Part shown: positions 1-64,000 of the stretch, in pieces
How the letters are laid out: the number at the start of each line of letters is the position of its first letter
Position numbering within the stretch: the stretch's first letter is position 1
IMG/VR virus record: IMGVR_UViG_3300029358_000325
Span: 1 to 64,000 of that record
DNA length: 64,000 nt
Origin: a virus
Direction: 5' to 3' (one strand)
Translations under genes and position numbers: made by a program
Notes under the pieces: model-generated
Database searches by the model: none
Told to the model about the DNA's origin: nothing
What the model saw: only the letters and a program-made list of their open reading frames with translations

Positions 1-318
1 AATTCTTGCCCTCCAATTATATTGAATTTATTTGAAACTTTGTTGTGTCCTGCGGGGGCTTCGTGTGTGCTCCGCAGCGGTTTAGCACTCCTTTTCTCTG
101 AGTGCTAATTGTATTGTACTCATCTTGCTCTGAAAAATCAAGGGGTTTTGCAATTTTTATGAGAAAGTTTTCAGTTTTTTAACATATCGGCATTTTATTA
201 CGTTAGTTCGTGAATTATTTGTATTCGACAATCTATTATGTGCCGCATGGTATGGCATATCTTCGCATATCTTGGCGTATTTTCACCAAAATTGGTGTAG
301 TGATTGGTGTAGTAACTC

Positions 319-1476
319 TCACATCTGTGCCACTTTTGCAAATTCAGTTTTTATCATATCAGCGTCGATTGATGTGTATACATCGAGTGTAATTTGTACT
401 GAGCTATGCCCCATTAGATATTGAACTGCCTTGATGTTCATGCCGCTGCTAACTTTTCTGGTACAAAAAGTGTGTCGAAGAACGTGAGGTGTGAGATTTG
501 GTAATTGGCACTCTGGGTAAAGACTGTTATACGCCTTTGCAATTTCTCTTAGCTCATATTCAATGTTCCAAGAGGTCTTCGGGGTTCCATTTGAATGAAT
601 TGAGATGAAACCACAATAACCATCGACCATCATCTCGTTTGTTTGTGGCCGACGATTGATAATGGCTTTAATCGCGTGATATGCCTCAGCGCTCAATGGA
701 ATCGTCCGAAACCCAGCTTTTGATTTTGGATCTGTGATGTAGAGTTCTCCTTTTGAGGTTTTGATGAGTTGTTTATCAATTACAACTTCATGTTTCACAA
801 AGTCAATGTCCGAAAGTGTTAACCCACAAAATTCACTTACGCGAATTCCAGTTTCATACAAAAATACGATGTCATCATAATACTTACGAAAGACTCGATC
901 ACATAAAACGAATTCAAGCAAATTAGAATACTGTTGTTCAGTTAATGCGACTCTTTTTTTAGTGTCGTTTTTTATAACTTCATTCAGCTGAAAATCAAAC
1001 GGATTCTTTAAAATTAAATCATCTTCTTGAGCCATTTTAAACGCAGCTTTTATCAGTGTTTTTATAGTTTTTATTGTACTGTATTTTAACCCATTCTGAC
1101 TAAAATCAATAATCAGTTGTTTTGCGTCTGAAATCTTTACGTCAATAATTTTTGTATTACCAATAGACGTATCTTTCAACTTGTTTATTGTTGTATGATA
1201 TGTCTTCAAGCTCGATTTCTTTATTGATGTTTTTTTAAATTCGTAATATCTTATAAGAAACTGATATGTTGTTATTTTACCGCCTTCAAAGTTTATCCTT
1301 TGAGAAATTATTTTACTAGCATTATTTTCTTTTTCTCGAAGAACTTTTAAATCTTTCGCATAAATTGTGTGACGTTTTCCAGTTGTATCAGTCCATCGAT
1401 ATTGATATATTCCATCCTTTCTTTGGCTTTCGCCGTCTTTTAAGACTCTACCTTTACTATCTTTACGTCTTTCCAT
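319..1476 (-). CDS. int: Tyrosine-type site-specific integrase. The likely start is the internal ATG at 1476, which has an AAGGAG SD; the track over-extends the ORF from a TTG at 1539.
   Basis: C-terminal catalytic region LRHTFCTRKVSSGMNIKAVQYLMGHSSVQITLDVYT (H-x-x-R ... LGH ... Y) is typical of the phage integrase family. It sits at the left end next to an Xis-like gene. Confidence 0.8.
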   Translation of the reverse strand: MERRKDSKGRVLKDGESQRKDGIYQYRWTDTTGKRHTIYAKDLKVLREKENNASKIISQRINFEGGKITTYQFLIRYYEFKKTSIKKSSLKTYHTTINKLKDTSIGNTKIIDVKISDAKQLIIDFSQNGLKYSTIKTIKTLIKAAFKMAQEDDLILKNPFDFQLNEVIKNDTKKRVALTEQQYSNLLEFVLCDRVFRKYYDDIVFLYETGIRVSEFCGLTLSDIDFVKHEVVIDKQLIKTSKGELYITDPKSKAGFRTIPLSAEAYHAIKAIINRRPQTNEMMVDGYCGFISIHSNGTPKTSWNIEYELREIAKAYNSLYPECQLPNLTPHVLRHTFCTRKVSSGMNIKAVQYLMGHSSVQITLDVYTSIDADMIKTEFAKVAQM

Positions 1477-1549
1477 AAACAGACTCCTTACATTTACTAT
1501 AAAGAGCCTTGATGTGACACTATAAGTATACCACACCAAAGCTCTGATT

Positions 1550-1744
1550 TCAAATCGAATAAGACTGGTCTATGTATTTTTCAAGTGCTTTGCGTTTAAT
1601 CAAGCGTTTTGATCCAACCCACAGCACAAGCTGCTTGTCGTCCTTGTCTGTAATTTCTCTTAATTTATGTGTGCCGATATTAGAGTACGCAGCGGCTTCT
1701 TCCACAGTAAGCGTCGTTTTTTCCCAGATTGGGACTTCTTTCAT
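1550..1744 (-). CDS. xis: Excisionase / small HTH DNA-binding protein.
   Basis: 64 aa. TLTVEEAAAYSNIGTHKLREI is an HTH of the Xis/MerR-like type. It lies immediately upstream of int and overlaps the folD stop by ATGA. Confidence 0.45.
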   Translation of the reverse strand: MKEVPIWEKTTLTVEEAAAYSNIGTHKLREITDKDDKQLVLWVGSKRLIKRKALEKYIDQSYSI

Positions 1745-2568
1745 TCAATCACCTTCTCCATCTTATGTTCACCATATTTAGCCACGCATACATTATATAA
1801 GAGCATGGCACGGGTCATGAGGCCAACCCCACCGATACGAGGAGTCACCTTGATATCTTCCATCTCATAAACGGCGGCAGCGCAATCACCATGCTGCTTT
1901 CCATTTTCGTCATAGTTGATGCCAACATCGATGCAAACCTCTACTCGATCAAGACCAAGCGGTGTGATGAAATTACGTTTTCCGACTGCAGAGATGATCA
2001 CATCGACCATATCCATTGCAAGAGCCGTGCACTTCATAAAACTTCCGCTGCTATTTACAGAGATCACATTACAGTGCCGCTTAATCAGCATATCGACCAA
2101 CGGACGACCTACGATGTCAGATTGACCACACACAAGCACATTCTTGCCATCCAGATCGTAATCGATGGAGTCAAAAATCTTCATAACGCCAAGCGGAGTG
2201 CAAGGCTGAAATGGCGATGTAGAATTAAAACCATCAACATCAACTGCGTCTGGAATGCAGATATTTTGGGGGTTGATATGTTTTGGCAACGGAAGCTGAA
2301 CAATGATACCGTCCACATATTCCCAATTATAATCTTCTAAGATCTTGTTATTCAATTCATCTTCAGTAATATTTTCTGGCAGTTTAATAAGTTCTACTTC
2401 GATTCCCACCTCTTCACAGTCACGCAATTTACCTCTAATATAAGCATTAGACGCAGGATTATCCCCTACTTGATAAATATGTAAAACAGGAGTGTAATCG
2501 GCATCTGCGATAATATTCTTGATTTTATCTTTGATATCTTGTGCAATAGATTTGCAATCAATAATCAT
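1741..2568 (-). CDS. folD: Bifunctional 5,10-methylene-tetrahydrofolate dehydrogenase / methenyl-THF cyclohydrolase.
   Basis: 275 aa. Motifs YIRGKLRDCEEVGI, LVCGQSDIVGRPL and TPRIGGVGLMTRAMLLYN match FolD. AGGAGG SD before the ATG at 2568. Confidence 0.85.
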   Translation of the reverse strand: MIIDCKSIAQDIKDKIKNIIADADYTPVLHIYQVGDNPASNAYIRGKLRDCEEVGIEVELIKLPENITEDELNNKILEDYNWEYVDGIIVQLPLPKHINPQNICIPDAVDVDGFNSTSPFQPCTPLGVMKIFDSIDYDLDGKNVLVCGQSDIVGRPLVDMLIKRHCNVISVNSSGSFMKCTALAMDMVDVIISAVGKRNFITPLGLDRVEVCIDVGINYDENGKQHGDCAAAVYEMEDIKVTPRIGGVGLMTRAMLLYNVCVAKYGEHKMEKVIE

Positions 2569-5354
2569 TGTGAACCTCCTTTATAAGAATCCAAGTTTTA
2601 TCAAGGTCGCTTAGTAATATCGCAATCCATATCTCGTGCAAGCTCTAAAAATTCCTCAAAAGACAAGTCGTGCATAACTTCCGCAGTAGATACTTTATTC
2701 GGAGAGACGTATCGAAATTGCTTCTTCAGTTCGATGTAACTGTCACTATTTCTTTTGATTTTTACTGTTTCTGAGTGCTCACCGACATTTGGGATGGCAA
2801 CATAAAAATGATTTTTAATTGTCTCCCCTATCCAATTTGGACGTCCAGATCCATCTCTGTTATAAAATTTCACTGAATATTCTTCAATCGAATTCTTCTC
2901 AACATATTGCAGCAAAGTTTTTTTATAAAAGATTTCTCTACGGTATGGAGCAATGTCACATAAGTCTGCAGAGATAATATAATATCCAAGCTCTTTCATC
3001 GATGTTCTCCTTTATACTTACTACTACTATACAGAATATTTCGTAGCTGATTGATAAAATCATCGACCGCGCACTTACTACAATCTAAATCAGAGGTACA
3101 CATACTACAGCCATCTATGTAATGCTGCATCAAATCCTCTAATGATTTTTTATAGTATTTTGCCTTGTTTTTGTAAAACCCTAATTCTTCCATAAAATCA
3201 CCTCGTTACTGTACTAACTCCATTATTTTTAATCTGTCCTTTTTGAACATGAATTATTACAGAGTCAGCATTAACAGTATTGGTTGATTTATATTCGATA
3301 TATGGAGCGTTGCTATCATATACAATTTTTACATGGCCTTTGATATTCATATAATTGCCATTACAAAGAATCGTAAGCATCTCGTAATTTTCTGCTGGGA
3401 CATTAGATACCATAGTAGATGTATATCCGTAGATGCCCGATTCCAGTTCTTCAATAGTGGCAGTCCACTCAATCGGATTATAATGACGATAGATACCGTC
3501 GCCAATCGCCCATACAAAATATCCAACAATAAGAGTAATGAGCACACCGGCTGTCAAAAACAAGATCTTTTCTCCAAGAGTGAGTTTTTCATTATTACCA
3601 TCCAAGTTCAACACCACTTTCGTTTACAATATAGATGCCGTTGTCTTTCAAATACTCAATAAACTCTTCATGTGGTAATTTATGGGCGAGCTCACAAATA
3701 GTGTAGTTACTTCTGCCTTTCACCCACTTTGTTTCTTTTCTCAAGTTAGACCATTGATGTACACGAAATTCCTTACAACGCCATTTTAAATGAAAGGTAT
3801 CCGTACACAAATCGCAAATTGGTATTTCTACATAAAAGTCACCCGGATAGCGTTTTCTACGCCACCACTCCATATCATAGAATACAATACCATAGAGTTC
3901 GGGATAATCTTCAAATCCATGTTCTCTAAGGTACGCAAAACCCAATCCATTGATGGTCCATTCTGGCGACCGTGGAACTGTATATCGAAGTTGCGATTCT
4001 GTATGCGAGATACAGGCATTGTTATATTTTCCATCAATGTCCATAATGTACCAGTCGGATTTATAATAGCCTATTTGTTTAGTCACAACTAATCACCTCC
4101 CCCGTATCATCACCCAACGGCCACGTGCATCCATAAAATGTTCCCAAATTTTCGATTTTAAAATAGTACCATTTTTTCGTCACGTAGTCATAAATACTGT
4201 AGCAAGTGCAGCGGCCATCCGGCCAATGGTTCTTTTTAATAGCATCAATATCAAGTTCTAAAAATCGTTTGATTTCGGATAATTTATATGAAGCAAAAAT
4301 ATAATCCCATGGGCCACGCCAATGGATAAACCACATGTGCTCTACGAAGTTCGGCCATTCTACAGAAAATCGTTCGACTGGTTTACTTCTGCCAAAATTC
4401 TTATATTGAAGAAAATAGTTGCTGATACCGTGTACACCAGTCCAATAATGGTCTTTAGTGCAGATGAAATGAGAATAGCTTTCCCATTCTGGATTTTGTA
4501 TTTCCCAGTGATTCTTTTCGATTGAAAATCTATCGTCCATTCAATCTACCTCATAAAAGTCTAGTTCTTAAAAAATAAGCTTACGCTGATATTTATTTAA
4601 AACTTCCTGAATCTCATCAACAAAACTTTCAACAGCAGAATCTGTTTTTTCTTTCTGATATTCTTCTACAGAATCTACATCAACGTCAATATTGATTACA
4701 TCATTGTGGTATGGCTCTCCAGTCAAATCAATTCCATAGTTGATTTCATCGAACGGAGCCTCATACCAGTTGCCGTTTTCTCTATTAACAACCCCAAAGG
4801 TCAATTCGGTATTTTCATCATAGCCTATTTCATTCAGTTTTTTGATAAGTTCTATAACTTTCATCTCATACACCATCCTTTGATTTTCTCACACGCTCTG
4901 CAAATTGCGTCAAAAGTCAACTCTCGTCTGCATCAGAAACAGTTTGAAGTACGCTCTCCGCTTCTTTGCGAGCCAATCGTTGTTTATATTCTTTGTTTGC
5001 GATTCGTTCTTGCTCATGCAATTCAAGTCCTTTCAGCCAGTAAGATGGACATTCATAAATTTTTTCAAGTGTGTTTGCATCGCAAAAGTGTTCTCGATCT
5101 CTCTTATTGTAATCGTAATATCCAATAAATGACAGACCACAATCGCTTATTACAACGTTGTCTTTTAAAAGAATCGGACGCTCATCCATGACCTTAACCC
5201 AACCGAGAAAGTCTTCGCAAGATTCGGCGCAACTATCTCTTGTTTGCTTTCTATAAGCGCATACTTCTTTATGTAGACATTTACTGCAAATAGCCATTTT
5301 TTTCTCACCTCTTTCTAAAACATACATTCTTGAAAATAAACTTGCTTTGGCATA

Positions 5355-5654
5355 TTATTTTTCTTTATCGCAAATTCTGCAATACCGATGAAACGGAGAT
5401 TCGATAATCTGCCAAAATATAGGTTTCCACTTGTGTTTATTAAAGATACGGCTGTTCTCCATAATATCAACCGGATAAGAACTAGAATCACATTCAGGAC
5501 AGTTGTATTTCAAATCACAATAATTGGCTGGCTTGAACTCTCCAAGAGAATCTGCATCAACCCAAAACTCGCAACCGCAGCTAGAACATCTAAACTCTAC
5601 TGAGTATTTTGTTTTTTCTCTTTCTTTACCATGGACTTCAATTCGTATAGCCAT
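5355..5654 (-). CDS. Zn-ribbon protein, paralog 1 of 3. The start was set at the internal MAIRIEV.
   Basis: CQMAIRIEVHGKEREKTKYSVEFRCSSCGCEFWVD and a CPEC pair. Near-identical architecture in the next ORF. Confidence 0.4.
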   Translation of the reverse strand: MAIRIEVHGKEREKTKYSVEFRCSSCGCEFWVDADSLGEFKPANYCDLKYNCPECDSSSYPVDIMENSRIFNKHKWKPIFWQIIESPFHRYCRICDKEK

Positions 5655-5662
5655 TTGGCACC

Positions 5663-5893
5663 TCAATCCACAAAAATCTTTTCTCTTGGAACTGTAGATA
5701 AACAAGATGAAACTTCTGTGTTGCATTCTGGGCAAATCGCCTGTTTAACCGGTGAGTATTCAGTCCAATCAAATTCTTTTGGAATTTTCGTATCTTCTTC
5801 ATCAGCCCAAAATACGCATCCACATTTACAAAGGAATTTAACGGCATATCTTGTTTTCTTTCGCTCATGTTTGTGTTCAATAATCTTAATCGC
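5663..5893 (-). CDS. Zn-ribbon protein, paralog 2 of 3.
   Basis: CQMAIKIIEHKHERKKTRYAVKFLCKCGCVFWAD and a CPEC pair. Clear paralog of 5355-5654. Confidence 0.4.
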   Translation of the reverse strand, partial: AIKIIEHKHERKKTRYAVKFLCKCGCVFWADEEDTKIPKEFDWTEYSPVKQAICPECNTEVSSCLSTVPREKIFVD

Positions 5894-6116
5894 CATCTGG
5901 CACCTCCACGGTAAAAATAGTTTTAGTTGCTTCTTTCCAAGAAATAAACTCAGCCCCAGCAACTTCCGCTCTACATCTATAGCACGCAATCACATTATTC
6001 TCAGGAATATCCAAATCAGGATTTTCAAAAGAAGTTACTCGAATCTTAGTTGTGCAACCGCAGTTCTTACAAGGAAACACGATTACTGGATTTTTCAAAC
6101 TATCAGTCTTGTGCAT
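5886..6116 (-). CDS. Zn-ribbon protein, paralog 3 of 3 (more diverged).
   Basis: MHKTDSLKNPVIVFPCKNCGCTTKIRV...CYRCRAE. Same MHKTD-type start and double CxxC layout. Confidence 0.35.
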   Translation of the reverse strand: MHKTDSLKNPVIVFPCKNCGCTTKIRVTSFENPDLDIPENNVIACYRCRAEVAGAEFISWKEATKTIFTVEVPDGD

Positions 6117-7722
6117 AATGATTTTTATTCCTCCCACCCACCCATAAAACATATTTACTCTAATTGCTCAAGTGCATATATCAAATACAAAATTAAAGTC
6201 TTTGTCTTTTCTTTTGTAAGTGTTGCAGAGCTCAATTCCATATCTGGAGCATCACTATAATATGCAAGTTCAACAGAGCCATTCGAGACTCTTACGCCAA
6301 TATCTACGTTGTAAATTCCGTCTGTCGCTTGCAGGAAACCGATTTCATTCCCCTCCATAAATCCTCCGTAAAATTTACCTTTTACCAGAATGAATATTTC
6401 GTTCTAATTGAAGGTGTTTCTACACTTTTTGCAGGATTTTCCAGCATCGCGGCCTTCGCCGTGATTTCATCGATACTCTTTTGGAAATCCTGTAGCTTCT
6501 TCAATTCGCTTTCGATGTCCAGTTTCACTTCGACATTCTCGATAAACCCCATATCCTCAAGGCATTTGCAGTAGCCAGCAATCTCGTTATAGAAGATGTG
6601 ATTGTACTCTTCCAAAAGCGTATGCCCGTCAAACAGCTTTACTTGCCATGCAATTCCAAATGGAGCTTCTTTCTCGTAATGAGATTCGACAGTGTAATAC
6701 TTCATACATACCTCAAATCAGCTTAATACCTTCTGGTTTAACATAATAAACAGAATTATTATACTTAACTACAAGATAACATCCATAAAGATTTTGAATC
6801 ATCTTTTGAATATACACCTCAGCACCTTTTGGGATATCTTCCTTGTGTAAGGCAAGTGCAGTTTTCCAATCTTCGTCCATGAGATTTTCCAAAGCAACGC
6901 CTTTGCGCCCAGTGTATCTATCGTACATTATGTATTCTCCTTACTTAATGCCGTACTTAGCTTTGACCTTCTTCAAAGTCTCACTCTTGTTGTGATAGTC
7001 ATCGCGAGCTGCCTGATAAGAAGTCATCTTCTCTGCAAGGACACGCTTTGCTTCGGCCTCTGCAACGTCAGCCTCTGCCAGCTCCTTGTTCAAAACAAAG
7101 CCGCTCGTCTTGATACCATCAATAAAACCATCCATGCGATCCTTCTTGACACTCTTCTCGCCCATTGCACCAGTATCAGTGTTAAACATCTTCACAACAG
7201 AATCTTCGACACCAGCGATATTGTAAACGTAAAAATATTTAGCCATAATTTAATTCTCCTCGATCTTTTCAAACTTATAAACTGTATTCTCAGTCTGGAC
7301 AATAACATTTTTCTTGTCACTTGAGATGTAATAATCAACAACACAAGATGTGTGCATTGCGCCCGGATAATCATGTCCATCATTATCTTTGATGTATCGG
7401 AAACCAGCTGATTCTCCGATCTTCAGATGCACGATTTTCATTGTCATGCCAATCCAAGTTAGATACCAGCCGTCGTTTCGAGTGCGGCCAGTTACCAGTG
7501 AGATTGCGTTCGTCAGCTCGTACTGATTTTCCATAATCTCATCATCAATCGGATTTTTATGAGTCAATGCAGCATTCGGCATCTTTTCAATTGTGCGTGT
7601 CAAAAGAAGCATGAAATGCATAAACGCATCATGCTTATCCTGCTCAGCATCGATTTCTGCGTACTTGCCCATCCGATACAGAAGCTCGGACGTATCGATT
7701 GTCTTTCCCATAAACACCTCGA

Positions 7723-8256
7723 TTACTGTTTTCCAGTAGAACCAAACCCACCGGCTCCACGCTCAGTTTCGTCCAATTTGGAAACTTCTTCAAAATCAGC
7801 CTGCCAAAACGGAACAACTGCCATCTGAGCAATGCGGTCGCCATGAGTAATCATCTGCGGGATGTTGGAATAGTTGTGGAGAGGAATAATGATCTCTCCA
7901 CGATAATCCTGGTCGATGATTGGCACAGCGTTTACAGGTGCAAGTCCCTGCTTTGTGGAAAGACCGCTGCGGGCGAAGCCCTGAATGTACCAACCTTCCG
8001 GCGGAGCCATTCGCAAACCAGTATGTACCTTAACGGTCTCATGCGGCTGAATCATAATACAACGATCGCCATTCTTGTTTACCATCGTTGCATCATCAAA
8101 ACCAATATAGGCATACAGGTCTGCACAAGCAGCATTTGCAGAACCATAAGTCGGCAGATGAGCGTCATCGTGCAATTTGTTGATTTTAATGTTGGGGCGA
8201 TACGGCATCTGACTCATGCCATAGCCAAGATTAATAGTTGTGTTTCCTAAATCCAT
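7723..8256 (-). CDS. dut: dUTP diphosphatase. Start set at the ATG at 8256, which abuts the nrdG stop.
   Basis: dUTPase motifs AACADLYA, ARSGLSTKQG, IIDQDYRGEI, GDRIAQM and RGAGGFGSTG. Confidence 0.8.
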   Translation of the reverse strand: MDLGNTTINLGYGMSQMPYRPNIKINKLHDDAHLPTYGSANAACADLYAYIGFDDATMVNKNGDRCIMIQPHETVKVHTGLRMAPPEGWYIQGFARSGLSTKQGLAPVNAVPIIDQDYRGEIIIPLHNYSNIPQMITHGDRIAQMAVVPFWQADFEEVSKLDETERGAGGFGSTGKQ

Positions 8257-8257
8257 G

Positions 8258-8812
8258 TTATTTTCCTTTCTCTTCTGGAGTCCACCAAAGGACTGGTCTT
8301 CGCAAAGCAAAACTCTTATTACAGCCGATTACACGTTGATTGGAACTCCCCATGTACGGCAAAGAGATATCTCGTTTAGATTCAATATATGGGCCATCGA
8401 CTAGCACGTTTATGTTTCGAATAATTGTTACCGTTGTCGGAATAGTTTGATATTCCAATTCTTCTGCCGCCTGTTGAATCAATTCTTCCCATGTATATCC
8501 AGTCCACATCCAAATGTCTTTGCTTCCTTCAAACTCGTGTCTGACTCTTATTAGAATTTTGCAAATCATCTCCCTGTTCTCTGGATACAGTGGGTCTCCA
8601 CCAGTAAGCGTAAGCCCCTGAATATAATCAGGTCGAAGTAAATCTACAATTTTATCAAGCGTTTCTTCTGTGAATGGCTGACCACCATTCGGGTCCCATG
8701 TAGTAGGATTCTGGCAACCGGGGCAATGGTGATTGCAACCAGCACAGAATAACGTGACTCTTACGCCCGGACCATTCGCTATATCACATGGGACAATCTT
8801 CATATAATTCAT
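8258..8812 (-). CDS. nrdG: Anaerobic ribonucleotide reductase activating protein (radical SAM). Start at MNYMK, with a GAGGGA SD.
   Basis: CDIANGPGVRVTLFCAGCNHHCPGCQNP is the NrdG-type cysteine cluster. The gene lies in a dNTP-metabolism block that also carries nrdD (13.2-15.4 kb). Confidence 0.8.
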   Translation of the reverse strand: MNYMKIVPCDIANGPGVRVTLFCAGCNHHCPGCQNPTTWDPNGGQPFTEETLDKIVDLLRPDYIQGLTLTGGDPLYPENREMICKILIRVRHEFEGSKDIWMWTGYTWEELIQQAAEELEYQTIPTTVTIIRNINVLVDGPYIESKRDISLPYMGSSNQRVIGCNKSFALRRPVLWWTPEEKGK

Positions 8813-8899
8813 CAGTGTTCCCTCGTGCTTTATTGATTTCGTTTGCCGCAATTTTCGCATCACTTTCTGTGTCATAAATATTACGAATGTAATACTCAA

Positions 8900-9221
8900 A
8901 ATCAGGATCGATATTGTCCCTTGTGTTGGTTCCTTCTAGTTGAATAGATTCTTCTTCTACCGTTAAATTGCCATCTTCGTTAATCCTTGCTCCGATGTTT
9001 ACTCTCTTGATTTTACATTTTTTGATTCGATATACGTCTTTTACAACCTTTTTGTATCCAAGGCAAATTGGGCAACGCCACTTTTTCTGAGTACCGTCAA
9101 AGAATGTTATATTCACATTTCCGTTGGTATCACATTTATTACAGTTTTTGTCGGCATTCTCTCGCTCAATAATCCATGCAAAGCTTCCGGGAACGTGCTT
9201 TAAATTAAAGCTAGTATCCAT
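8900..9221 (-). CDS. Hypothetical Zn-ribbon protein. The 3' end overlaps nrdG in the track.
   Basis: CNKCD...CPICLGY motif pairs. No other similarity recognised. Confidence 0.3.
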
Positions 9222-9418
9222 TTTAAATCACCTTTGTCCATAGACTCACACATACGATAATAAGAATATTCAGTGCAACGACAGTCCACTTTACATATTT
9301 AAGTTTGATGTCATACATTACAGTATTACGTAAGAAATCGTATAGAATTTCTTCAGAGCGGATAATTGCGGCTGTAAGAATCAAAACGATATACGATTTA
9401 ACAAGCATCCAAACAATC

Positions 9419-9727
9419 TCAGTCAGCATCGATTAGCACCTCCTCGATTGGAATAACCTGACCATCAACGTAGTAGCACATCTGACCGTGCTCATTATAA
9501 TAAGGAGACATATAGCCGTAAGCATGGTATCCTCCACTTTTACTGAACAAATAATACATAACGTGTGTATCCTTGTCGTACACCATAGGAGTGTCACCAA
9601 TGCGATAGAACCAGCCATTCTCTTTGGCTACATTCCCTACTGAGTCTTTCACACTTGTACTGCATCCAGTCAGTATAATAGCTGCTAAAAGTACGCATAC
9701 GGCAGCATTTTTGAAAGTCTTAAACAT
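9419..9727 (-). CDS. Putative lipoprotein.
   Basis: From the internal start, MFKTFKNAAVCVLLAAIILTGCSTS is a signal peptide with an L-T-G-C lipobox. Confidence 0.45.
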   Translation of the reverse strand: MFKTFKNAAVCVLLAAIILTGCSTSVKDSVGNVAKENGWFYRIGDTPMVYDKDTHVMYYLFSKSGGYHAYGYMSPYYNEHGQMCYYVDGQVIPIEEVLIDAD

Positions 9728-10160
9728 ACCTTTCCTTTCTGTTAAAAGCGGAATTCTATCAAAATTTGTTATAAATTTATTGCGATAATGCGTCAAATAA
9801 TTTTACTGAAATTTGGAATTTCTTAGCTTTTTGTCAAGCTTTGTTTCTCTCTCCGTCATGTAGCGCCAATATACTACCGTATCAGCAACCTCATAATAAT
9901 CAGTATCATACCACTCACCATTAAATGTGATGCACGCAACGCTTTCTGTTCCGTCCTTGTATTTTATGATGACATCCTCTGAACACATTCCGTGCTCTGG
10001 GACTGGAGGAGTTACGTCTTTCGCGCAAAACCATCGTGCATCGATGCTTTCTTCTTCGTATGAAACCAACTTTATATTATGATAACAACGCTCGAGTCTA
10101 TCGCAGATGTCGCCTTTAATGGGGTTGATGTCCTCGTCTCCGTTTTCATCAACCAGAAGT

Positions 10161-11162
10161 TCAAGTGTTACTTTCTTCATGCTCGTTCTCCGTTAAATAA
10201 CGCCAATAATCAGGTGACTTCAAGTACGTCATCACGCCGTCAGGCATCCAATTGCCATATTTTGAGTACCACACTTTAACTTCTCTCTCGCCGTATTTTG
10301 CCATAACGGTGCTACAAAGTTTTGGGAGATTCACCGCTGGGATATTCCAGTCATCTAACTCTACTTCCGGCCAGTCGATTCTAGCTCCGCAGTTACCACA
10401 GTAACCATTACGGTTACCATCTTCATTAAAGAGATATTCACCGCTGCCACAGCACTGGCAGGCAATAATACCTTTTTCTGCAAAAGGATTGTTAATCATT
10501 TTTAGCCTCGATTTCTTTCCATCCAATGAAATCACAAATACAAAGCTTCTCTGGATCACACCGATGAAGCAGGAATTTGTTCTGTCCAGAAAGCCTAGAC
10601 CCGCCAGACACTTCAACGGGTTTACACCCATCTTGAAACATTCCTGAAAGAGTCCATTTCTCAGCAATAGATAAATCAACATCATTTTTAATGATATCGC
10701 GATTGCATCCACGGCATTTAAAGATTTTTACGTATTTCTTCTCCATATTACCTCAGTACCCTTATCATCGGCAGTGTCGTTTTTCATATCATCAAAGAAA
10801 GATTCATAATCAAACCACTTATCCTCAAGAATATTGCCGATAATTTTTACTGTACTACCCCAGCCTTTAGTTGCCACACGGATATACTTGTCTTTCATGT
10901 TCTCGTACTTATCGCAGCCAACAGTGTCCATGATTCGCATGATGGCTTCCATACCAGAAGCATATCCTTTGAAAGTTTTTGCTCCTACATATCCTTTACC
11001 AAGAACATATCCTCCATAGCAAACGCCCCATCCATGACCATCCAACGTCAAATCAGAAGTCAAAACTCCATGATCGGCCATGTTAAGGCTAACATTCTTG
11101 ATTTGTGCATTTCGGATCTCGTATCCTTCAGCTTCAAGCAGCTTTTCTGTCCACTTCTTCAT
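10161..11162 (-). other. Three small ORFs: 10161-10499, 10492-10746 and 10728-11162. Two are Zn-ribbon proteins (CQCCGSG/CGNCG; CRGCNRD).
   Basis: ORF track only. Cys pairs. No catalytic motifs recognised. Confidence 0.3.
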
Positions 11163-11664
11163 TTTGTCTCCTGTTATTTAACGTATCTACGTTATAAATT
11201 TGATAGAATTTTACGATAAAACGGCACTTTTATCAAGATTCATTTTCCCTCTCTATAATGCCAGCCATTTCCATAATTTCAAAGAAATCATCCATTAAAG
11301 CTTCTGCCATCTTTCTAGAGATTTTAGGAAGTTCTAAACCGAAATCCTTGAATGCACAATTAAGGCAACCCCAAGGCGCTAGAACAAATTTTTCATCATC
11401 GTCTTTTGAATTGATGTTTTCATAAACGATATTTTCGTCTTCCATCTCAGCTACCTGCCTTTTCTACATTCTGAACCATGCAGCTCATACCGGGATGAGA
11501 TTTTTCAAAACGATAATGTGCTTTATTCATAGCATCGTTCTGATCCTGTGCTTTTACCATATATGTATTGAATGCCTGATGTCCATCATCATAGTACATT
11601 ACTTCAACAGACCAATAATCCATAAAACTCCTTTCATGCCACCACACCCACCCTGCTTGTTTAT

Positions 11665-11892
11665 TTACTTACCTCGGCTACCTTTGATAAAACATTCAAG
11701 CAAAATCAATACCAGCCAGATACCGGTTGCTACTTTGATGGTAAACGTAATATTCAGCAGCTTAAAAATCAGCCAGATAATACCGATCGTGGTAATCCAC
11801 GAGATAAAATATGTAGCCACCAGAATCAGAACAATTCCAAGAAAAGAACCAAGTGCCTTAAAGAATTTCTTCCATGCGTTTATGTTAATCAC
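11665..11892 (-). CDS. Small integral membrane protein, possibly an NfeD-like partner of the SPFH protein.
   Basis: 75 aa, almost entirely hydrophobic with two TM helices. It lies directly downstream of the SPFH gene. Confidence 0.35.
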   Translation of the reverse strand: MININAWKKFFKALGSFLGIVLILVATYFISWITTIGIIWLIFKLLNITFTIKVATGIWLVLILLECFIKGSRGK

Positions 11893-11927
11893 CTTCTTTC
11901 AAAAATTTTCATTTTATAAAGCCTCGT

Positions 11928-12779
11928 TTACTCACCCTTGGTAACGACCGTATCGGCACCCTGTACGGTAACCCAACCATGCTTCAGGCGAGCTTCTGCT
12001 TCCTTCATCTGAATCAGTTCAGGAGTGATAGACTCGGAAAGCACTTTATTTGCATCAGCCTCGGCCTGTGCTTCAATCATCTTAACGTCAGCTTCCGTCT
12101 GTGCCTTAACCTTATCAGTCTCTGCCTGAGCCAGAGCGGTCTGCTTATTCAGCTCTGCAATCTCTGCATCCTGCTTCGCCTGCTCCTTGGCACGAATCTT
12201 CTGCATCAGGGTATCATCAGGCTGTGCGTCAACAATCAGTGCCGAAGAAACATTGATACCATATTCTGCGGTCAGCTTCTCATTCAGATAGTCGGTGATT
12301 GCGGTATTAACACCTGCACGGTCATCGGAATAAATCTGCATAACACTGAACTGAGGAGTAACTTCCTTGACATAAGCAATAATATCATTCTGGATCTTAC
12401 TCTCCATCAGGCTCTCTCCGTCCATTCCGCCAAACTTGGTATACAGTTCAACAACATGCTCCGGCAGGAAGTTATAATTGACAGTCAAGTTGATTGCAAT
12501 CGTACCACCATTAGCAGGAGCATCAATGTGCCAATCTGCGTGTTCCTTTGCGCCATAATCAGACGGAGCGTTAGAAAATACTACTCGCTGCTGAGTAATC
12601 GGGAACTCAGATACATGCTTCAGAGGACTCATAAAGTGCCAGCCCTGAGAAATAGTCTGCTGCTCGACCCCCTTCGCGGAATAAACAACACCAACATAAC
12701 CAGTATGTACCCGCTCGGTACAAAGCACTGCGCCAACTGCAACGAGGAATGCAACAAAAATTGCCATAAATTTCTTCAT
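11928..12779 (-). CDS. SPFH / band-7 (prohibitin, HflK/C-like) membrane protein.
   Basis: N-terminal TM or signal (MKKFMAIFVAFLVAVGAVL). SPFH-like core, then a C-terminal Ala/Glu/Gln-rich coiled coil (AQTEADVKMIEAQAEADANK). Confidence 0.65.
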   Translation of the reverse strand: MKKFMAIFVAFLVAVGAVLCTERVHTGYVGVVYSAKGVEQQTISQGWHFMSPLKHVSEFPITQQRVVFSNAPSDYGAKEHADWHIDAPANGGTIAINLTVNYNFLPEHVVELYTKFGGMDGESLMESKIQNDIIAYVKEVTPQFSVMQIYSDDRAGVNTAITDYLNEKLTAEYGINVSSALIVDAQPDDTLMQKIRAKEQAKQDAEIAELNKQTALAQAETDKVKAQTEADVKMIEAQAEADANKVLSESITPELIQMKEAEARLKHGWVTVQGADTVVTKGE

Positions 12780-12903
12780 AAATATCTCCTTAATCTTTAT
12801 AGTTGTCTTTCAGAATGTAATAGGCGATAACCCATACAATCACGAAGAAAACAATGATTTCTTTCATATGTAATCCCACCAACCCACCACTTATATTCAA
12901 ATT

Positions 12904-13236
12904 TTACTTCATACTCTCTTCGAGTTCTTTGTAGCTGATTCCACTTGTCAGTCCCGGAGACTCTTCACTATCTGTTCCTTTGAAATGCGCTCCAACAACG
13001 CTAGGATGCAAATATTCAATCATTGCAAAATTAGCAACATCAATGAGCCATTCTGTATTTCCTGTCTCTAAATACTTTTTGACTCTTGGATAAATTTCCT
13101 TTACAGCTTGAGCCAAATCTGGATATGTCTGATTCATCCAACCATATTTATAATGAGATACCAAAATACGATTCTGCATCTTTTTAACAAAATCATTATC
13201 CCAATCTCGCTCTAAAATCTGTTGTGTAGTATCCAT
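12904..13236 (-). CDS. Hypothetical protein, possibly an all-alpha MazG-like NTP pyrophosphohydrolase.
   Basis: 110 aa. TEWLIDVANFAMIEYL weakly resembles MazG helices. It sits in the nucleotide-metabolism block. Confidence 0.2.
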   Translation of the reverse strand: MDTTQQILERDWDNDFVKKMQNRILVSHYKYGWMNQTYPDLAQAVKEIYPRVKKYLETGNTEWLIDVANFAMIEYLHPSVVGAHFKGTDSEESPGLTSGISYKELEESMK

Positions 13237-13250
13237 ATTTCATCCTTTGT

Positions 13251-15446
13251 TTAGTTATCGCTCAGATGAACTACTCGATCTCGAATCTCTTGCGTCCGCC
13301 CCTGATTCCAAAACTGAGTCCCAATAAATCCGCAGGTACGTCGTGCAACATTCAGTTTATTCTGGTCTCGATTACCACAATTTGGGCATTCCCAAACAAG
13401 CTTACCATTGTCCTCGACAATCTTAATCTCGCCGTCATAACCACAAACCTGACAATAATCAGACTTGATGTTCAGCTCTGCGTAGATAATAGTGTCGTAG
13501 ATGTATTTGATGACACTCATCACAGCAGGAATGTTGTTGGTCATATTAGGGCACTCGATATACGAGATGGCTCCGCCGGGAGACAGCTGCTGGAACTCAG
13601 ACTCAAACTTCAGCTTCTTGAATGCATCAATATGCTCACGAACCACGACATGATAGCTATTGGTGATGTAATCATGGTCGGTTACATCTGGAATGATGCC
13701 AAACCGCTTTTGCAGGCACTTGGCGAACTTGTAGGTGGTGGATTCCAGCGGGGTGCCGTAAAGACTATAATCAATATTTTCTGCTGCCTTCCACTCACTG
13801 CACTTGTCGTTCATGTGCTGCATAATCTCAAGAGCAAAAGGTTTTGCTTCATCATCGGTATGGCTCTTACCGGTCATGTACTTTACGCATTCATACAGAC
13901 CTGCGTAACCTAAACTGATGGTTGCATATCCGTCAAACAGCAATTTATCAATCTTCTCGCCCTTCTTCAAACGTGCGATTGCACCATGCTGAAAATGAAT
14001 TGGACTCACATCAGAAGGCGTACCCATCAATCGCTTATACCGAATCTGAAGTGCTCGATGGCACAGTTCAAGACGCTCATCAAAAATTCTCCAAAACTCA
14101 GAAACATCCTTCTTAGAGCTACAAGCAACATCTACCAGATTGATGGTGACAACACCGGCATTAAAGCGACCATAGTACTTGTGACCCTTTCCCCAATTCA
14201 TGGCACCAGAAATATTCTCGGTGGTTCGATCAGGGGTCAGGAAGCTCCGGCAGCCCATGCAAGGATAGCAAGCACCCTTGTATTCCAACATCTTCTTCTC
14301 AGAAATGTAGTCGGGCACAAACCTCTTGGCAGTACATTTAGCTGCCAGTTCAGTCAGATAGTAATACTTAGAATTATCTCGAATGTTATCTTCTTCCAGC
14401 ACATAAATCAGCTTTGGGAAAGCCGGAGTAATCCATGCACCAGTCTCATTCTTCACGCCTTTAATACGCTGACGAAGGACTTCTTCAATGATAATTGCAA
14501 GGTCATCACGGGTCTGGCCTTCAGGAACTTCATCCAGATACATAAAAACAGTAATAAAAGGAGCTTGCCCGTTAGTGGTCATCAAAGTAATAACCTGATA
14601 CTGAATAGTCTGAACGCCTGCAACGATTTCTTTATGTAAACGCTTCTCTACAATTCGATTGATAGTCTCCTGATTTGGCATCTTGTCAATCTCATTGTTT
14701 TGAATCATGTCGTAAAACTCCTCATGGACTTCACCCGTAATCTTCTTTCGAGAGACGTCCACGAAAGGAGCCAAATGAGACAGAGTAATACTCTGACCAC
14801 CATATTGGTTGGAAGCAACCTGTGCAATAATCTGGGTTGCAATATTGCACGCTGTAGAGAAACTATGTGGTTTGTCGATTCCAGTGCCAGAAATCACAGT
14901 GCCGTTTTGAAGCATGTCTTCCAGATTGACTAGCGAGCAGTTAAACATGTGCTGGGCAAAATAGTCGGAATCGTGAAAATGAATTCGGCCATCATAGTGA
15001 GCGTCCACAATATCTTTCGGGAGAAGCAGATTGAAGCTCAGATCTTTGGAGACCTCGCCAGCCATATAGTCACGCTGCACGCTATTCACAACAGGATTTT
15101 TGTTGCTGTTTTCCTGCTTGACCTTCTCATTGTCTACATCACAGATGGAAAGAATTTCGCCATATGCTCGCTGTTTCTCACGAATCTCCTGCCGAAGAAT
15201 ACGCCAGTGACTATAAGCGTCAGCCACATCCGAAAGAGGGCTATTTTTCAACTGGTCAATAACCACATCCTGAATCTGCTCTACAGACATCGTATCATGG
15301 ATGTCCGCGATGTAGTCTGCAATAGCGTTAGATACGCGAGAATCAACTCCTCCAGTCGTATTCGTCATTGCCTTCTCAATCGCATTTACAATCTTACTTT
15401 TATCAAAAGGAACTTTCGTTCCATCGCGTTTAATCACATATTCCAT
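13251..15446 (-). CDS. nrdD: Anaerobic ribonucleoside-triphosphate reductase, class III. Start at MEYVIKRDG, with an AAGGAG SD.
   Basis: N-terminal ATP-cone (KRDGTKVPFDKSKIVNAIEKA), a large catalytic body, and a C-terminal glycyl-radical region (RRTCGFIGTQFWNQGRTQEI). nrdG is nearby. Confidence 0.85.
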   Translation of the reverse strand: MEYVIKRDGTKVPFDKSKIVNAIEKAMTNTTGGVDSRVSNAIADYIADIHDTMSVEQIQDVVIDQLKNSPLSDVADAYSHWRILRQEIREKQRAYGEILSICDVDNEKVKQENSNKNPVVNSVQRDYMAGEVSKDLSFNLLLPKDIVDAHYDGRIHFHDSDYFAQHMFNCSLVNLEDMLQNGTVISGTGIDKPHSFSTACNIATQIIAQVASNQYGGQSITLSHLAPFVDVSRKKITGEVHEEFYDMIQNNEIDKMPNQETINRIVEKRLHKEIVAGVQTIQYQVITLMTTNGQAPFITVFMYLDEVPEGQTRDDLAIIIEEVLRQRIKGVKNETGAWITPAFPKLIYVLEEDNIRDNSKYYYLTELAAKCTAKRFVPDYISEKKMLEYKGACYPCMGCRSFLTPDRTTENISGAMNWGKGHKYYGRFNAGVVTINLVDVACSSKKDVSEFWRIFDERLELCHRALQIRYKRLMGTPSDVSPIHFQHGAIARLKKGEKIDKLLFDGYATISLGYAGLYECVKYMTGKSHTDDEAKPFALEIMQHMNDKCSEWKAAENIDYSLYGTPLESTTYKFAKCLQKRFGIIPDVTDHDYITNSYHVVVREHIDAFKKLKFESEFQQLSPGGAISYIECPNMTNNIPAVMSVIKYIYDTIIYAELNIKSDYCQVCGYDGEIKIVEDNGKLVWECPNCGNRDQNKLNVARRTCGFIGTQFWNQGRTQEIRDRVVHLSDN

Positions 15447-15457
15447 GCAATCACTCC

Positions 15458-16264
15458 TTAATCTTCCAACCAACGATTTTCTGCCACATAGAAAGCTCCA
15501 ACCGCAACTACCATCAATACGACCCAGAATACCCAAAACCAAATCACTCGTGTACCAGCTGCAGAAATCATATAATCTCGTGCTTCTTCGATGTTTTTAT
15601 CCTTAATGAATTGTGCATTATGTATACTTTTATCGCTCAAATTCGCGTATAATGTACCACCATAACGAACATCTTTGACATAAAACTCGAACTTTACATG
15701 AGAACTGACTTGTACAGTGGTCAGGTACTTGCTGGATGGCATTTTGATGTCACCATACTTAAATTCTTTTCCCAGAAACGTTACATTTTTGGAACTGTGC
15801 TCTTCTGAGCTGTAATAGTCCCAAGTCCAGTACGTTTCGACTCTTGTTCTTGTATGGCCTTTACCATCCGTAGTAGTGACAGTTCGTGTATGCATCGTAT
15901 AGTGCTTTTCTTCGCAATAGATGTACATCCACTGGCCGTCGATACGTGGATCGCTTACGGTATCTACTGCTTCTAGTGCGCCTTGGCAAAACGCATTACC
16001 TACGTTGGTTCTCATTCCATAATCGAACATATTTTCGGACTCAATCGAAATTGCTGTATTATATTCTTTTTTCTGCTCAAGTGAATCTCTGGTGATATTT
16101 CCAGCGATAACGCTACCAAGTATCAGCATAATGAACACAATACCAACACTGACGATCAATTCACGATAAGTAATTTCGGCATTACCGATTTCCAAAAAGG
16201 TTACCGACTGCCGGTGCCGCCTCATTCCCCTCATAGGACAGATACTCATAATTCTGAACCTCAT
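15458..16264 (-). CDS. Membrane protein of unknown function with two TM segments. The track over-extends the N-terminus into lemA.
   Basis: TM helices LIVSVGIVFIMLILGSVIAGNI and VIWFWVFWVVLMVVAVGAFYVA. Downstream partner of LemA. Confidence 0.3.
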   Translation of the reverse strand: MRFRIMSICPMRGMRRHRQSVTFLEIGNAEITYRELIVSVGIVFIMLILGSVIAGNITRDSLEQKKEYNTAISIESENMFDYGMRTNVGNAFCQGALEAVDTVSDPRIDGQWMYIYCEEKHYTMHTRTVTTTDGKGHTRTRVETYWTWDYYSSEEHSSKNVTFLGKEFKYGDIKMPSSKYLTTVQVSSHVKFEFYVKDVRYGGTLYANLSDKSIHNAQFIKDKNIEEARDYMISAAGTRVIWFWVFWVVLMVVAVGAFYVAENRWLED

Positions 16265-16739
16265 ATCCAGTCAGACCAAGCAGAAAGGAGTTCGGAAACT
16301 TACGAACGCTCTGCTTATATTCCTTCACGACACGATTGTAATCGCCACGATAGTTTGCAATCAAATTTTCAGTGACGGATAGCTCATTCATAAGCTCCTT
16401 GTAGTTGTCGCTAGACTTCAGTTCAGGATATGCTTCCGCAATAGCTGCAATCTGAGTCGTAATCTCTTGAGCGGTCTGGCCGGAAGTGCCACGAGCATTC
16501 ACAACATCCATCAAAGTCTGATACTCATGTTGGTCATAAGCCTTGACGGTTTCAACCAGATTTGGAATCAGATCAGCTCTGCGCTTCTCCTGATTCCCAA
16601 TGCCAGACTTAGCTTCCTGAATCTGCTCTTCATAAGAGATGGCCGTGTTCTTAGGTCCCTGCACAATAAAGGTCATGCCAAGAATGGAAATTAACACGAC
16701 ACAAATAACGATAATAGGTAACTTCCAGTTGTATCTCAT
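16182..16739 (-). CDS. lemA: LemA-family membrane protein.
   Basis: N-terminal TM (LPIIVICVVLISILGMTFIV) and a LemA-like core (QEKRRADLIPNLVETVKAYDQHE...ELMNELSVTENLIANYR). Confidence 0.6.
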   Translation of the reverse strand: MRYNWKLPIIVICVVLISILGMTFIVQGPKNTAISYEEQIQEAKSGIGNQEKRRADLIPNLVETVKAYDQHEYQTLMDVVNARGTSGQTAQEITTQIAAIAEAYPELKSSDNYKELMNELSVTENLIANYRGDYNRVVKEYKQSVRKFPNSFLLGLTGYEVQNYEYLSYEGNEAAPAVGNLFGNR

Positions 16740-16752
16740 TTATGTAAACCTC

Positions 16753-17286
16753 TTAAAACTTGACTTCATCGACATGGACTTTAGAGTTCAGCATCGAATG
16801 GTCAACCTTATTAACTCCTTTGTTATTCGGAGACATAGCATCATTATGAACACTCGGAACCACGGCAGTTTCGATGTTCTGCTCGTATGCGTTTGGACGA
16901 TAAACACAATCGTTTACCCAACAATTAAGTCTAGGATCGTAAAAATTTCCTTGGCTGTCTTTTTTCGGCATCGTAGCCAGCTTATCATTAGCCTCATCAG
17001 GAATCTTCTTGAGCGTATCTACGACACTTTCGGCAATCTTCTGCTGTTCCTCTAAAAGCCGGATTTTATAGTCCAAATACTTACGTGCCTTCATCAAATC
17101 TTGAAGCTTAGAATTGCCATCTTTGTGTCCTGCCCGGCTCAAATACTTACCAACATTCCAAAGATAAGCATCCTTGTCCAGTTGCCACTCTCGCAGCACT
17201 TTGATAGCCTCATAGGGATTGTCTGCACCGCCGTAATAAGACGGGTGCTCGACGTTCTTCTTAATTTCGTCAAGTGTTTGCATCAA
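16753..17286 (-). CDS. Conserved phage hypothetical protein.
   Basis: 177 aa. HPSYYGGADNPYEAIKVL motif. Function unknown. Confidence 0.25.
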   Translation of the reverse strand: MMQTLDEIKKNVEHPSYYGGADNPYEAIKVLREWQLDKDAYLWNVGKYLSRAGHKDGNSKLQDLMKARKYLDYKIRLLEEQQKIAESVVDTLKKIPDEANDKLATMPKKDSQGNFYDPRLNCWVNDCVYRPNAYEQNIETAVVPSVHNDAMSPNNKGVNKVDHSMLNSKVHVDEVKF

Positions 17287-17987
17287 TAACCTCCTTGTTT
17301 TTTTTCAATAGGCTTATAAACATCTGCCAACCTAGGATGACGGCCACAGCAGCCACGACCTTCTGGGCAGAACGGATACTTCGGATTAGCCTCGCAGGAA
17401 GGAACCATCCAGTTTGCCACTTCAGGACAAACCTGTGCAACTTCCTTCTTCATTTCTGTAAACATCTCGCGGATTTCTTTTTGGGCCCTAGAACAAAGTC
17501 GAAGATGGCTCATCTCAATCAAAGCACGAGCGTTCATCGTAATGTAAAACTCTGTACAGCAAGCATTTGGCAGAACTGCACGGGCGTCTTCATTTTTGGC
17601 GTTGTGATACTTCTTGAGAATCTGATAATCGGTATCAATGTCCGACATCATATTATCGAAAACATCAGCATCTTCACCGGTAAACGGGTTCACATATTTG
17701 AATCCATCCTCGCTGCAATAACGTTGGCTGCGGCAGCTCATGCTAATATGTCGATGACGACTAATCTGTGCCAGAAGTGCTCGGCTTACATCTTTGACGT
17801 AAAACGTAAAATTGATGTGCTCAAGCACAGAATAGTGACCGCTTGCCTTACATCCCTTAGCAATCTTATAATCGTCAGTCATTGAAGAATCGTAACAAAT
17901 ACTCGCAGCTTCCTCCACAATATCTAAAGGATTCTTATCACTTGTAGGAACAACTCGCTGTGTGTACGCGATCAAATCAACAATCAT
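17283..17987 (-). CDS. thyX: Flavin-dependent thymidylate synthase.
   Basis: ThyX signature RHRHISMSCRSQRY (RHR-x7-S), SVLEH and YSVLEHINFTF. GGAGG SD before the ATG at 17987. Confidence 0.85.
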   Translation of the reverse strand: MIVDLIAYTQRVVPTSDKNPLDIVEEAASICYDSSMTDDYKIAKGCKASGHYSVLEHINFTFYVKDVSRALLAQISRHRHISMSCRSQRYCSEDGFKYVNPFTGEDADVFDNMMSDIDTDYQILKKYHNAKNEDARAVLPNACCTEFYITMNARALIEMSHLRLCSRAQKEIREMFTEMKKEVAQVCPEVANWMVPSCEANPKYPFCPEGRGCCGRHPRLADVYKPIEKKQGGY

Positions 17988-20244
17988 TTAATCCTCCAAA
18001 TACTTTGCATTTTCTTCATTGATAACGAGGCTGTTGAATGGCATAATCAGCTGATAATCTTTGCTTCCAAACTTCTTTGTCCAGTCATCAGGCTCAACCT
18101 TTAAATACTTTGGAGTGAAGCCAATAACCTTGTGCGTCGTCCAAGTGATACCTTCATGACCCTTTGTGCTTGCTCGAAGCACTGTATCGCCAACGCTAAT
18201 TTTCTTGCCGAGAACGTCAACCATTTTCTTCCTCCTTCTTGTCCCACTCATCTCTTTGTTTCAGTGCAACAAGATAATTATGTTCAGTTGTCACAACACA
18301 ATCACCTGCTTCCCGGTAAATAAGTTCGCCACGTTGTTCAATCGGATACCATCGTTCGAAATAAACTATATCTTTTTGATGATTATCCTTTTCGATTTTT
18401 TCGACCCTTACAGCCGAAATCATTGCAAAATAAGGGAGGCCAGATGGAACCTCTGTAATCAACACATAATCTCCAACACCAAATGAATTCCCGTATTGGT
18501 CAACTGCCACTTACCTCACCTCTTCCAATCAACTCATCAACAGTAACCTCTCCGTAAAGAACCTGTTTAAGCTGCTCTTCTGACAACTGATATGTAATCG
18601 GCTCTCCACACTCGGTAGGATATCGAGCCAAGGTTCTGTAATATTCTGCAAGGGCTCGTTCCTTACGACCCTGCTCACGATGGTCAATACCAATCATATC
18701 GCCCCACCTCCTTCCTTAAATTCTTCACTCTTACCGGTCACGACATAGACGTCATCCTCAAGATCTTCTTTTAGAATCACAGTCATCTCAGACGGATGAA
18801 ATCCCTTCTTCGTACACTCTGGTATATTACAGATCAGATAACCTTCATCATAATCATCAAGCACATCATACCAATGGCCTTTCATAAGCAATACACCAGA
18901 TGGAAGAAGTGTATCTTTGTAGTCCGTCCTGAAGTACATCTGCTTCATTAGGGCTCCTTGTAGGGTTCCATATCACCCTTCCAAATCTGGAAATAAGGAT
19001 GTGCGTCAATGCCGTAAACCTGACCCTTCATACCGGTACTGGTAATCTTGTAAGGCTTTCCGTCTTCAAGGCTATTGATAAAGTCCTGATACTGAGGACT
19101 CATCTTAAAGAAGTCTTTCTTGCCCTGAATCCTCTTTACCTTAATAGTGACCTCATCACCAATCTTTGGTTCCCATTCCTCTGCGGGCATTCCAGCCAGA
19201 AAGTCGGGACCACCAGCTTTCTTGATTCGCCTGGCGAGAATTCGTGCCTTACGCTGCTCTCTGCGCCGGTCTTCTCGATTCATCGAATTACTCATATTCT
19301 GTTCCTTTCAGCTTATCAAAGTAGGGATCGCCGTCTCGCTTCTCTAATAAGTTGAGCTCCCCGGCGGAGCCTACAGAATACAAACGAAAATTTTTAAAAA
19401 TCTCAACACCTTTAATAGTGGCTAGAGATGTAATTATGTACAATATATTGTGCTCTTCTGTGCCATCCGTAAGTTGAACTTCAAGTCGTTCTTTCTTTGG
19501 GATAGCTAGTTTTTTAAAATCATTCATTTTGGCATTATGTATGCTTTCTCATTTTTTCGATAGCAGTCAAAAATATTTGCAATAACGTCATAGCATCTAC
19601 TTTCGGAGTTATAGCTGCCAAGAACAATTCCACGCTCACCCATGCCCTGCCTTGCATAAACATTAAGGCTTGCGGTATCAATGATTGCCATGCGGTCAAG
19701 ATTTATAATCTCTCCATCTAGCGTTAAAAGTAGCATTTTAATCCTCCGGCATATCGAAGCTAATACGGTTTTCACAAAGAGCAGTGTTAATCTCTTGAAT
19801 TACATCCTTTGCTCGTTCTCTTGTTTTGTAGAAACCAAGCATTATCCAGTTACTTGTATCATTGCAATACGCTCTAATAACTGTCGTATCGTCTACAATG
19901 CAAATTCCAAAACATTTACTGGTATCAACAATTTCGGCTCGATGCTGCGTCAAAATAAACATTATAAAACCTCACAAATCAGCAAGCTGTGCAGGAGACC
20001 AGATATCTGGAATATCCCAATCTTCTTCCGATTTTCCATTATAAATTCCGTAGAAATATCCTTCGGACGGTACATAGACGATCCGTTGCCAGCCATTCAT
20101 TCCGTGTGACTCCTTTGGTTCAAAATCACGAGTCAAAATTCTACGTCCACCATTGCTATAAGCAGATGCCTTTGTAGGAACTTCAACACATTTGTTATCC
20201 AGAATCCGAAGAATGTGCTTAATGGACTTCTTAGAAAGATTCAT
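17988..20244 (-). other. Nine small co-directional ORFs (74-115 aa) of unknown function.
   Basis: ORF track only. Tightly packed with overlapping stop/start codons. Confidence 0.3.
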
Positions 20245-20254
20245 AGCTTTCTCC

Positions 20255-21586
20255 TTAGCCGTAGCTTACTTCGTTCTTATCATCTCGGAATCGTACAAAC
20301 GTCGGGAATTGCAGAGACTCAAGGCCAGTCTTTTTGTCCATCGTGACCTCTTTGTACTTACATTCCACAATCTTACCGATGTAATTATCGGGATTCGCCC
20401 ACACAGCAGCTCTCGTAGCATCATCAAAACCGGAACCAACACGAAGTTCGTTACCCTTGTAGTCAACAACAAGAGCGCCCATCGTACCAGCCAGACGGTT
20501 CTGACCTTCCTCAATCGCTGTGATTCGCAGATCGACCGTATAGAATCGCTTGATTTTGAGACATCCGTTGTGACGAGCCCGGCGATAAGGGACATCCGTG
20601 TTCAACATAAGACCTTCCCAATCGTGTTCGACAGCATAATCAAGCCACTTCGGAATCACACTCTGGTCAGTACCTTCATATACCATTGGAACAATTTCAA
20701 TATTCTCAAGGTGCTTGCGAGTAATCTCTGCGCGAAGACAATTTATCCCAATACGGCGAATTTTATATGGGATAGTACACTTTCCACGGTCGAACTCTAC
20801 AACAGGAATCACATCAAAAATCACAAATTTGATTCCAGTCTTGTCCTTGTTATCAGAATTAAGTAGGCCAGTGCCATAACGAAAAGCCTCTCCGTCCGAC
20901 ATTCTTTCTGGGTTCTTGTAGATCAGCTCACCATCAAACACCCACGCATCTCGCCTTGAGGCGTCTTCGTCGTATAGAGCGAGCAGATCATTCTTTATAT
21001 GGTCGAGCCCTTTAAACTTCTGAGCCTGCCGAGAGATGAGCTCGCCTTTATACATGGTGCCCCTATTGCCATTCATCTTCTGGCTCAAACTGAACCAAAT
21101 GCCATCCTTCAGCTTTACCTTATCAATCGGATATCCCTGCTGGACCTCCCAGACTGGAATAATCTCTTCGCCGTACACTTTATTGATGGTCGCTGCCTCG
21201 ACTCCAATCGGCAAGTTCTTAGTGAACAGTCGCTTCAGAAACTCTTCGTATTCAGGATTTTTATGTAAATAATTCTGGATTGTTACAATGGATGCATCAG
21301 AGCCAGTATTATGCCCAGCACCCATAATATAAAGGTATCCGCAGCTGAGATACTGAATATCGATATCAGGCTTTGCCGTTACCTTCTTGTTGATCTTTGC
21401 ATCAGACAGGCCAGTCACAATCGCTGGGTCAAGCAGGAATTTGAAGAATGCCATTAGCTCGTCAGCTTCATCTCCAAAATCCTTACGTGCATCCAACAAA
21501 ATGCGGGTCTTGTCCGTCTTTTTCTTTGCTTTCTGCAATGCCTTAACCATCGCATTAAGCTTACCTATGAGCTCTTTATCTGTCAT
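20255..21586 (-). CDS. lig: ATP-dependent DNA ligase.
   Basis: Nucleotidyltransferase motifs are present. Motif I is the K-x-N-G variant (SQKMNGNRG). Motif III is WVFDGELIY, motif IV is DWEGLMLN, and motif V is CLKIKRF. The conserved 21-bp motif plus an AAGGAGG SD sit upstream. Confidence 0.75.
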   Translation of the reverse strand: MTDKELIGKLNAMVKALQKAKKKTDKTRILLDARKDFGDEADELMAFFKFLLDPAIVTGLSDAKINKKVTAKPDIDIQYLSCGYLYIMGAGHNTGSDASIVTIQNYLHKNPEYEEFLKRLFTKNLPIGVEAATINKVYGEEIIPVWEVQQGYPIDKVKLKDGIWFSLSQKMNGNRGTMYKGELISRQAQKFKGLDHIKNDLLALYDEDASRRDAWVFDGELIYKNPERMSDGEAFRYGTGLLNSDNKDKTGIKFVIFDVIPVVEFDRGKCTIPYKIRRIGINCLRAEITRKHLENIEIVPMVYEGTDQSVIPKWLDYAVEHDWEGLMLNTDVPYRRARHNGCLKIKRFYTVDLRITAIEEGQNRLAGTMGALVVDYKGNELRVGSGFDDATRAAVWANPDNYIGKIVECKYKEVTMDKKTGLESLQFPTFVRFRDDKNEVSYG

Positions 21587-21599
21587 AAAGCCTCCTTGC

Positions 21600-21620
21600 G
21601 TATCCTGTGTTATATAGTTA
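21600..21620 (-). promoter_or_regulatory. Conserved 21-bp motif, copy 1. It is about 15 nt upstream of the ligase ATG, followed by AAGGAGG.
   Basis: The coding strand reads TAACTATATAACACAGGATAC and contains a -10-like TATAAC. Confidence 0.45.
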
Positions 21621-21630
21621 TAGCTAATAA

Positions 21631-21666
21631 AGAAAGGCTTGTCGTTACGAGCAAGCCATTTCTTTC
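21631..21666 (-). terminator. Imperfect hairpin between motif copies 2 and 1.
   Basis: AGAAAGGCTTG-TCGTTACGAG-CAAGCCATTTCTT. Confidence 0.3.
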
Positions 21667-21668
21667 CC

Positions 21669-21689
21669 GTATCCTGTATTATATAGTTA
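21669..21689 (-). promoter_or_regulatory. Conserved 21-bp motif, copy 2. It lies in tandem, 48 bp upstream of copy 1.
   Basis: The coding strand reads TAACTATATAATACAGGATAC, with a perfect TATAAT. Confidence 0.4.
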
Positions 21690-21727
21690 AAGAGAGAATT
21701 TTAAGCCTCCGGGATGGAGACTTTTTA

Positions 21728-21748
21728 TAACTATATTATACAGGATAC
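21728..21748 (+). promoter_or_regulatory. Conserved 21-bp motif, copy 3, in inverted orientation. It forms a 21-bp inverted repeat with copy 2.
   Basis: The plus strand reads TAACTATATTATACAGGATAC, 12 nt after the helicase stop. Confidence 0.4.
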
Positions 21749-21759
21749 TCACATAATTG

Positions 21760-24700
21760 TCAATGCTTTTCTGCAAATTCTTTCCGTAAAAATTCCTTCA
21801 GGAACGTCCGCTTGTATGGCACTCTCGAAGTCTTTACAGCCCGATCAAGAGCATGAGTTTCGGCGCAAATCACACAATACTTCTTGGCACGAGTGATGGC
21901 CGTATAGAGCCATTCTCTCGTCAGCATCAAGTATGCAGAGTTGTCCATACCAACAATCACATACGGAGCCTCACTGCCCTGCAGTTTATGACAACTCAAA
22001 GCATAAGCAAGTTCAAGTGTTGCCCAGATGTTATTCCCACCAAAGTAATGAGGAATAAATATCGTGCCCCACTGGTCAAAATCAACCAGAATAAAGCTAT
22101 TCTCAATCTTTCTGATAATGCCACGGTTTCCGTTGAACACCGGACACTTCTCTTCCTTTTTCTTTGTCTTGAGATTATATGTATGAAGTTCGTAGTTGTT
22201 CTTGTTGATAATAACCTGATCGCCCTCACGCAGAGTGTACACTCTATCCTTGCCATCACCATAGATTGTGACCTTTGCTTCTGCTTGACCACTACTCGGA
22301 TTCACGATTTCCTGAATAGCATTATTGACTTCATAGGTGCAAATACTGCCACGAAGCTTCTGTGGAAGTACAATCTGAATCTTCGCACTATCATTCCCCA
22401 CCTTATTATATAAGGTACGGTACTGATTGATGATATGGTTGAACGACTCACTTGCATCCTTATAGATATCAAGCTCCAAATCACGAAGTTCACCACGAAT
22501 CTCACTACCAGCCCAGCCATAAGGCACCAACTGCGTAGCGTTACGAACCTTAATGCTTTCCGTGATAATTGCAGACTTAGCTGCCTGACGATGGATCTTA
22601 GTCAAACGAGCCACAGGAACAACCTTAGATGCAAGCATATCCTTGAAGATGTTACACATACCAATACTCTCAAGCTGGCCGTCATCACCAATCATGATGA
22701 ATCGCTTGCCGGTCTCGATTGCCTGAATCAAGTCATAGAATAACTGAGCTCCAACCATAGAGGTCTCATCCAGAATAATAATGTCTTCTTCAAGAGGATT
22801 GTCCTTGTTATGGATGAAACCACCATTCTCGATGTCGTAGCCAAGAAGACGGTGAATGGTCTTTCCATCCTGACCAGTAATCTCCTGCATACGAGCTGCG
22901 GCACGACCAGAAAGTGCAGTCTGAGCAAAAGACTTACCACGAAGAACCTTTAAAACACCAGCGACAACGGTACTTTTACCAGTGTTGCCTGTGACACAAA
23001 TTCTTCCATTATATCTTGTCAGAAACATATGAGACGGAACAGTAAAACAATACTTATATCCATCGCTTGAACGAACAATATCAATATCGCTTTTACTGCC
23101 TTTTGTCATAAGAGAAACTTTTCCATTCGAGTGTTGCACAATATGAACATTATACTCTGTGACAATTTTACCGTGCCGTTCAATATTTGATTCATATACA
23201 ACAGAACGATAACCACAAGAAGAAAATGCGAACTGAATAAAATCTGCCGTTTCTTTAATCAGTGTACTAAAATCTTTCCGTCTCCCCTCTTTCACATGAC
23301 CGTCCCAATTTAGAATCTCATCGCAAATCACCTCTAGCTGATGATGATTACAGTTATACCAATACGAAGTAAATCTTTTTTCTTTTCTTGGAGCGTAAAA
23401 GACAAAGTTCGAATATTCCAAGTCTTTTGGATTCCACTGATGCTCATCAAAGTATCTACCACTTTCCGAAAGAAGTCTTCTCATGCGAAGTTTCTTTCGC
23501 TCTTTTTTTACGTTTACTCTACACCAAGCTGATTTATGATCCTTCAAAAACGATCCATCGCAAATAACAGCACACATTAGTCTAATATCAGCATCGCTCA
23601 AATCGATTCCTGGGCCATCATAATTAAACGTTGTTATAAAATGTCCGTTAAACCCAGACTTTCGTTTAACATTTCTTTGATACAACTCCCACATTGGGAT
23701 TTTAGCTAAATTGTTTTTACTGGTCAAGTAAACAACATTATGCTCTGCACTCAATAGTTGATTGATACTACCCGACTTGTTTTTCATGTGATATAGATAT
23801 TCACATTTGAATTTTACATATTTCTCAGGCTCAACAAGCGTTGTAGTCCCATTTTCATTATATTGAAGAACTTTGTCGCCCTTAACATAATCTTTTATTT
23901 TTTTCCATTGGACACCATTAAAGAACTCCATCTCTGCATCGAGGCATCCGCCGTAGCCTGTTAAGATACAGACGTTGCTAGAGCATACCTTTTTAATAGC
24001 ATCTCTTTGCTCCTCAGTATACTCGATGCCAAGCGCATTCCCGGCTTCATTGATTGCAGCATCCATGTTTCGACCAATCGGCTCAACAGGTGCATCCGCC
24101 AGTCGCTTGATTTCCTTTGCGATTTTATCTTCAAGATTCCACACTCTAGTTAAAGCAAATTCCTGACGGTCATCACTCCACCAAAGCGTTTCACGGACAT
24201 CATGTAAATGGAAAAGTGCCCTTTTGATGACTTCTTGATCACCCTCGTTCAAATCAAGTTCCTTAATACAGCTATTGATTGTCTGGTTTGCCGGGATAAT
24301 AGAGTTACCTTCTTCGGCACGAGCGGCAAGAAAGTGCATGACGTAAGCTTCAATTCTGAATTGCGAATTGTGCTTTAAGCCCATATTCAAAGCAAGAGCG
24401 TCAGCTTTTTTCCAGCCGATACCATACGCATCATCGATCAGGACGTAAGGGTTCTCCTCAATTTTTCTTACCAGAGTGTCTGCACCGTGATACTGACGAA
24501 CAAGCTTTTCAATAGCATTGGAAGTCAAACCGTACTCAATCAGTTTCGTGTACGCTTCACTGTTGTCAATGTTGTTTTCAAAAGATTCAATAATCTTTTG
24601 CGCTCGACCTTCCGTAATGCCGCTAACAGTACAAAGAGACTTGACATCACCGTTCTTGACGATTTCATACGGGTTCTCAAATGCTTCATAAAGCAGCTCA

Positions 24701-25053
24701 AACTGATGGTCAGTCAAGATAAAACGGAGAAAGCTTTTTTGTTCTTCCGGGTCAGTAATCTCTTGAAACTCATTCATATAGATGATTTTGTACTGATCAC
24801 CAAACTTTTCATGATGAACATACTCACCACAGAACGAATAAGTTTTATTCATATCGAGGCTAGGAACGTTGCCTTTTAGCCGGAGGTCGCTGTATCGGCT
24901 CATGATAGGATTCCCCTGCTTGACTTTTACCACCTCGGCAGAGAAAGTGGCGAAGCCGCCGGGCTCCACCTCCCTCCCATCTTTCGGATAAAAGACTCGT
25001 TTTATCCTGATGTAGCAACGAATCATATTTTCATTAAATTTCTTATCTGCCAC
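21760..25053 (-). CDS. recD: RecD-like superfamily 1 DNA helicase, interrupted by a 321-aa intein. GTG start.
   Basis: After conceptual splicing, Walker A reads ILTGYGG|TGKSTVV. Further motifs: ILDETSMV (DExx), MIGDDGQLESIG, and CHKLQGSEAPYVIV (motif VI). Confidence 0.8.
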   Translation of the reverse strand: MADKKFNENMIRCYIRIKRVFYPKDGREVEPGGFATFSAEVVKVKQGNPIMSRYSDLRLKGNVPSLDMNKTYSFCGEYVHHEKFGDQYKIIYMNEFQEITDPEEQKSFLRFILTDHQFELLYEAFENPYEIVKNGDVKSLCTVSGITEGRAQKIIESFENNIDNSEAYTKLIEYGLTSNAIEKLVRQYHGADTLVRKIEENPYVLIDDAYGIGWKKADALALNMGLKHNSQFRIEAYVMHFLAARAEEGNSIIPANQTINSCIKELDLNEGDQEVIKRALFHLHDVRETLWWSDDRQEFALTRVWNLEDKIAKEIKRLADAPVEPIGRNMDAAINEAGNALGIEYTEEQRDAIKKVCSSNVCILTGYGGCLDAEMEFFNGVQWKKIKDYVKGDKVLQYNENGTTTLVEPEKYVKFKCEYLYHMKNKSGSINQLLSAEHNVVYLTSKNNLAKIPMWELYQRNVKRKSGFNGHFITTFNYDGPGIDLSDADIRLMCAVICDGSFLKDHKSAWCRVNVKKERKKLRMRRLLSESGRYFDEHQWNPKDLEYSNFVFYAPRKEKRFTSYWYNCNHHQLEVICDEILNWDGHVKEGRRKDFSTLIKETADFIQFAFSSCGYRSVVYESNIERHGKIVTEYNVHIVQHSNGKVSLMTKGSKSDIDIVRSSDGYKYCFTVPSHMFLTRYNGRICVTGNTGKSTVVAGVLKVLRGKSFAQTALSGRAAARMQEITGQDGKTIHRLLGYDIENGGFIHNKDNPLEEDIIILDETSMVGAQLFYDLIQAIETGKRFIMIGDDGQLESIGMCNIFKDMLASKVVPVARLTKIHRQAAKSAIITESIKVRNATQLVPYGWAGSEIRGELRDLELDIYKDASESFNHIINQYRTLYNKVGNDSAKIQIVLPQKLRGSICTYEVNNAIQEIVNPSSGQAEAKVTIYGDGKDRVYTLREGDQVIINKNNYELHTYNLKTKKKEEKCPVFNGNRGIIRKIENSFILVDFDQWGTIFIPHYFGGNNIWATLELAYALSCHKLQGSEAPYVIVGMDNSAYLMLTREWLYTAITRAKKYCVICAETHALDRAVKTSRVPYKRTFLKEFLRKEFAEKH
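22984..23946 (-). other. Intein with a LAGLIDADG-type homing endonuclease, inserted in the helicase P-loop. Spans aa 370-690 of the precursor.
   Basis: It begins with Cys, right after GYGG. Internal LMCAVICDGS and ILNWDGHV are LAGLIDADG-like. It ends ...VTGN, followed by Thr. The flanking exteins rejoin to a perfect GYGGTGKST Walker A. Confidence 0.65.
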
Positions 25054-25065
25054 TTTATAACCCTC

Positions 25066-28000
25066 TTACGCTATCTCTCTATCATGTAGCCACTGCTTGT
25101 AAGGTTTGAAGTCGTTTGCAATAACGTGTGATTCATCTTCCTTCTTTCCAAGCACAGCTACCTGACTTCCCTTTACAATCAAATCCTGATAATCTGACAA
25201 GATTCTCGGCCATACTGTCAACTCAATGATACCATCGCCAGAATACAGATTCACAAACGCAAACTGCATACCAGTCTTTGTTTTCTTCTTTTGAATCTTT
25301 GCGATAATACCAACCAGTACACAGGAGTCACCAGTTTCAAGCTCAGAGAAATCCTTAATGTATTCGTATGCCTTTTCAAACGGATTCTTATCGATAATAA
25401 ACGTCTGCAACGTCTGGAACTCCCAGAATTGCTCGTCCTTCAAATACTTCTCTGACTGCTCGGCCATGTACGCTTCCTTTTTCTTGAGTTTTTCAGTTTC
25501 ATGTACGACACGGCGCTTTTCATTATAGATTCGTAGGACGGTTTCTTTATCAACCTTCTTACCAACCTTATAATGCTCTGTATCAATATCCCACTTACTC
25601 AGCAAAACTGCCTTGGTAGGAAGTGTACTGACTGGTTTAAACTCAGATTGTTCCAAACCGCTGGCAATGTACTTTTCCAAGAATATTCGTTTGTTTTTTG
25701 TAGGAATCGCACCGGATTTGACCAACGCAATGATCTGCGCTTTCGTTGCACGAACACGACTCGTGAAATCATCAAGTCCCTTAAATTTTCCATTCCTATC
25801 TCGTTCTGCAATGATAGTCTCAGCAAGTGTATTGCCAATACCACCGATAGCAGACAAGCCAAATAGGATTTTACCATTTGACACAGTAAAATCCATGCCG
25901 GAACGATTGATACTCGGAGGAAGAATCTGAATATCAAAGCTGCGTGCGTCCACCATAATCTTATTGACCTTACCGACCTTTGCTTTATTCAGGTTCAGCA
26001 TAGCCTTAAAGAACGCAAGCGGATGATGGGCTTTCAAGTATGCGGTCTGAAGACAGATGACGGCGTATGCTTGAGAATGACTAGCGTTGAAGCCGTAGCC
26101 GCCCTTCGTTGACAACTCGTTACAAATATACTCGGCGGTTGCTTTATCGTATCCATTTGCAAGAATTTCATCGTGAAGAAGTTCTACCTCTTCCTTGACC
26201 TTCTCAGGTTTCTTCTTTGCTAAGCACTTACGCATTCTATCAGCACCAGCATCGCTTCGGCCACCAAAGACCTTTGTGAGCTTCATACTCTGTTCCTGAT
26301 AGATGTTCACGCCATAGGTGCTGCGGAAAATTGGTTCCATATCAGGATGGAAATAATGAATGTGTTCTGGATGATACTTGCAATCAACGTATGTAGGAAT
26401 AGACGGCATTGCGTCAGGACGATAAAGAGCAATCAGAGCAGACAGCTCTTCAATCGACCTCGGCTGAAGCTGTGCAACCAGATCTTTCATGCCGGACGAT
26501 TCAATCTGAAATAGATTGTCTGTCCGGCCAGAACAAATCAAATCATAGGATGCCTTGTCATTTTCAAACTCAGGATTGTTAATGTCAATTTCCCAGTCTG
26601 GAATATTGTCCTCACGCTTTGCCTCATCAATAGCCACAAGCGATGCAACGCCAAGAATATCAAACTTAACAAGTCCAATTTTCTCGTCCATCACCTTATC
26701 AACAGAGATAACGTGTTCTCCATCGGCACCATGCCGGATACCGATATACTCATAATAAGGATGTCGACAAACAATAACACCGCCAGCATGGATACCATAC
26801 CCTCGTGGGCGACCATTGATATGACTTGCAATATCAAGTAGTTCCTTATATTTTGGATTCTCGGCCACTTCCGGGTTGGCTTCAAGACAATCCTTCCATG
26901 TCTTCTGAACGAACTTCTCACTGATTTTTCTTATCTCAGCATACGGAAAACCGAGCACCTTACCAACATCCTGAATCGAGGTGACCGGAGTGGTATACAC
27001 GATATTCATAACCTGAACTACTCGATCTTCACCGTACTTTTGTGTCAGATACTCAACAACCTTGGCACGGTCACTGACATCTACATCAACGTCGGGAAGA
27101 TCTTTTCGTTCAATGGTAAGGAATCGTCCGAAATCAAGTTCGTACTTGATAGAGTCAAGTTGTGTAATACTAATCAGGTAACACACAAGTGAGCCAGCGG
27201 CAGAGCCACGACCAGGGCCAACAATAACATCATTTTTCTTACACCAGTTGATATAGTCAACCAGAATCAAAAAGTAGTCACAGAAGTCTTTCTTCTCAAT
27301 AACAAACAACTCGTCATCAACACGTTTGTGATAGATTTTTTGTTTTTCTACATCAAACTTTTCAATACCGCGCTTCTTCCATCCCTCTTTTACAAGGTCT
27401 TTCAGGTAAGCTGCTGAGTTGGAATACTGTGGAGGAATCTCGATTTTGGGAAGTTCAGGTTCGTGCCAAGGCATATCCACATAATCACATAGGTCAGCAA
27501 TCTCATCGGTATTGTTGATACACCATTCTGCCGCATCATATCCAATCTGACTATCAAGAACTTCATGTTGCTCTTTACGAGACATGAAATAACATCCTTC
27601 ATAGATTTCTGCGGCAGTTTCCGTATCATGTGCGATACGAAGAAAATAGTCTTGATAATAAAGATCCTCTTTGGTAGCAGCATGAACATCGTTTGTGACG
27701 ACTACTTTTGTATGAGTATCATTTGCCAACCGCATGATTTTTTTATTATATTTTGCTTGTTCACTATTTGCGTGAGCCTGAACTTCAAGATAATAATGAG
27801 GAAACAAGTTCTTATACTCTTGAAGCAGTTTGACACAAGTGTCATAATCATCCGTTTTGGATAGCCTACTTGCCAAACAAGCAGACAGGATAATCAAATT
27901 ATTCGTATCTTCCTTAGCGATATCCTCTTTTGTGATACGAGGACGGCTATAAAAGCCATGAAGATGACCGAGTGTAGACAAGCGATTAACAGCCTGACGG

Positions 28001-28281
28001 CCAGCCTCATTCTTTGCGATGATAATCAAGTGCCAGTATTTACTGTTCTTGTCCTTTACTTCCCTATCCTCGCACTCGTATGCCTCAATACCATAAAGAA
28101 GTTTTACATTCGGATACTTGTCCTTCAGTTCTGAGTAGTACGGCCAGCTTGTTACCTCACCATGCTCTGTAATAGCAACGGCTTTTAAACCGAGTTCAGA
28201 TGCTCTTTTTAGATTTTCTTCAGGAGAAGAGTACCCATCTAGCAGACTGTAATTCGAGTGCGTGTGTAGACTACTTGACAT
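25066..28281 (-). CDS. dnaE: DNA polymerase III alpha subunit (DnaE-type).
   Basis: 1071 aa. PHP domain HTHSNYSLLDG. Pol III alpha core GRGSAAGSLVCYLISITQLDSIKYELDFGRFL...LPDVDVDV. AAAGGAG SD. Confidence 0.85.
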   Translation of the reverse strand: MSSSLHTHSNYSLLDGYSSPEENLKRASELGLKAVAITEHGEVTSWPYYSELKDKYPNVKLLYGIEAYECEDREVKDKNSKYWHLIIIAKNEAGRQAVNRLSTLGHLHGFYSRPRITKEDIAKEDTNNLIILSACLASRLSKTDDYDTCVKLLQEYKNLFPHYYLEVQAHANSEQAKYNKKIMRLANDTHTKVVVTNDVHAATKEDLYYQDYFLRIAHDTETAAEIYEGCYFMSRKEQHEVLDSQIGYDAAEWCINNTDEIADLCDYVDMPWHEPELPKIEIPPQYSNSAAYLKDLVKEGWKKRGIEKFDVEKQKIYHKRVDDELFVIEKKDFCDYFLILVDYINWCKKNDVIVGPGRGSAAGSLVCYLISITQLDSIKYELDFGRFLTIERKDLPDVDVDVSDRAKVVEYLTQKYGEDRVVQVMNIVYTTPVTSIQDVGKVLGFPYAEIRKISEKFVQKTWKDCLEANPEVAENPKYKELLDIASHINGRPRGYGIHAGGVIVCRHPYYEYIGIRHGADGEHVISVDKVMDEKIGLVKFDILGVASLVAIDEAKREDNIPDWEIDINNPEFENDKASYDLICSGRTDNLFQIESSGMKDLVAQLQPRSIEELSALIALYRPDAMPSIPTYVDCKYHPEHIHYFHPDMEPIFRSTYGVNIYQEQSMKLTKVFGGRSDAGADRMRKCLAKKKPEKVKEEVELLHDEILANGYDKATAEYICNELSTKGGYGFNASHSQAYAVICLQTAYLKAHHPLAFFKAMLNLNKAKVGKVNKIMVDARSFDIQILPPSINRSGMDFTVSNGKILFGLSAIGGIGNTLAETIIAERDRNGKFKGLDDFTSRVRATKAQIIALVKSGAIPTKNKRIFLEKYIASGLEQSEFKPVSTLPTKAVLLSKWDIDTEHYKVGKKVDKETVLRIYNEKRRVVHETEKLKKKEAYMAEQSEKYLKDEQFWEFQTLQTFIIDKNPFEKAYEYIKDFSELETGDSCVLVGIIAKIQKKKTKTGMQFAFVNLYSGDGIIELTVWPRILSDYQDLIVKGSQVAVLGKKEDESHVIANDFKPYKQWLHDREIA

Positions 28282-28283
28282 TC

Positions 28284-29039
28284 TTACTCCTTTCTCTTAT
28301 CTCCAAACTTAATAATATCGTCAAAAAGCATCACATAGTCATCGGTGTACTTGTTACCATGAAAATGGCCGAAGTACCAGAATGGTTTACAATCGTTAGG
28401 ATAGCATTCGTATATATTATCAAAGAATATTTCAGTTGACTGGTCTACTGTGCTTTGATCAATACCACCGATAAACAATTCAGTTGGAATGAACCGGAAT
28501 GGACAGGTATGCGTGAGCATAACATCAATGTCATCGATTTGAGGGTCATGTGTAATATTCCAGATTTTTTTCTTAGTCTTCTCATTCGGCTGTTCGTCCG
28601 GCCACCAATTATATCCCCACTCTAGCCGATAATACTTGTCCACAGAATATGCTCCGCCGCAAACAAGACAGTTTAATACTTCCCTATCAGCAAGAATTTG
28701 ATAGACTTCGCCATCAATAGCAAAATACTGATTTGGATAATGTGGGTCATGCCACACCTTACCACAAATATCTCCATTGATTTCCTTTATCTTATAACCA
28801 TCCTTACGAGATGGGCGGCGCTCGTGATTTCCATGAATACAAAACAGATTCGCAGGAATATCTGCGGCGATAGTCTTAATGCTCCATTCGCGCGGGTCGT
28901 CCTTGCCGTAGTAGTTTAAACCGACATCGCCAAGACAGATAATCCAATCATTCTTTCCAAGATTGTGTTCATGGCAAGACTTTTCTAATTCTAAAAACCG
29001 ATTAAAATCACCATGAATATCACCTGTAATGTAAACCAT
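28284..29039 (-). CDS. Calcineurin-like metallophosphoesterase.
   Basis: Motifs YITGDIHGD, CLGDVGLNYYG, IHGNHE and GHFHG. Confidence 0.6.
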   Translation of the reverse strand: MVYITGDIHGDFNRFLELEKSCHEHNLGKNDWIICLGDVGLNYYGKDDPREWSIKTIAADIPANLFCIHGNHERRPSRKDGYKIKEINGDICGKVWHDPHYPNQYFAIDGEVYQILADREVLNCLVCGGAYSVDKYYRLEWGYNWWPDEQPNEKTKKKIWNITHDPQIDDIDVMLTHTCPFRFIPTELFIGGIDQSTVDQSTEIFFDNIYECYPNDCKPFWYFGHFHGNKYTDDYVMLFDDIIKFGDKRKE

Positions 29040-29597
29040 ATACTCACCTCACTCAAAATCTTCTTTATCAATCACATAAGTTCGTGGATAAAACCTATCG
29101 TTTCTATCACCGAAAATATCAACAAAGTAGACTTTAACAATCTCAAACTCACGATTACACTCTTTGCTTCTTAGCATTTTAACTGCATCTCTTGCATTTT
29201 CAGCGTAGATTTCTCTGTGTAAGTTGTGATATTTCTTGAGCGTATAATTATATGTACGGTAATCAATTTTGTAATATCTATATCGTCGTTTTTCCATTTT
29301 TCATTCAAAATCAAGAACAATCATATCTCCCATTCCTTCGTAGAAAACATGATCCATCTTGAATTTCTCACTAACCGATCCGTGTCAGTTTCGATACAAA
29401 TCTCCCAATCTGGATGCTGCTCTGCAAATTTATCAAGAATATGAGTCAACTCATCCGGTTCAATAATGTGAGCACCATCATTTAAAATCTGATTAAATGC
29501 TGTACCTTCCCGAAGTAGTTCTAAATCTACAATAGTATGTGCAAGTGATTGATGTGCTTTGTCAAGCAAATTTAATGACAAATCGTAACTATCCACT

Positions 29598-29939
29598 TTA
29601 TTCATTGTCAACCAACTCTCCATTCTTTACTTTTACAGCCTTATCATCCCAATATTCATCAGCTCCAACCTTTCTAGGAGCGGTGCCAAAATGCTCTTTC
29701 CACTCAGGAAGACTCTCGTTGATTGCATCAAACTGAATGCCCCAATCAAAGCAAGCCTCCATTGCATCATACAAAAGCTTTCCTTCACGGCAAGTCCAGA
29801 GAATCAGACCAGCACCGTGCTTCTGTTCCTGAATTGCTTCATAAATTACATTCCAGTTTGGCTCACCGATATCGGGATAATTGTTCTCACATAGAGTGCC
29901 ATCAAAGTCGATGGCGATAGCACGCTTCCGATTTCCCAT
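29598..29939 (-). CDS. HAD-superfamily hydrolase, possibly a 5'-nucleotidase.
   Basis: N-terminal AIAIDFDGTL is the DxDGT motif I of HAD enzymes. Confidence 0.45.
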   Translation of the reverse strand: MGNRKRAIAIDFDGTLCENNYPDIGEPNWNVIYEAIQEQKHGAGLILWTCREGKLLYDAMEACFDWGIQFDAINESLPEWKEHFGTAPRKVGADEYWDDKAVKVKNGELVDNE

Positions 29940-29940
29940 A

Positions 29941-31683
29941 TCAAATCACCTCAAAATCAACAATCTGTGCCTGCGGAGTCACCTTGTTTCCATACTGATT
30001 CAAAGACAACCGGCACACGGCATTGATATACTTTTCTTCCTGATCACCATAGAAGTCATTGTTGATCCAGCTAATCATCCGGCCATCATCAGCAAAGCAC
30101 ACAAAATCAATGCCTTTTTCTTCATCAGAATACTTCCACATATTGCCGTTCTTGCCCATCGGAGCACATCCACTATGAATCAGCGGAATGTTTTTAATGT
30201 AGAAATACGGCTCGGAGATTCCCTGTGCCCAGATTTTATGCATTTCATACATGGTCTTCGGCAATGCAACAGTCAATTTGTCGTAGTCAAAATCAAAATC
30301 AACTACGATTGCCTTACTCATCGTGACATCTTTAAGCAGTTCTTCACAATCCGCAATAGCCTTTGGTACGTTTTTTTTCTTAATTTTTACGCCAGCGGCA
30401 TTATCGTGTCCAAGAACCGACTCAAAATCTCCGGTACTCATCAAGAACTCCTTTAAACTTTCAATCGGAGAACCGTCAGGATTTCTCATTGAACCACCAA
30501 AATACTCTTGATTTTCGTCTGGTTCTTCAGAGCAGGCCATCTCTCGAAGTAGTACGCAAGGTTTACCATACATTTCAGCCAGTTTGATTGCTACAACGCC
30601 AGTCAAATTACTGTCCAGAATGCCAGTGGAATTACAAAATAAAACTTTACTTCTATCCGCTCCATACTTAGAAATCCAGTTTTGAAGTTCCGCAACAGCC
30701 TTATCCTTAGTCTTGTTTTGCTGATACTTGCAAGACGAACACTCACGAGCTACATGCTGCGCCAGAGTCTCATCAATCGTAACACCGGCATTCTTGCCAC
30801 GAGTCGGAGTGTACTGGAACATCTGTTCCTCACCGACCATCGCACGGAACATCCGCTTCTTCTGTTCGGATGAGCCAACACGAATCAGTGCGTTCATCAT
30901 CGGAACGATGTAGAACTGAACATCATTGATAGTCGGGTCACCCTTGATGTTGAAGCTATTCGCCTCAACCAAAGCACAAATCATCGGATTTACAATTCGT
31001 GCCAGACCTTTCGTGCAAAGGCGCTTTGTCTCATGCGAGTGCATATCCATAACATCACCGATGTTTCCGATAGCCACCAGATCAAGATACCGGTCTGCAA
31101 CATCAGTCCAATTATCTTCATCAACAGCTTGAAGGAACTTATATACCACGCCAGCACCAGACAGTTCCTTGTTAGGATATGCACCATTCTGGTTATTGAC
31201 GATTACTGCGTAAGGATTCTCTCTGTCGCAGATGTGATGGTCAAGAATCAGAATATCGATGCCCTTTTCGCGGAGTTCCTTACACTGCTCAACATCGTTG
31301 CTGCCAGCGTCAGGAATAATCAGCAAGGTAGTTTCAGGTGGAACCTCAATTTCTTTAGAGAGTCCATGCTCCTTGCCACTATGATGCAGAACATTGATTT
31401 TTCCAAAATAACCAATCGTCTTCAAATACTGAAACATCATTGAAGCACTTGTGAATCCATCCACATCACAGTCTACAAGGATAGAGATAATAGACTTATT
31501 CCAGATATGTTTGTTCAACAGCCGGACAGCATCTTCCATGTTGCCCAGTTCCCACGGAGAATTCAAGCAAGAATCATCCAGATTCATGTAGGTCTTATAA
31601 TCCTTGACCCCTCTGTTCTCCATAATCGTTCCAATCGGGTCGGATAGGTCATTCCTACTCCCCTTCCAGAGTTTTACATTCAT
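29941..31683 (-). CDS. recJ: RecJ-like DHH-family ssDNA exonuclease.
   Basis: DHH motifs LVDCDVDGFTSASM, HSGKEHGL, PDAGS, ILDHHICD and GGHDNAAG-like. Confidence 0.7.
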   Translation of the reverse strand: MNVKLWKGSRNDLSDPIGTIMENRGVKDYKTYMNLDDSCLNSPWELGNMEDAVRLLNKHIWNKSIISILVDCDVDGFTSASMMFQYLKTIGYFGKINVLHHSGKEHGLSKEIEVPPETTLLIIPDAGSNDVEQCKELREKGIDILILDHHICDRENPYAVIVNNQNGAYPNKELSGAGVVYKFLQAVDEDNWTDVADRYLDLVAIGNIGDVMDMHSHETKRLCTKGLARIVNPMICALVEANSFNIKGDPTINDVQFYIVPMMNALIRVGSSEQKKRMFRAMVGEEQMFQYTPTRGKNAGVTIDETLAQHVARECSSCKYQQNKTKDKAVAELQNWISKYGADRSKVLFCNSTGILDSNLTGVVAIKLAEMYGKPCVLLREMACSEEPDENQEYFGGSMRNPDGSPIESLKEFLMSTGDFESVLGHDNAAGVKIKKKNVPKAIADCEELLKDVTMSKAIVVDFDFDYDKLTVALPKTMYEMHKIWAQGISEPYFYIKNIPLIHSGCAPMGKNGNMWKYSDEEKGIDFVCFADDGRMISWINNDFYGDQEEKYINAVCRLSLNQYGNKVTPQAQIVDFEVI

Positions 31684-32702
31684 TTAATTCTCCTAACACA
31701 GTTCTCAATCAACGCCTTAAATTTTTCAGGATTATCAGTCGGGGCTTCCTTTTCATCCAGAATCCCTTTATCATCTACTACAGCATACACACTTACGCCA
31801 TCAACAAATCGATTGGCGAGAACCATAAGCTCACTAAGCTGAACATCTTTATCAAAAACAAAACAAATATCAACGCAAAGACGTGTCAAAATTTCAATTT
31901 GATTTTGTGAAACCTTCTTGCCGCCAGTCGCTACGCAGTTGTAGACATCCATGTTCCACATCTGCATGACAGACTTTTCAGCTTCACCAACATACACCAG
32001 ACCTTCATTCTTGATGTACGGCTCTGTCTTAAACAGACCATACAGAATACGGTTTCTGGCACACGGCTCAAGATATAGATACTTCAATTCACCTTCAGGC
32101 GGCTTACCAAAATATCTTCCCTTTACACCAACCAGAGTGCCAATTTCATCTCTGATTGGAATCGTGATTCTATTTGTCAGTTCATCAAAGCCAATCTCAA
32201 ACTCCTGCTGCGTCTCATAAGATATCCCATCGTCAGCAAAAATCTGGTTCACATAAGGTTTATAATAACCGAGGATGGCTTCGGAGATGGGGACTATCGG
32301 ACGGTCATCCTCGTGTTCTTCACCTTCATTTTGCATGGCGATGAGTTCTTTTAGAATCAACATACTTTTAGGAAGGTCTTCCTCGAAGTTGTGATAGTAG
32401 TCAAGTCCAACCCATTCGCAGATTTGCTTAATAGCTTTTGGGAAAGACAGTTCCAGAAAGAACTGGACGACAGAAATCAAATCATAACTGGTCTTTCCAT
32501 TGGCAATATCTCGTGTGTAATCTACCGCAGTAAGATTTTCATTCTCGTAAATGCAGAGTGCCGTTCTATTGTCACCATCTGGATTTGCACACTGGTAATA
32601 ACCAGTCTTGTGACTGATATGATGACAACCAAGTTCTTCCAGAATCGGTTCAATCTGCTGTTCTTCAAGAATGTAATTTTTCAGATCTGCGATATTTACC
32701 AT
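31680..32702 (-). CDS. DNA primase (Zn-finger plus TOPRIM).
   Basis: N-terminal LGCHHISHKTGYYQCANPDG is Zn-binding. The TOPRIM acidic motifs are EGLVYVGEAEKS and VFDKDVQ. It sits upstream of RecJ and downstream of DnaB. Confidence 0.65.
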   Translation of the reverse strand: MVNIADLKNYILEEQQIEPILEELGCHHISHKTGYYQCANPDGDNRTALCIYENENLTAVDYTRDIANGKTSYDLISVVQFFLELSFPKAIKQICEWVGLDYYHNFEEDLPKSMLILKELIAMQNEGEEHEDDRPIVPISEAILGYYKPYVNQIFADDGISYETQQEFEIGFDELTNRITIPIRDEIGTLVGVKGRYFGKPPEGELKYLYLEPCARNRILYGLFKTEPYIKNEGLVYVGEAEKSVMQMWNMDVYNCVATGGKKVSQNQIEILTRLCVDICFVFDKDVQLSELMVLANRFVDGVSVYAVVDDKGILDEKEAPTDNPEKFKALIENCVRRIK

Positions 32703-32711
32703 TGTAGTTCC

Positions 32712-34235
32712 TTACTTTCTGGTGCAGATACCAACCTCTTTCCAGACATTCTGGTTCAAATTTACTTCAAACATGATTTTCTTCTTCTCGCCAAAGCGGT
32801 TCTTATCGATATTTCCAACATAATACCGCTTATCTGGATTTAGCCGATGGGCACAGTCACCGCCCCACTCGGGGTCATGAGAGATATATTGATATTTCAC
32901 GAACTTGTCTTTTGGAATCTCCTTGAACAGAACCATCGTCCAAGCAACATGCTTAATCATTTTTGACTCAGCAATGTTGTTTGAATTCAGCTCATCAGGA
33001 AGATACTCATGGGCATTTTCAGCCAACTGAATACTACCGTAGATAAAGATCTTCAGATTTTTTGCAATCTCTTCAAGCTCGGTGGCCGTGACCTTGAATG
33101 CTGCCCATTCACCAATAGATGCAATATCGTTCTTTAAAGTATCATAGAACACATACTTAACTCCCTGAGTGAGAGCTGCCTTCTGGATTTCAAATCGCAG
33201 GGACTTATCACTATAATCGGCAGAAACATCTTTTGCGATAATCAAGCCTTGTGATTCGTTCTCAATCCACTGGCAAACATCAAGCACATTGCGGTACTCT
33301 TCGCTTTCTTCGTAGACACGAGCGGTAAACTCACCAATGCTTTCTATGTATTCTCCATCTTCGTTTTGCTTTCGGAAGATGAAATTTCCGTTTGCATCCC
33401 GGTACATTCCAAGAGTGATCTCTCGCTCATCCTTGTGGAAGCGATGACCATGCAACTCTTGAAATTCAGGATTATTGATGGCGGTGACCAGTAAGCAGTA
33501 CCGGACAGATTCGAGATCCATCTCGTTTAGCAACAGAAGTGCTTTTTGCTTTTGAACTAATGTGACGTATGCAACAATCGCCATCATATATCTAGTCTTA
33601 CCAGCGTTAGATGGCATACCATTGAACATCACAGTGCCCAGCTTCAATCCTCGGAACAAATCATTCATGATGGGGTACTGGAACGGCAAGCCCATATCAG
33701 GAACGCTCAGACGTTCATTGACCATTGGCAGCAGACCATTATTCAAAATCTCAGCATCACTATTTGTCATAATGACGGTATTGATCTTGTCGGCCTTACC
33801 ACGAATCATTTTGTAAATATCATGCGCTGTAAACAATTCAAACTTTTTATGTTTTACAATGCCTTCAATATTAAACCCATTGCGTTGATACTCACGAAGC
33901 AAGGAATATTTTTTTAAAATATCAAAATATCCTTTAATATCATCAATATTAGCGAGACTTATATAGTATTCAATGGTTGACCAGCCCTTTAACCGCTTAT
34001 ATTGAGATAATCTGGACTCATCTTCGGCCATAAATGTCAAAACAGATGTTTTGTTAAAATCCTGCGTGCGAGTCTCATATAGAACTACAGCCGCGTCATA
34101 AAAAAACTTGGTTCCTTCGTCAAAGAAGTCAAATTTACTTATGACATAATGCCCATACTCAACCAAATAGTCAGGATGCTTGTAAATTGCGCCAACAAAT
34201 AGAATTTCGTTCGGGATATTTGAAATGAGTTCCAC
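32712..34235 (-). CDS. dnaB: Replicative DnaB-like DNA helicase. GTG start with a GAGGGAGG SD.
   Basis: RecA-like core with Walker A GMPSNAGKTRYMMAIVAYV and Walker B LLLLNEMD. N-terminal DnaB-like helical domain. Confidence 0.7.
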   Translation of the reverse strand: MELISNIPNEILFVGAIYKHPDYLVEYGHYVISKFDFFDEGTKFFYDAAVVLYETRTQDFNKTSVLTFMAEDESRLSQYKRLKGWSTIEYYISLANIDDIKGYFDILKKYSLLREYQRNGFNIEGIVKHKKFELFTAHDIYKMIRGKADKINTVIMTNSDAEILNNGLLPMVNERLSVPDMGLPFQYPIMNDLFRGLKLGTVMFNGMPSNAGKTRYMMAIVAYVTLVQKQKALLLLNEMDLESVRYCLLVTAINNPEFQELHGHRFHKDEREITLGMYRDANGNFIFRKQNEDGEYIESIGEFTARVYEESEEYRNVLDVCQWIENESQGLIIAKDVSADYSDKSLRFEIQKAALTQGVKYVFYDTLKNDIASIGEWAAFKVTATELEEIAKNLKIFIYGSIQLAENAHEYLPDELNSNNIAESKMIKHVAWTMVLFKEIPKDKFVKYQYISHDPEWGGDCAHRLNPDKRYYVGNIDKNRFGEKKKIMFEVNLNQNVWKEVGICTRK

Positions 34236-34253
34236 TCATCCACCTCCCTCTTT

Positions 34254-34946
34254 TTATATCTCATCGAGAATTGCACTTATATCAATTTCATTCTCGTTTT
34301 TACTCTGTTTCGGTGCTGTTTTCATCCGTTTCAGTACCGTTTCAGTCAGATTTTCCTTCGTTTTGTCTTCGCTTTCACTGCGAATCGAAGCAAGTCTTTC
34401 TTTTCGTTCGAGATAACTAGGATATTGAGCCAATAAAACAGCCAAGTCGTAATTCCATCGCTGACTCATATCACAGCCTTTTGCTTCTTTCTCGGCAATT
34501 ATTTTATCTAGTCGGGGTTTCGCTAGAACCCACATATCGTAAAGTTCTAGCGGAGGAATAGAACCTCTATATTTGTAATAATTACCGGAAATCAACTGTG
34601 TAAGTTTCGAGTAGAAGCTGCCAGGAACAACCGCCGGGGCGTATGTATCTCGAATATGGTCGAAAAGAATCTTTTTTTCTTCCTGTTTGATATGAGCAAG
34701 CTCACGATTTTTGTCTTGCTCTCTCTTTTTGGAAAGAAGATCATCGACCTTTTTGTCCGTAGCATCTTTTACTTTGTCAAAAAATGCCCTCAGCAGGTCA
34801 TCTGTCCAAGGGCGTTTTTGATTTTTCTTTTCCTCTACAAAACAATCCTTATGGCAAAAGCCAGTCTTATCGTAGAAAAAAGTGCTACGGTCTCGCTCGA
34901 TGAAAATATTCTTCCCGCAAATCTTACATTTACGGGTAAGTTCCAT
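34254..34946 (-). CDS. Hypothetical Zn-ribbon protein with a Lys/Glu-rich coiled coil.
   Basis: CKICGKN...CHKDC at the N-terminus. No further similarity. It lies between dnaB and the Sak4-like ATPase. Confidence 0.3.
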   Translation of the reverse strand: MELTRKCKICGKNIFIERDRSTFFYDKTGFCHKDCFVEEKKNQKRPWTDDLLRAFFDKVKDATDKKVDDLLSKKREQDKNRELAHIKQEEKKILFDHIRDTYAPAVVPGSFYSKLTQLISGNYYKYRGSIPPLELYDMWVLAKPRLDKIIAEKEAKGCDMSQRWNYDLAVLLAQYPSYLERKERLASIRSESEDKTKENLTETVLKRMKTAPKQSKNENEIDISAILDEI

Positions 34947-36082
34947 TAAGCCAGTTCCTTCTCCATGATTGCGGCGACCTTCTTCAGTTCCTCGATATCA
35001 GTCATGGAACGGAATCGAGTAGACAAGCCAGCTTCCTCAACTGCATTCTTTGCTGCGTTTTTCTTAATCGGAGATGCATCAGACAACATCTTGCTTAGAT
35101 TGGCCTTTAGCTCATCAAGCGAAAGTTCTTTCTTTACATCAGAAGATTCTTCAACTTCATTCTCATCAAGGCCAAGATCACGCATATTCAGCTTGATTTC
35201 AGTCTTGACTGCATCGCTCAGTCCGTTTTTAATAACGAAATCCTTATTCTTTGCACTATTAGAGATAAGGCTTTGGTATTCCAACAAGGTAAGATCTTCA
35301 ACAATTTCTTCGTCTCGATGCACATCAGATCTGTCTTTAACGAAATAAGCAAGATGTGCACCGTTCTGTTTGTACAGACGAATTTCAGTATCAACATTAT
35401 GACCCTGACCTTTAAATCCATCAGGAATCTTTCGACCAGTCGATACGCTGACAGAAGAACCATTCACAATCTTGTTTTCAGTCTCGTCCTTTTCACGACA
35501 GACAACAACATAATGAACACCAGTTGCATTCAGATCCAGAATCAAAGACTGCCCCTTGAAATTCAACTGCTGGTAATCCTTCAACTCCATACCAGCGCCC
35601 TCAATCTTGACTGCCTTTTCATCGCCAGTCAAACCTTGTGCGTTTGCTTTTACTTTTGCACGCTTTTTCGAGAATTCCGAAAGCCCCTGCTTACAAGTAA
35701 GGGTCAAAATATACGTCGAATCAACAACAATCGCATCAGCACGGAATGGATTACCATCCGCATCGAGAATCACACTTCCATCCGAATACTCAAAGTCTTC
35801 ATCGTCAGCAACAGTCTTAATGAAATCCTGTACCTCTGCGAGAGACTGCGTATATACAACAAGCAGGTTTTCAGGATTAACACCGTTTGCCTCAAGTTCC
35901 TCTGTGTAATTGTCAACAGAGCCATTCTCTGTATCAATATATAAAACACGAAATGGACGACCATCGGCATTCTTCAAATAACACATCTGCATAGCCAAAC
36001 GAGATTTCCCAGTACCCTGTTCGCCATAGACAAGAATCTTAATTTTCTTGCGAATGGCATTTGCCTTACGAATCATAGCCAT
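34946..36082 (-). CDS. RecA-like / AAA_24-type ATPase (Sak4-like recombination/replication ATPase).
   Basis: Walker A VYGEQGTGKSRLAMQM and Walker B IVVDSTY. It is adjacent to the SSB-like gene, the usual Sak4-SSB layout. Confidence 0.45.
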   Translation of the reverse strand: MAMIRKANAIRKKIKILVYGEQGTGKSRLAMQMCYLKNADGRPFRVLYIDTENGSVDNYTEELEANGVNPENLLVVYTQSLAEVQDFIKTVADDEDFEYSDGSVILDADGNPFRADAIVVDSTYILTLTCKQGLSEFSKKRAKVKANAQGLTGDEKAVKIEGAGMELKDYQQLNFKGQSLILDLNATGVHYVVVCREKDETENKIVNGSSVSVSTGRKIPDGFKGQGHNVDTEIRLYKQNGAHLAYFVKDRSDVHRDEEIVEDLTLLEYQSLISNSAKNKDFVIKNGLSDAVKTEIKLNMRDLGLDENEVEESSDVKKELSLDELKANLSKMLSDASPIKKNAAKNAVEEAGLSTRFRSMTDIEELKKVAAIMEKELA

Positions 36083-36169
36083 ATATGTAAATTCCTCCGT
36101 TTTTATTAAAATTATTTATCGTACCTACGATATTTATTTTGACGTAAATACGATAAAACTTTTCTTTTA

Positions 36170-36463
36170 TTAAACTTTCAAGCACTCATACCACGGATCA
36201 CCCGTTTCAACAGCATGAGCAACATAATCCAACTGACGAGTGATATTATCTACACTGTCAACTAGAAGATCCTTGCACCCCACCGGAACAGCACCATCAT
36301 TGCATTCCGCGTCAGCTTTAGCTTCTGCGATAATTTCAGGATGCGTAGTGAACACAATAGACATCATGGGAGAATCTTCTTCTGGCTCTTTTTCAAGTGC
36401 ATCGATATAAACAATGTAAAATTTCATGCCATTATATGCGGTATATTCAAGAGTATTTTGCAT
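36170..36463 (-). CDS. Hypothetical acidic protein.
   Basis: 97 aa. Preceded by the conserved 21-bp motif (36479-36499) and an AAGGAG SD. Confidence 0.3.
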   Translation of the reverse strand: MQNTLEYTAYNGMKFYIVYIDALEKEPEEDSPMMSIVFTTHPEIIAEAKADAECNDGAVPVGCKDLLVDSVDNITRQLDYVAHAVETGDPWYECLKV

Positions 36464-36478
36464 AACAAAACTCCTTAT

Positions 36479-36499
36479 GTATCCTGTTTAATATAGCTA
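36479..36499 (-). promoter_or_regulatory. Conserved 21-bp motif, copy 4. It lies 16 nt upstream of the ATG of the 36170-36463 gene, with AAGGAG between.
   Basis: The coding strand reads TAGCTATATTAAACAGGATAC. Confidence 0.45.
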
Positions 36500-36513
36500 A
36501 TGGTTAAAAAATT

Positions 36514-37614
36514 TTAGCCCCAGTTGATATCTTCCTCATCAGCAGAAGTCACAGTGGACTTGTTAGAACCACCCCACCAAGAAGTATCGTTCTCAGCTGC
36601 CTTGCCATCGAAGTCCTTCTTAGCCTGAGCGTTGGCAGCAATCTTTGCCCGTGCCTCGGAGATATTGTCCTCAGTATAGGTAGACTCTGCATCCTTATCG
36701 CCGGGATTCGGATCAAAGGAATCAGGATTAACACCCTCGATATACAGCTTACGAACTGCCGGAGTGCTCTGACGCTTCATCTTGTTAGGACCACCCCAGA
36801 TATTCTCAGTCTCAACTTCCTCAACCTTCTGCTGATTAACGATGGGACCAAAACACTCGAAACTAGTATAAGACTTCAGACGCTTACGAATAGAATCAGC
36901 CAGAACCTTATTCTGAGTGTTTGCCTTATAGTCAATGAAGAACTCTGCATCCTCGATGGTGTTGTAGTTCACGATCTTTGCATCGACAACTACCTCATCG
37001 CACTCATCGCTCTTGCGGCAACCAGTGTAAACAATGGTCTGAGTAAACAGAGCCAGCTCCTCGAAACCCTCTGCATCGAAGTCAATTTCCTTAGAGCTCA
37101 GAGAAACCTGAGTAGGAACAAAGCGAATCTGGTGCTTGCCGTTGTAAGTGCTGTACTCGATGTTGCCACGGACATACACGTTGTCACCGTCATGCAGGTT
37201 CTCGGAAATCTCCTTAGCTGCATCGAAGTCGGTCAGAGTCTTGTTGTCGTTGACGACCTTACCAGACTCATTCGTCTTCTTGGTAACACCAACCTTAACG
37301 CCAATCATGTCGTAGCCTTCCGGTGCAACATAAGTCAGACGATCCTTCCAAGCGACTTCCTTCTTATCCTTCTCGATGCCCTTGTCCTTATCGGCACGGC
37401 GGAAGAAGTAAACCTTATCACGAGGCATACCAGCCAGATCAACATAGAAAGTGTTTTCATTGGAAGTCTGAATACCAAAGCTCAGGACACGGCGCATAAC
37501 ACCACTCTTAGTCTCCTTCTCGTTATAGAAGTTGCTACGCTGGGTGCCGGTGACCTTACCAGCCATTTCAAAAGAACCACGGGTCTGAGGAAGGTTAAAA
37601 ATTCTATCTGCCAT
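36514..37614 (-). CDS. Putative single-stranded DNA-binding protein.
   Basis: 366 aa. Central OB-fold-like segment (DNVYVRGNIEYSTYNGKHQIRFVP). Acidic C-terminal tail SADEEDINWG. Position in the replication module. AAGGAG SD. Confidence 0.3.
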   Translation of the reverse strand: MADRIFNLPQTRGSFEMAGKVTGTQRSNFYNEKETKSGVMRRVLSFGIQTSNENTFYVDLAGMPRDKVYFFRRADKDKGIEKDKKEVAWKDRLTYVAPEGYDMIGVKVGVTKKTNESGKVVNDNKTLTDFDAAKEISENLHDGDNVYVRGNIEYSTYNGKHQIRFVPTQVSLSSKEIDFDAEGFEELALFTQTIVYTGCRKSDECDEVVVDAKIVNYNTIEDAEFFIDYKANTQNKVLADSIRKRLKSYTSFECFGPIVNQQKVEEVETENIWGGPNKMKRQSTPAVRKLYIEGVNPDSFDPNPGDKDAESTYTEDNISEARAKIAANAQAKKDFDGKAAENDTSWWGGSNKSTVTSADEEDINWG

Positions 37615-37759
37615 ATCAAGTCTCCTTTATGTAATTTTGTTTCATTGATAATCACTTATGTTTCTTTTTATTGTCTCGAATCAATTCATGCACTATTCAT
37701 TTTATGTATTATCCTCCGTCTGGCTTATTGATGGCTTATATTTCATACGGCACTCACCG

Positions 37760-39186
37760 TTAGAAATTGTCCTTTAATGGATTATGTACAAACATTGCGC
37801 CGAGCACTATTGGGAGCCGTTCTGAACACTCAGGACACAAATCAAAACTCAAAAGCGAGCCATCAAGTTGGCTACCATAAGAGTATTGATGCTCAAAACT
37901 GATTCCCTGCTCGCTACCTATCGGCTTGATTTCACGACCACACCAGTTACATATTTTCTTACATGTGTTCATACGGCATCACCCCATTTTTAATATTCTC
38001 TATCACGGAACATCTTAGATTGAGCACGAGTCAATCTGTTGTTCCGACCATACTTAGGTCTGAATGCGGACTGTAGCTTGTTGTTTGCATATTCGAGGTC
38101 ACTCTCCAGAATCTTCGCAGCTTCTTCAATGTAATCTCGAATGGCACAATACTGGTCGCTATTGATACAATGCGTCTTTAGATAATCAAGCATATCGACT
38201 GCCTGATTTTTCAAAAGAAGTGCATCCTCAAGCTGGGTTTTACGTCGTTGGAAGAAATCTATATTCAACCCTGCACCTCCCCATTCTGCAGTCTTTCAAG
38301 CGTGGGACGAATCGTTCTCTCCCAATGCCTTACAAATCGCCAATCAAGTAATTGTCCGCAACGTGGACAGAAGTTATCAAGATTTGATAGTGTGTAATAA
38401 CAAACCGGGCACTCATAATGTTTATAAACGTCATCGAGAAGAGGCTCTTTGTAATCTGTTCTAAACTCATAAAGTTCAGCTTTTGAAAGAATGATTTCGA
38501 GAGCCTTTACTAAATGCTCACGAGGGCACCACTGGTCTCCTTCTTTACCAAGACGAATTTGTTTCTCTACAATTTCCTTCGCTTGGTCAAAAGTCATGTT
38601 CTCAATCTCTTTTTTCTTTGCGTGCATCCAATCTTTCATAACACACCACTTTCAGCAAATGCATAATTGTGCTTTGCGTTCTTATCCATCCACACACTCC
38701 AATCCATCTTGTGATGACACTCTGGACATTTCGGTTCAAGCTTCTCTAGCTTCGTTACACAGAACGGACAGAGATATGTGCTCTTTTCCTTCTGGAAGAT
38801 AGGACTTGCCGGAAGACTCAAGGAACCGGAATCAATGGTTGCATTGATAGGAATTTTGCTGTTCATCGTACCACCTCTTGTTTGAATTAGCCTTTTATGA
38901 GATTTTCTTATTACGGAATATGAGTTGCTTTGTCAACGGGCTTTTCCATTTCCTTCATAATCCGCTTGTGTTCTTCGATTGTCATGTTGTTCGGGAAGAA
39001 ACACCTGTCAACCATTTCAAACGGCTTAATATAATGGTCAAGAACATCTCGTGCTTCTTTTCGTGCCTTTTCAGCACACATCTCGATATATTCTTCTTCG
39101 GTCATGTTGTAATCGGTGACACAATCGACCACCGAAGAAAACCGACACAGCAAACCGTTAGGCTGTCTTGCAATAAAAGCTCCCAT
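37760..39186 (-). other. Five small ORFs (70-124 aa). At least three are Zn-ribbon proteins.
   Basis: CNWCG...CPEC (37760-37972), CPVC...CPRCG (38265-38639), CPFC...CPEC (38636-38866). Confidence 0.3.
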
Positions 39187-39188
39187 TT

Positions 39189-40658
39189 TTATCCTCTTTG
39201 CTTTTCTGGAAAATGCTTCTTAGTTACTGCAACGCAAAAGCTATCAATTTCTGACCCCCAAATGGCAGTACCTTCACCATATGTGCTTTGAAATACTAAC
39301 GGAAAGCCGCCGATCCCATCGAAGAGGCTACCAAGAGTAGGATTCTCACCGATATACGGTTTCATCTTCTGAAAAATCCAATACCATTGCGGTAATGCGA
39401 TTGAATTGCCGAGTGCCTTATAACGAACTGCGTCAGAAGTTTTATGCTTCTTTTCGTTCTCATCAATCCAGTCACCGATATCAGTCCATCCGTCAGGGAA
39501 ACCCTGTAACCGTTCATCCTCCAAAGGAGTCAAGCGGCGAACAATCCATCGTAGATTCTTCGTTTCCTTCTCTGCAATCAGGTCAGTAGCGTCCTTATAA
39601 TCACGAGATTTCATCGTGCTGGCGTGTTCACTTTCCTTGTACTCACCAATGCGTTGCATTGCAAAGGCTTTCTTTTCAACGACCAGCGGCATATTATTAC
39701 CGCCCGTTCCCCACTGAGCAGTACAAGTCGGACTTGTATCACCCTGCTGAGTGTATCGAGCGTCCTGACTGTGACTCTCAAATACCACCGGCGAAATCTT
39801 TTGTTTTAAATTATGTAAGGATGGATTTTCTGCCAAGCAAATTAGTGTCTGGTCTTGCAACGTAGAAATCGTTGCGCTCAATTCAGTTTGAACTAGAGCG
39901 CCTTTACCGCCACCTTCACATCCAGAGCGGATTTTTAGAGTGTAGGCTGCAGGTTCTGCGAATCGAGCCGAAGTCTCTCGATGGTCTGACTCCAATACTC
40001 GTCCAATTCCTTCTCTTCCAGACCTTCTTGTTCCTTCACTTTCTGCACCACCTGTGACAGAGTTCCTGGATTCCACCATTCGATCATATCCAGCAACGCT
40101 TGCTTCAGGAGTTCGGGCAAAGGTTTTCCACGCCGGGATGCTCTCACAAGAATCCCCTGACATGCTCGTGCGCTCAAATAGAATTTCTGAGGCACGTTGT
40201 CCTCCAAAATCCATGACAAGCGCGATTCTCTGGCGGCGCTGGGCGACTCCCCAGTATTTAGCGTCGAACAATCTCCATGCAAGAGACCATCCATTACCGG
40301 AAATCGCTCCAGATTTTGCCCACTTTCCGTTCTTTCCTGAAGGTCGAGGAATTGAAACATCTGGCTCGACAATGCGTGCAAATCTTTCCAACACACATCT
40401 GAAGTCTTCACCTTTGCTTGAGCTGAAAGCACCTCTGACATTTTCCCAGATTGCGAATTTTGGATATTCTCCATTAGTGGCCTCCCTCATTTCTGTAATC
40501 ACACGAATCATTTCAAGGAACAATCCAGAGCGTTCACCAGCCAAACCTTCACGTTTACCGGCCTGACTCAAATCTTGGCATGGACTGCCTCCTGTGATAC
40601 AGGAAACCGGTTCAATCTGCCCTCCATGAAGTTGTGTGATATCTCCGTAATGCTTCAG
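39189..40658 (-). CDS. dcm: DNA (cytosine-5)-methyltransferase with circularly permuted motif order. Motifs III through X come first, then I and II. The start is non-canonical, either a CTG or a frameshift.
   Basis: In protein order: GDITQ (motif III), GGSPCQDLSQAGKREG (motif IV), ENVRG (motif VI), QRRQRI (motif VIII), GNSIALP (motif X), then MKPYIGENPTLGSLFDGIGGF (motif I) and GSEIDSFCVAVTKKHF (motif II) at the C-terminus. The frame is open from a stop at 40662-40664. The first in-frame start is a CTG at 40656-40658, 7 nt after an AGGAGG SD. An out-of-frame ATG lies at 40665. Confidence 0.55.
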   Translation of the reverse strand: MKHYGDITQLHGGQIEPVSCITGGSPCQDLSQAGKREGLAGERSGLFLEMIRVITEMREATNGEYPKFAIWENVRGAFSSSKGEDFRCVLERFARIVEPDVSIPRPSGKNGKWAKSGAISGNGWSLAWRLFDAKYWGVAQRRQRIALVMDFGGQRASEILFERTSMSGDSCESIPAWKTFARTPEASVAGYDRMVESRNSVTGGAESEGTRRSGREGIGRVLESDHRETSARFAEPAAYTLKIRSGCEGGGKGALVQTELSATISTLQDQTLICLAENPSLHNLKQKISPVVFESHSQDARYTQQGDTSPTCTAQWGTGGNNMPLVVEKKAFAMQRIGEYKESEHASTMKSRDYKDATDLIAEKETKNLRWIVRRLTPLEDERLQGFPDGWTDIGDWIDENEKKHKTSDAVRYKALGNSIALPQWYWIFQKMKPYIGENPTLGSLFDGIGGFPLVFQSTYGEGTAIWGSEIDSFCVAVTKKHFPEKQRG

Positions 40659-40676
40659 TTTTCATTCCTCCTTTTA

Positions 40677-40697
40677 GTATCCTGTGTTATATAGCTA
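40677..40697 (-). promoter_or_regulatory. Conserved 21-bp motif, copy 5. It lies directly upstream of the SD and start region of the permuted MTase.
   Basis: The coding strand reads TAGCTATATAACACAGGATAC, followed by TAAAAGGAGG. Confidence 0.45.
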
Positions 40698-40800
40698 AAC
40701 CCCTAAAAATGAGCGAAAAATAATAGACGTATTAACGTCATATTATTCATTCACTTATAAAACAAAAGTTCTAGCAGATTTTATGTATGCCCTATCGGGC

Positions 40801-40876
40801 TGGTGGAATAGTCGAGATTTGAACTCGTGTCTGACAATTATAAGTTGTCGGCTCTAACCAGCTGAGCTACTATTCC
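40801..40876 (-). tRNA. tRNA-Ile, anticodon UAU.
   Basis: On the reverse complement, the acceptor stem is GGAATAG/CTATTCC, the D stem GCTC/GAGC, and the anticodon stem GACAA/TTGTC with loop CTTATAA. T loop TTCAAAT, discriminator A, CCA encoded. Confidence 0.65.
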
Positions 40877-40902
40877 ATATAAACGCCAACTTTCGTCGGC
40901 GC

Positions 40903-40975
40903 GATGCCAGTGGAGGGATCGAACCTCATCTCTCGGTGTTTCCGAGCGCTTTTACCATTAAGCTATCCAGCCGTA
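40903..40975 (-). pseudogene. Degenerate tRNA-like element. D and T arms are intact; the anticodon loop and acceptor pairing are aberrant.
   Basis: The reverse complement has D stem GCTT/AAGC with loop AATGGTAA and a T arm GAGGTTCGATCCCTC. The anticodon stem CTCGG/CCGAG encloses only 5 nt (AAACA). No 7-bp acceptor pairing can be drawn and no CCA is encoded. Confidence 0.35.
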
Positions 40976-41103
40976 TACCTCAGAATTTAATTCCTACTAT
41001 CAAAGCTACGTCGCGTTCCAATATGATCACTCTTGGCAACCATGTCGTAACATATAGGTTCCTTTCGGCTCTGAGCAACCGGTGCAGCGTCAGGGGCTGC
41101 GTG

Positions 41104-41179
41104 TGGAGCGACTGACGGGGGACGATCTCGCAACATTCAGATTGGAAATCTGACGCTCTACCAATTGAACTACAGTCGC
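41104..41179 (-). tRNA. tRNA-Gly, anticodon UCC.
   Basis: Acceptor GCGACTG/CAGTCGC, D arm TAGTTCAATTGGTAGAGC, and a perfect anticodon stem TCAGA/TCTGA with loop TTTCCAA. Discriminator U, CCA encoded. The T loop is non-canonical (ATCGTCC). Confidence 0.6.
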
Positions 41180-41360
41180 ATAAGAACCAACCTAGCAACT
41201 GGCATCACTAGGCTGGGATACTCGGCTTACAAAGGCACGCTGCACTCTTTCGGGCGAGCCGAGAATAACGCACATGAAAAATTTCGTTAGCCCATTTCGG
41301 GGTGGTATCTCGCACAGGCGCAGCCGGATTTGACCGCTAAAAATCCTACCCATACGAGAT

Positions 41361-41436
41361 TGGAGCAACCAACGGGACTCGAACCCGCCCTCTCTGCTTG
41401 GAAGGCAGATGTGCTAACCACTAACACCATAGCTGC
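41361..41436 (-). tRNA. tRNA-Gly, anticodon UCC (second, divergent copy).
   Basis: Acceptor GCAGCTA/TGGTTGC with G-U pairs. Anticodon stem TCTGC/GCAGA with loop CTTCCAA. T arm GCGGGTTCGAGTCCCGT. Discriminator U, CCA encoded. Confidence 0.55.
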
Positions 41437-41543
41437 ACAATCACCCAGCTTACAAAGCACTACTGCACCATCACTGGCGAGCCGGGAATAATAGTGGCAG
41501 TCAAAGGAGATCAACAAAACGGTACGCAACCATTCTATGACCG

Positions 41544-41625
41544 TGGTGCGGATAGTGGGCATCGAACCCACACGCCGAAGCACCAGATCCTAAATCTGGC
41601 GTGTCTGCCACTCCACCATATCCGC
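41544..41625 (-). tRNA. tRNA-Leu, anticodon UAG (type II).
   Basis: Acceptor GCGGATA/TATCCGC. Anticodon stem CCAGA/TCTGG with loop TTTAGGA. Long variable arm with a GC-TTCG-GC hairpin. T arm GTGGGTTCGATGCCCAC. Discriminator A, CCA encoded. Confidence 0.7.
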
Positions 41626-41630
41626 ATAAA

Positions 41631-41701
41631 TTGCGCCAACAGGGGTCGAACCTGTGATGGAGGAGTCAAAGTCCTCTGCCTTACCGCTTGGCGATGGCGC
41701 A
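41631..41701 (-). tRNA. tRNA-Gln, anticodon UUG.
   Basis: U1-A72 acceptor TGCGCCA/TGGCGCA. D arm TCGCCAAGCGGTAAGGCA, as in bacterial tRNA-Gln. Anticodon stem GAGGA/TCCTC with loop CTTTGAC. T arm ACAGGTTCGACCCCTGT. No CCA encoded. Confidence 0.7.
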
Positions 41702-41788
41702 TCATATACCCAGCTTACTACGTCACACTGCTCCGTTTCCAGAGAGCTGGGAATAATGTGAATGAAAATTCTACATACCCTTTCGGAC

Positions 41789-41864
41789 TGGCCTGAGCGA
41801 CAAGATTTGAACTTGCGGTCCCCTGTTCCCAAAACAGGTGCGATACCAACTTCGCTACGCCCAG
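41789..41864 (-). tRNA. tRNA-Pro, anticodon UGG.
   Basis: C1-G72 acceptor CTGGGCG/CGCTCAG. D stem GCGA/TCGC. Anticodon stem CCTGT/ACAGG with loop TTTGGGA. T loop TTCAAAT. CCA encoded. Confidence 0.7.
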
Positions 41865-41871
41865 ATATAAA

Positions 41872-41954
41872 TGCGCCCGGCGGGACTTGAACCCGCACGC
41901 CATCTCTGGCAGAAGATCTTAAGTCTCCTGTGTCTGCGATTCCACCACGGGCGC
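41872..41954 (-). tRNA. tRNA-Leu, anticodon UAA (type II).
   Basis: Acceptor GCGCCCG/CGGGCGC. Anticodon stem GGAGA/TCTTC with loop CTTAAGA. Long variable arm GCCAGAGATGGC. T arm GCGGGTTCAAGTCCCGC. Discriminator A, no CCA encoded. Confidence 0.65.
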
Positions 41955-42154
41955 ATATAAAAGAAGATCAGAAACAGCCAACCATTCGTTTTACATTCTA
42001 GTTTTCTGACGAACCGAAGAGTATTTATCCGATAGCTAGTCGGCTTACACCTTATTTCTCTTCTTGTCTGGCTTGACATCCTTTACCGGTATGACGTCTT
42101 TCCGGTCGCCAATGTACGGCCAATCCCCGAACGAGCTAGAACAACTGATCTTCA

Positions 42155-42239
42155 TGGTAGGGATAATCGGATTTGAACCGATACGTCTTTCGACACTTGA
42201 GTTTGAATCAAGCGTGGCTGCCAATTTCACCATATCCCC
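42155..42239 (-). tRNA. tRNA-Leu, anticodon CAA (type II).
   Basis: Acceptor GGGGATA/TATCCCT. Anticodon stem CTTGA/TCAAG with loop TTCAAAC. Long variable arm GTGTCGAAAGACGT. T arm ATCGGTTCAAATCCGAT. Discriminator A, CCA encoded. Confidence 0.65.
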
Positions 42240-42356
42240 ATATCGCCGGTCTTTCCCGGCTGTCAGCCCCGCGCAGGGCATTTTCGGAGGAAGAAATACC
42301 ACGATATTTCGTTAATTATTTTGACGAAAATCACGATAAAATGTCTATTTTTTAAT

Positions 42357-44576
42357 TTAGCTCTTCTGCTGACTTGCGTAGAACTCATTCCGCAGCTGAA
42401 TAATACCCTTCTTGCAGAAAGACTCTTGATCTTTCTCTCGTTGTTCACGCATCCAACCATAGAACAGGTTATCCTCGGCAGTAAACAACTTTGCGGTATT
42501 TTCATAATAGCCACGTTTTTGAACGCTCTGCATGACACCACGCAAGAACTTCCAGTGCTTATAATACGGAAGCTTCAGCTTAAACATGAAATTATTGCTG
42601 TCTCGCAAAACAAAGCCTTCAACGTGTTCAAAACCATGATGCAGATAGTTCTCGTTCATGACTTCTTCGTACCAAGGATAGAATTCACTCCAGTTCTCAA
42701 AGGTTTTAACCTTCTCCTTAATCTGCAGATGACACTTCTCGGCTACACGCTTCAAATCATCATAATCCATTACACTGAAATTCATATCATTTGCAATAAT
42801 ATCCAGCAAAACAATGTGCGGTTTCTTATATTCGATGATATGTGCATCATTCACAGGATCAATCACCTCGAAGATGATGGAGCCATTCTCTTTTGCAACT
42901 TCTTTCAGATTCTTACGATCTTCATCAGAAGTCGTATCCATGAGAATCTTTCGGAACATATCTGCAAAAGGCCCATCAGGAGTGGATTTACTTGCAATGA
43001 ACAGACCATCCTGTTCTGCATCATACGAAATGATACCAAGAAATCCGTTCTCTTTTAGATATGCAGTCACCGGGAACTTCAAAGTGTTCTGTAGGTTTCC
43101 AATTCTCGTTTCATTCCGCTCATCAACCGCAAAGAACTTATCATAGCTTCGAGCTACAATCTTATTCGTCTTTGTGTTAATGAACAACCCTCTTGCTTTG
43201 GTAGAAACCTCATCCCAGTGCTTCTTATAAAATGCTTCACGAGAGAAGTTGAAAGAAGAAATATCTCCGAATCGCTTCTCAAACACATATTTGCTTTGAC
43301 GCATCTTACTAACAAGTTCTGCGTTATCGAACTCAGTTTTCATTTCAACGGCAGTTTCAGTCTTTGGCTCCTCTTTTCGGAATACATCATTCTTGGTTTC
43401 TACGCATTTGATAGGCTGACCGTGTTCAAGCTCCACACAACGAAGATATCCACCAAACTCGATTTTGCCTTCAAGATTGTAGCACCGATGACCCATATCA
43501 ATAGGAACATCCTGTACATTTCGATGGCCGAAGATCTGAATATAGCTATCCGGCATCGACTTTTCCCAAGACTCAGCCACGGTCAGTATATCAGGATAGC
43601 GGCCTACGCCTTTAATCATCTGATCCGCAGACACGAACGGAAGAAAATAAGGAAGATAGCTCAGACCACCGTGACTTACGAAATACCGCTTACCATCATA
43701 CTCAAAGTAGACACACTGGCCGACTCTGGAATAGATCTTACGAGCAGTGTTCTTGTCAATACCGGCTTTAAAGAGCTGCGGACTAGTGTAGTTTGCAAAC
43801 TCTTCACTTTGAACCGGTTTATCATGCCCCCACTTGTTCAGCCAATGCTCGTGGTTCCCTTCCAAAAGGATCACATTCTTGCGGTTGTTATTTACAACAT
43901 CACACAAGAACTTGAATACCTCAACGTTTTCGATGCCACGATCGAGATAATCACCAACGAAGATATAAAGCTCGTCGTCCTTCATCTCACCAAGGTATTC
44001 ACTCAAGCAGGTATAGCAGCCATGAATATCACCGATGATATGTATCTTTTTCCACTGGTTAAAGTCATTCGGGCAGTAGTTCAAATCGGACATCACATCC
44101 GTAGTAGAAGGAAGAACTGTCACGCCAGAAGGAACTTTTTGAGTAGCAAACCGAGCGTACATCTTATCAATAGCCGCTTCAGGAACTCGCTTTAGCCATT
44201 CTCTCTGAGCGTTTCTTCGTTTGCATTCCTCGATCGGAAGGTCCGTCATATCAATAACATACATCCGATAACGATACTGTTTTGCAAGATTCTTATAACA
44301 ATTCATTTCGACCGTCTTGGAATTCGTTGCATCAATCACAGTAAACTCGCCATGGCTCATCCGCACCTCAAGCAGTTTGAAAAGCATCTCCCATACAACA
44401 TCATCATTCTGCTGAGAAATCTCCATCTGCCCATCAGGTGTTTCCTGTGCGCTCTGGCACATAAGGCGAAGTGTATCAGCACTCAATACGTACTGCTCAA
44501 GATTATGCTCTTTAATATAGGTGGACTTCCCGCAACCGGGTGCTCCACGGAACAGTAAAAGTGTTCTCATCTGCAT
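42357..44576 (-). CDS. pnkP: Pnkp-like trifunctional RNA repair enzyme: 5'-OH polynucleotide kinase, metallophosphoesterase-type 2',3'-phosphatase, and a ligase-like nucleotidyltransferase.
   Basis: N-terminal P-loop kinase LLLFRGAPGCGKSTYIKEH. Central calcineurin-like domain with IIGDIHGCY, FVGDYLDRGIENVE, LLEGNHE and FGHRN. The C-terminal domain has a K-x-x-G motif (STKARGLFINTKTNKIVARSYDKFF). The domain order matches bacterial Pnkp. It is preceded by a terminator, the 21-bp motif and an SD. Confidence 0.6.
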   Translation of the reverse strand: MQMRTLLLFRGAPGCGKSTYIKEHNLEQYVLSADTLRLMCQSAQETPDGQMEISQQNDDVVWEMLFKLLEVRMSHGEFTVIDATNSKTVEMNCYKNLAKQYRYRMYVIDMTDLPIEECKRRNAQREWLKRVPEAAIDKMYARFATQKVPSGVTVLPSTTDVMSDLNYCPNDFNQWKKIHIIGDIHGCYTCLSEYLGEMKDDELYIFVGDYLDRGIENVEVFKFLCDVVNNNRKNVILLEGNHEHWLNKWGHDKPVQSEEFANYTSPQLFKAGIDKNTARKIYSRVGQCVYFEYDGKRYFVSHGGLSYLPYFLPFVSADQMIKGVGRYPDILTVAESWEKSMPDSYIQIFGHRNVQDVPIDMGHRCYNLEGKIEFGGYLRCVELEHGQPIKCVETKNDVFRKEEPKTETAVEMKTEFDNAELVSKMRQSKYVFEKRFGDISSFNFSREAFYKKHWDEVSTKARGLFINTKTNKIVARSYDKFFAVDERNETRIGNLQNTLKFPVTAYLKENGFLGIISYDAEQDGLFIASKSTPDGPFADMFRKILMDTTSDEDRKNLKEVAKENGSIIFEVIDPVNDAHIIEYKKPHIVLLDIIANDMNFSVMDYDDLKRVAEKCHLQIKEKVKTFENWSEFYPWYEEVMNENYLHHGFEHVEGFVLRDSNNFMFKLKLPYYKHWKFLRGVMQSVQKRGYYENTAKLFTAEDNLFYGWMREQREKDQESFCKKGIIQLRNEFYASQQKS

Positions 44577-44591
44577 CTCCCTTTCTAATAG

Positions 44592-44612
44592 GTATCCTGT
44601 GTTATATAGTTA
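44592..44612 (-). promoter_or_regulatory. Conserved 21-bp motif, copy 6. It sits between a hairpin terminator and the Pnkp SD-ATG.
   Basis: The coding strand reads TAACTATATAACACAGGATAC, then CTATTAGAAAGGGAGATGCAGATG. Confidence 0.45.
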
Positions 44613-44625
44613 GCATGTTAAAATG

Positions 44626-44650
44626 AAGGGGCCGAAGCCCCCTGTTTTTA
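44626..44650 (-). terminator. Rho-independent-type hairpin terminator. It could act in both directions.
   Basis: GGGGC-CGAA-GCCCC stem-loop flanked by T-runs on both strands. Immediately after the stop of 44648-45574. Confidence 0.5.
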
Positions 44651-45574
44651 ATTTTCATGGAAATATTCAACCCAACCTTTATATCCTTGCCGGAAACTAA
44701 GATAGGCAACTTTACTGCACTTTCTTCCGATAATGTCCGCAAGAGGACCTTTACCATTTCCGAAACTAAGTTCTGCAAGATTAAATTTTGGATGAGTTTT
44801 ACAGTAGTTATAAACCTTGATATACTCACAATTTCTGGCTAAATATCTTTGATCTAAGGTTTTTGAATGATGCCTTTTTTCGAGGATATCGTTCAACCTC
44901 GAAAAATAGACATGAATTGAAATTATAGACGTCTTTGGATCACTGTTTACACCGGGTTTATCCTTCGTTTTGCGTAGGATATAATCGCCATTCATGACAT
45001 AAAATGTTCTATAACCGCTCTTATTGGGGGCATCATACTGTTTCATCTCGTAACATTGCTTGATAATATCCATTAACCTTGCGTCAACATCAGTCTTATC
45101 AAGAACGGTATTAGATTCAAAATCCACATCGTTAATTGTTAGATTAGAAATCTCATCGGAAGTAAGACCAATCCAGTACAAAACAGCAATTACGTTCATA
45201 CGAATCTGATATGGCTCTTCGTACTTATTTAAGAAGTCAACAAATTCGTCAACCGACGCAAAATAACTGTCATTGTACATATCATCTGCGCTTACATCGC
45301 TCTCTGAAAAGTCAGCCAGATCATACATGCTTGTTTCGTTTTCACTTTTGATGTAGCCTGTGATTATTGACTTCACATTTTTAAACGAACGACTCGAGTT
45401 CACCCAATTATATTTGGCAAACATCTTTACGAAATCATCTTTTGTGAAGTCAAACAACTCATACCCACGCTCGGCCTCGTAATCCATGACGTGACGCATC
45501 GTCGATGCAACAAACTCACCGCTTCTATCAGAATACTTTTCGGCAAAAGCTTTGATTTTTTCTTCAGTAAGCAT
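44648..45574 (-). CDS. Hypothetical protein with weak resemblance to a degenerate tyrosine-recombinase fold.
   Basis: 308 aa. IRMNVIAVLYWIGLTSDEISNLTINDVDF resembles recombinase box I but lacks the catalytic Arg. Followed by a hairpin terminator. Confidence 0.25.
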   Translation of the reverse strand: MLTEEKIKAFAEKYSDRSGEFVASTMRHVMDYEAERGYELFDFTKDDFVKMFAKYNWVNSSRSFKNVKSIITGYIKSENETSMYDLADFSESDVSADDMYNDSYFASVDEFVDFLNKYEEPYQIRMNVIAVLYWIGLTSDEISNLTINDVDFESNTVLDKTDVDARLMDIIKQCYEMKQYDAPNKSGYRTFYVMNGDYILRKTKDKPGVNSDPKTSIISIHVYFSRLNDILEKRHHSKTLDQRYLARNCEYIKVYNYCKTHPKFNLAELSFGNGKGPLADIIGRKCSKVAYLSFRQGYKGWVEYFHEN

Positions 45575-45627
45575 AGTGGCACACTCCTTCTTATTATATG
45601 TAGTGTACCATTAAACCTTATAAAAAA

Positions 45628-46047
45628 TCAAGCAAATGCGGCAAAATTCTGAAATTCCATGGTATGTTGTACGCCGCTCAGGAATGCTGCAAGCAAAAAC
45701 GGTTCATCCTTGCATCTTGCCATTGCGATCATATTCATCTGACGCTCCGACAAGACACCAAGTTTTTTAATGAACTGTCCTTTGTTAAGTGTATCAGTCT
45801 CTTCACATAGAACGATACTATCAACCTCTAGGAAATCACAATCTTCCTTTGAGAGTAGAACATGAACCGGAGAGCGCTTGTATATTCTGGAAGACAACGG
45901 ATTCCCTTTAATTGTTGGACTAAAGAAGTTGCGCTTATTGTTGCTCGTCACAACGAACGGTCGAATACCGCGCTGCTGATGACCTGTCGCATTGGATAGA
46001 TCAACCAACCAAACCTCTCCGACCTTTGGGTCAATATTGTTGTCCAT
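45628..46047 (-). CDS. mazF: MazF/PemK-family endoribonuclease (toxin-like). No recognisable antitoxin partner.
   Basis: KVGEVWLVDLSNATGHQQRGIRPFVVTSNN fits the MazF/PemK N-terminal signature (G-x-I/V-x-x-V-D/F ... G-x-E-Q-x-G-x-R-P-x-V-V). GAGGAG SD. Confidence 0.55.
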   Translation of the reverse strand: MDNNIDPKVGEVWLVDLSNATGHQQRGIRPFVVTSNNKRNFFSPTIKGNPLSSRIYKRSPVHVLLSKEDCDFLEVDSIVLCEETDTLNKGQFIKKLGVLSERQMNMIAMARCKDEPFLLAAFLSGVQHTMEFQNFAAFA

Positions 46048-46083
46048 AGTCTTTCTCCTCTATAATAGTGTAGCTCCGTTCCA

Positions 46084-46104
46084 TAGCTATATTATACAGG
46101 ATAC
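46084..46104 (+). promoter_or_regulatory. Conserved 21-bp motif, copy 7, in inverted orientation. It lies 37 nt upstream of the mazF-like ATG but points the opposite way.
   Basis: The plus strand reads TAGCTATATTATACAGGATAC. Confidence 0.35.
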
Positions 46105-46138
46105 CTTTACAGAAGTCAATAGGTTTTCAAAAATATTT

Positions 46139-46465
46139 TTAGTGCCCGTACAACTCTGGATTCTCTGATACGAACACGCTGGTGTTATCGAATATCATCT
46201 CATACGCTTTCTCTTTATCGCCCGGCCTAAACTCAACCCTCCTTACTTCGTGACATTCTTGCCGCAACTCAATATGACTTTCGTTTCCAAAAAATCCAAT
46301 GCCTTTGACAATCCCATGCGTCTCTACGCCAATGTCGTCCATCTTTTTGCAGATCATGTGAACATCCACACCATTGCAAATAAAACAGACCCACACTCGC
46401 TTTTTTCTTATGTACTTCAAAAAGTTCTCAACCTGTATAACTCCCAAAACCTTTTTCTCACTCAT
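46139..46465 (-). CDS. Hypothetical protein. Cys/His-rich, not MazE-like.
   Basis: 108 aa. ORF track only. Confidence 0.25.
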   Translation of the reverse strand: MSEKKVLGVIQVENFLKYIRKKRVWVCFICNGVDVHMICKKMDDIGVETHGIVKGIGFFGNESHIELRQECHEVRRVEFRPGDKEKAYEMIFDNTSVFVSENPELYGH

Positions 46466-46589
46466 CGAAATACCGCCTTCCGATCACATAAACAACTTCC
46501 AAGATATATTATACACATCTTTTTGTTTTCGTCAATATGTACCACACCATTTTGTTGTGCTACTTTATCAAAATTTTAGATGATGCCAT

Positions 46590-47216
46590 TTACTCAGCAT
46601 CATCCACAACCAGCTTCGCGTCATAATAAAACCTGTGTGCGCCAAATTGCCCAGCAAAGGTTGCTCCGCGCTCGTGCCAACTGCCTGGAGCAGCCGCCGG
46701 GGTTACAAACCATTGAATAGGTTTGTCTGAAATCTTAGCGCCGTAATCAAACACCATAGACACAGCCAGTTCGTTCTCTGCCGTCACCTTCCTATTATAT
46801 AAGGAACTATAACCATACTTCTTAAAGACCTGCTGGATGGTTAGACTATCAAGTACAGCGGAATCATAAAGGCATTGGGCCACAGCCATCTGGCCTTCCA
46901 AACTGTCAGCACCTGCTTCACAAGCAACGATCTGCTCCGCAAGAGCACGTTCGTCATCAGTGAGTTTATGTTTGCCCTGACCAAAGTTTACAATCCGCAT
47001 CTCAGTAACGGTTTCTACAATGACTTCTGGCTCCTTTTCCTCTTGCTGCACTACACTCACTGCCGGAGGGCTATTATTATAAAGGTATGAATCACCATGA
47101 TTCTGAATTACCGGACTGATCTTCGATACAAGATTCCCCGCCAGCAGGCACATTATACACACAATAGCAATACTTTGCTCACGATTTATTAACAAATTAG
47201 AGTTAATAAGAATCAC
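46590..47216 (-). CDS. SleB/CwlJ-like cell wall hydrolase with an N-terminal membrane anchor.
   Basis: N-terminal hydrophobic segment IAIVCIMCLLAGNLV. The C-terminal LAEQIVACEAGADSLEGQMAVAQCLYDSAV resembles the SleB-type hydrolase core (AEArGE...GqxAVAxVixNR). Confidence 0.4.
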   Translation of the reverse strand: MILINSNLLINREQSIAIVCIMCLLAGNLVSKISPVIQNHGDSYLYNNSPPAVSVVQQEEKEPEVIVETVTEMRIVNFGQGKHKLTDDERALAEQIVACEAGADSLEGQMAVAQCLYDSAVLDSLTIQQVFKKYGYSSLYNRKVTAENELAVSMVFDYGAKISDKPIQWFVTPAAAPGSWHERGATFAGQFGAHRFYYDAKLVVDDAE

Positions 47217-47240
47217 TTCCTTTCAAAAATATTGGTTTTA

Positions 47241-47993
47241 TCAGATCTTTAAAGACTCCTCATTTACGGTCATCACAAGCTCGTTGACCCGCTTCCAATC
47301 AACATTGTCCGGCAGGTAAGTCTCGCTCTTGTCAACTGACAATCTGCTTTCATAGGCCGGAATCAGTTGCTGACGAATCTCTTTGTAATCATATTCACCG
47401 TTGCGAAGCTGCGTCAGGAAGTTATGATCATTGTCTCGATAGGTTTTAATTTCACCTTTTTCCAAGATGTCAAAGAGCATCAGGTATACACGAACTGCAT
47501 TCATTACCGTCTTGTGCATTTTCTTTGAATTATGGTAGATTGGATCTTTGTCTAATGTATCAGACTTCTGAATCAGCTTGCCTGCAAAACCTCCAAACGA
47601 GTAAATCACACGCTTTGAAAGGAATAGGTTTTTGTTGTCCATAAGTAGCTGCGTCATTGGGTTATAGCTAATAACGAGTTCATCGGCATTTCCTAACTGT
47701 TCCAGCATATTGGGATTTCCACTGCACATCAATTTCACAGCTTTGTTAAAGCTATAAATCGTTGTATCGGTCTGAGTGTCCACATAATGCTCAAACTCAC
47801 CGAGACCAAGAAGGTCTTCTTTTGAATTCAATGCTACACCTCGAATGTCAAGATCTGAGCCCTCAACATTTGTCCCGTAAGCATGACTGCCACCGACCGT
47901 TACGAACATCATATGCTTGCCAAGATGCTCATTCTCCCGAAGAAAACTATATTCTGGGAAGCATAACGCTCCAAGCAATTCATTTCTTGTCAT
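47241..47993 (-). CDS. Pol-beta-superfamily nucleotidyltransferase.
   Basis: GGSHAYGTNVEGSDLDIRGV is the G-S-x(9-13)-D-x-D nucleotidyltransferase signature. About 250 aa, similar in size to predicted standalone NTases. Confidence 0.5.
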   Translation of the reverse strand: MTRNELLGALCFPEYSFLRENEHLGKHMMFVTVGGSHAYGTNVEGSDLDIRGVALNSKEDLLGLGEFEHYVDTQTDTTIYSFNKAVKLMCSGNPNMLEQLGNADELVISYNPMTQLLMDNKNLFLSKRVIYSFGGFAGKLIQKSDTLDKDPIYHNSKKMHKTVMNAVRVYLMLFDILEKGEIKTYRDNDHNFLTQLRNGEYDYKEIRQQLIPAYESRLSVDKSETYLPDNVDWKRVNELVMTVNEESLKI

Positions 47994-48261
47994 AGAATCA
48001 CCTCTATTAGAACTTAGTTTTTATCAGATGTCTTTCCACCACTCGGAAATATCATCATCGTTAATTTCTTTCTTTGTTCCGACCTCACGAAAGCATTCGC
48101 AGATACTATCCCAAATTGCAATCACAAGATCACTACTTCTTTCAAGAGTATGCCCGAAGTAGTCCTTGTAATAAAGGTTAAGCATAAACGATTTTCCATT
48201 CATTCCATAAGTTGGAATTGGTTCATCAGCAACTTTAATCCACATACGGCCTCCTTAAATC

Positions 48262-48474
48262 TTAACTTTTATAAATCCGTTTATTCCATGCATTTACTGC
48301 ATCCGAAAGCGTATTATTATCCGGCATTCCACAATTAACAAGATCATCATAATACGCTTTTGTTCTCAGTCCGCAATAATCACATACGACTTGCGCTCTA
48401 AATTTAAAAAGCGTTGCTGGGCCACCGCAACATGGGCATTGTTTCAAATTATCCATTTCGACCACACTTTCCAT
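48262..48474 (-). CDS. lar: Lar-family restriction alleviation protein (Zn-ribbon).
   Basis: LKQCPCCGGPA...CDYCGL plus C-terminal DAVNAWNKR. This matches the Lar-family CPFCG ... AWNRR layout. Confidence 0.45.
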   Translation of the reverse strand: MESVVEMDNLKQCPCCGGPATLFKFRAQVVCDYCGLRTKAYYDDLVNCGMPDNNTLSDAVNAWNKRIYKS

Positions 48475-49003
48475 GTCTCACTACCCACTGCTCACTCTGA
48501 TCGTCTGCAATAGACGCCACTTTCAGTAGTCCCATTACAAAAATCCCAAAAGGAACAAGCAGTATAAAGTAAAATGCAATAAACGATATTATTATAATCC
48601 ACATTATATTAACCTCACATGTCTTTTGATTTAATCGTTTGTATTGAGGTTGTCTCAAGCATACACCGCACAAAGATCAAATACAATACAATTATCAAAA
48701 TTACCAAAATTTTACTAATAATCCTACGTCATCAATAGTTATATCATCGGTCTTCACATCCTTTTGTTAAATATCCACAAGAACCCGGATTTTATCACTT
48801 TCCGTCCATTGCATCCTCAATCTTGCCATTGATGGAATCAATTTCTCGCATCAGCTTACAGCGATAATTTCCATCCTTATCAAGTTTGAAACACAAATCC
48901 TCATCACCACTCTTGTAACCCATGTAGCATCCAGAACAGCACAGGCTCGTCGCATCAAGCGCATCTTGGATAACTCGTGCTTCATTGAGAGTCAAATCAA
49001 TCT

Positions 49004-49267
49004 TCATCTTGTTTCTCTCCAATCAAGCTTCTGACCACAATCTTTGCAATAGTGATCATACCTACTTGTAATTACCGTATTGCATTTGGGACAACGAAAA
49101 CTTCCATACTTCGGATCGACGACAACTTTTTCACCCTCAATACGGCTGAAATAGTCATCAAGTACATCACTTAAAATCATTTTTCCACGCCAGCCGAGAT
49201 CATTCTGTTGAATATTCTTCGTGAGAATTCGATATGCGCTAATGATTTCACGCTTTGTGTATTTCAT
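49004..49267 (-). CDS. Zn-ribbon protein.
   Basis: FRCPKCN...YCKDCGQ. Confidence 0.3.
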   Translation of the reverse strand: MKYTKREIISAYRILTKNIQQNDLGWRGKMILSDVLDDYFSRIEGEKVVVDPKYGSFRCPKCNTVITSRYDHYCKDCGQKLDWRETR

Positions 49268-49293
49268 GTTTTACTCCTCTACCATATCTTTAT

Positions 49294-49800
49294 TTACAGT
49301 ATTCCATGTCTCAGTCGAAATACTTTCATTTTCATTTCATTTTTATCAGACAGACGGTTAATCCAAGCATTCAGCACCTCTCTGTACACCGTCATATTTG
49401 GGCAGAAGTAGCTGTTTGTAAATACCGGCATATCATCATTACACAGAATTCTCATAACAGCAGCGCACACGGCTGCGGATCTTGATACACCAGCACCACA
49501 ATTCACGCAGAACCAATCCGTATTATCTTCCTCATGGTTATCCAGAATAAAATTCACGATATCCTTAGCCTGAACATCAGTGATACAGGTGCCTTCTAAA
49601 TCAGTAGTGCAATCATCAAACTTCAGCGGTAGAAAAGTAATATTGCCCTCACACTTATGAAAATCAATATGATGACCATTAGCTTCAGTGATTGAGATAA
49701 ACCGAATCCGTTCAAAATGTGGCTGTCGGACAAAGTCTTCTGCATCTTCTGCACTCATCACCGAGAATTTCCATTTTCTTCGATACATAGTAACAATCAT
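49294..49800 (-). CDS. Protein tyrosine / dual-specificity phosphatase.
   Basis: CX5R(S) P-loop in FCVNCGAGVSRSAAVCAAVM. Confidence 0.5.
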   Translation of the reverse strand: MIVTMYRRKWKFSVMSAEDAEDFVRQPHFERIRFISITEANGHHIDFHKCEGNITFLPLKFDDCTTDLEGTCITDVQAKDIVNFILDNHEEDNTDWFCVNCGAGVSRSAAVCAAVMRILCNDDMPVFTNSYFCPNMTVYREVLNAWINRLSDKNEMKMKVFRLRHGIL

Positions 49801-50643
49801 TTGGTTTTCCCTCCAAAGAATTTAGGTTTTATCAAAATCCTCTTTGAGACATTCTTCTCTTGCGTTATTAAGTATTTCTTCTACAATTTTTATTGCAATA
49901 TAAATACCGTGCATCTTACCATGATAATAAATCCTATTTCCATTCTTTTTACCATTAAGCGCAGCATCAAAGTGTTCCCGTGATGCTTTATCAAACTCTT
50001 CTCCGAGACGATTATAAATTTCTGTTAGCTGACCCATATTCACACCTCTCAATCAAAATGCAAACGGACTATTATTCACTGTTATTATCAGCGCTACATT
50101 AAAAGCAAACATTACAAATGCGGTCATTCTCTATCACCTCAATCTCTAAATTCAATATCTACAACAATATTCTCAGGCTCTGTCATATACCTTCGTGCCA
50201 GCAGTTCTACCATTCGTTCCTTGTCCCCAAGATTACTATTACGCAAAAGATATGAGCAAACTTGCCTGCCTCTATACAAGAACACAGCCCATGCACTTCT
50301 CTTTAATGGATTTGTGGCCTTAATCATTCCATCGCTTCCTCCAGAGATGTGGTCACATCACCAAAGTCAAAATCCAGAGCACCAATCATATCATCCAGAG
50401 CATCCACAGCATCAGACAGATTCGTGCAAGCATTATCTGCCTTATCGTATCGTTCACTTCCCTGCAGGTTTTCCGGCATATTGTCACGATACTCTTCTTC
50501 TTCCCACTGGATATCCTCAACATCGGATTTTACACTTTCGACCTCAGATACAAGTTCTTCCAGCTTCTTACGGATGGAACGGAAACGATCAATAGTCTGC
50601 TTAATAGCTTTTCTACGAGTGTTGTTCATTTTCAAATCTCCTC

Positions 50644-51045
50644 TCAATCCACGATGCCAAGCTTGCAAATATTTTTCGGATCAGTGATGTAACCAAATGT
50701 CAATGTATTTCGCAGATACCCTTTATACTCAAATCCACGGTCACGAGCTGCCAACCGGCATACATCTCGAATCGCAGATTCTCTCGGCCAAGAAATACCA
50801 GCCAGCTGATACTTCCACTGAAGGTCTCTCAGCTTCTGCCACTCAATCACAGGCTTCTTTTCATCCTCGAAACATAAACCGTTCTGCACGGCATACTTCA
50901 GAGCATCACACCGCTTACTCTCTTCCGATGTACAAGTCCCCCATTCGTTTTCCAGACGGCGATACGCCTTATCAAACGGTGCTTGCTTTGCTCCATCAAT
51001 CGCAAATGCTGCGCCAAGTAAACCCAAACCAAGTAACAGTCCCAT
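50644..51045 (-). CDS. Hypothetical exported or membrane-anchored protein.
   Basis: N-terminal MGLLLGLGLLGAAFAI is a signal or anchor. Cys-containing mature part. Confidence 0.25.
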   Translation of the reverse strand: MGLLLGLGLLGAAFAIDGAKQAPFDKAYRRLENEWGTCTSEESKRCDALKYAVQNGLCFEDEKKPVIEWQKLRDLQWKYQLAGISWPRESAIRDVCRLAARDRGFEYKGYLRNTLTFGYITDPKNICKLGIVD

Positions 51046-51060
51046 AATTCAAGCCTCCAT

Positions 51061-51741
51061 TTATGCTGTTTCCAGCTCTCTTTTTACTAGTGGACGACGT
51101 TTCGTTGCGTTTTTCAGGATATCGTTGCCACTGAATTCTTTTCTGTCAACTCTAAGATTACGACCACTCCCTATCGGACAAGCCCGGCGATAGTCATCAG
51201 CAGTCTTGCAACCAAGAGATTCTGCTTCATCCAGAGCTTTTCGCACATAAGCCCATGTGCTACCGCCGAGATCAGAACACTTACCAATCACAGCAAGTAC
51301 AAGTTCATCACCCATGCGCTCAACATATTCTGCTAAAGCCTTTCGACCAGTAGCACCAAGCTTCCCGATATTCTCTCGAAAAACATCCTCGATAGGTTTC
51401 GTCGTTGTCGTCTCATCACAAGACGAAGACGATATCTTATCTTTTTCTTTCTCTTTTTCTAGCTTGGTTTTGCTTGCGTTTGCTTCATTTTGCTTACGCT
51501 TGCTTGATGAGCCACCAGCTTTGCCAGAAATTCTCTTGCCTTCGATGTATTCGGCATCTTTATCTAAATCTCTCTTCACGGCGGGCCACACATACCGCTC
51601 ATTTCCGTTGAGTTCAGGCTCTGTTCCAGACGATTTGTATTTCATCATCGCCAGTACCAGACGCCCCACCTCAGCAGCACTAAGGGGTTCAAAGTAGCTC
51701 TCGTAGGTATCCCAGATCTTAATATAAGTATCAGCCATCAT
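51061..51741 (-). CDS. DnaD-domain replisome organiser / replication initiation protein.
   Basis: The C-terminal LVLAVIGKCSDLGGSTWAYVRKALDEAESLGCKTADDY fits the DnaD-like domain. The N-terminal region resembles phage replisome-organiser proteins. Low-complexity Lys/Glu linker. Confidence 0.45.
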   Translation of the reverse strand: MMADTYIKIWDTYESYFEPLSAAEVGRLVLAMMKYKSSGTEPELNGNERYVWPAVKRDLDKDAEYIEGKRISGKAGGSSSKRKQNEANASKTKLEKEKEKDKISSSSCDETTTTKPIEDVFRENIGKLGATGRKALAEYVERMGDELVLAVIGKCSDLGGSTWAYVRKALDEAESLGCKTADDYRRACPIGSGRNLRVDRKEFSGNDILKNATKRRPLVKRELETA

Positions 51742-51746
51742 ACACC

Positions 51747-52586
51747 TCAGTCTTCCAAGCTGTGTGTATTCACACCATAAAAAGTCTTCTTATAATATTC
51801 TTTTGCCTTATCCTCATCAAAACCAACGTACCGTAATGTAATATCCTGACTACTATGATTCAACTGACTCTGAATCCAAGACAATGCCTGGTTATCATCC
51901 TTATTAAGACACATCTCACGATAACCAAATGTCTTACGGCAAGAATGAGACGCAATCTTATAATTAAGATTCAAATCTCTACCAGCATTACGAAGGATAC
52001 GAGCAAAAGAATCAACATCAATAGGATCACCGGCTTTTTTGGGTTCTGCAATATGAGGAATACCAGTTTTCCCATCTCCACCATTTGTCCTCAACGACTT
52101 TTTCCAACTCCCCTGCCGAGACGGAAACATCCAATCGTCATATCCAAGATTTGCAATCTTAATGTACGTTTCAACGATGTCTCTCGCTTCTGGAGTAAGA
52201 ATGATTTCACGATATTTGGAAGTCTTTTCTTCGACGATGCAAGTTCCTGCGTCCTCAACCACCTCAATTTTTCCATTATAAAGACAGTAAGACATATCAG
52301 AAACTTTCAATTTAAGCAAGTCACTAGCACGCAACCCAGTTGCAATGCCGACATTAAATAGACACCAATTGCGATATTGCTTTTTATCCCAGAAGTATTC
52401 CGAAATCATTTGAACATCATCCAAGCTTCTAATTGGAGAAATATTACGCTTACGCTTCTGCTTACTTTTTGTAACACCACGCTTTTTCGCCGGAACGGAA
52501 GGTTTAGGATTAAAATAGACCAATTTAGATATCTGTTCTTCTTTTCTTTCAACAACTGCACTCATCACATTCACCTCAAATCCCAT
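51747..52586 (-). CDS. Tyrosine recombinase (XerD / phage-integrase family).
   Basis: C-terminal catalytic signature HSCRKTFGYREM...LNHSSQDITLRYV (H-x-x-R ... H ... Y). Confidence 0.7.
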   Translation of the reverse strand: MGFEVNVMSAVVERKEEQISKLVYFNPKPSVPAKKRGVTKSKQKRKRNISPIRSLDDVQMISEYFWDKKQYRNWCLFNVGIATGLRASDLLKLKVSDMSYCLYNGKIEVVEDAGTCIVEEKTSKYREIILTPEARDIVETYIKIANLGYDDWMFPSRQGSWKKSLRTNGGDGKTGIPHIAEPKKAGDPIDVDSFARILRNAGRDLNLNYKIASHSCRKTFGYREMCLNKDDNQALSWIQSQLNHSSQDITLRYVGFDEDKAKEYYKKTFYGVNTHSLED

Positions 52587-53078
52587 ACTTTAAACAGTAT
52601 TTTCCGTAAGACAATCCCTCGGCATCCGCAAGTTTAATAACATCGCTGAATGTCAAGATTGGCTTTTTGCTTCGTTCCTGTTCTCGTCTCTTTCTTTCAT
52701 AAGCCTGTCGCGCTTCGATTCTTACTATCCTGCGGCAATGATCACAATACTCATGATTTATAGCAGCCGGCGCACCACAAACCTTACAGTGTCCGTTTCC
52801 TCTGATAGTAGGCATACCTTACACCTCGAACTTATCAATCTTCCAGTGATGACGATAATAACTTTCACCACTACAAACAACAGATGCTTCCGCAGCTTCG
52901 CACTATGTCTCATCATCGCTCACAGGCCGTAAGTCATTCTTGCTTTCATTAAACAGAAATACCATTTTATCAATTGCTTTGACTCTATCCTTTGTGACCA
53001 TAATCACATTATCTTCTGCGTAAAAGTCACTGGAATCAATACATTCGTGCAAAATATAGACCTTCATTTTTATGTACC

Positions 53079-53699
53079 TCAATTCTTTTCAAATAAATCA
53101 TTACGAACCTTCGGAGTAAACTGACGAGTGCCAAGCTGCTCAATTGCAGTCTCTAGCTTGCCATCTCCCCATTCTCTGGTTTCTGTGTTCATAACGATCT
53201 CAAGCAAAAGCTTTGCGTCCTTAGCTTCTCTTCGCTTACGACGAGCCTTTTTAAGCTCTGCCATAAGCTGATAACCTTGTGCTGCATTAACAGTCTTGAA
53301 CTCAATAGCGTGCTCAAGGTCATCAATCTCATCACTTGCGGCAGTCAAATCGCCGTACACTTTTGAATACAGCTCTTTCAAATTACACATGGTTTTATCT
53401 GTAATAACCAAATTCTTTTTAAGTTCTGCCAGCCATTCAGAATCTTCCATGTGAAATGCGTATGTATTCGGCTTTACAGCCGGAGCCGTTATATTCGGAC
53501 TCTTGCCTGCGATGGTAGCTTCATCCATAGATTTCGGTGCATAGTGTCCGTTCTTGTACCCGGCGGGAAGCTTGTTGATTTCACAAATCGCCAGTCCCTT
53601 GGATTCAAACTGTAATGCCAGATTGATATCACAGGTGGCGCAGATTCGACCTCCCTTCCGTTTCATAATATAGTTATGACCATTCGAGATTACGTACAT
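53079..53699 (-). CDS. Hypothetical protein.
   Basis: 206 aa. ORF track only. Confidence 0.25.
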   Translation of the reverse strand: MYVISNGHNYIMKRKGGRICATCDINLALQFESKGLAICEINKLPAGYKNGHYAPKSMDEATIAGKSPNITAPAVKPNTYAFHMEDSEWLAELKKNLVITDKTMCNLKELYSKVYGDLTAASDEIDDLEHAIEFKTVNAAQGYQLMAELKKARRKRREAKDAKLLLEIVMNTETREWGDGKLETAIEQLGTRQFTPKVRNDLFEKN

Positions 53700-55015
53700 T
53701 ATTTGCTCTCCTGCTCCTTCATCAACTGCTTTACAGTTTTCTTAAACAACGCGAGGTTCTTTTCGTTTTCAATAAACACCTTAGTCTTCGGATTCGGTGC
53801 TTTACCGTGTGCCTTTTCGTAAGCCACAAACAAATTATTCATTTTCTTATAGCCAATACGCTCGTAAATCAGAGTATAAGTGTGCTTATACTGTGGCTTA
53901 TCGCCAAGTTTTTCTGCCAGAGGAAGCATAATGGGGAAAAGAATTTTTGCCGTTTCGCTCTGCTTCTTGGGCTTTTCCTCCACAACCGGTTCAGGTTCAA
54001 CTTCCTTGGCTTCTACCTCGATCACAGGAGCATCACAGACAACCACTTCAGGAGCTGCTTCAATAGTTTTCGCTTCAGGCAGAGCTTTCTGCTCAGCGGC
54101 CTCTTCCTTCTTCTTATTGATTGCTTCAGTATACGAATCTTCAACCAAGGCACCAAAGATGGACTTATACATCGTACTTGCTTCAACCACATCAATCGTA
54201 GGAATGTGACCAGTGCGACCGGTTCTTGCACAATACTTTCTGCGCTCTTCCTCAATAACGAAGGTATAGACACGATTCATATATTCGTAAATATCACGGA
54301 ACACATCCTGAACCTTCATTTCATTGATTGCGGCAATCACATTGATACGTTCATACATCTTCTTACGCCAGTCGCTCATCACATCCTTACGAGGAGTAAA
54401 GTTTCTGGTGGAACGAATTGCTTCATCCATCTGCTTGTCCTTAATCTGATGGACACACTGAGATACGCTACTAATCGTATTCAATGCCTCGTTACTGGTG
54501 GCGCGAGCTTCCTCAATCTGTTCACTGAGATCCTTGCGAACAGACTTGAGTTCACTCTGAAGATTCTTCATGCTATCAAACAGGGCGTGAAGTCTTACAT
54601 CAATGAATTCTTTGCTCAGTGCAGCATCCATCTTAGGAGTAGCCAGAACGGAATCACCACGCATCAGAGATTCCATAATGTCCCAGCAGAAATCCATAAA
54701 CGCATCAGCCTTCGGCTGACGAGACAGACGGCAAATTTCCATCACACCACGCAAACTGTAACAAATAATTTCACGTTCCTTCGTGATTCCACCCTCAACT
54801 GTCGTCAAATTGACGACAGTTGATAAGGAGTCCAAACGATCTGCATTACGCTCATGAATCTTTGCAATGTATTTCCGAGGTTCTTTACATTCCAGTGCTC
54901 GCCCAATTTGTTCACGGGTCATGTAATACTGGTGCTTGTCATTCTGGTACACATCCACATTCAGTGCGCCGAAGGGCTTAGAGGTTATTACGGTCATAGG
55001 ATTGTTGGTAGTCAT
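53699..55015 (-). CDS. Putative phage antirepressor / regulatory protein (Bro-N/ORF6N-like N-terminal domain).
   Basis: N-terminal FGALNVDVYQNDKHQYYMTREQIGRALECKEPRKYIAKIHERN resembles an antirepressor N-domain. Long helical C-terminal part. Confidence 0.3.
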   Translation of the reverse strand: MTTNNPMTVITSKPFGALNVDVYQNDKHQYYMTREQIGRALECKEPRKYIAKIHERNADRLDSLSTVVNLTTVEGGITKEREIICYSLRGVMEICRLSRQPKADAFMDFCWDIMESLMRGDSVLATPKMDAALSKEFIDVRLHALFDSMKNLQSELKSVRKDLSEQIEEARATSNEALNTISSVSQCVHQIKDKQMDEAIRSTRNFTPRKDVMSDWRKKMYERINVIAAINEMKVQDVFRDIYEYMNRVYTFVIEEERRKYCARTGRTGHIPTIDVVEASTMYKSIFGALVEDSYTEAINKKKEEAAEQKALPEAKTIEAAPEVVVCDAPVIEVEAKEVEPEPVVEEKPKKQSETAKILFPIMLPLAEKLGDKPQYKHTYTLIYERIGYKKMNNLFVAYEKAHGKAPNPKTKVFIENEKNLALFKKTVKQLMKEQESK

Positions 55016-55037
55016 TTTGTTTACTCCTTTGTATTTG

Positions 55038-58000
55038 TTAAGAAAAATCTGCGGTCAAATCTTCAAACGACCAGCTCTTATGATTCGTGTACTCATCACT
55101 GAATACATCCATCCAAAGATAACTTTCAATATCACCACAACTTTCGTAATTGATACTGGACAGGTTAATTGTTTCGCCATCATTTCTTTTAAGGTAAATC
55201 ACAATCTCAGGATATGGCTCTGTAATGCCTTCTGCGATAATCTTTCCGATATGTGTATCAATTGCAAATTGCTTTTCATTCATTTTATTTTCTCTCCTAG
55301 AAGAACTGTTTTATCAAACTTCAACAATAGTCCACCATTCACTCTCTTTAGGTGCAGAAATATATACGCTATCATCCATCTCTGTAATTTCAGGTTTATA
55401 TCCAGTTCCTGCATACATTTTCTGATAGTAGTTTTGAAATTCTGCTTCAGCTTGATTTATAGCTTCGTTTTTTGCTTCTTCGTAAGTATCAAACATTCGC
55501 TTTCCAATGATATTAGGAATAGCAAGATTCTGCATATAAACATCTAAAAGCATATACATATTTTCCACCTCAAAACTGATACTTCCAGAACAACTTTGCA
55601 TTGCCGGTAATTGTCTGCAAATAGCTAATGTACTCATTAAAGGAGCATACACCCTTCATTTTCATCTTACGTGCTCCCACAGCTCGTGCAGCCACCTTCG
55701 GATCATAATCAACAGCGTCAATAAATGCACTGTCAATCATCTTCTGCTCAAACATTTTGATTTCGTTAGTATCCATTTTCAATTCTCCTTACTCAAAATC
55801 CCACCATGCGTTAATAGACGTATTCGGAACATAAACCTCAAGCATATGATGGCCGTCACGAATCCATTCAGGTTCATAGCCTTCATCTCGCAGTTCTTTC
55901 ATCAGACTTTCAAAATCATTGTTAACAGACTCTACCGCTTCTTCCATTGTTTTGTGCTCTACACGGTAAGGACCATTACACATCGTATCGTCATAAACAA
56001 CCGTAATCATTTTTAAAACCTCGATTCTATTTAGATTTTTACACTTCCTGCCTTTTCATCCAGAATAGATTGAAACATATAAAGCAATCCTTCAGCCGTA
56101 CATTTCTGTGCTATCATATTCGCAGATTTTTCACTGTGGTTGCAATAATATTCGCTATAAAAATGCAATGCGTTAATAACCGTCTGTTTCTCAAATTTTG
56201 TCATATTCATTCTCCTTTATATTATTCTATTAAAGATTATCAATAAGAGAATCGATTGAGTATTCGATTGCATCTTCAGAATTAACCCTTTGAGTATTAA
56301 GAACGTAAATTAGCTCTCCATCGTCTGCCCATCTTATTTCAAGCATAACAACGTAACCAAGCTCATCTTCATCATATGAAATATCAAGTTCATATTCATA
56401 AAAACCATCAATGGTGTATGTTTTAATTCTAGTGTCAAAGTTATCAGGTTTTTGACCTACGCCAGCCCACCTAGACGGATTCATCTTAGAAATAAAATCT
56501 TTTGCAATCTCTCGTGCCGTCATATTCATTCTCCTTTATATTGTTATCTTATCTTCATTAAGTGTTTCGGTTTCATACGTTGTATAGACAAGCTCTGTCG
56601 GCTTACTGTAACACGTTTTCATCCAGTCAAGCTCTGCATCACGCAACTCTTTTGTGGGATAGATTTCATGCCCTCTATATGTATCGCCGTACATAAAGTG
56701 TCTGACAGAGTATTCAAGATGGTAATACATTATCGTTTTTCCAACTCCTCACACACTTTTGCAATGATAGCCAAACCTGTACGCCGAAAATCTGCATTGT
56801 AAGGATTTTGTGCTTGAACATCTAAATGGTACAGCAATTTTTCCAAATCAGAGCTATATTCAACGCCTGCTGTTTTACAAAGGACCTCGGCCATCGCTTG
56901 AGTGTCATATTTCATAATAAAACTCTCCTTTTACACCTCACTAAAATCCGCATTAAAAAGAATCTCGTTACCATATTCAGTAAGCGTATCCTTAAACCAC
57001 TTCTCGTTCTTTAACCACCACTGTTCAGCCTGCTGCGGGCTCAGTACAATACCTTTTCTTTTCGCTGCATCGATAACGTCATCGACACACCAACGAGTTT
57101 CAGCAAAATAATACTGAACATCGTAATCATCTTTTTCGTCAAATGCTTCCATTTCTGTAAATTCGGTGGAGGGATGCTGCCAATCACAATTGTAAAACAC
57201 GCGTTTTGCCTTCTTTTCATCACCTTCACAGATATCAATAATATCCTGTGCAGTGTAAAAGTTCGTATATGCGTCTGCAAGTTCTTGCAAAGTCATTTTA
57301 CGGTCATAGATAACACCATTCATATCGAGATCAGGAATATAAATAACGCTGTTATAGCAGTCCTCTTCAGGAAAGTAGTCCGCTTTAAATATCGTACACT
57401 CTTGCCCATCACTCATATCAAGCAATTCATCAAGAATAGCACCGTTCTTCAGGAGATTATAAAGTTCGTCTTTTGTGTATAAAGCCTTTTTCATGATATT
57501 TTTCCTTTCAAAAATCTTCCAAACCTGAGCAAAAGCACGGACTAAAACGAACGTCAAACAATTGCGTAGTAAAATCATCACTACCAAGTTCACGTTCTAC
57601 ATCTATAACTTCTTCTCTAAGGTATAGCCACGACATAATCCCGTCATCGTGTTCTTGAATCCACTTCTTTTCGATACCAAATTTCTTTGCAAGTTCGTCC
57701 ACTTCAAATACCCAAGCCCCAGAATCCGTATTCTTAGTGCCATACTCTACCATATAATCAGCAATCTGACGTTCCATCATGTTATCATCCATGATATTTT
57801 CCTCCTAAAATTCAACATTTATCAAAGTTATAAGTGACGGTCACAACCTTCTCTGCATCACCGATACGGCACCGATCTTCCTTTAATGCCTTTTCAAGAC
57901 TACAACCAACACTGTATACAATACCGTTTTCAAACACATCGGAACCGATAAATCCGAATGCTTTATCAATCTCCTTCCATTCTCCGTGTTCTTCTCGATA

Positions 58001-61000
58001 AAGCATATAGCCGTAGTTCTCACCGGAAAGATAATCGCTATAAGTTTTCACCTCATCACGCATGATTCGTTCTGCTTCATTTTTGGTATTATCCGAACCA
58101 TCCGTAATAGCGGTTACAATCCAACCAACATTGCTATCGTCCCACGAACCTCTGAATCGTGTATCACAATCCATAGACAAGCCAGAATGGTCATGCAGCC
58201 AAAGAGGAAGCCATGCAATATGCTTGTCCAGAAGAATCTGACAATCACGAATAGAGAATTCACCTGCAACGTATGTAGCAATTTCGTTATACTTCAAACC
58301 AACATACATCGGGTTTTCAGAAACCTTTTTATCAAAAAGAGTTCCAATACCGCAGATGGCATATCGTTTTTCGTCGCTATAATTTTCATCAACAACGACA
58401 CAGGTATCTTCCAACTTCATATTAAAAAGTGCATCAAGAATTTCTTCATCAGAGCAATACTCGTAAACCAGATTGTTCCAAAACTCTTCTGCCGTACTCG
58501 CATCAATCTTATCACCAAGACGATAACGAGAATGAAAACAAGCCATTACAGAATCATGGTCATCCCACCAACGAGGATTATTATCTGCAACGTCATCGTG
58601 CTGAATATGTAAGCAGTACAGATTGTCGCCGTAAGTCCACTTTATGATTTCATTATCGTAACAACACAGGTTTTTCATATCTAAAATCTCCCTTTTATCA
58701 AGCGTAATATTTTTTAGTAAACCAGTTGATTTCGCTCTCTGTCATATCAGGCATTGTCACAGGCTTATGCAAATCGTTTTCAGTGCCATCACAGCCATAC
58801 GGACAATCCTTCTTGCACCAACCATTCTCATCAACACAAACGCTGCAAGGTGCTAACGGTGCGCCACAAACAGGACAATGTGTTATTCCATGAGAATGAA
58901 TCACAACCTCACCATCATGAACCGGACAGTACTCCATTGTGTAATCGGTCATCTTCATTTTATTCACATCTTATGCGCTAGCCTTTTCTTCAAATGTGTA
59001 CCAATCAGACCAAATCTTATCGACTTCGCCATTCTTAAAACCGTTCTTATAATCGGTAAACTCAACATAATAATTGCTTGTCCACTCATTCAGAGTGTGC
59101 TCATAGATAGCTGCAACACCACGCTTTGTTTCAACAACGAAACTATCGACCAAAACACCTTCAACGTAAGCACCAGTATATTGTGCTTTGTTCTGGTGCA
59201 TCCAACGGCTAAGAGCACCTGCATTAAGATAAAACCGAGTCATAATTTATTCTACCTCCATAAGTCTATTAGCTAATTCTCCCAACATTTCTTTAATAGC
59301 ATCAGCGTCGTCAATAAGTTCTCTGATACTAGAAGGACAACCTCCTTTACCACGATGCCCCACCCACATCTCTGCGTGATCATCAGCATCAAAATCACGA
59401 GCATATTCATAAACTGATTCAGGGAAGTTTTCAACCTCCACACAAACGATTAAGTCCTCTCCTGCTGGAGAATAATTTTCAATTTCAACTCTGCCATCAT
59501 TTGTGTAATCGCATACGCGCCAATCCAGCGATTCCAAAACATCAATATATTTAGGATGAATTTTCATAACTCATTCTCCTTCACTCTGCAATTATCATAG
59601 CGAGAACCGGTTCACCGGAATCCTTCAACTGAAGCTCCAGAATATCGCCATCATCTACGATCGCACACCTACTTAAGTAATCCTGCGGAAAGAACATCTG
59701 ACATTCCTGCCAGAAGATTTCTTTCGGGTCCTCGTTTTCATCAACGAACACGTTCTTGTGATGGAATGATTCGTTCCAAACCCATCCACAACCATCGTGC
59801 AGTGCATGAACTTTTCTTAAATCCCACATTTTATCACCTCAAAATCTCCTTGAGCATCTTTACCATACCTTCATAATCTTTATCATCTGCGCCTAGCATA
59901 CGAACCGTCATATCAAAATCAACTGTCCGACAATCACTGAAATCGTATTGTTCAATATCGTTGCTACAAGTGTCAGGGTAATGTTCTTCGAGCCTGTCTT
60001 TCGTATCACAGTCACAGAAGGTTCCAGAACAATAATCACTGGCCGACTCACCTGTTTTCATGTACACACGGATACCATCTGTGACAATCACTTTAGCGAA
60101 CCGCTTCATATCTTCTGGCGTAAAGGTCTTATCCATAACATCATACGAATAGACCATGTAACAAGTTTTATCAGGCTCATAAATATCCTGTTCCTTATCT
60201 GCACCAAACGCTCTAGCGTATCCACCAGCCCATCCACCACAAAACACAAGAATTTCTTTTCCCGCTTCGATAGCTGCCATATATTCCTCTTCAGGAATCG
60301 CTACAATTCTTCCGTTAGGAAAAATAAAACCTTCAAATTCTTTCATTTTTATTAAACCTCCATATCCATTATTCTTAATGAATCGCTTACTCTTTCATCA
60401 AGTGTATCAAGCCACTTTTGATACGAACTCTCCATCAACCGATCAAATTCCGATTCTTCTTTTAATTCATCTTCAAGTATGGTATAGCCCTCTAATACTT
60501 CATCGTATCTTTCTCTCATATCAAACACTCCCTACATTCTTGAATCCATAAAGGCTATAACCTTTATATTTGAAATACCGCATCGCTTTGTTGATCTGAG
60601 TAGAGCTTGCTGTCGAATGACTTTTCAGGTATGTATTCTTATATTCGCACAGCTTTTTATACTCATCACTTTCACGATGGGCTTTTAACTTTTCGCAATG
60701 GTCGTGGCAACCAGGATAACGCTCCGGTGCTACACAATAACGGCAAGGATCAGTCATCGTTGCTCTCCTTTCTACCTGCGGCGTCAAACATCTCTATGAT
60801 ACGTGCTATCCAATCATCATTTTCTGATACATTGCAATCAAATTTATCCTCGAATCGTTCTGCTAATTCGTCAGCAAAATCCATAATCTCATCGTGAGAA
60901 TAACCGTATTCTTCCTCAATCCAATCAGCATTGCCATCAAGCTGATTCTCTGCATCTTCAATACGATACTGATGCTCTTTGTAACGGTACGCTGCTTCAA

Positions 61001-63896
61001 TCTGTTCAGGTGTCATTTCCCAAGACTTACCATTCCAGCTAGTAACAACAATCTTATTTTCGCTATTCATATTCCACACCCTCACTTGTTAGATTTGCAC
61101 TGATATTTGCGTTCAATCATCTCTGCATCAGCGCAAGTCATACCGTAATACCAACGCACATCAACAACGGATTCAACCCAGTTTCCAGTCTTGCGGTTCT
61201 TTATGACACGAACCTCTTCAACATCTTTGTGAATCTGTGTGCCTGGCTTCGGGAGATAAGTCAAAACACTTTCTTCAGAATGTTCCAAATCGTAAGAGCC
61301 AACAAATGTGCAATCACGTTTGATCAAATCAAAAATTTTCTTACGGCTCTGTTTAGACAGGTTTCTCATATTGCAAACTCCTTTTCTCTTGTGAACTTAA
61401 TCACCAGTGCATTCACATTGGCTGCTTCCATCGTTGACTGCTTTGCATCCTCATGGTTACCAGCTCTAAGGAATGAAACACTCTGATCCATCAGCTTGCG
61501 CCGATAAGAAGAAAGAGCTGCGAGAATAATATTCTTTTCAATGTTGGTCATGTTCTTTTTCCTCCTGCTCACGTTCCTTGTGAAATTTTCGCACTTCTTC
61601 CCAAAAATCAAACGGACTAGAATTGTGATGAACAAGCTCCATGTATTCTTTTCTACTGTTAAGATGGTTTATGTTAGTATCCATTTCTATCACCTCAATT
61701 TTCATCGCTCAGGTTCTGGCAAAAACTTAAATAAAAATCAATGTCGAAATCCTCCACAGTGCAATCAGGAGAAAAATCATAGAGCACATCTGCAACCGCT
61801 TCGTATTTATAAAGAGCATCTACAATCTCGTCACGGAATGCCGTAACCCAGTTTTTTGTTACATTGAATTTTCTGGTGATCTCGTAAATATAGATGATCC
61901 AATTACCTTCTGTGGTGCTTCTTGTTCCACTTTCGACCATCCAGTCAGAAATACTGTTAATCATCCAATCGGTAACTTGTTTTACAGTTTCGCTAGTATA
62001 CATTTTCTATTACCTCAATCAAAACTGAACCACTTCATGTTTTGCCTTTTCCAGCATCTCTTTCTCTTGCTCTTCAAGACGCTCAACCTCGCACAAAACA
62101 TCACGAATGCCAAAGATAATCAAATCACGATCTCGTTCACGTTCTGCTCTATGTACTGGATTGTTTTTACAAGATCCTTCGCACAAGTTATTTTCTCTTG
62201 CAATCAAATTATCAATCGCATACTTCAAAACACGCTTATCTTTTTCAGTCATATTTATCACCTCAATCATTGTAAAATATCTGTTTTAGCAGTTTTTGAA
62301 ATCCAAAGCTCTTACAAAATTCACAATAGGGTCTCGGAAAACAACGCTCTTAATACAAAGCGACTCCAAATCATACTGACCTTTACAATTTCCGTAAAAG
62401 ATAAGTCCATGACCGATTTTATCAAACCATTTTTGAGCCTTATCAATAGAATAAAAGTGCTGCGCACCATCAACGGATTCAGTAAAAAATGTGTACCCAC
62501 ACTCACCAAATTGAACATACTCCCAACGATTAAGAGTGTTTCCTTCGTAGTCGAATAAATGCTTTACGGCAATAACATATACAGTTTTCATATTTTCATC
62601 TCCTATAAAAGCATGATTTTAATCCGCATAATAATCTTCTTCCGTTTCGATATCATCTAAGATATTCTCTAAAGAAGACTGTAAACCAAACTCACAAAGG
62701 AGTTCCTTCAACTCTCCAATCGTATCAAACTCACCCAGTTTCTTCTTGGAATCATCAGGATCAAGCAAAACAATAGAATCATATCGCTCTGACCTACAAA
62801 CCTGTACACCACAACCATCATCAACAGTGCGAATGTCATACAAGGTGAAACGCTTCATACAGAACACTCCTTTTAATGTTTAGATATCAAAAGCATCATA
62901 AAGATCTTCTGGCTTATCATTCGGCATCCATACTTTTGCATTATCATTAAGGAAGTAACCGCAACCAAAAAATCCAGCAGGAGAATCACAAAGATTCTGT
63001 TCACCATCTTTAACACCAGCTTGATAAATAACATAGATAAACTCAGCAAGCTCATGCTTATCCATCCGCTTAATACGATCGTACATTGTTTCCATATCAA
63101 TCACTCCTTTTAATATTTTCATGCTTCGCATTGGTAGCGGTTATGTCTGCCCTAGTACCGCTAATCACCTAGCATCTGCTGCTCACACTACCCAGATCTG
63201 ACTTCTTATGTAGTCCTCAATATCTGCCGGGTATCCATTGCGCTGGATGTACTGACACAGAACACGCTGCACATCTCTGTTATCACCATAATCCATGGCG
63301 ATAGAGATATCCTCACCGTGAGTGCCTACGCCAAGACACTCATACTTTCTGACTTCAATATAGAAATCATGTGCGCTGTAGTGTCTGCCGTCTCTGCGGT
63401 CAAGAATGCTGTCAATAATCATTCTTCGTCCTCCTGCTCTTCAATACGAACCAAACACTTCATGGTATTTAATATGTTGTTGTAGCGTCATTGGCTTATA
63501 AACATTCCTTGCGTTAGGATTCGGACGATACCAATGAATAATTTTCCCATCATTCAAAAAATAGCAAGTAACGATACTACCATTACACAATGCCTTTATA
63601 GGTTTTACACCAGCCGGAAGTTCAGACAATTTCCAGAAATATTTTTCTTCTTCAAACTCATGACTCAAAGAAAATCTTGCGATTCCATTTTCCATTCCAA
63701 GATAGCAAGTTCTGAATCCAACTACGTTTTCAAAGAAATGCAGTTGTTCCAATGAATCAAATTCAGCTAAATACCACTGCCAATTTTTATGTATTATAAT
63801 TTTTGTACGGTGCCTTTCGTTAATACTTTTTGCAATAGTCATATAGTTCCTGTTCCAGTAAAAATCATTCTTCATTTTCAATCGCTCCCTCATCAA
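55038..63896 (-). other. Array of about 25 small co-directional ORFs (61-288 aa), many acidic or Cys-rich. Probably an early, host-takeover or anti-defence region.
   Basis: Dense minus-strand ORFs with short intergenic gaps and AGGAG-like SDs. No recognisable enzymatic motifs. This is the upstream end of the unidirectional gene array. Confidence 0.4.
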
Positions 63897-64000
63897 TCAT
63901 ATTTTTATAGAAATCATCATCCAGAATTTGTTCTCCACACCAATTTACAAATAATCTTGCAACGTCCTCACCAGACATTTTAACCAGTGCATCCCACATC

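Follow-up and report, generated by a model that had tools for sequence, protein, structure and literature searches.

A dispersed, asymmetric 21-bp box is probably the operator of the integrase-fold master repressor of a gut prophage

In the window analysed here, a 64-kb stretch of viral DNA, one 21-bp box recurs between genes, and the question is whether it starts transcription of the genes behind it or binds a regulator. A pattern search gave seven exact matches to TARCTATATWAHACAGGATAC. Five are on the - strand, which is the gene strand, with starts at 21600, 21669, 36479, 40677 and 44592 (forward copies), and two are on the + strand, with starts at 21728 and 46084 (reversed copies). No match was obtained in 100 shuffles, and by chance no copy would be expected. 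Thus, the seven-copy motif described in the initial annotation was reproduced at every coordinate. No extra copy with up to three mismatches was found in the whole 64 kb. The seven dispersed copies span 24.5 kb, and all of them are entirely intergenic, although the open reading frames of the - strand occupy 92% of the window. The box has a bipartite layout, in which TARCTA is followed by six variable AT-rich bases and ACAGGATAC. It is asymmetric, with GC-containing ends around the AT-rich centre, and has no internal dyad.

The box was compared among more than 100 related gut phage contigs of about 130 kb, in which about 13 orthologous site classes were recognized. The conservation of the box is 1.8–1.9 bits per position, as against 0.7–1.3 bits in the variable flanks, and it stops at the 21-bp edges. 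Conservation is lowest in the six central bases. The spacing between box and start codon ranges over 13–45 nt, and the element has no match in Rfam.

Both reversed copies are embedded in promoters of the host sigma-A type. The predicted promoter ahead of the ligase gene (21735..21763, - strand, motif search) has the consensus form TTGACA-N17-TATAAT, and the stop codon of a RecD2-like gene falls within its -35. The box copy at 21728..21748 (+ strand; GTATCCTGTATAATATAGTTA when read on the gene strand) overlaps this promoter from the spacer through the -10 to the start region. The second one, TTGACT-N17-TATAAT (46091..46119, - strand, motif search), is followed by a MazF-like gene and the repressor gene, and is predicted to be the repressor operon's own promoter. 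The box copy at 46084..46104 (+ strand; gene-strand reading GTATCCTGTATAATATAGCTA) covers its start region and -10 together with the 3' half of the spacer. The two promoters match the consensus at 12/12 and 11/12 positions, respectively, and both point in the gene direction. The common register of the two copies is -35-N9-GTATCCTG-TATAAT-ATAGYTA. TTGACW-N16-18-TATAAT has only two matches in the 64 kb, and both coincide with the reversed copies. Antisense transcription had been suggested for these two copies; their register with sigma-A-type promoters facing the gene direction contradicts it. The -35 and the -10 of the repressor-operon promoter are kept in 27 unique relatives. Among the 63 unique promoter-embedded contexts in the relatives, the -35 is always TTGACA or TTGACT, and positions 2 and 6 of the -10 are always A and T, respectively. 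In three independent site classes, the -35 hexamer is located outside the repeat, always 9 bp away from it.

The forward copies, all on the - strand and located by pattern search, are arranged differently. The copy 21600..21620 is 13 nt ahead of the start of an ATP-dependent DNA ligase gene, and the copy 36479..36499 is 15 nt ahead of a 97-aa gene, the first of the replication module, at the position of yorE in SPβ. The copy 40677..40697 is 18 nt ahead of a C5 methyltransferase gene, whose start codon is CTG at 40658 (GTG at the same place in relatives). The copy 44592..44612 lies between the terminator of the repressor operon and the Pnkp gene, and ends 15 or 21 nt before the Pnkp start codon. 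Thus, the placement at gene starts, proposed for all five forward copies, holds for these four (13–21 nt). The copy 21669..21689 precedes only a 4-codon mini-ORF at a distance of 9 nt, and the ligase ATG is 82 nt away. This copy is located 38 bp downstream of the promoter copy at 21728, as its inverted partner. Terminator-like hairpins were recognized in the - strand sequence at 21636..21657, between the two forward copies at the ligase gene, at 40726..40739, 3' of the tRNA array, and at 44627..44643, at the end of the repressor operon. The hairpin-then-box arrangement is therefore present at no fewer than three copies (21600, 40677 and 44592), and not at a single one as first described.

No recognisable promoter, and no -35, was found at the five forward copies, and their central hexamer is TATAAC, which lacks the final T. 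Across the family, TAnnnT is fitted by the hexamer in 42% of the non-promoter copies, as against 100% of the promoter-embedded copies. The low proportion speaks against the earlier assignment of the hexamer as a -10, and a weak promoter without a -35 may be present at the forward copies. The gap of 37–40 bp between inverted partners is kept in three unrelated site classes, whereas the partners themselves differ at up to 6 of the 21 positions; these differences are one-sided and uncompensated. The copies at 36479, 40677 and 44592 have no inverted partner. These same three of the five opposite-polarity copies have no recognisable promoter to repress, which counts against an operator function.

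According to the comparison of the relatives, the box is found at the repressor operon, at the head of a yorE–yorL-like replication module, after the polymerase block and before a YonO-like RNA polymerase gene. The polymerase gene is outside the 64-kb window. In 80/80 relatives, including a contig with an identical repressor, the box is 30 nt ahead of its start, and the central hexamer there is TAnnnT in most cases. The predicted box regulon parallels the SPβ set of yopM, the yorE–yorL module, yorM and yonP–yonO.

The repressor operon consists of a MazF/PemK-like gene (45628..46047, - strand, 139 aa; Pfam PemK_toxin, 2e-19) and a gene for a 308-aa protein (44648..45574, - strand), which was assigned by profile and fold comparison to an integrase-fold repressor homologous to MrpR/YopR/SroF and is the proposed binder of the box. 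The repressors of this family have a tyrosine-recombinase fold and clamp DNA as single molecules. In SPβ, the MrpR/YopR/SroF repressor has an integrase fold, has lost catalysis and reads SPBRE, a long asymmetric box at early promoters (PMC10516654). The family profile of the 308-aa protein matches YopR (8bj6, 2.1e-13) and MrpR (8a0a, 8.3e-13) over the full length, and the next match is XerA at 2.5e-3. The hhalign probability against SPβ YopR is 97.7%. Pfam MrpR_N_CB gives a weak match to the protein itself, and 27 of the 40 family members match it. The top four Foldseek hits in the PDB are phi3T SroF with DNA, the SroF–Sar complex, YopR and MrpR, obtained with a model whose C-terminal half is poor (pLDDT 62, TM about 0.28). 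Pairwise BLASTP against the SPβ repressor gives E = 0.87. The protein is thus a predicted distant homologue of the SPβ master repressor, visible only to profile and fold comparison. The one catalytic position that was mapped, the first arginine, is replaced (GLTSDE, compared with GLRISE in the Tn1549 integrase and GLAHSE in YopR); the C-terminal tyrosine Y298 is invariant.

The MazF-like gene is downstream of its promoter copy in 29/29 relatives, and the flanked segment is never inverted. Repressor alleles are 81–100% identical, and no co-variation with box variants was seen across that range. In phages with 37%- and 26%-identical repressors, the gene order is kept and the box is absent. The latter repressor belongs to a phage (L124) with the same pair of MazF-like and repressor genes, in which no clear alternative repeated box was demonstrated. 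Repressor homologues are carried by contigs as long as 784 kb, and the window has an integrase gene at 319–1539; both features fit a prophage.

From these results, we consider it likely that the box is the operator of the prophage's 308-aa integrase-fold master repressor. The analogy to the SPβ repressor and the adjacency of the gene to its boxes point to the 308-aa protein as the binder. Bound to a reversed copy, the repressor would cover spacer, -10 and start site alike and would therefore exclude host RNA polymerase. At the promoter of its own operon it would give autoregulation, and at the promoter ahead of the ligase gene it would silence an early gene; early genes would thus be kept off during lysogeny. 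The forward copies would probably act in one of three ways: as an additional operator behind a boxed promoter, the two forming an inverted pair 38–40 bp apart; as a roadblock against read-through out of the repressor operon; or as an operator on a weak promoter without a -35. The suggestion of an operator or regulator-binding site, given as an alternative in the initial annotation, agrees with the evidence.

The main proposal of that annotation was a phage-specific middle or late promoter. In this case, the forward box would be read by a YonO-like single-subunit RNA polymerase, or with a phage sigma factor or activator, and transcription would begin about 15–30 nt ahead of each gene, within the ACAGGATAC part. 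The family does encode a YonO-like polymerase, TAnnnT is mostly met at the box of that very gene, and the forward copies are squeezed between a terminator and a ribosome-binding site, which leaves no room for another promoter. However, such a promoter gives no reason why two copies in the window and 63 contexts in the relatives should be reversed in the sigma-A register, and TAnnnT is found in only 42% of the non-promoter copies, the central six bases being the least conserved. Moreover, the genes behind the box are not late ones but early genes for replication and repair, together with the gene of the polymerase itself, whereas YonO reportedly transcribes late genes in SPβ. The reading is unlikely, and a T7- or YonO-type promoter in particular was rejected, as 2/7 copies are reversed in host-type promoters and the polymerase gene is preceded by the box in 80/80 cases.

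A box with two functions depending on polarity is likewise improbable. In one direction it would be an operator on a host-type promoter, and in the other a promoter core without a -35, dependent on the bound integrase-fold protein itself or on some phage factor. The inverted pairs 37–40 bp apart would then form a switch, with two 'monomeric' repressors cooperating across a terminator or promoter. A link to the host MazEF system has been described for arbitrium phages, and the MazF-like gene, always co-transcribed with that of the repressor, would be its built-in counterpart.

The operator might instead belong to another DNA-binding protein of the phage or the host. Many small unannotated ORFs are present in the window, and binding by the MrpR-like protein is deduced indirectly. 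On the other hand, the usual dimeric helix-turn-helix repressors are ill suited to a non-palindromic box of 21 bp, whereas a monomeric clamp of the SroF kind is well suited to it. The box also brackets the MrpR-like operon, matches the SPβ regulon and is gone where the repressor diverges. We regard another binder as quite unlikely.

Action of the box in RNA, with long hairpins of the inverted pairs as substrates for processing (by RNase III, for instance) or with a cleavage or recognition site for the MazF-like nuclease in 5' leaders, is very unlikely. A read-through transcript of 21580–21770 would fold with a 21-bp stem (z = -5.5), the MazF-like gene and the RNA-repair genes for Pnkp and RlaP adjoin, and the forward copies are in probable 5' leaders. 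However, the boxed sigma-A transcripts would begin at or after the reversed box, so that one arm of the stem would be missing. The uncompensated differences within pairs, the three unpaired forward copies, the variable distance to the start codon and the lack of an Rfam match also argue against it.

It is hardly credible that the copies belong to a mobile or invertible element, as its terminal inverted repeats or as sites of recombination for one of the tyrosine recombinases in the window: the copies at 46084 and 44592 do bound a 1.5-kb segment with a recombinase-fold gene, and true integrase-family genes are present at 319–1539 and 51747–52586, but the box lacks the usual inverted arms around a 6–8 bp spacer, the enclosed protein lacks the first catalytic arginine, the other inverted copies bound 38-bp segments, which are too short for inversion, and the -35 stays at a fixed 9 bp outside the repeat. 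A core site or inverton was rejected, as the box has no internal dyad and the segment orientation is constant in 29/29 relatives.

The proposed repressor operator can be compared with known systems. T7-type promoters all face one way and lie ahead of genes other than that of the polymerase. They resemble the box as conserved elements of about 21–23 bp right ahead of genes, often after terminators. They differ from it in that two copies here are reversed within promoters of the host type and the polymerase gene has a box ahead of it. Lambda CI dimers bind 17-bp pseudo-palindromic operators, which are clustered at two loci. As in lambda, the boxes here overlap promoters of early genes and the one that serves the repressor; in contrast to the lambda type, however, they have no symmetry and are dispersed, and their presumed binder is an integrase-fold protein.

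phi3T SroF, the best structural match to the 308-aa model, is a monomeric DNA binder. Its asymmetric 26-bp box recurs at many dispersed positions, and 24 of these base pairs are read. Structures of SroF are available (PDB 9rd5 and 9rgl), and its antirepressor is Sar (bioRxiv 10.1101/2025.11.27.690993). Further features of the SPβ-like system are LexA control of the Sar-type antirepressor and an arbitrium module (AimR/AimP). Such monomeric reading of nearly every base would explain a 21-bp box with an AT-rich centre and no symmetry. The phi3T box is rich in A-tracts (CAGTAATTTTATTTTTATTCTTAATG), whereas the box here has two GC-containing ends around an AT-rich centre.

The comparison with SPβ shows both differences and likenesses. 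TARCTA-N6-ACAGGATAC is unrelated to ACAAAtAATATGTATA of SPβ; the box is absent from SPβ, and no sequence is common to the box and SPBRE or the phi3T box. As the boxes of SPβ and phi3T also differ from each other, the box sequence is no test of membership in the system. All SPBRE copies are in gene orientation, whereas both polarities occur here, 5/7 copies being opposite to the promoter-embedded ones, and inverted pairs with a fixed gap are formed. The repressor operon has two genes, including the MazF-like one, instead of yopMNOPQR, and the place of Bacillus as host is taken by an uncultured bacterium of the gut, whose Shine-Dalgarno sites are strong. In ChAP-seq of MrpR, ten peaks were found at promoters bearing SPBRE (PMC10516654). 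Both phages thus have a long non-palindromic box at dispersed intergenic sites, about ten in SPβ. The SPBRE core is placed as TAGACA-N9-AATATGTA-TATAAT, in the same position as the box in the promoters of the window, where, in 2/7 copies, the box extends over the -10 of a sigma-A promoter and the adjoining 3' half of its spacer. The sites also agree: the repressor operon, the replication module and the position ahead of the YonO polymerase gene. The box would thus be a fresh example of this recently described repressor–operator system rather than a new kind of promoter.

The 21-bp motif, consisting of TARCTA, six AT-rich bases and the conserved end ACAGGATAC, is real and functional. According to a pattern search, TARCTATATWAHACAGGATAC matches the window at exactly seven positions, five on the − strand (forward copies at 21600, 21669, 36479, 40677 and 44592) and two on the + strand (reversed copies at 21728 and 46084). 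The seven copies of the initial annotation were thus confirmed, and no copy appeared in 100 shuffles of the window. No further copies were found in the window at up to three mismatches. The GC skew and the ORF map indicate that the genes of the window run on the − strand. All seven copies are located entirely outside ORFs, though the − strand ORFs cover 92% of the window. A Shine-Dalgarno sequence is present 3–11 nt downstream of every forward copy, and no −35 element was found at the five forward copies. The forward copies are placed at gene starts as first proposed, except for that at 21669, which is followed only by a four-codon mini-ORF and is 82 nt upstream of the ligase start. A hairpin terminator had been assigned to one copy; terminator-like hairpins precede three of the five forward copies. 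The mini-ORF (ATG GCT TGC TCG TAA; 21640–21668, − strand) is located between the forward copies at 21600 and 21669, ahead of the ligase gene. Relatives also have this mini-ORF, which carries a weak Shine-Dalgarno sequence and overlaps with the 5′ arm of the hairpin terminator; it may serve as an attenuator-like leader or be there by coincidence.

In the gene-strand reading, the reversed copies correspond to GTATCCTG-TATAAT-ATAGYTA. At exactly 9 nt upstream of each copy, TTGACA (21763) or TTGACT (46119) is present. The combination TTGACW-N16–18-TATAAT occurs at these two sites only in the whole 64 kb, versus 0.06 expected, and therefore the two reversed copies are the two best host-type (sigma-A/sigma-70) promoters of the window. 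Both promoters are directed along the genes, and the box spans the 3′ half of the spacer, the −10 and the start region. The reversed copies had been regarded as possible antisense elements; instead, they are embedded in sigma-A-type promoters oriented with the genes. The promoter at 46119 leads to a two-gene operon, in which a MazF/PemK-like gene is followed by the gene of a 308-aa protein (44648–45574, − strand). A third strong host-type promoter, TTGACG-N16-TATAAT (11/12), is located without a box at 46506–46535 (− strand). The 108-aa gene that it drives (46139–46465, − strand) gave no match in Pfam and ends shortly before the promoter of the repressor operon. This gene is a candidate for expression in lysogeny or for separate regulation, for example with an antirepressor or Cro-like function.

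The 308-aa protein is a homologue of MrpR, YopR and SroF. The Pfam family MrpR_N_CB matches it weakly. A single-sequence PDB search, BLASTP against YopR and hhalign with a shallow profile were all non-significant, and tblastn of the protein against phages gave no match. The homology was detectable only after remote relatives of 320–345 aa, obtained by an exhaustive profile search, were added to the family profile. The enlarged profile matches YopR (8bj6, 2.1e-13) and MrpR (8a0a, 8.3e-13) of the PDB, both over the full length, and the next PDB match is XerA (2.5e-3). The family is aligned to SPβ YopR by hhalign with 97.7% probability, and MrpR_N_CB is matched by 27 of the 40 family members. AlphaFold gave a model of only moderate quality (pLDDT 62), which is good over residues 1–175. 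Its best four PDB matches are phi3T SroF on DNA, the SroF–Sar complex, YopR and MrpR, and Cre and integrases rank lower. In the 308-aa protein, another residue stands in place of the first catalytic arginine of tyrosine recombinases: the sequence is GLTSDE, compared with GLRISE in the Tn1549 integrase and GLAHSE in YopR.

The region around the boxes is a phage replication and repair block. It encodes an ATP-dependent ligase, a RecD2-like helicase, Pol III alpha, RecJ, a primase-like protein and an AAA_24 protein, as well as a C5 methyltransferase and Pnkp with an RNA-ligase domain, followed by eight tRNA genes. The frame of the C5 cytosine methyltransferase (39189–40658, − strand) is open past the listed TTG start to CTG at 40658, and the start is GTG in relatives. 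The catalytic PCQ motif region is at the very start of the protein, and residues 1–65 correspond to Pfam profile positions 74–131, both in agreement with the circular permutation proposed earlier. The tRNA array (40801–42239, − strand; Ile-TAT, two Gly-TCC, Leu-TAG, Gln-TTG, Pro-TGG, Leu-TAA and Leu-CAA) comes directly downstream of the Pnkp/RNA-ligase gene, ahead of the methyltransferase box, and it accounts for a local GC peak. The array, RlaP (47241–47993) and the MazF-like gene form a cluster related to RNA damage and repair. The MazF/PemK-like toxin gene (45628–46047, − strand) is immediately upstream of the repressor gene and co-transcribed with it; no obvious antitoxin gene was found in the operon. 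The pairing is kept beside a 26%-identical repressor in L124, a stretch of a related viral contig (counterpart at 9506–9922). The host MazEF is the route by which the arbitrium system and YopM act in phi3T and SPβ (PMC10769878, PMC10516654). By analogy, the MazF that the phage carries in its repressor operon may be a link related to this route.

A Tn916-type tyrosine integrase of 406 aa (319–1539, − strand) is encoded at the window edge, and a second integrase-family protein of 279 aa at 51747–52586 (− strand). Homologues of the 308-aa protein occur on contigs of up to 784 kb, which are bacterial-sized. These features, taken together, indicate an integrated prophage. The nucleotide-metabolism genes on the − strand encode a FolD-like methylene-THF dehydrogenase/cyclohydrolase (1741–2568), the anaerobic ribonucleotide reductase NrdD (13251–15542) and ThyX (17283–17987), and this set implies an anaerobic host. 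A near-identity search of GenBank phages with 24 kb gave two short fragments only.

The box is present in more than 119 stretches of gut viral contigs of about 70–140 kb. About 13 orthologous site classes have only the 21 bp in common, and their flanks are unrelated. Among these classes, TARCTA and ACAGGATAC are nearly invariant, and the six central bases are AT-rich and variable. At the sites with variable flanks, the information content of the box is 1.8–1.9 bits per position versus 0.7–1.3 bits outside it. The 9-nt spacer beside the box is almost unconstrained. The promoter-embedded copies have 63 unique contexts; in every one, the −35 is TTGACA or TTGACT, and the −10 carries A at its second and T at its sixth position (TATAAT in 43, TATTAT in 14 and TATTCT in 6). 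In either reading, a TAnnnT hexamer is present in just 42% of the remaining, non-promoter copies. Thus, only the copies that come with a −35 have a centre tuned to a −10. As the box variants are sporadic within genomes, no usable signal of co-variation with the repressor alleles was obtained.

The box is followed by the ligase gene, the MazF-like/repressor operon, the genes of Pnkp and the methyltransferase, yorE-like and yorG-like genes, several unknowns and the gene of a 930-aa protein. The last is a YonO-like two-barrel RNA polymerase (Pfam RdRP, 9e-15; BLASTP against SPβ YonO, 2e-25, with DFDGD aligned). Such single-subunit polymerases of 923–930 aa, with the motif ADFDGD and 25% identity to SPβ YonO over 512 aa, are encoded outside the window in the related stretches L126–L205 (for example at 3001–5769 of L149). 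A forward box is located 30 nt (29 nt in one case) upstream of the YonO-like gene in 80 of 80 related loci, among them the contig carrying a repressor identical to that of the window, where the YonO-like gene lies about 31 kb beyond the repressor gene. In its forward polarity, the box may be a promoter read by the YonO-like polymerase or with a phage sigma factor. This reading is weakened by three findings: the box precedes the polymerase gene and early genes, the reversed copies are in exact register with host promoters, and the centre of the box is variable. The polymerase promoter, one of the options of the initial annotation, is downgraded, as the box is upstream of the gene of the polymerase itself.

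The box is absent from the loci of both the 26%- and the 37%-identical repressors, and this absence fits a repressor-specific box. The contig of the 37%-identical repressor is only 1.3 kb and covers the orthologous box position; a terminator and then Pnkp are located downstream of the repressor. L124 shares the arrangement of the window, and its order is PemK-like, repressor, terminator, small gene, YorF, AAA_24, YorH, DnaB and Pol III alpha, and these neighbours include Pfam families bearing the names of SPβ proteins. At the orthologous spot of L124 between the repressor terminator and the yorE-like gene (11073–11111), the 14-bp ATRCTAACAATCAT is tandemly duplicated. This sequence may be the box of the L124 repressor and is a statistically weak candidate: the tandem is the only repeated replacement found at that spot, and the promoter match, with 3 mismatches, is not above chance.

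Inverted pairs of a reversed and a forward copy are observed in three unrelated site classes. Their gap is fixed at 37–40 bp, and it holds a small hairpin, a terminator or a promoter according to the site class. A read-through transcript of a pair would fold strongly, but it is unlikely that the box acts as an RNA element. The partners differ one-sidedly, without compensation, at up to 6 of the 21 positions, a pattern that speaks against a hairpin in RNA or a cruciform being under selection, and an RNA hairpin was rejected. Furthermore, the distance from the box to the start codon ranges from 13 to 45 nt, and the Rfam search matched tRNAs only and not the box. A recombination site or mobile element is also unlikely, as the box has no dyad. 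An inverton or transposon was rejected on two grounds: the segment flanked by copies is oriented alike in 29 of 29 relatives, and the −35 is not part of the repeat but keeps a fixed distance from it.

The most economical reading of the forward copies is that they are additional repressor sites. A forward copy could be a second operator 3′ of a promoter with a box, or an operator covering a weak promoter without a −35. It could also be a roadblock placed after the terminator of the repressor operon, which is needed constitutively. The box as a whole is probably the operator that a master repressor with an integrase fold, of the SPβ type, reads in a distant family of uncultured gut prophages, and we infer both the binding and the repression. 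To our knowledge, an integrase-fold monomeric repressor with a dispersed operator has been described so far only in Bacillus SPβ-like phages. The locus would carry this system over to a large and abundant family of human gut prophages of about 130 kb, with a well-defined 21-bp box of two conserved ends and a free AT-rich centre. The predicted regulon consists of the repressor operon, replication and repair genes, and the YonO-like polymerase gene. For uncultured gut prophages, the box could help to locate early transcription units and to predict immunity groups.

In SPβ, the master repressor is MrpR (PMC10516654). Its homologue in phi3T, SroF, is a monomer that binds around the DNA, with 24 of the 26 bp of an asymmetric box being read, and this box recurs at distant sites (2025 preprint, 10.1101/2025.11.27.690993). 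For comparison of the register, the sites of SPBRE, the operator box of MrpR, were taken from the SPβ genome. At yonP, yorZ, yorE, yorM and yosX, the SPBRE core is present as TAGACA-N9-AATATGTA-TATAAT, and this register is the same as that of the promoter-embedded copies in the window. At yopV, yopM and yonX, the core is located directly before the ribosome-binding site, like the forward copies in the window. The forward box before the YonO-like gene mirrors SPBRE at yonP–yonO. In contrast to SPβ, the gut family has its own box sequence. It also uses the box in both polarities, with inverted pairs of fixed gap, and co-transcribes a MazF-like gene with the repressor, neither of which is described for SPβ.

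Follow-up and report, generated by a model that had tools for sequence, protein, structure and literature searches.

Does the group of tRNA, RNA repair and RNase genes carried by this phage constitute one counter-defence system, or do separate modules meet at the locus? The window, which is the whole stretch of 64,000 nucleotides analyzed here, was previously interpreted from its letters as holding a single operon, in which a MazF-like RNase cuts host RNA while the tRNAs and a repair enzyme supply and heal tRNA. Domain searches, structural comparison and linkage across relatives point to a different arrangement. The locus is somewhat more probably composed of three separable modules, with tRNA and repair cargo placed beside a mazF-repressor lysogeny cassette.

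The Pnk/Rnl repair enzyme

42357..44576, minus strand: Pnk/Rnl, 739 aa, a single polypeptide (Pfam; PHROG 8238)

The 739-aa protein had been described as trifunctional, and the Pfam search recovered all three domains intact: a kinase (AAA_33, residues 6-144, E 1.5e-22, nt 44145-44561), a metallophosphoesterase (Metallophos, residues 177-355, E 2.3e-15, nt 43512-44048), and an RNA ligase (RNA_lig_T4_1, residues 460-672, E 4e-41, nt 42561-43199). All three active sites are invariant among 14 homologs showing 40-62% identity. The invariant residues are the P-loop G16-K17 in the kinase, the motifs GDxH, GDxxDRG, GNH, and GH in the phosphatase, and K508-x-N-G, E653-G, and K666-x-K668 in the ligase. 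The relatives in PDB are Trl1 ligase domains, T4 Rnl1, the CthPnkp kinase, and the lambda phosphatase.

The assignment of this protein to the bacterial Pnkp type was rejected, with a TIGR04075 score of 81.9 bits (cut-off 750) confined to residues 5-305 and a ligase from a different family. Judged from sequence, the ligase is of the Rnl1/Trl1 type, and the term "Pnkp-like" fits only the kinase and phosphatase half. The enzyme is predicted to be a stand-alone RNA repair enzyme of the heal-and-seal kind. Its kinase would generate a 5'-phosphate, the binuclear metallophosphatase would strip a 2',3'-cyclic or 3'-phosphate, and the ligase would seal the break via lysyl-AMP at K508. T4 Rnl1 seals tRNA ends healed by CthPnkp in vitro (PMC1920235).

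The sequence-only reading did not recognize a described system here, and this view is not sustained. The protein aligns to positions 1-734 of 737 of the PHROG 8238 profile (E 3.5e-227), and 130 deposited phage records contain the fusion, among them those of Twort, Brochothrix A9, and SPbeta-like Bacillus phages. By these matches it is a catalogued family and not a new one. Thousands of homologs are present in Bacillota; the fusion is common on the chromosomes of Lachnospiraceae and Oscillospiraceae, where its neighbours are unrelated and no partner is conserved. In the Spbetavirus Goe11, aimR, aimP, and mrpR precede a fusion 44% identical, with a few genes in between. No biochemical study of the fusion was found in the literature searched. 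The combination of phage tRNAs with Rnl1, Rnl2, or RtcB ligases, kinases, phosphoesterases, and RlaP is itself a published counter-defence theme (PMC7824862; PMC12776372).

The tRNA array and RlaP

40801..40876, minus strand: tRNA-Ile (anticodon UAU); ARAGORN; Rfam 64.5 bits
40905..40971, minus strand: tRNA-like relic; RF00005 28.2 bits, below the gathering score of 29
41104..41179, minus strand: tRNA-Gly (UCC), copy b; ARAGORN; Rfam 56 bits
41361..41436, minus strand: tRNA-Gly (UCC), copy a; ARAGORN; Rfam 53.6 bits
41544..41625, minus strand: tRNA-Leu (UAG); ARAGORN; Rfam 56.6 bits
41631..41701, minus strand: tRNA-Gln (UUG); ARAGORN; Rfam 60.4 bits
41789..41864, minus strand: tRNA-Pro (UGG); ARAGORN; Rfam 62.6 bits
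41871..41955, minus strand: tRNA-Leu (UAA); ARAGORN; Rfam 52 bits
42155..42239, minus strand: tRNA-Leu (CAA); ARAGORN; Rfam 53.1 bits
47241..47993, minus strand: RlaP-family nucleotidyltransferase (RNA-ligase-associated Pol-beta), 250 aa; PF10127; PHROG 388

The count of eight tRNAs and one relic was borne out. ARAGORN predicted eight tRNAs on the minus strand between 40801 and 42239, all of which pass the Rfam model RF00005 with 52-64.5 bits. ARAGORN made no tRNA call at the relic; read by eye, its acceptor stem is imperfect and its anticodon loop apparently shortened. The slot of tRNA-Ile (UAU) is occupied by a CAU tRNA in 67 of the 80 close relatives, and that of tRNA-Gly copy a is variable, most relatives having a single tRNA-Gly(tcc). 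In 17 relatives, an unusual "His(atg)" prediction precedes this single tRNA-Gly(tcc).

The codons matched by the array account for 6% (AUA), 7% (CUA), 9% (UUA), 22% (GGA), 23% (CCA), and 30% (CAA) of usage, figures that describe the genes of the phage itself and not those of the host.

The adjacency of tRNAs to Pnk/Rnl is facultative. No tRNAs adjoin Pnk/Rnl in lineages L160-164 and L166/167, and L165 and L168 have tRNAs but no Pnk/Rnl. Since several related lineages (L177, L208, L237, L241, and L245) have tRNA arrays no more than 10 kb away from Pnk/Rnl, and no terminator-like site was seen in the window in the interval from Pnk/Rnl to the first tRNA, some functional association between Pnk/Rnl and the tRNA array is plausible.

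The RlaP gene lies just beyond the region first singled out for its repair genes, and fits the RNA-repair theme. It matches PF10127 (E 1.6e-18) and PHROG 388 (E 4.9e-44), and was found in 26 of the 75 close relatives spanning its slot. The family extends damaged RNA 3' ends and was proposed to counter nucleotide-removing nucleases (PMC12776372); in about one third of the genomes, RlaP is present and could restore one or two lost 3' nucleotides. The part of the earlier proposal concerning tRNA supply and repair agrees with the tRNA set, the heal-and-seal enzyme and RlaP; its integration with MazF is not supported.

It is possible, if on the unlikely side, that the array and Pnk/Rnl are unrelated to anticodon nucleases, the tRNAs offsetting host-poor codons and Pnk/Rnl serving general RNA maintenance after its acquisition from Lachnospiraceae-type hosts. 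The rarity of the matched codons in the phage's own genes, the abundance of the fusion as a chromosomal gene with no conserved partner, and the independent gain and loss of tRNAs and Pnk/Rnl are all consistent with this explanation. It is weakened by the recurrence near Pnk/Rnl, within the phage group, of RlaP with its proposed anti-nuclease role, and by published comparative analyses in which the same gene set was read as counter-defence (PMC7824862).

The putative mazF-repressor cassette

44627..44643, minus strand: GC-rich hairpin with T-tract, terminator-like, between the repressor gene and Pnk/Rnl
44648..45574, minus strand: MrpR/SroF/YopR-like repressor candidate, 308 aa; tyrosine-recombinase fold, catalytically dead
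45597..45602, minus strand: TACATA (mRNA UACAUA) 28 nt ahead of the repressor start codon, within the 53-nt spacer that separates mazF and mrpR
45628..46047, minus strand: MazF-like endoribonuclease, 139 aa; PemK_toxin E 2.1e-19
46091..46119, minus strand: Sigma-70-like promoter TTGACT-17-TATAAT upstream of mazF, matching the consensus at 11 of 12 positions
46139..46465, minus strand: 108-aa ORF upstream of mazF, an antitoxin candidate by position only

The 139-aa protein (MazF139) belongs to the MazF/PemK family, as had been proposed. Besides its Pfam match it is similar to SaMazF (E 5e-14), and its AlphaFold model (pLDDT 85) finds S. aureus and B. subtilis MazF as the best Foldseek matches (TM 0.82-0.86), in agreement with a PemK fold. 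R29 is invariant and the residue equivalent to T48 is Ser or Thr; with its catalytic residues intact, the protein is predicted to be active. A conserved extra C-terminal segment of ~30 aa includes helices at 116-123 and 130-138. MazF139 is the most conserved protein of the region, with 95.7-100% identity across 80 relatives and 59-68% between clades, while neighbouring genes diverge fast, and strong purifying selection on mazF is indicated by these comparisons. Promoter-like boxes upstream of mazF in other clades were recognized by eye; the script pattern matched the window only.

MazF139 does not adjoin the repair enzyme, contrary to the sequence-only reading, and the 308-aa gene sits between them. 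The MrpR_N_CB match of the 308-aa protein (E 6e-4) is below the Pfam threshold; homologs score above the gathering score and carry PF22823 in precomputed annotation. Comparison with Goe11 MrpR by hhalign gave 69.7% probability (E 4e-5), and the six best PDB matches by Foldseek are SroF, SroF-Sar, MrpR, and YopR, obtained with a mediocre model (pLDDT 67, TM 0.24-0.32). The identity to the solved SroF and MrpR is 13-17%. The catalytic residue Arg I is not retained (GLTSDE versus GLRISE). Because the domain match is below threshold and the model is mediocre, these are weak signals that converge, and the gene is regarded as a candidate MrpR/SroF-type repressor (comparison source PMC10516654), which would act as a repressor.

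All six clades examined have a hairpin downstream of the stop codon of the MrpR-like gene, with energies between -13 and -20 kcal/mol. A 2.6-kb insertion falls exactly at the repressor-Pnk/Rnl junction in nine close relatives.

MazF from B. subtilis, L. monocytogenes, and S. aureus cuts strictly at UACAUA (bioRxiv 10.64898/2026.08.06.743204), and the same specificity is presumed for MazF139 by extrapolation from homologs 30-36% identical. All six diverged clades compared carry TACATA in the mazF-mrpR spacer (probability by chance 0.02-0.06 for each spacer); the spacers of L177 and L245 lack it. On the sense strand, TACATA was observed 42 times against 14.5 expected (z 7.2), ranking first of 3832 hexamers; the antisense strand has 14, and TACATC, TACATG, and TACATT show no enrichment. 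Part of this enrichment may be compositional, since chromosomal Lachnospiraceae DNA has a ~2-fold excess of TACATA under a first-order model and Goe11 is enriched on both strands. The conserved spacer block could also be read as an extended -10 promoter with a start site, or as an operator.

The RNase had been called a lone MazF. No MazE was recognized, and to this extent the description holds, but the 108-aa ORF remains an antitoxin candidate by its position. Searches of Pfam, PHROG, NCBIfam, PADLOC, and PDB gave no match to this ORF, which carries its own promoter-like site; in other clades, the same position is taken by an ORF of 100-127 aa. A search for a MazE-like motif found none, and neither an antitoxin nor a MazF antagonist was recognized; this weighs against the three-module reading, in which the lysogen would have to tolerate an active RNase.

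The cassette may alternatively be a prophage toxin system working in lysogens through abortive infection, superinfection exclusion, or prophage addiction, with the 108-aa ORF, the MazF C-terminal tail acting in cis, or the MrpR-like protein as the inhibitor. This is rather improbable. The rexAB genes beside cI in lambda offer an analogue, and defence genes expressed in lysogens typically occupy such a place in the repressor operon. The intact catalytic residues and purifying selection of MazF, its conserved C-terminal helical segment, and the constant placement of an ORF ~100 nt upstream across the clades compared would suit such a system as well. However, these upstream ORFs are only 12-27% identical between clades whose MazF proteins are 59-68% identical, which is unusual for a cognate antitoxin. 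PADLOC has no match for any of these proteins, the MazE-like motif is missing from the sequences searched, and the sense-strand excess of UACAUA and the conserved spacer site are left unexplained.

Linkage across relatives

All 80 close relatives, and seven diverged lineages (L160-162, L163, L165, L166/167, L168, L177, and L245), have the MrpR-like gene directly after mazF; in two further lineages, another gene lies between them. The pair is found without any Pnk/Rnl in L165 and L168. Pnk/Rnl is found without mazF in Goe11 (Bacillus), Twort (Staphylococcus), and an Alicyclobacillus phage, and in ~76 of 80 bacterial loci, which are mostly chromosomal and lie among unrelated genes. Pnk/Rnl and the tRNAs have each been gained or lost independently downstream of the cassette terminator. 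The surroundings are SPbeta-like, with AAA_24, primase-like, RecJ, Pol III alpha, and RecD2 genes downstream in the window and YorF, AAA_24, YorH, DnaB, and Pol III alpha in the relatives. A scan of the larger ORFs over 18 kb upstream revealed no arbitrium receptor.

The integrated counter-defence operon (MazF cutting host RNA, the tRNAs and Pnk/Rnl, with RlaP, supplying and healing) is very unlikely. In its favour, every component is encoded on the same strand inside 7 kb, in an order unchanged in 80 close relatives; MazF, MrpR-like protein and Pnk/Rnl stay together where Pnk/Rnl is only 52-54% identical; and L237, L241, and L245 join tRNAs, Pnk/Rnl, and MazF in a different gene order. Against it, synteny inside one phage family is weak evidence of coupling, the mazF pair and Pnk/Rnl each occur without the other (in most phages, Pnk/Rnl has no MazF beside it), and between them lie a conserved terminator and a point of variable insertion. 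The presumed MazF site is enriched on the sense strand of the phage, where a weapon aimed at the host would lead one to expect the reverse.

Proposed role of the region

The role proposed here builds on the observed domain identities, active-site conservation, linkage, positions of transcription signals, and motif statistics. In the preferred three-module reading, the locus would be a junction within a temperate, SPbeta-like prophage of ~135 kb carried by gut Bacillota. The first module would be a bicistronic lysogeny-control cassette consisting of promoter, mazF-like RNase, MrpR/SroF-type repressor, and terminator. The stand-alone Pnk/Rnl and the tRNA array, reading codons rare in phage genes, would be the second and third, both facultative cargo placed downstream of the cassette terminator and jointly representing the already described strategy of tRNA supply and repair.

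Lysogeny of phi3T is promoted by host MazF, which is tuned by the phage proteins AimX, YosL, and phi3T_93 (PMC10769878), and MazF sites are enriched in the SPbeta and phi3T transcripts (bioRxiv 10.1101/2023.04.27.537455). That MazF139 serves as a weapon in partnership with the repair enzyme is improbable; more likely, it is a phage-borne counterpart of the host MazF exploited by these Bacillus phages. It would be made together with the repressor and would cut UACAUA-rich phage transcripts, possibly including the mRNA of its own operon, at a site shortly before the repressor cistron. If this is true, a phage-carried RNase adds a post-transcriptional arm to the lysis-lysogeny switch.

Comparison with known systems

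The members of PHROG 8238 annotated as "RNA ligase" (Twort ORF008, Brochothrix A9 gp147, and those of Bacillus Goe11, Goe12, and SPbetaL2) are the same three-domain polypeptide from end to end, with 38-44% identity over 99% of the length and no structural difference. Unlike in the window, no MazF or tRNA array was seen adjoining the fusion in these phages.

Clostridium thermocellum Pnkp of the bacterial Pnkp/Hen1 system shares the N-to-C order of kinase, metallophosphatase, and ligase, and its kinase structures 4gp7 and 4jst match the kinase domain of Pnk/Rnl. Its ligase belongs to a different family, and Hen1 was not found among the ORFs scanned. T4 Pnkp and Rnl1 share the 5' kinase, the 3' end healing, and the Rnl1-type sealing, including the ligase family PF09511; T4 uses two proteins and a DxDxT acylphosphatase, whereas the window has one polypeptide with a binuclear metallophosphoesterase. 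Fungal and plant Trl1 is likewise a single-chain heal-and-seal enzyme, and among solved structures its ligase domain is the one most closely related to that of Pnk/Rnl (9qw7, E 3.4e-18; 6n0v; 6n67). However, the Trl1 order is reversed (ligase, kinase, CPDase), and its 2H phosphodiesterase leaves a 2'-phosphate needing Tpt1, where Pnk/Rnl has a metallophosphatase.

Type II mazEF has the toxin fold and the catalytic Arg and Thr/Ser in common with MazF139, which differs in its extra C-terminal segment. In the window, MazE is not recognized and the downstream partner is the recombinase-fold repressor.

In the yopMNOPQR (sro) operon of SPbeta and phi3T, a MazF RNase takes part in the lysis-lysogeny decision through host MazEF; for the window such a role of MazF is a proposal. 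The window differs in that the MazF homolog is phage-encoded, directly upstream of the repressor gene, and no AimR/AimP, AimX/YosL-like MazE mimic, or Sar was recognized. In both, a recombinase-fold repressor (MrpR/SroF; a candidate in the window) lies at the operon end, phage transcripts are enriched in MazF sites (presumed sites in the window), and the genes occupy the same genomic position, just upstream of the replication module.

The mazF gene and the region around it

The region lies on the minus strand, which is the sense strand here. The sequence-only reading had listed tRNAs, a repair enzyme and a MazF-like RNase; these parts are real, but the genes for a 308-aa protein and for RlaP were omitted. 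The RNase had also been placed next to the repair enzyme, which is incorrect, as the 308-aa gene lies between them.

Features of the region
40801-42239, minus strand: array of eight tRNA genes
42357-44576, minus strand: Pnk/Rnl, 739 aa, with the Pfam domains AAA_33 kinase, Metallophos and RNA_lig_T4_1
44648-45574, minus strand: int308, 308 aa, MrpR/SroF-like repressor candidate
45628-46047, minus strand: MazF139, 139 aa, PF02452 PemK/MazF
46139-46465, minus strand: p108, 108-aa ORF directly upstream of mazF, no family match
Upstream of p108, minus strand: 208-aa ORF, sole match PHROG 18750 (unknown function)
47241-47993, minus strand: RlaP nucleotidyltransferase (RNA-ligase-associated Pol-beta), 250 aa, PF10127

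MazF139 is a MazF/PemK family protein, in agreement with the sequence-only reading. It matches PF02452 with 70.1 bits against a cut-off of 23.1, and its nearest relatives are MazF of S. aureus (E 5e-14) and EndoA of B. subtilis (E 5e-11). Its predicted structure (pLDDT 85) has the PemK/MazF fold and superposes on SaMazF and BsMazF at TM 0.82-0.86 with Foldseek. The catalytic Arg (R29) is invariant, and Ser or Thr occupies the catalytic position equivalent to T48. A C-terminal extension of about 30 aa (ARCxDEPFLxxAF...F; aa 108-139, nt 45631-45726), with two predicted helices, is absent from canonical MazF and kept in all clades. This tail might be a partner-binding or autoinhibitory element.

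The mazF gene is the most conserved gene of the region, with 95.7-100% identity within the clade versus 71-100% for int308. Between clades, MazF is 59-68% identical, the repressor 17-28%, and the upstream ORF 12-27%. The MazF139 subfamily is small, with 44 clusters that are all at least 60% identical, and no match was obtained when species-representative genomes were scanned with the MazF alignment.

[quoted passage not shown] Modest lines of evidence from profiles and a predicted structure converge on int308 as a candidate member of this group. Its match to PF22822, the MrpR N-terminal core-binding domain, is weak (20.8 bits, E 6e-4, cut-off 27); the homologs P0230, L160 and L165 score 27.7-34.2 bits and the homolog from L245 scores 46.3 bits (L numbers denote the loci compared). 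Precomputed matches to PF22823 (MrpR_C_cat) are present on nearly all close int308 homologs. Comparison of the gut-protein profile with MrpR of Goe11, an SPbeta-like Bacillus phage, gave an hhalign probability of 69.7% with E 4e-5 over 250 columns, and Goe11_c00870 itself matches MrpR_C_cat with E 5e-147.

The AlphaFold model of int308 has a pLDDT of 67, with 85-95 in the N-terminal domain. At this model quality, the tyrosine-recombinase fold is closest to SroF/MrpR, and a catalytic residue is lost. The six best PDB matches in the fold search are all repressors: 9rd5 (phi3T SroF on DNA), 9rgl (SroF-Sar complex), 8a0a (SPbeta MrpR), and 8bj6 (two chains) and 8bpz (both YopR), while Tn1549 integrase and Cre rank below them. 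Among the PDB searches, only the fold comparison revealed this similarity; sequence queries with the int308 protein or with its profile returned neither MrpR nor SroF. Arg I of the tyrosine recombinases is replaced by Thr in int308 (GLTSDE versus GLRISE). MrpR likewise lacks this arginine and has V137/S138 at the position of Cre R173 (PMC10516654). The assignment of int308 as a phage integrase was rejected, given the missing Arg I and the repressors at the top of the structural matches. Other recombinases of the window are a Tn916-type integrase (319-1539) and a second PF00589 protein (51747-52586).

The surrounding genes confirm an SPbeta-like layout, with AAA_24, primase-like, RecJ, Pol III alpha and RecD2 genes downstream in the window, and YorF, AAA_24, YorH, DnaB and Pol III alpha genes in the relatives. 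The length of the contigs that carry homologs (0.4-0.8 Mb) points to prophages in an integrated state. The minus strand of the window also carries genes for the integrase, FolD, an anaerobic ribonucleotide reductase with activase, ThyX and an ATP-dependent DNA ligase, a set consistent with a large temperate phage that runs its own nucleotide metabolism.

Integrase and nucleotide-metabolism genes of the window
319-1539, minus strand: Tn916-type integrase
1741-2568, minus strand: FolD
8258-8899 and 13251-15542, minus strand: anaerobic ribonucleotide reductase and activase
17283-17987, minus strand: ThyX
20255-21586, minus strand: ATP-dependent DNA ligase

Boundaries and linkage of the proposed cassette

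A sigma-70-like promoter (TTGACT-17-TATAAT, 46119-46091, 11/12 consensus) is located in the gap upstream of mazF, and a GC-rich hairpin followed by a T-tract (44643-44627) separates the int308 stop codon from the Pnk/Rnl start codon. Overall, consensus sites are no more frequent than expected from shuffled sequence, and the weight of these sites lies in their positions and the conservation of those positions. All six diverged clades have a strong hairpin after the stop codon of the MrpR-like gene (-13 to -20 kcal/mol), with unrelated sequences. Nine of the 80 close relatives (L037, L038, L041, L043, L051, L067 and L069-L071, at about 7380-10000) have an insertion of 2.6 kb at the exact junction of the repressor-gene terminator with Pnk/Rnl. 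The insertion contains a 688-aa and a 127-aa ORF without Pfam or PADLOC match, and leaves the mazF-int308 spacing unaltered. The stretch from Pnk/Rnl to the first tRNA showed no terminator-like site, and therefore these may be co-transcribed in the clade of the window.

The close set consists of 80 IMG/VR relatives with Pnk/Rnl 88-100% identical, on contigs of up to about 150 kb. Wherever the locus is spanned, p108, mazF, int308, Pnk/Rnl and the tRNAs keep this order. These relatives are too close to be informative, and more distant lineages were therefore compared. The trio of PemK, MrpR-like and Pnk/Rnl genes persists where Pnk/Rnl is only 52-54% identical (L160-163 and L166/167), with no tRNA within 10 kb. 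L165 and L168 contain the PemK and MrpR-like pair while Pnk/Rnl is absent, and they carry a single tRNA-Met(CAU) downstream of the MrpR-like gene (9585-9660 and 10344-10419, respectively). In L245 and L177, mazF is likewise followed by an MrpR-like gene. Conversely, Pnk/Rnl is found without MazF in Goe11, Twort, an Alicyclobacillus phage and about 76 of 80 bacterial loci; in Goe11 it is located a few genes downstream of aimR, aimP and mrpR. This pattern indicates that mazF tracks the repressor gene, and that the cargo of Pnk/Rnl, RlaP and tRNAs is facultative. An association persists to some extent, as tRNA arrays lie within 10 kb of Pnk/Rnl in L177, L208, L237, L241 and L245, but these arrays are homologous and do not represent independent events.

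The tRNA-Met(CAU) gene directly follows the terminator in L165 and is one 168-aa ORF further in L168. This suggests a slot behind the repressor cassette in which cargo recurs.

Pnk/Rnl, a predicted repair enzyme

Pfam profile search recovered the kinase, phosphatase and ligase domains that the sequence-only reading had predicted in the 739-aa protein. The description "Pnkp-like" applies to its kinase/phosphatase half, but the ligase is of the Rnl1/Trl1 type. PF09511 (RNA_lig_T4_1) is matched with 141.8 bits against a cut-off of 28.3. The ligase was classified as Rnl1-type by this match above the cut-off together with motifs I (KxxG), IV (EG) and V (KxK), all of which are present. The nearest solved structures to the ligase domain (aa 436-733) are the Trl1 ligase domains of fungi and plants (9qw7, E 3.4e-18; 6n0v; 6n67), and then T4 Rnl1. 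The solved relative of the kinase domain is the C. thermocellum Pnkp kinase domain, and those of the phosphatase domain are lambda phosphatase and PPP-family enzymes. These relatives are consistent with a heal-and-seal enzyme.

Across 14 aligned homologs of 40-62% identity, none of the three active sites varies: the kinase P-loop G16-K17, the phosphatase motifs GDxH, GDxxDRG, GNH and GH, and the ligase motifs I (K508-E-N-G, as K508-x-N-G), IV (E653-G) and V (K666-x-K668). The protein is predicted to have kinase and phosphatase activities and an ATP-dependent ligase activity on 3'-OH / 5'-PO4 RNA ends. The bacterial Pnkp equivalog TIGR04075 scores only 81.9 bits against a cut-off of 750, and its alignment is confined to the kinase and phosphatase (residues 5-305; positions 9-323 of the 851 in the profile). 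Neither Hen1 nor a methyltransferase of that kind was found by Pfam among the 46 window ORFs scanned. Given both results, the protein falls outside the Pnkp/Hen1 family; by its sequence, it is a Pnkp-like healing module fused to an Rnl1/Trl1-type sealing module.

The fusion is widespread. PHROG 8238 ("RNA ligase") is matched over the full length (E 3.5e-227, residues 3-737 versus profile positions 1-734 of 737), and 130 deposited phage records contain it, mostly annotated as "RNA ligase" or "hypothetical protein". They include Staphylococcus Twort-like phages, Brochothrix A9, phages of Lactobacillus, Fusobacterium and Alicyclobacillus, and the SPbeta-like Bacillus phages Goe11, Goe12 and SPbetaL2/3/8. 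At E <= 1e-10, matches to Pnk/Rnl extend to more than 4,700 protein clusters. The best 120 clusters are mostly full-length, about 50% identical and have the same three Pfam domains, and the named proteins among them are from Lachnospiraceae, Flintibacter and Bacteroidales assemblies. When the DNA of the region was compared at near identity with 50,697 phage records, only a 147-base match emerged, so there is no close cultured relative.

The combination of phage tRNAs with Rnl1, Rnl2 or RtcB ligases, polynucleotide kinases, phosphoesterases and RlaP is a published counter-defence theme (PMC7824862, section 3.4.9, citing Burroughs & Aravind 2016). The sequence-only reading had not recognised the arrangement as a described system; by this theme and the 130 records with the fusion, the repair-plus-tRNA part belongs to an already described phage strategy. 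A search of the literature library found no biochemical study of a kinase-metallophosphatase-Rnl1 fusion.

tRNA genes, RlaP and further genes

ARAGORN predicts eight tRNA genes at 40801-42239 on the minus strand: Ile-UAU, Gly-UCC (two copies), Leu-UAG, Gln-UUG, Pro-UGG, Leu-UAA and Leu-CAA. The Rfam covariance model RF00005 concordantly scores all eight at 52-64.5 bits, above its gathering score of 29, which corroborates the earlier count. The relic proposed beside them is recognizable to Rfam as a tRNA-like stretch (40905-40971), but its 28.2 bits are below the gathering score.

The last slot (40801-40876, minus strand) is occupied by Ile(UAU) in the window and three relatives, and by a tRNA with the CAU anticodon in 67 relatives. 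The acceptor stem and D-arm of the two are alike, and the anticodon stem is different. They may represent two routes to reading AUA, without or with lysidine modification. In 17 relatives (including L004, L007, L017 and L026), an odd tRNA-like gene, "His(atg)" by ARAGORN, is found between tRNA-Leu(tag) and tRNA-Gly(tcc), in the place of the second Gly(UCC) gene of the window.

The RlaP gene lies just outside the coordinates of the sequence-only reading. The 250-aa protein matches PF10127 with 67.8 bits (cut-off 23), and its segment GGSHAYGTNVEGSDLDI resembles, by eye, the Pol-beta nucleotidyltransferase motif. The gene is present in 26 of the 75 close relatives that span the slot. RlaP extends damaged RNA at its 3'-OH by one or two nucleotides (PMC12776372). 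A Lar-like restriction alleviation protein (48262-48474, minus strand; PHROG 599, E 7e-11) is encoded just upstream of it.

In L166 (2245-7361) and L167 (770-5885), the genes upstream of mazF are RlaP followed by a faint phosphoribosyltransferase, NAMPT/NAPRTase and NAD synthase. This cluster resembles an NAD salvage set of the type proposed against NAD-depleting defences.

A C5 cytosine methyltransferase ORF (39189-40571, minus strand) looks permuted or disrupted, with an ENV motif near the N-terminus, the SAM-binding FDGIGG at the C-terminus and two short Pfam stretches. A 179-aa ORF in another frame (39935-40474) overlaps it and is also methylase-like in appearance.

UACAUA sites

The strict hexamer U^ACAUA is the cut site of MazF from B. 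subtilis, L. monocytogenes and S. aureus (bioRxiv 10.64898/2026.08.06.743204). By extrapolation from these homologs, which are 30-36% identical, MazF139 may cut at UACAUA. The mazF-repressor spacer (51-76 nt) carries TACATA in all six clades, 26-42 nt before the repressor start codon (45597-45602, minus strand, in the window), while it is absent from the L177 and L245 spacers. The chance of TACATA is 0.02-0.06 per spacer, and the spacers of the six clades are homologous, so these are not six independent events. The conserved spacer block (TGGTATTCT..TACATA) has alternative readings as an extended -10 promoter with start site or as an operator. Its resemblance to the phi3T SroF operator is short only, and probably due to chance.

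TACATA is also the most over-represented hexamer on the sense strand of the window, with 42 copies versus about 14.5 expected from a third-order Markov model (z 7.2, rank 1/3832). The antisense strand has 14 copies, and TACATC, TACATG and TACATT are not enriched. The pooled diverged clades have 52 copies versus 17.8 expected. As controls, chromosomal Lachnospiraceae DNA shows about a 2-fold TACATA excess under a first-order model, and Goe11 is enriched on both strands. An origin of the 42 sites from a longer repeat was rejected: their flanks share no common motif, and they occupy three frames and 12 intergenic positions.

In phi3T, host MazF promotes lysogeny, AimX and YosL act as MazE mimics that block MazF, and phi3T_93 binds MazE, thereby releasing MazF (PMC10769878). 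SPbeta YopM, encoded in the yopMNOPQR operon whose last gene is mrpR, binds the MazE antitoxin (PMC10516654). MazF sites are enriched in SPbeta and phi3T transcripts (bioRxiv 10.1101/2023.04.27.537455). The spacer TACATA and the sense-strand excess fit this published picture of MazF and lysogeny.

Interpretation

The separation into modules can, by itself, be held with good confidence. The fuller reading, in which a mazF-repressor lysogeny cassette ends at a terminator and is followed by facultative tRNA-supply and RNA-repair cargo of known kind, is favored by a modest degree.

The repair enzyme and the tRNA array could instead reflect plain codon compensation and a host-derived maintenance enzyme. 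Among 80 species-representative bacterial genomes, Pnk/Rnl is mostly a stand-alone chromosomal gene with unrelated neighbors (AraC regulator, aldo-keto reductase, LytR, ABC transporter), and no conserved partner was found in these 80 loci, the commonest neighbor family being the AraC regulator (13 loci). This explanation appears doubtful, and it is compatible with the cassette-and-cargo reading.

Another explanation is that MazF139 serves the prophage as a toxin for abortive infection or addiction, with an inhibitor that escaped recognition. The neighboring p108 has no match in Pfam, PHROGs, NCBIfam, PADLOC or PDB. No motif like those of MazE, AimX or YosL was found near mazF with the patterns "GYxxM" and "MxxxYxEM" in all six frames, which gave 5 scattered hits. 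PADLOC has no match for MazF139, p108, int308, Pnk/Rnl, RlaP or the 688-aa insert protein. Such a toxin is considered unlikely. One of the 5 hits, at 53262-53276 ("GYQLMAELKK", in a 206-aa ORF without family match) was judged unconvincing.

The sequence-only reading had joined MazF, Pnk/Rnl and the tRNAs into one module that cuts host RNA and then supplies and heals tRNAs; this is very improbable, as each part is found without the others and a conserved hairpin precedes Pnk/Rnl.

Within the favored cassette-and-cargo reading, a more specific proposal can be made with low confidence: SPbeta-like prophages of gut Clostridia took MazF into their own repressor operon, as a self-contained switch arm for which host mazEF is unneeded. 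MazF139 would be made together with the repressor, and would cut the UACAUA-enriched transcripts of the phage as well as its own mRNA, the latter at the conserved UACAUA that lies shortly before the repressor cistron. The outcome would be a post-transcriptional arm of the lysis-lysogeny switch that is independent of host mazEF. In a stronger variant, the recombinase-fold repressor or the C-terminal tail of MazF itself would be the inhibitor, inactivation of the repressor at induction would also free the RNase, and Pnk/Rnl, RlaP and the tRNAs downstream would keep the collateral damage to translation within limits. With the conserved cut-site candidate in the spacer and the genome-wide excess, the RNA targets would be directly testable.

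Comparison with known systems

The bacterial Pnkp/Hen1 system needs an adjacent Hen1 methyltransferase that activates the ligase, whereas the 739-aa enzyme occurs without Hen1 among the 46 ORFs. Combining CthPnkp-type healing with a Trl1/Rnl1-type ligase, it represents a clean, widespread and apparently uncharacterised single-chain heal-and-seal enzyme. As the fusion is present in cultured phages (Twort, A9 and SPbeta-like Bacillus phages), its biochemistry is feasible at once.

The mazF-repressor cassette is the more interesting result and deserves follow-up. If the proposal is true, the involvement of MazF would be a general feature of SPbeta-like phages, and the system would extend from soil Bacillus to abundant human-gut prophages. 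A phage-encoded MazF in the repressor operon, with a candidate cut site, is a variation on the SPbeta/MazF lysogeny theme: Bacillus arbitrium phages steer lysogeny via host MazEF, whereas this phage lineage has its own MazF beside the repressor.

Follow-up and report, generated by a model that had tools for sequence, protein, structure and literature searches.

The window, the whole 64,000-nt stretch analysed here, contains a minus-strand locus with the order promoter P1, orfU, promoter P2 with a 21-bp motif, mazF, a 53-nt spacer, an mrpR-like gene, and a terminator (Table 1). The genes on either side of mazF are as the earlier note described them, an upstream ORF of 108 aa and a downstream ORF of 308 aa, both on the minus strand. 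The gap between orfU and mazF is 91 nt and contains the consensus promoter P2. A scan of the 53-nt spacer between mazF and the mrpR-like gene found no promoter-like or terminator-like site. The same note called mazF an orphan or solitary gene. This holds for the lack of a MazE, Kis, or PemI-type partner but not for the gene context, in which an MrpR/SroF homologue is encoded 53 nt away in the same orientation, a pairing shared by 10 of 11 diverged lineages.

Table 1. Features of the mazF locus and copies of the 21-bp motif in the window
Feature	Position	Strand	Description
Promoter P1	46508..46535	-	TTGACG, 16 nt, TATAAT; 5′ of orfU; no motif copy
orfU	46139..46465	-	108-aa small ORF 5′ of mazF; fast-evolving, not a canonical antitoxin
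Promoter P2	46091..46119	-	TTGACT, 17 nt, TATAAT; 11/12 consensus matches; predicted to serve mazF-mrpR
21-bp motif, GTATCCTGTATAATATAGCTA	46084..46104	-	37 nt from the mazF ATG; overlaps the P2 spacer, -10 box, and +1 region
mazF	45628..46047	-	139 aa, ATG to stop; MazF/PemK endoribonuclease by sequence and predicted fold
MazF C-terminal extension	45631..45720	-	Residues 110-139; motif ARCxDEPFLxxAFLxGVQxTxxFxxFA
mazF-mrpR spacer	45575..45627	-	53 nt; conserved element, mrpR Shine-Dalgarno, predicted hairpin
UACAUA hexamer	45597..45602	-	22 nt 5′ of mrpR start; proposed MazF processing site
mrpR/sroF-like gene	44648..45574	-	308 aa, FPR_23110; predicted integrase fold
Terminator-like hairpin	44627..44643	-	GGGGCCGAAGCCCC; intrinsic type, closes the operon
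21-bp motif	44592..44612	+	15 nt 5′ of the Pnkp-Rnl start, directly past the operon terminator
21-bp motif	21600-21620	+
21-bp motif	21669-21689	+
21-bp motif	21728-21748	-	Inside a second consensus promoter
21-bp motif	36479..36499	+	5′ of a 97-aa ORF heading the replication module
21-bp motif	40677..40697	+	5′ of a DNA methyltransferase gene

The mazF product carries the hallmark segments attributed to it, GEVWLVDL and GHQQRGIRPFVV, both of which can be read in the 139-aa ORF. Its score on Pfam PemK_toxin (PF02452) is 70.1 bits (cut-off 23.1, E=2.1e-19) over residues 8-109 and profile positions 1-103 of 109, and it also matches PHROG 1936, "MazF-like growth inhibitor", at 7.5e-22. A sequence search of the PDB returned SaMazF (5e-14) and BsMazF (5e-11). 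The AF2 model (pLDDT 88) has the SH3-like beta-barrel of the MazF fold; Foldseek places it best on 4mzp (E=4.3e-11, TM 0.68/0.81), and its best 50 PDB matches are all MazF/MoxT/EndoA. R29 and S52 align with the catalytic R25 and T48 of SaMazF and BsMazF, and among 34 MazF homologues R29 is invariant and position 52 is always Ser or Thr. Pfam, PHROG, the predicted fold, and the retained Arg and Ser thus agree with the earlier call of MazF/PemK, and the alignment removes the concern raised with it that the ORF may lack catalytic residues. The phage MazF looks like an active endoribonuclease with a plausible catalytic site, judging from its sequence.

Residues 110-139 form a C-terminal extension that is kept in 34/34 family members, with D114, E115, P116, L118, F122, and F132 invariant. 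It is modelled as two extra helices (116-123 and 130-138, pLDDT 83-90). Remote relatives with 28-50% identity have a similar extension; none of the Foldseek PDB matches is a solved MazF structure that covers these residues.

The closest comparison is to the UACAU-specific MazF (EndoA/YdcE) of the chromosomal mazEF loci of S. aureus and B. subtilis. These enzymes share the fold and 30-36% identity with the phage protein, and the catalytic Arg and Thr/Ser are conserved together with the equivalents of G18, P26, N36, and K85 (PMC8634880). The phage MazF differs in having Gln at the equivalent of Glu20 of MazF-sa and MazF-bs (PMC8634880), a 30-residue two-helix C-terminal extension, and a prophage location without MazE upstream. 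MazF-bs, -sa, -cd, and -sth all cut at UACAU(A) (PMC10893535; bioRxiv 10.1101/2023.04.27.537455). UACAUA is likely the target of the phage MazF, as in its closest characterised relatives, and this candidate fits the motif of both the S. aureus and the B. subtilis enzyme.

By exact-sequence look-up, MazF is identical to CBL02487.1/WP_015538008.1, annotated as "growth inhibitor", of Faecalibacterium prausnitzii SL3/3, and proteins of the locus identical to those of this strain occur on >1000 contigs. The window also contains integrase and excisionase genes (319-1744), and YorF, YorH, and AAA_24 are among the neighbors of the mazF locus in relatives. The element is a ~125-150-kb SPbeta-like prophage of F. 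prausnitzii. Its clade is not represented in the GenBank phage collection, where neither megablast of 44000-48000 nor tblastn of the 308-aa protein gave a match; two scans of genome contigs, with an alignment and with a single protein as query, found no relative.

The next gene past the operon terminator encodes a Pnkp-phosphatase-Rnl fusion (PF13671, PF00149, PF09511; PHROG 8238 at 3.5e-227), and an RlaP nucleotidyltransferase gene and eight tRNA genes lie near the mazF operon. These eight tRNAs are the only known RNA families in an Rfam scan. PADLOC found no defence-system match among six neighboring proteins. SOS control of P1 and P2 is unsupported, as no GAAC-N4-GTTC box occurs nearby.

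A canonical antitoxin next to mazF would make this an ordinary toxin-antitoxin pair. Pfam, fold, and ORF searches revealed none, in line with the earlier view that the flanking ORFs do not resemble MazE, Kis, or PemI: neither has a Pfam match, and orfU is predicted to adopt a YojF/PH-like beta fold. Pfam searches of 80 small ORFs in the 64-kb window found no member of the MazE/AbrB, RHH, or PemI/Kis families, and a six-frame phmmer search of the window with AimX and MazE queries yielded no match better than E>2. AimX and YosL are phage mimics of MazE that turn MazF off for lytic growth; no ORF resembling either was detected in the window, which covers about half of the prophage. With gaps of 91 nt and 53 nt, mazF is not part of an overlapping or tightly coupled antitoxin-toxin pair. 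Since no antitoxin was found, constitutive co-expression of mazF with the downstream gene in lysogens would need some tolerance. A role of orfU as a Sar-type antirepressor is also unsupported: hhalign against Sar of phi3T gives 0.3%, and orfU alleles reassort with those of the downstream gene (rho 0.19). In four lineages orfU lies beside a divergent HTH_3 gene, the sole suggestive point for such a role.

The 308-aa protein is, by profile comparison, a distant homologue of MrpR/SroF with an integrase fold (CB and CAT domains). A profile of its family matches PDB 9rd5/9rgl, SroF of phi3T, over 245 positions (E=1.2e-5), and hhalign against phi3T_97 gives 93.5% probability (E=2.4e-7) with ~18% identity to SroF. 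Against Pfam MrpR_N_CB the window protein scores 20.8 bits, under the cut-off of 27, and the orthologues in lineages L001 and L007 score 32-34 bits, above it. The position of Arg I is T or G (GLT, GVT, GYG) in comparison to XerA and Tn1549 Int, the alignment of the other catalytic positions being unreliable. The protein is probably a non-catalytic DNA-binding protein. In SPbeta-like phages, MrpR/SroF, with its integrase fold, acts as master repressor and binds a long non-palindromic box scattered phage-wide, including at the promoter of its own operon (PMC10516654; bioRxiv 10.1101/2025.11.27.690993). By this homology we tentatively predict that the 308-aa protein is a putative master repressor of the MrpR/SroF type, and we refer to it below as the repressor.

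The synteny of small ORF, mazF, and repressor gene is found in 10/11 diverged lineages, across which MazF retains 60-70% identity and the repressor merely 23-27%. The exception, L176, has methylase genes 3′ of mazF and no repressor gene. Among 77 loci, mean protein identity is 98.8% for MazF, 85.7% for orfU, and 87.3% for the repressor, and the alleles of the last two reassort freely. The -35 and -10 boxes of P2 are kept in 39/39 distinct upstream variants of close relatives, and TTGAC(A/T) promoters equivalent to P2 occur in L001, L004, and L007. A hairpin equivalent to the operon terminator is also present 3′ of the repressor gene in L001.

The 21-bp motif GTATCCTGTRTWATATAGYTA occurs seven times in the window, where 0.01 copies are expected, and all seven copies fall between predicted genes, one of them on P2. 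The inverted copy reported 37 nt upstream of mazF is real and is opposite in orientation to five of the six others. The suggestion that mazF is for this reason regulated differently from its neighbors is partly right: the motif used is the same, but this copy and the one at 21728-21748 each sit inside a consensus -35/-10 promoter. Identity of the motif in both orientations points to a DNA-binding protein rather than a promoter. In close relatives the motif is invariant while the adjoining promoter spacer varies, and it stays invariant though repressor identity ranges from 78% to 100%; covariation of motif and repressor alleles is thus not seen among close relatives and appears only at deep divergence. 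L001 and L004 have lineage-specific counterparts of the motif at the mazF promoter and 5′ of the next gene. In L007 the counterpart is found in the mazF leader, immediately 3′ of the promoter, and two more precede the next genes. The repressor probably autoregulates P2 through this candidate operator.

TACATA, the DNA form of the candidate MazF site, is the top over-represented hexamer on the sense strand of the window (rank 1/2931; 42 vs 13.7 expected, z=7.7); the antisense strand has 14 copies. In 64 kb taken from nine other lineages it ranks 2/3534, behind AAGGAG (44 vs 17.6). The sites are spread over the three reading frames and also occur in intergenic DNA, without extended consensus, and several UACAUA sites lie in translation-initiation regions, between ribosome-binding site and start codon. 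In the coding sequences of mazF and mrpR (14.2 kb from 10 lineages) the pattern is reversed, and TACATA is the most depleted of 1244 hexamers (0 vs 9.5, P=7e-5). The pentamer UACAU is moderately depleted in the same ten-lineage scan (8 vs 21, rank 10/956), and its counts in the operon of the window itself carry no signal; the depletion emerges only with ten lineages and the hexamer, not with the pentamer in the window alone. A k-mer scan of five lineages put GC-rich words on top, a composition effect. As a positive control, phi3T ranks TACATA 2/1858 (32 vs 13.8), and its sroD, sroE, and sroF genes contain none.

These hexamer statistics suggest regulation of the phage's own transcripts, as by host MazF in phi3T. 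The signature could come from host MazF or another factor instead, and, with every gene on a single strand, the bias might also stem from a polar signal at the DNA level.

The spacer between mazF and mrpR contains UACAUA exactly once in 10/10 lineages with a repressor gene downstream, and L176 lacks it. It was the sole hexamer common to the seven spacers first compared. In the window, the spacer combines a conserved element, GGTA(C/T)NC-TACATA, with a predicted hairpin, GGUACAC/GUGUGCC. The mean z-score of the spacer hairpins is -2.1; the folds differ among lineages, and three are weak (-0.5 to -1.0). Two compensatory double changes separate the window hairpin from those of L173 and L179. An internal promoter is a less likely explanation of the element, which has no -35 box and an invariant TACATA without fixed -10 register, and the promoter scan of this spacer was empty.

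We consider it close to a toss-up whether mazF belongs to a lysogeny-control operon of the prophage rather than being a stray toxin. The corresponding function, a MazF-based lysis-lysogeny brake whose RNase is encoded by the phage, is our preferred interpretation, and its chances fall just short of even. In the proposed mechanism, the phage MazF would share the U^ACAUA cleavage site of its closest characterised relatives. Phage transcripts, loaded with UACAUA, would be cleaved and phage gene expression damped, and the mazF and repressor coding regions, without UACAUA, would escape. Cleavage at the single conserved spacer site, 5′ of the repressor ribosome-binding site, may process the bicistronic mRNA. 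This site is in or beside the predicted hairpin, which involves the ribosome-binding site, and a cut here could uncouple translation of the repressor or unmask it. Overall, the result would be an RNA-level brake through which lysogeny is established or kept more readily.

A role of host MazF in the choice between lysis and lysogeny was shown in 2024 for Bacillus SPbeta-like phages: in phi3T, host MazF promotes lysogeny and MazF sites are enriched in phage transcripts (PMC10769878; bioRxiv 10.1101/2023.04.27.537455). The locus resembles the sroA-F (yopM-R) operon of phi3T and SPbeta in several respects. An integrase-fold gene of the MrpR/SroF type is last in the operon, a long asymmetric operator (a candidate here) recurs between genes and at the operon's own promoter, and downstream there is a comparable replication module (YorF, AAA_24, YorH). 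As in phi3T, the MazF-site hexamer is enriched in phage transcripts and missing from the repressor genes. Unlike phi3T, which has SroB, a releaser of host MazF, in the operon, this prophage encodes MazF itself, at the place that SroB occupies in phi3T. The operon has two or three genes instead of six, no homologue of AimX or YosL is detectable in the 64-kb window, and the prophage inhabits a clostridial anaerobe of the gut rather than Bacillus.

A bolder version of the brake seems doubtful to us. In it, Faecalibacterium SPbeta-like prophages would have a self-contained, antitoxin-free RNA lysogeny switch in which their own MazF is co-transcribed with the repressor, the Bacillus MazEF and arbitrium circuit is internalised and simplified, and the enzyme is held in check by its C-terminal extension or by proteolysis.

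An alternative that we judge unlikely is a non-canonical type II toxin-antitoxin system, with the 308-aa protein (in reverse order, as autoregulator and antitoxin) or orfU as the non-MazE partner and a role in addiction or superinfection exclusion; prophage loss or infection stress would free MazF and arrest the cell. Immunity or antitoxin genes often evolve fast, and two fast-evolving neighbors flank the near-invariant MazF here. The operator-like motif at the operon promoter, the tight and conserved adjacency of the genes, and the lack of a canonical antitoxin in the window are consistent with this reading, and in Myxococcus xanthus a transcription factor is known to stand in for the MazF antitoxin (PMC4803016). 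That system, MazF-mx with MrpC, also combines a MazE-less MazF, a DNA-binding regulator, and a developmental decision, but MrpC, an activator of the CRP type, is encoded at a distance of 4.4 Mb (PMC4803016), whereas here an integrase-fold putative repressor is adjacent. MrpC regulates and neutralises the toxin in a model that is itself disputed, and the repressor here would be a candidate antitoxin. The conservation pattern argues against such a partnership, with MazF at 98.8% beside neighbors at 85.7% and 87.3% that reassort (rho 0.19), and a conserved MazF-binding segment is evident in neither orfU nor the repressor. Moreover, a separate promoter precedes orfU, which is 91 nt away from mazF and not translationally coupled to it, and PADLOC gives no match. 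A toxin-antitoxin system also leaves unexplained that UACAUA is at once the top enriched word of phage transcripts and the top depleted word of the operon.

The earlier note had raised host shut-off, anti-defence, or a counter-measure to abortive infection, for which we find nothing specific and no PADLOC match. As an early lytic weapon, MazF would be made when P2 is derepressed and would degrade host mRNA or disable RNA-based defence, and a doomed cell would need no antitoxin. Early replication genes share the P2 motif and would be derepressed together with mazF, no antitoxin was found in the window, and many phages, sewage isolates among them, carry solitary MazF-like genes in varied contexts. 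Even so, this role is decidedly improbable: the conserved partner of mazF is a putative lysogeny repressor predicted to be transcribed from the same promoter, the gene is retained in an integrated prophage seen on >1000 contigs, and the enrichment of the candidate hexamer in the phage's own transcripts would make a shut-off enzyme self-damaging. There is little to commend an RNA break-and-repair pair, in which the adjacent kinase-phosphatase-ligase fusion would reseal MazF-cut ends for programmed reversible RNA inactivation or to shield tRNA and rRNA from collateral damage. MazF leaves 5′-OH and 2′,3′-cyclic-phosphate ends, which match Pnkp/ligase substrates, and the fusion gene comes directly after the terminator with RlaP and the eight tRNA genes near. 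Phage Pnkp/Rnl systems, on the other hand, classically counter host anticodon nucleases, and L007, L175, and L177 have no ligase gene and that of L174 is shortened to kinase-phosphatase, with mazF-mrpR retained in all four; obligatory coupling of mazF to RNA repair can therefore be rejected. An inert or decaying remnant of an acquired toxin-antitoxin locus, with no present function, would fit the missing antitoxin and the bare annotation as "growth inhibitor". It is hardly credible given 98.8% mean MazF identity over 77 loci between two fast-evolving neighbors, a catalytic Arg that never varies and a conserved Ser/Thr among 34 homologues, and promoter and synteny conserved over lineages at 60-70% identity.

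The brake, if real, would make the MazF lysis-lysogeny principle general and independent of both a host toxin-antitoxin system and arbitrium. It would place an RNase within the repressor operon of a distant and very prevalent human-gut prophage. The transcriptome-wide site signature is like that of phi3T, and the two spared genes are those of this operon. Induction of F. prausnitzii prophages bears on gut ecology. The brake would also give a concrete role to many phage genes annotated as solitary MazF-like growth inhibitors. PHROG 1936 MazF proteins are encoded by Psychrobacillus phage Perkons, the Enterocloster phages CB457P1 and PMBT24, NatCom gut phages, and Thomasclavelia TR-TP1, likewise without adjacent MazE. 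They are 35-39% identical to the protein studied here and have unrelated neighbors (tail genes, a genuine integrase, an Spx-like gene). Among the phage MazF loci compared, the pairing of MazF with the repressor is seen only in the Faecalibacterium SPbeta-like clade.

Gene content, protein identity to strain SL3/3, IMG/VR contigs and synteny in relatives place the window within a large SPbeta-like temperate prophage of Faecalibacterium prausnitzii, one that is very prevalent. All plausible genes run along the minus strand. At the low-coordinate end are an integrase and a Tn916-type excisionase; the window also carries genes for an anaerobic ribonucleotide reductase, a large DNA polymerase, a DNA ligase, RecJ, ExoV-like and DnaB-like helicases and a Sak4/AAA_24 protein, together with eight tRNA genes. 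MazF is identical to CBL02487.1/WP_015538008.1 ("growth inhibitor") and the 308-aa protein encoded downstream to FPR_23110, both from F. prausnitzii SL3/3. By exact-sequence look-up the two occur on ~900 to >1000 contigs, including a 3.2-Mb chromosome, and the same genes are on many 125-150-kb viral contigs in IMG/VR. In relatives, YorF, YorH and AAA_24 genes lie downstream, an SPbeta-like order. No nucleotide-level relative of the window was found among GenBank phages. The integrase is a tyrosine recombinase, whereas SPbeta integrates by a serine recombinase. The excisionase match (6.9e-21, one of 80 small ORFs) is assigned by position only to the 64-aa ORF beside the integrase (1550-1744, minus strand), and the pair probably marks one prophage end.

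An earlier note, made by a model from the sequence alone, called the 139-aa ORF an orphan MazF/PemK-like endoribonuclease. The class assignment is confirmed by matches to Pfam PemK_toxin (E=2.1e-19, 70.1 bits; cut-off 23.1) and PHROG 1936 "MazF-like growth inhibitor" (7.5e-22), by sequence alignment to solved MazFs and by the fold model. The best solved structures in a sequence search were S. aureus MazF (5e-14) and B. subtilis MazF/EndoA (5e-11). In the alignment to these, GIRPFVV pairs with GVRPVVI and LSSR with ITGR, which places R29 on catalytic R25 and S52 on catalytic T48; the note had allowed that catalytic residues might be missing. R29 is invariant in 34 of 34 family members, and position 52 is Ser or Thr in all of them. 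Equivalents of G18, P26, N36 and K85, conserved in UAC-type MazFs (PMC8634880), are retained in the family; the Glu20 equivalent is Gln. The AlphaFold model (pLDDT 88) has a MazF core with two additional C-terminal helices (116-123 and 130-138), and Foldseek returned exclusively MazF/MoxT/EndoA chains (best E=4e-11, with coverage of only ~112 columns). The ORF is an intact MazF with its catalytic residues present.

mazF has a conserved place in a promoter-operator-terminator unit with a homologue of the MrpR/SroF repressor. The spacer between the two genes contains no promoter-like or terminator-like site.

Features of the predicted mazF-repressor unit and the integrase, in order of transcription
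Feature	Position	Strand	Details
Terminator-like hairpin	46606-46577	-	overlaps stop of 208-aa ORF
Promoter P1	46535-46508	-	TTGACG, 16 nt, TATAAT
orfU	46139..46465	-	108 aa, upstream of mazF; ORF listing
Promoter P2	46119-46091	-	TTGACT, 17 nt, TATAAT
21-bp motif copy at P2	46104-46084	-	covers P2 spacer, TGTATAAT extended -10 box, start region
mazF	45628..46047	-	139 aa, ATG start; ORF listing
mazF-repressor spacer	45627-45575	-	53 nt
mrpR-like gene	44648..45574	-	308 aa, downstream of mazF; ORF listing
Terminator	44643-44627	-	GC-rich, 3' of mrpR-like gene
Tyrosine integrase	319-1539	-	PHROG 1, 5e-63

The gene upstream of mazF, orfU, has no match in Pfam, PHROG or PADLOC and only close homologues. 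Scanning the window's 80 small ORFs found no match to a MazE, AbrB, RHH or PemI family, and a six-frame phmmer search of the window with phi3T AimX and with MazE sequences gave nothing below E=2. A canonical antitoxin appears to be absent from the flanking ORFs, the small ORFs and the six frames of the window, as the note had judged of the neighbours, neither of which matches MazE, Kis or PemI. "Orphan" is apt in that sense, but the downstream gene is a MrpR/SroF homologue in the same unit. A profile of the 308-aa protein and its orthologues matched PDB 9rd5/9rgl (E=1.2e-5 over 245 positions), whose chain sequence is phi3T_97, i.e. SroF; hhalign against phi3T_97 gave 93.5% probability over 249 columns. 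For Pfam MrpR_N_CB (cut-off 27 bits), the L001 and L007 orthologues, from related phages, score above threshold and the window protein reaches only 20.8 bits. Where tyrosine recombinases have their first catalytic arginine, these proteins have T or G. SPbeta and phi3T have MrpR/SroF, an integrase-fold protein, as their master repressor; the monomer binds a long asymmetric box found at many places in the phage genome, among them its own operon promoter (PMC10516654; bioRxiv 10.1101/2025.11.27.690993).

Within orfU, C27, H36, C39, H64, C71 and H108 are kept among close homologues, a possible metal site; these positions are not kept in the positional counterparts of diverged lineages.

A 21-bp motif occurs seven times in the window (0.01 expected), each time between predicted genes. 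On the coding strand, five copies have the form TA(A/G)CTATAT..ACAGGATAC and sit 5-10 nt ahead of a Shine-Dalgarno sequence; three of these come after a terminator-like hairpin. Downstream of the five are the DNA ligase gene, a short unit adjacent to it, a 97-aa ORF heading the replication module, the methyltransferase gene and Pnkp-Rnl. The other two are reversed and lie on consensus -35/-10 promoters, at 21728-21748 and at P2, where the note had correctly placed an inverted copy. One sequence used in both orientations suggests a putative target for a double-strand DNA-binding protein rather than a promoter element. In related phages, the mazF promoter of L004 carries a different motif (TTTGTTATTATATAT), which recurs as an exact inverse ahead of Pnkp; in L001 an element with a TACTAACAAA core occupies both of these places; and L007 has three direct 25-mer copies, one in the mazF leader just downstream of the promoter, one behind the repressor gene and one ahead of yorF. 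These counterparts would fit a putative operator co-diverging with the repressor; among close relatives no change of motif with repressor allele was seen. The overlap with the strong P2 promoter implies probable negative autoregulation of mazF-mrpR, as at the yopM promoter of SPbeta (PMC10516654). The note's view that mazF is regulated differently from its neighbours stands for the overlap with a strong promoter, but mazF-mrpR would belong to the same putative regulon.

Two further arrangements accompany motif copies. Between the ExoV-like and DNA-ligase genes (21590-21760), a consensus promoter (TTGACA, 17 nt, TATAAT) overlapped by the reversed copy is followed by two terminator-like hairpins, two more motif copies and a 4-codon mini-ORF (MACS), which may be a small RNA or leader/attenuator unit. 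An imperfect dyad (TATAATATAGCTA, 9 nt, TAGCTACACTATTATA; 46048-46104, minus strand) follows the P2 -10 box and has equivalents in the close relatives L009-L088. Its outer arms co-vary (TATAATG paired with CATTGTA), and its end abuts the mazF ribosome-binding site. It may act as a DNA dyad or, in P1 read-through transcripts, as an RNA hairpin.

We surveyed 11 lineages with MazFs 60-100% identical. In ten, an orfU-like ORF (100-143 aa) is followed by mazF and a 308-348-aa MrpR-like gene; the exception, L176, is a short contig with methylase genes downstream of mazF. Four lineages have a divergent HTH_3 gene 5' of orfU, in the place corresponding to that where sar adjoins yopS in phi3T. Across lineages the repressor orthologues share only 23-27% identity, the orfU proteins 11-30%. 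Among 77 near-identical loci (L009-L088), mean identity is 98.8% for MazF, 85.7% for orfU and 87.3% for the repressor, with orfU and repressor alleles shuffled relative to each other. MazF is therefore a strongly constrained gene between two fast-evolving ones, and may serve as a recombination joint between them. Close relatives yielded 39 distinct upstream variants, which share a near-invariant -35 box and 21-bp motif (single-base substitutions only) and differ freely in the nine bases separating the two. Remoter phage MazFs (Perkons, CB457P1, PMBT24, NatCom phages, TR-TP1) have unrelated neighbours and no MazE; solitary MazFs are thus common in phages, and the repressor pairing is specific to this clade. 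Many remote relatives (P0157, P0159, P0160, P0168, P0173 and others) are 230-470 aa with the MazF profile in 2-4 separate stretches, and so consist of MazF domains in tandem or fused. A length far above 120 aa is also common in viral PemK-like proteins.

The only alignable element in the ten mazF-repressor spacers is GGTAT(T/C)C(T)TACATA (GGTACAC-TACATA in the window). TACATA was the sole hexamer common to the seven spacers compared first; it occurs exactly once per spacer in all ten lineages and is missing from that of L176. The MazFs of B. subtilis, S. aureus and C. difficile recognise UACAU, and that of S. thermophilum recognises UACAUA (PMC10893535; PMC8634880; bioRxiv 10.1101/2023.04.27.537455); the first two are the closest solved relatives of the phage protein. 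We then ranked all hexamers, with no motif presupposed. TACATA ranks first of 2931 on the window sense strand (42 vs 13.7 expected, z=7.7, second-order Markov; 14 antisense) and second of 3534, after AAGGAG, in 64 kb of flanking DNA from nine other lineages (44 vs 17.6). In 14.2 kb of mazF and repressor coding sequence from ten lineages it is the most depleted of 1244 hexamers (0 vs 9.5, P=7e-5; next, P=1e-3), and orfU has eight copies in 3.45 kb. The pentamer UACAU is only moderately depleted in the mazF and repressor sequence (8 vs 21, rank 10/956) and gives no signal within this window's operon alone. In a positive control, 30 kb of phi3T, where experiments established host MazF control, TACATA ranks second (32 vs 13.8) with none in sroD, sroE or sroF. 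Given these scans, the signature is real: it is confined to this clade and its coding strand, and it matches that of phi3T.

Of the 42 window sites, 8, 11 and 11 are in the three reading frames and 12 are between genes, with no extended consensus around them. Several lie between Shine-Dalgarno sequence and start codon (6929-6934, 16741-16746, 36084-36089, 53071-53076), where a cut would separate the ribosome-binding site from the ORF, or immediately 5' of a ribosome-binding site (36481, 37633, 45602). All ten spacers fold better than their own shuffles (z -0.5 to -4.7, mean -2.1, four at <=-3). Most place the repressor ribosome-binding site in or beside the 3' arm and UACAUA in the loop or top of the 5' arm. 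The window helix GGUACAC/GUGUGCC becomes GGUAUUC/GAAUGCC in L173 and L179, two compensatory double changes. Because folds differ from lineage to lineage, a conserved RNA structure is suggestive only. An internal maintenance promoter seems less likely, since the element lacks a -35 partner and what is invariant in it is out of register with a -10 box.

We propose that the phage MazF would cut RNA at UACAUA, acting mainly on phage transcripts while sparing its own and repressor sequences, would process its own mRNA at 45597-45602, and would thereby favour lysogeny. In phi3T, SroB (phi3T_93) of the sro operon releases host MazF from MazE, and the freed MazF promotes lysogeny unless MazE mimics AimX and YosL block it (PMC10769878; bioRxiv 10.1101/2023.04.27.537455). 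The phi3T operon thus encodes a liberator of host MazF, whereas that of the F. prausnitzii prophage encodes the RNase itself. Candidate restraints on MazF are low autoregulated expression, the conserved C-terminal extension, protein turnover, adjacent proteins, host MazE (cross-neutralisation occurs in UACAU-type systems; PMC10893535) or an antitoxin encoded in the other half of the prophage, outside the window. MazF domains in phages are already annotated as PHROG 1936, host MazF control of SPbeta-type lysogeny is already known, and mazF is drawn, without comment, on some F. prausnitzii phage maps (PMC12323421). In the literature we found no description of a phage-encoded MazF in a repressor operon or of the site signature in such phages; support for this reading is purely computational.

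If the repressor or orfU acted as antitoxin, the locus would be a non-canonical toxin-antitoxin or exclusion module. This is plausible, given the precedent of M. xanthus MazF-mx/MrpC (PMC4803016), but it leaves the hexamer pattern unexplained, and the reassortment of orfU and repressor alleles speaks against tight co-evolution. The earlier note suggested host shut-off or anti-defence, which an operator-controlled promoter would fit; such a role conflicts with the predicted co-transcription of mazF with the repressor and with the fact that the phage's own RNAs are enriched in the candidate site. Strong conservation contradicts an inert remnant. Pairing MazF with the adjacent kinase-phosphatase-ligase fusion for break and repair is attractive chemistry, but several lineages that retain mazF-mrpR lack the ligase.

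That fusion belongs to an RNA-repair and tRNA neighbourhood (42357-44576, 47241-47993 and 40801-42239, all minus strand), which includes the 739-aa kinase/metallophosphatase/T4-Rnl1-type ligase (PHROG 8238, 3.5e-227), a RlaP "RNA repair pathway" nucleotidyltransferase and the eight tRNAs (Ile-TAT, two Gly-TCC, Leu-TAG, Gln-TTG, Pro-TGG, Leu-TAA, Leu-CAA). It looks like a counter to anticodon nucleases. One upstream small ORF matches the Lar restriction-alleviation family (1.5e-7), likely the CPCCGG...CDYCG zinc-ribbon ORF at 48262-48474 (minus strand), and the 48-63 kb region has several more small ORFs of the zinc-ribbon type.
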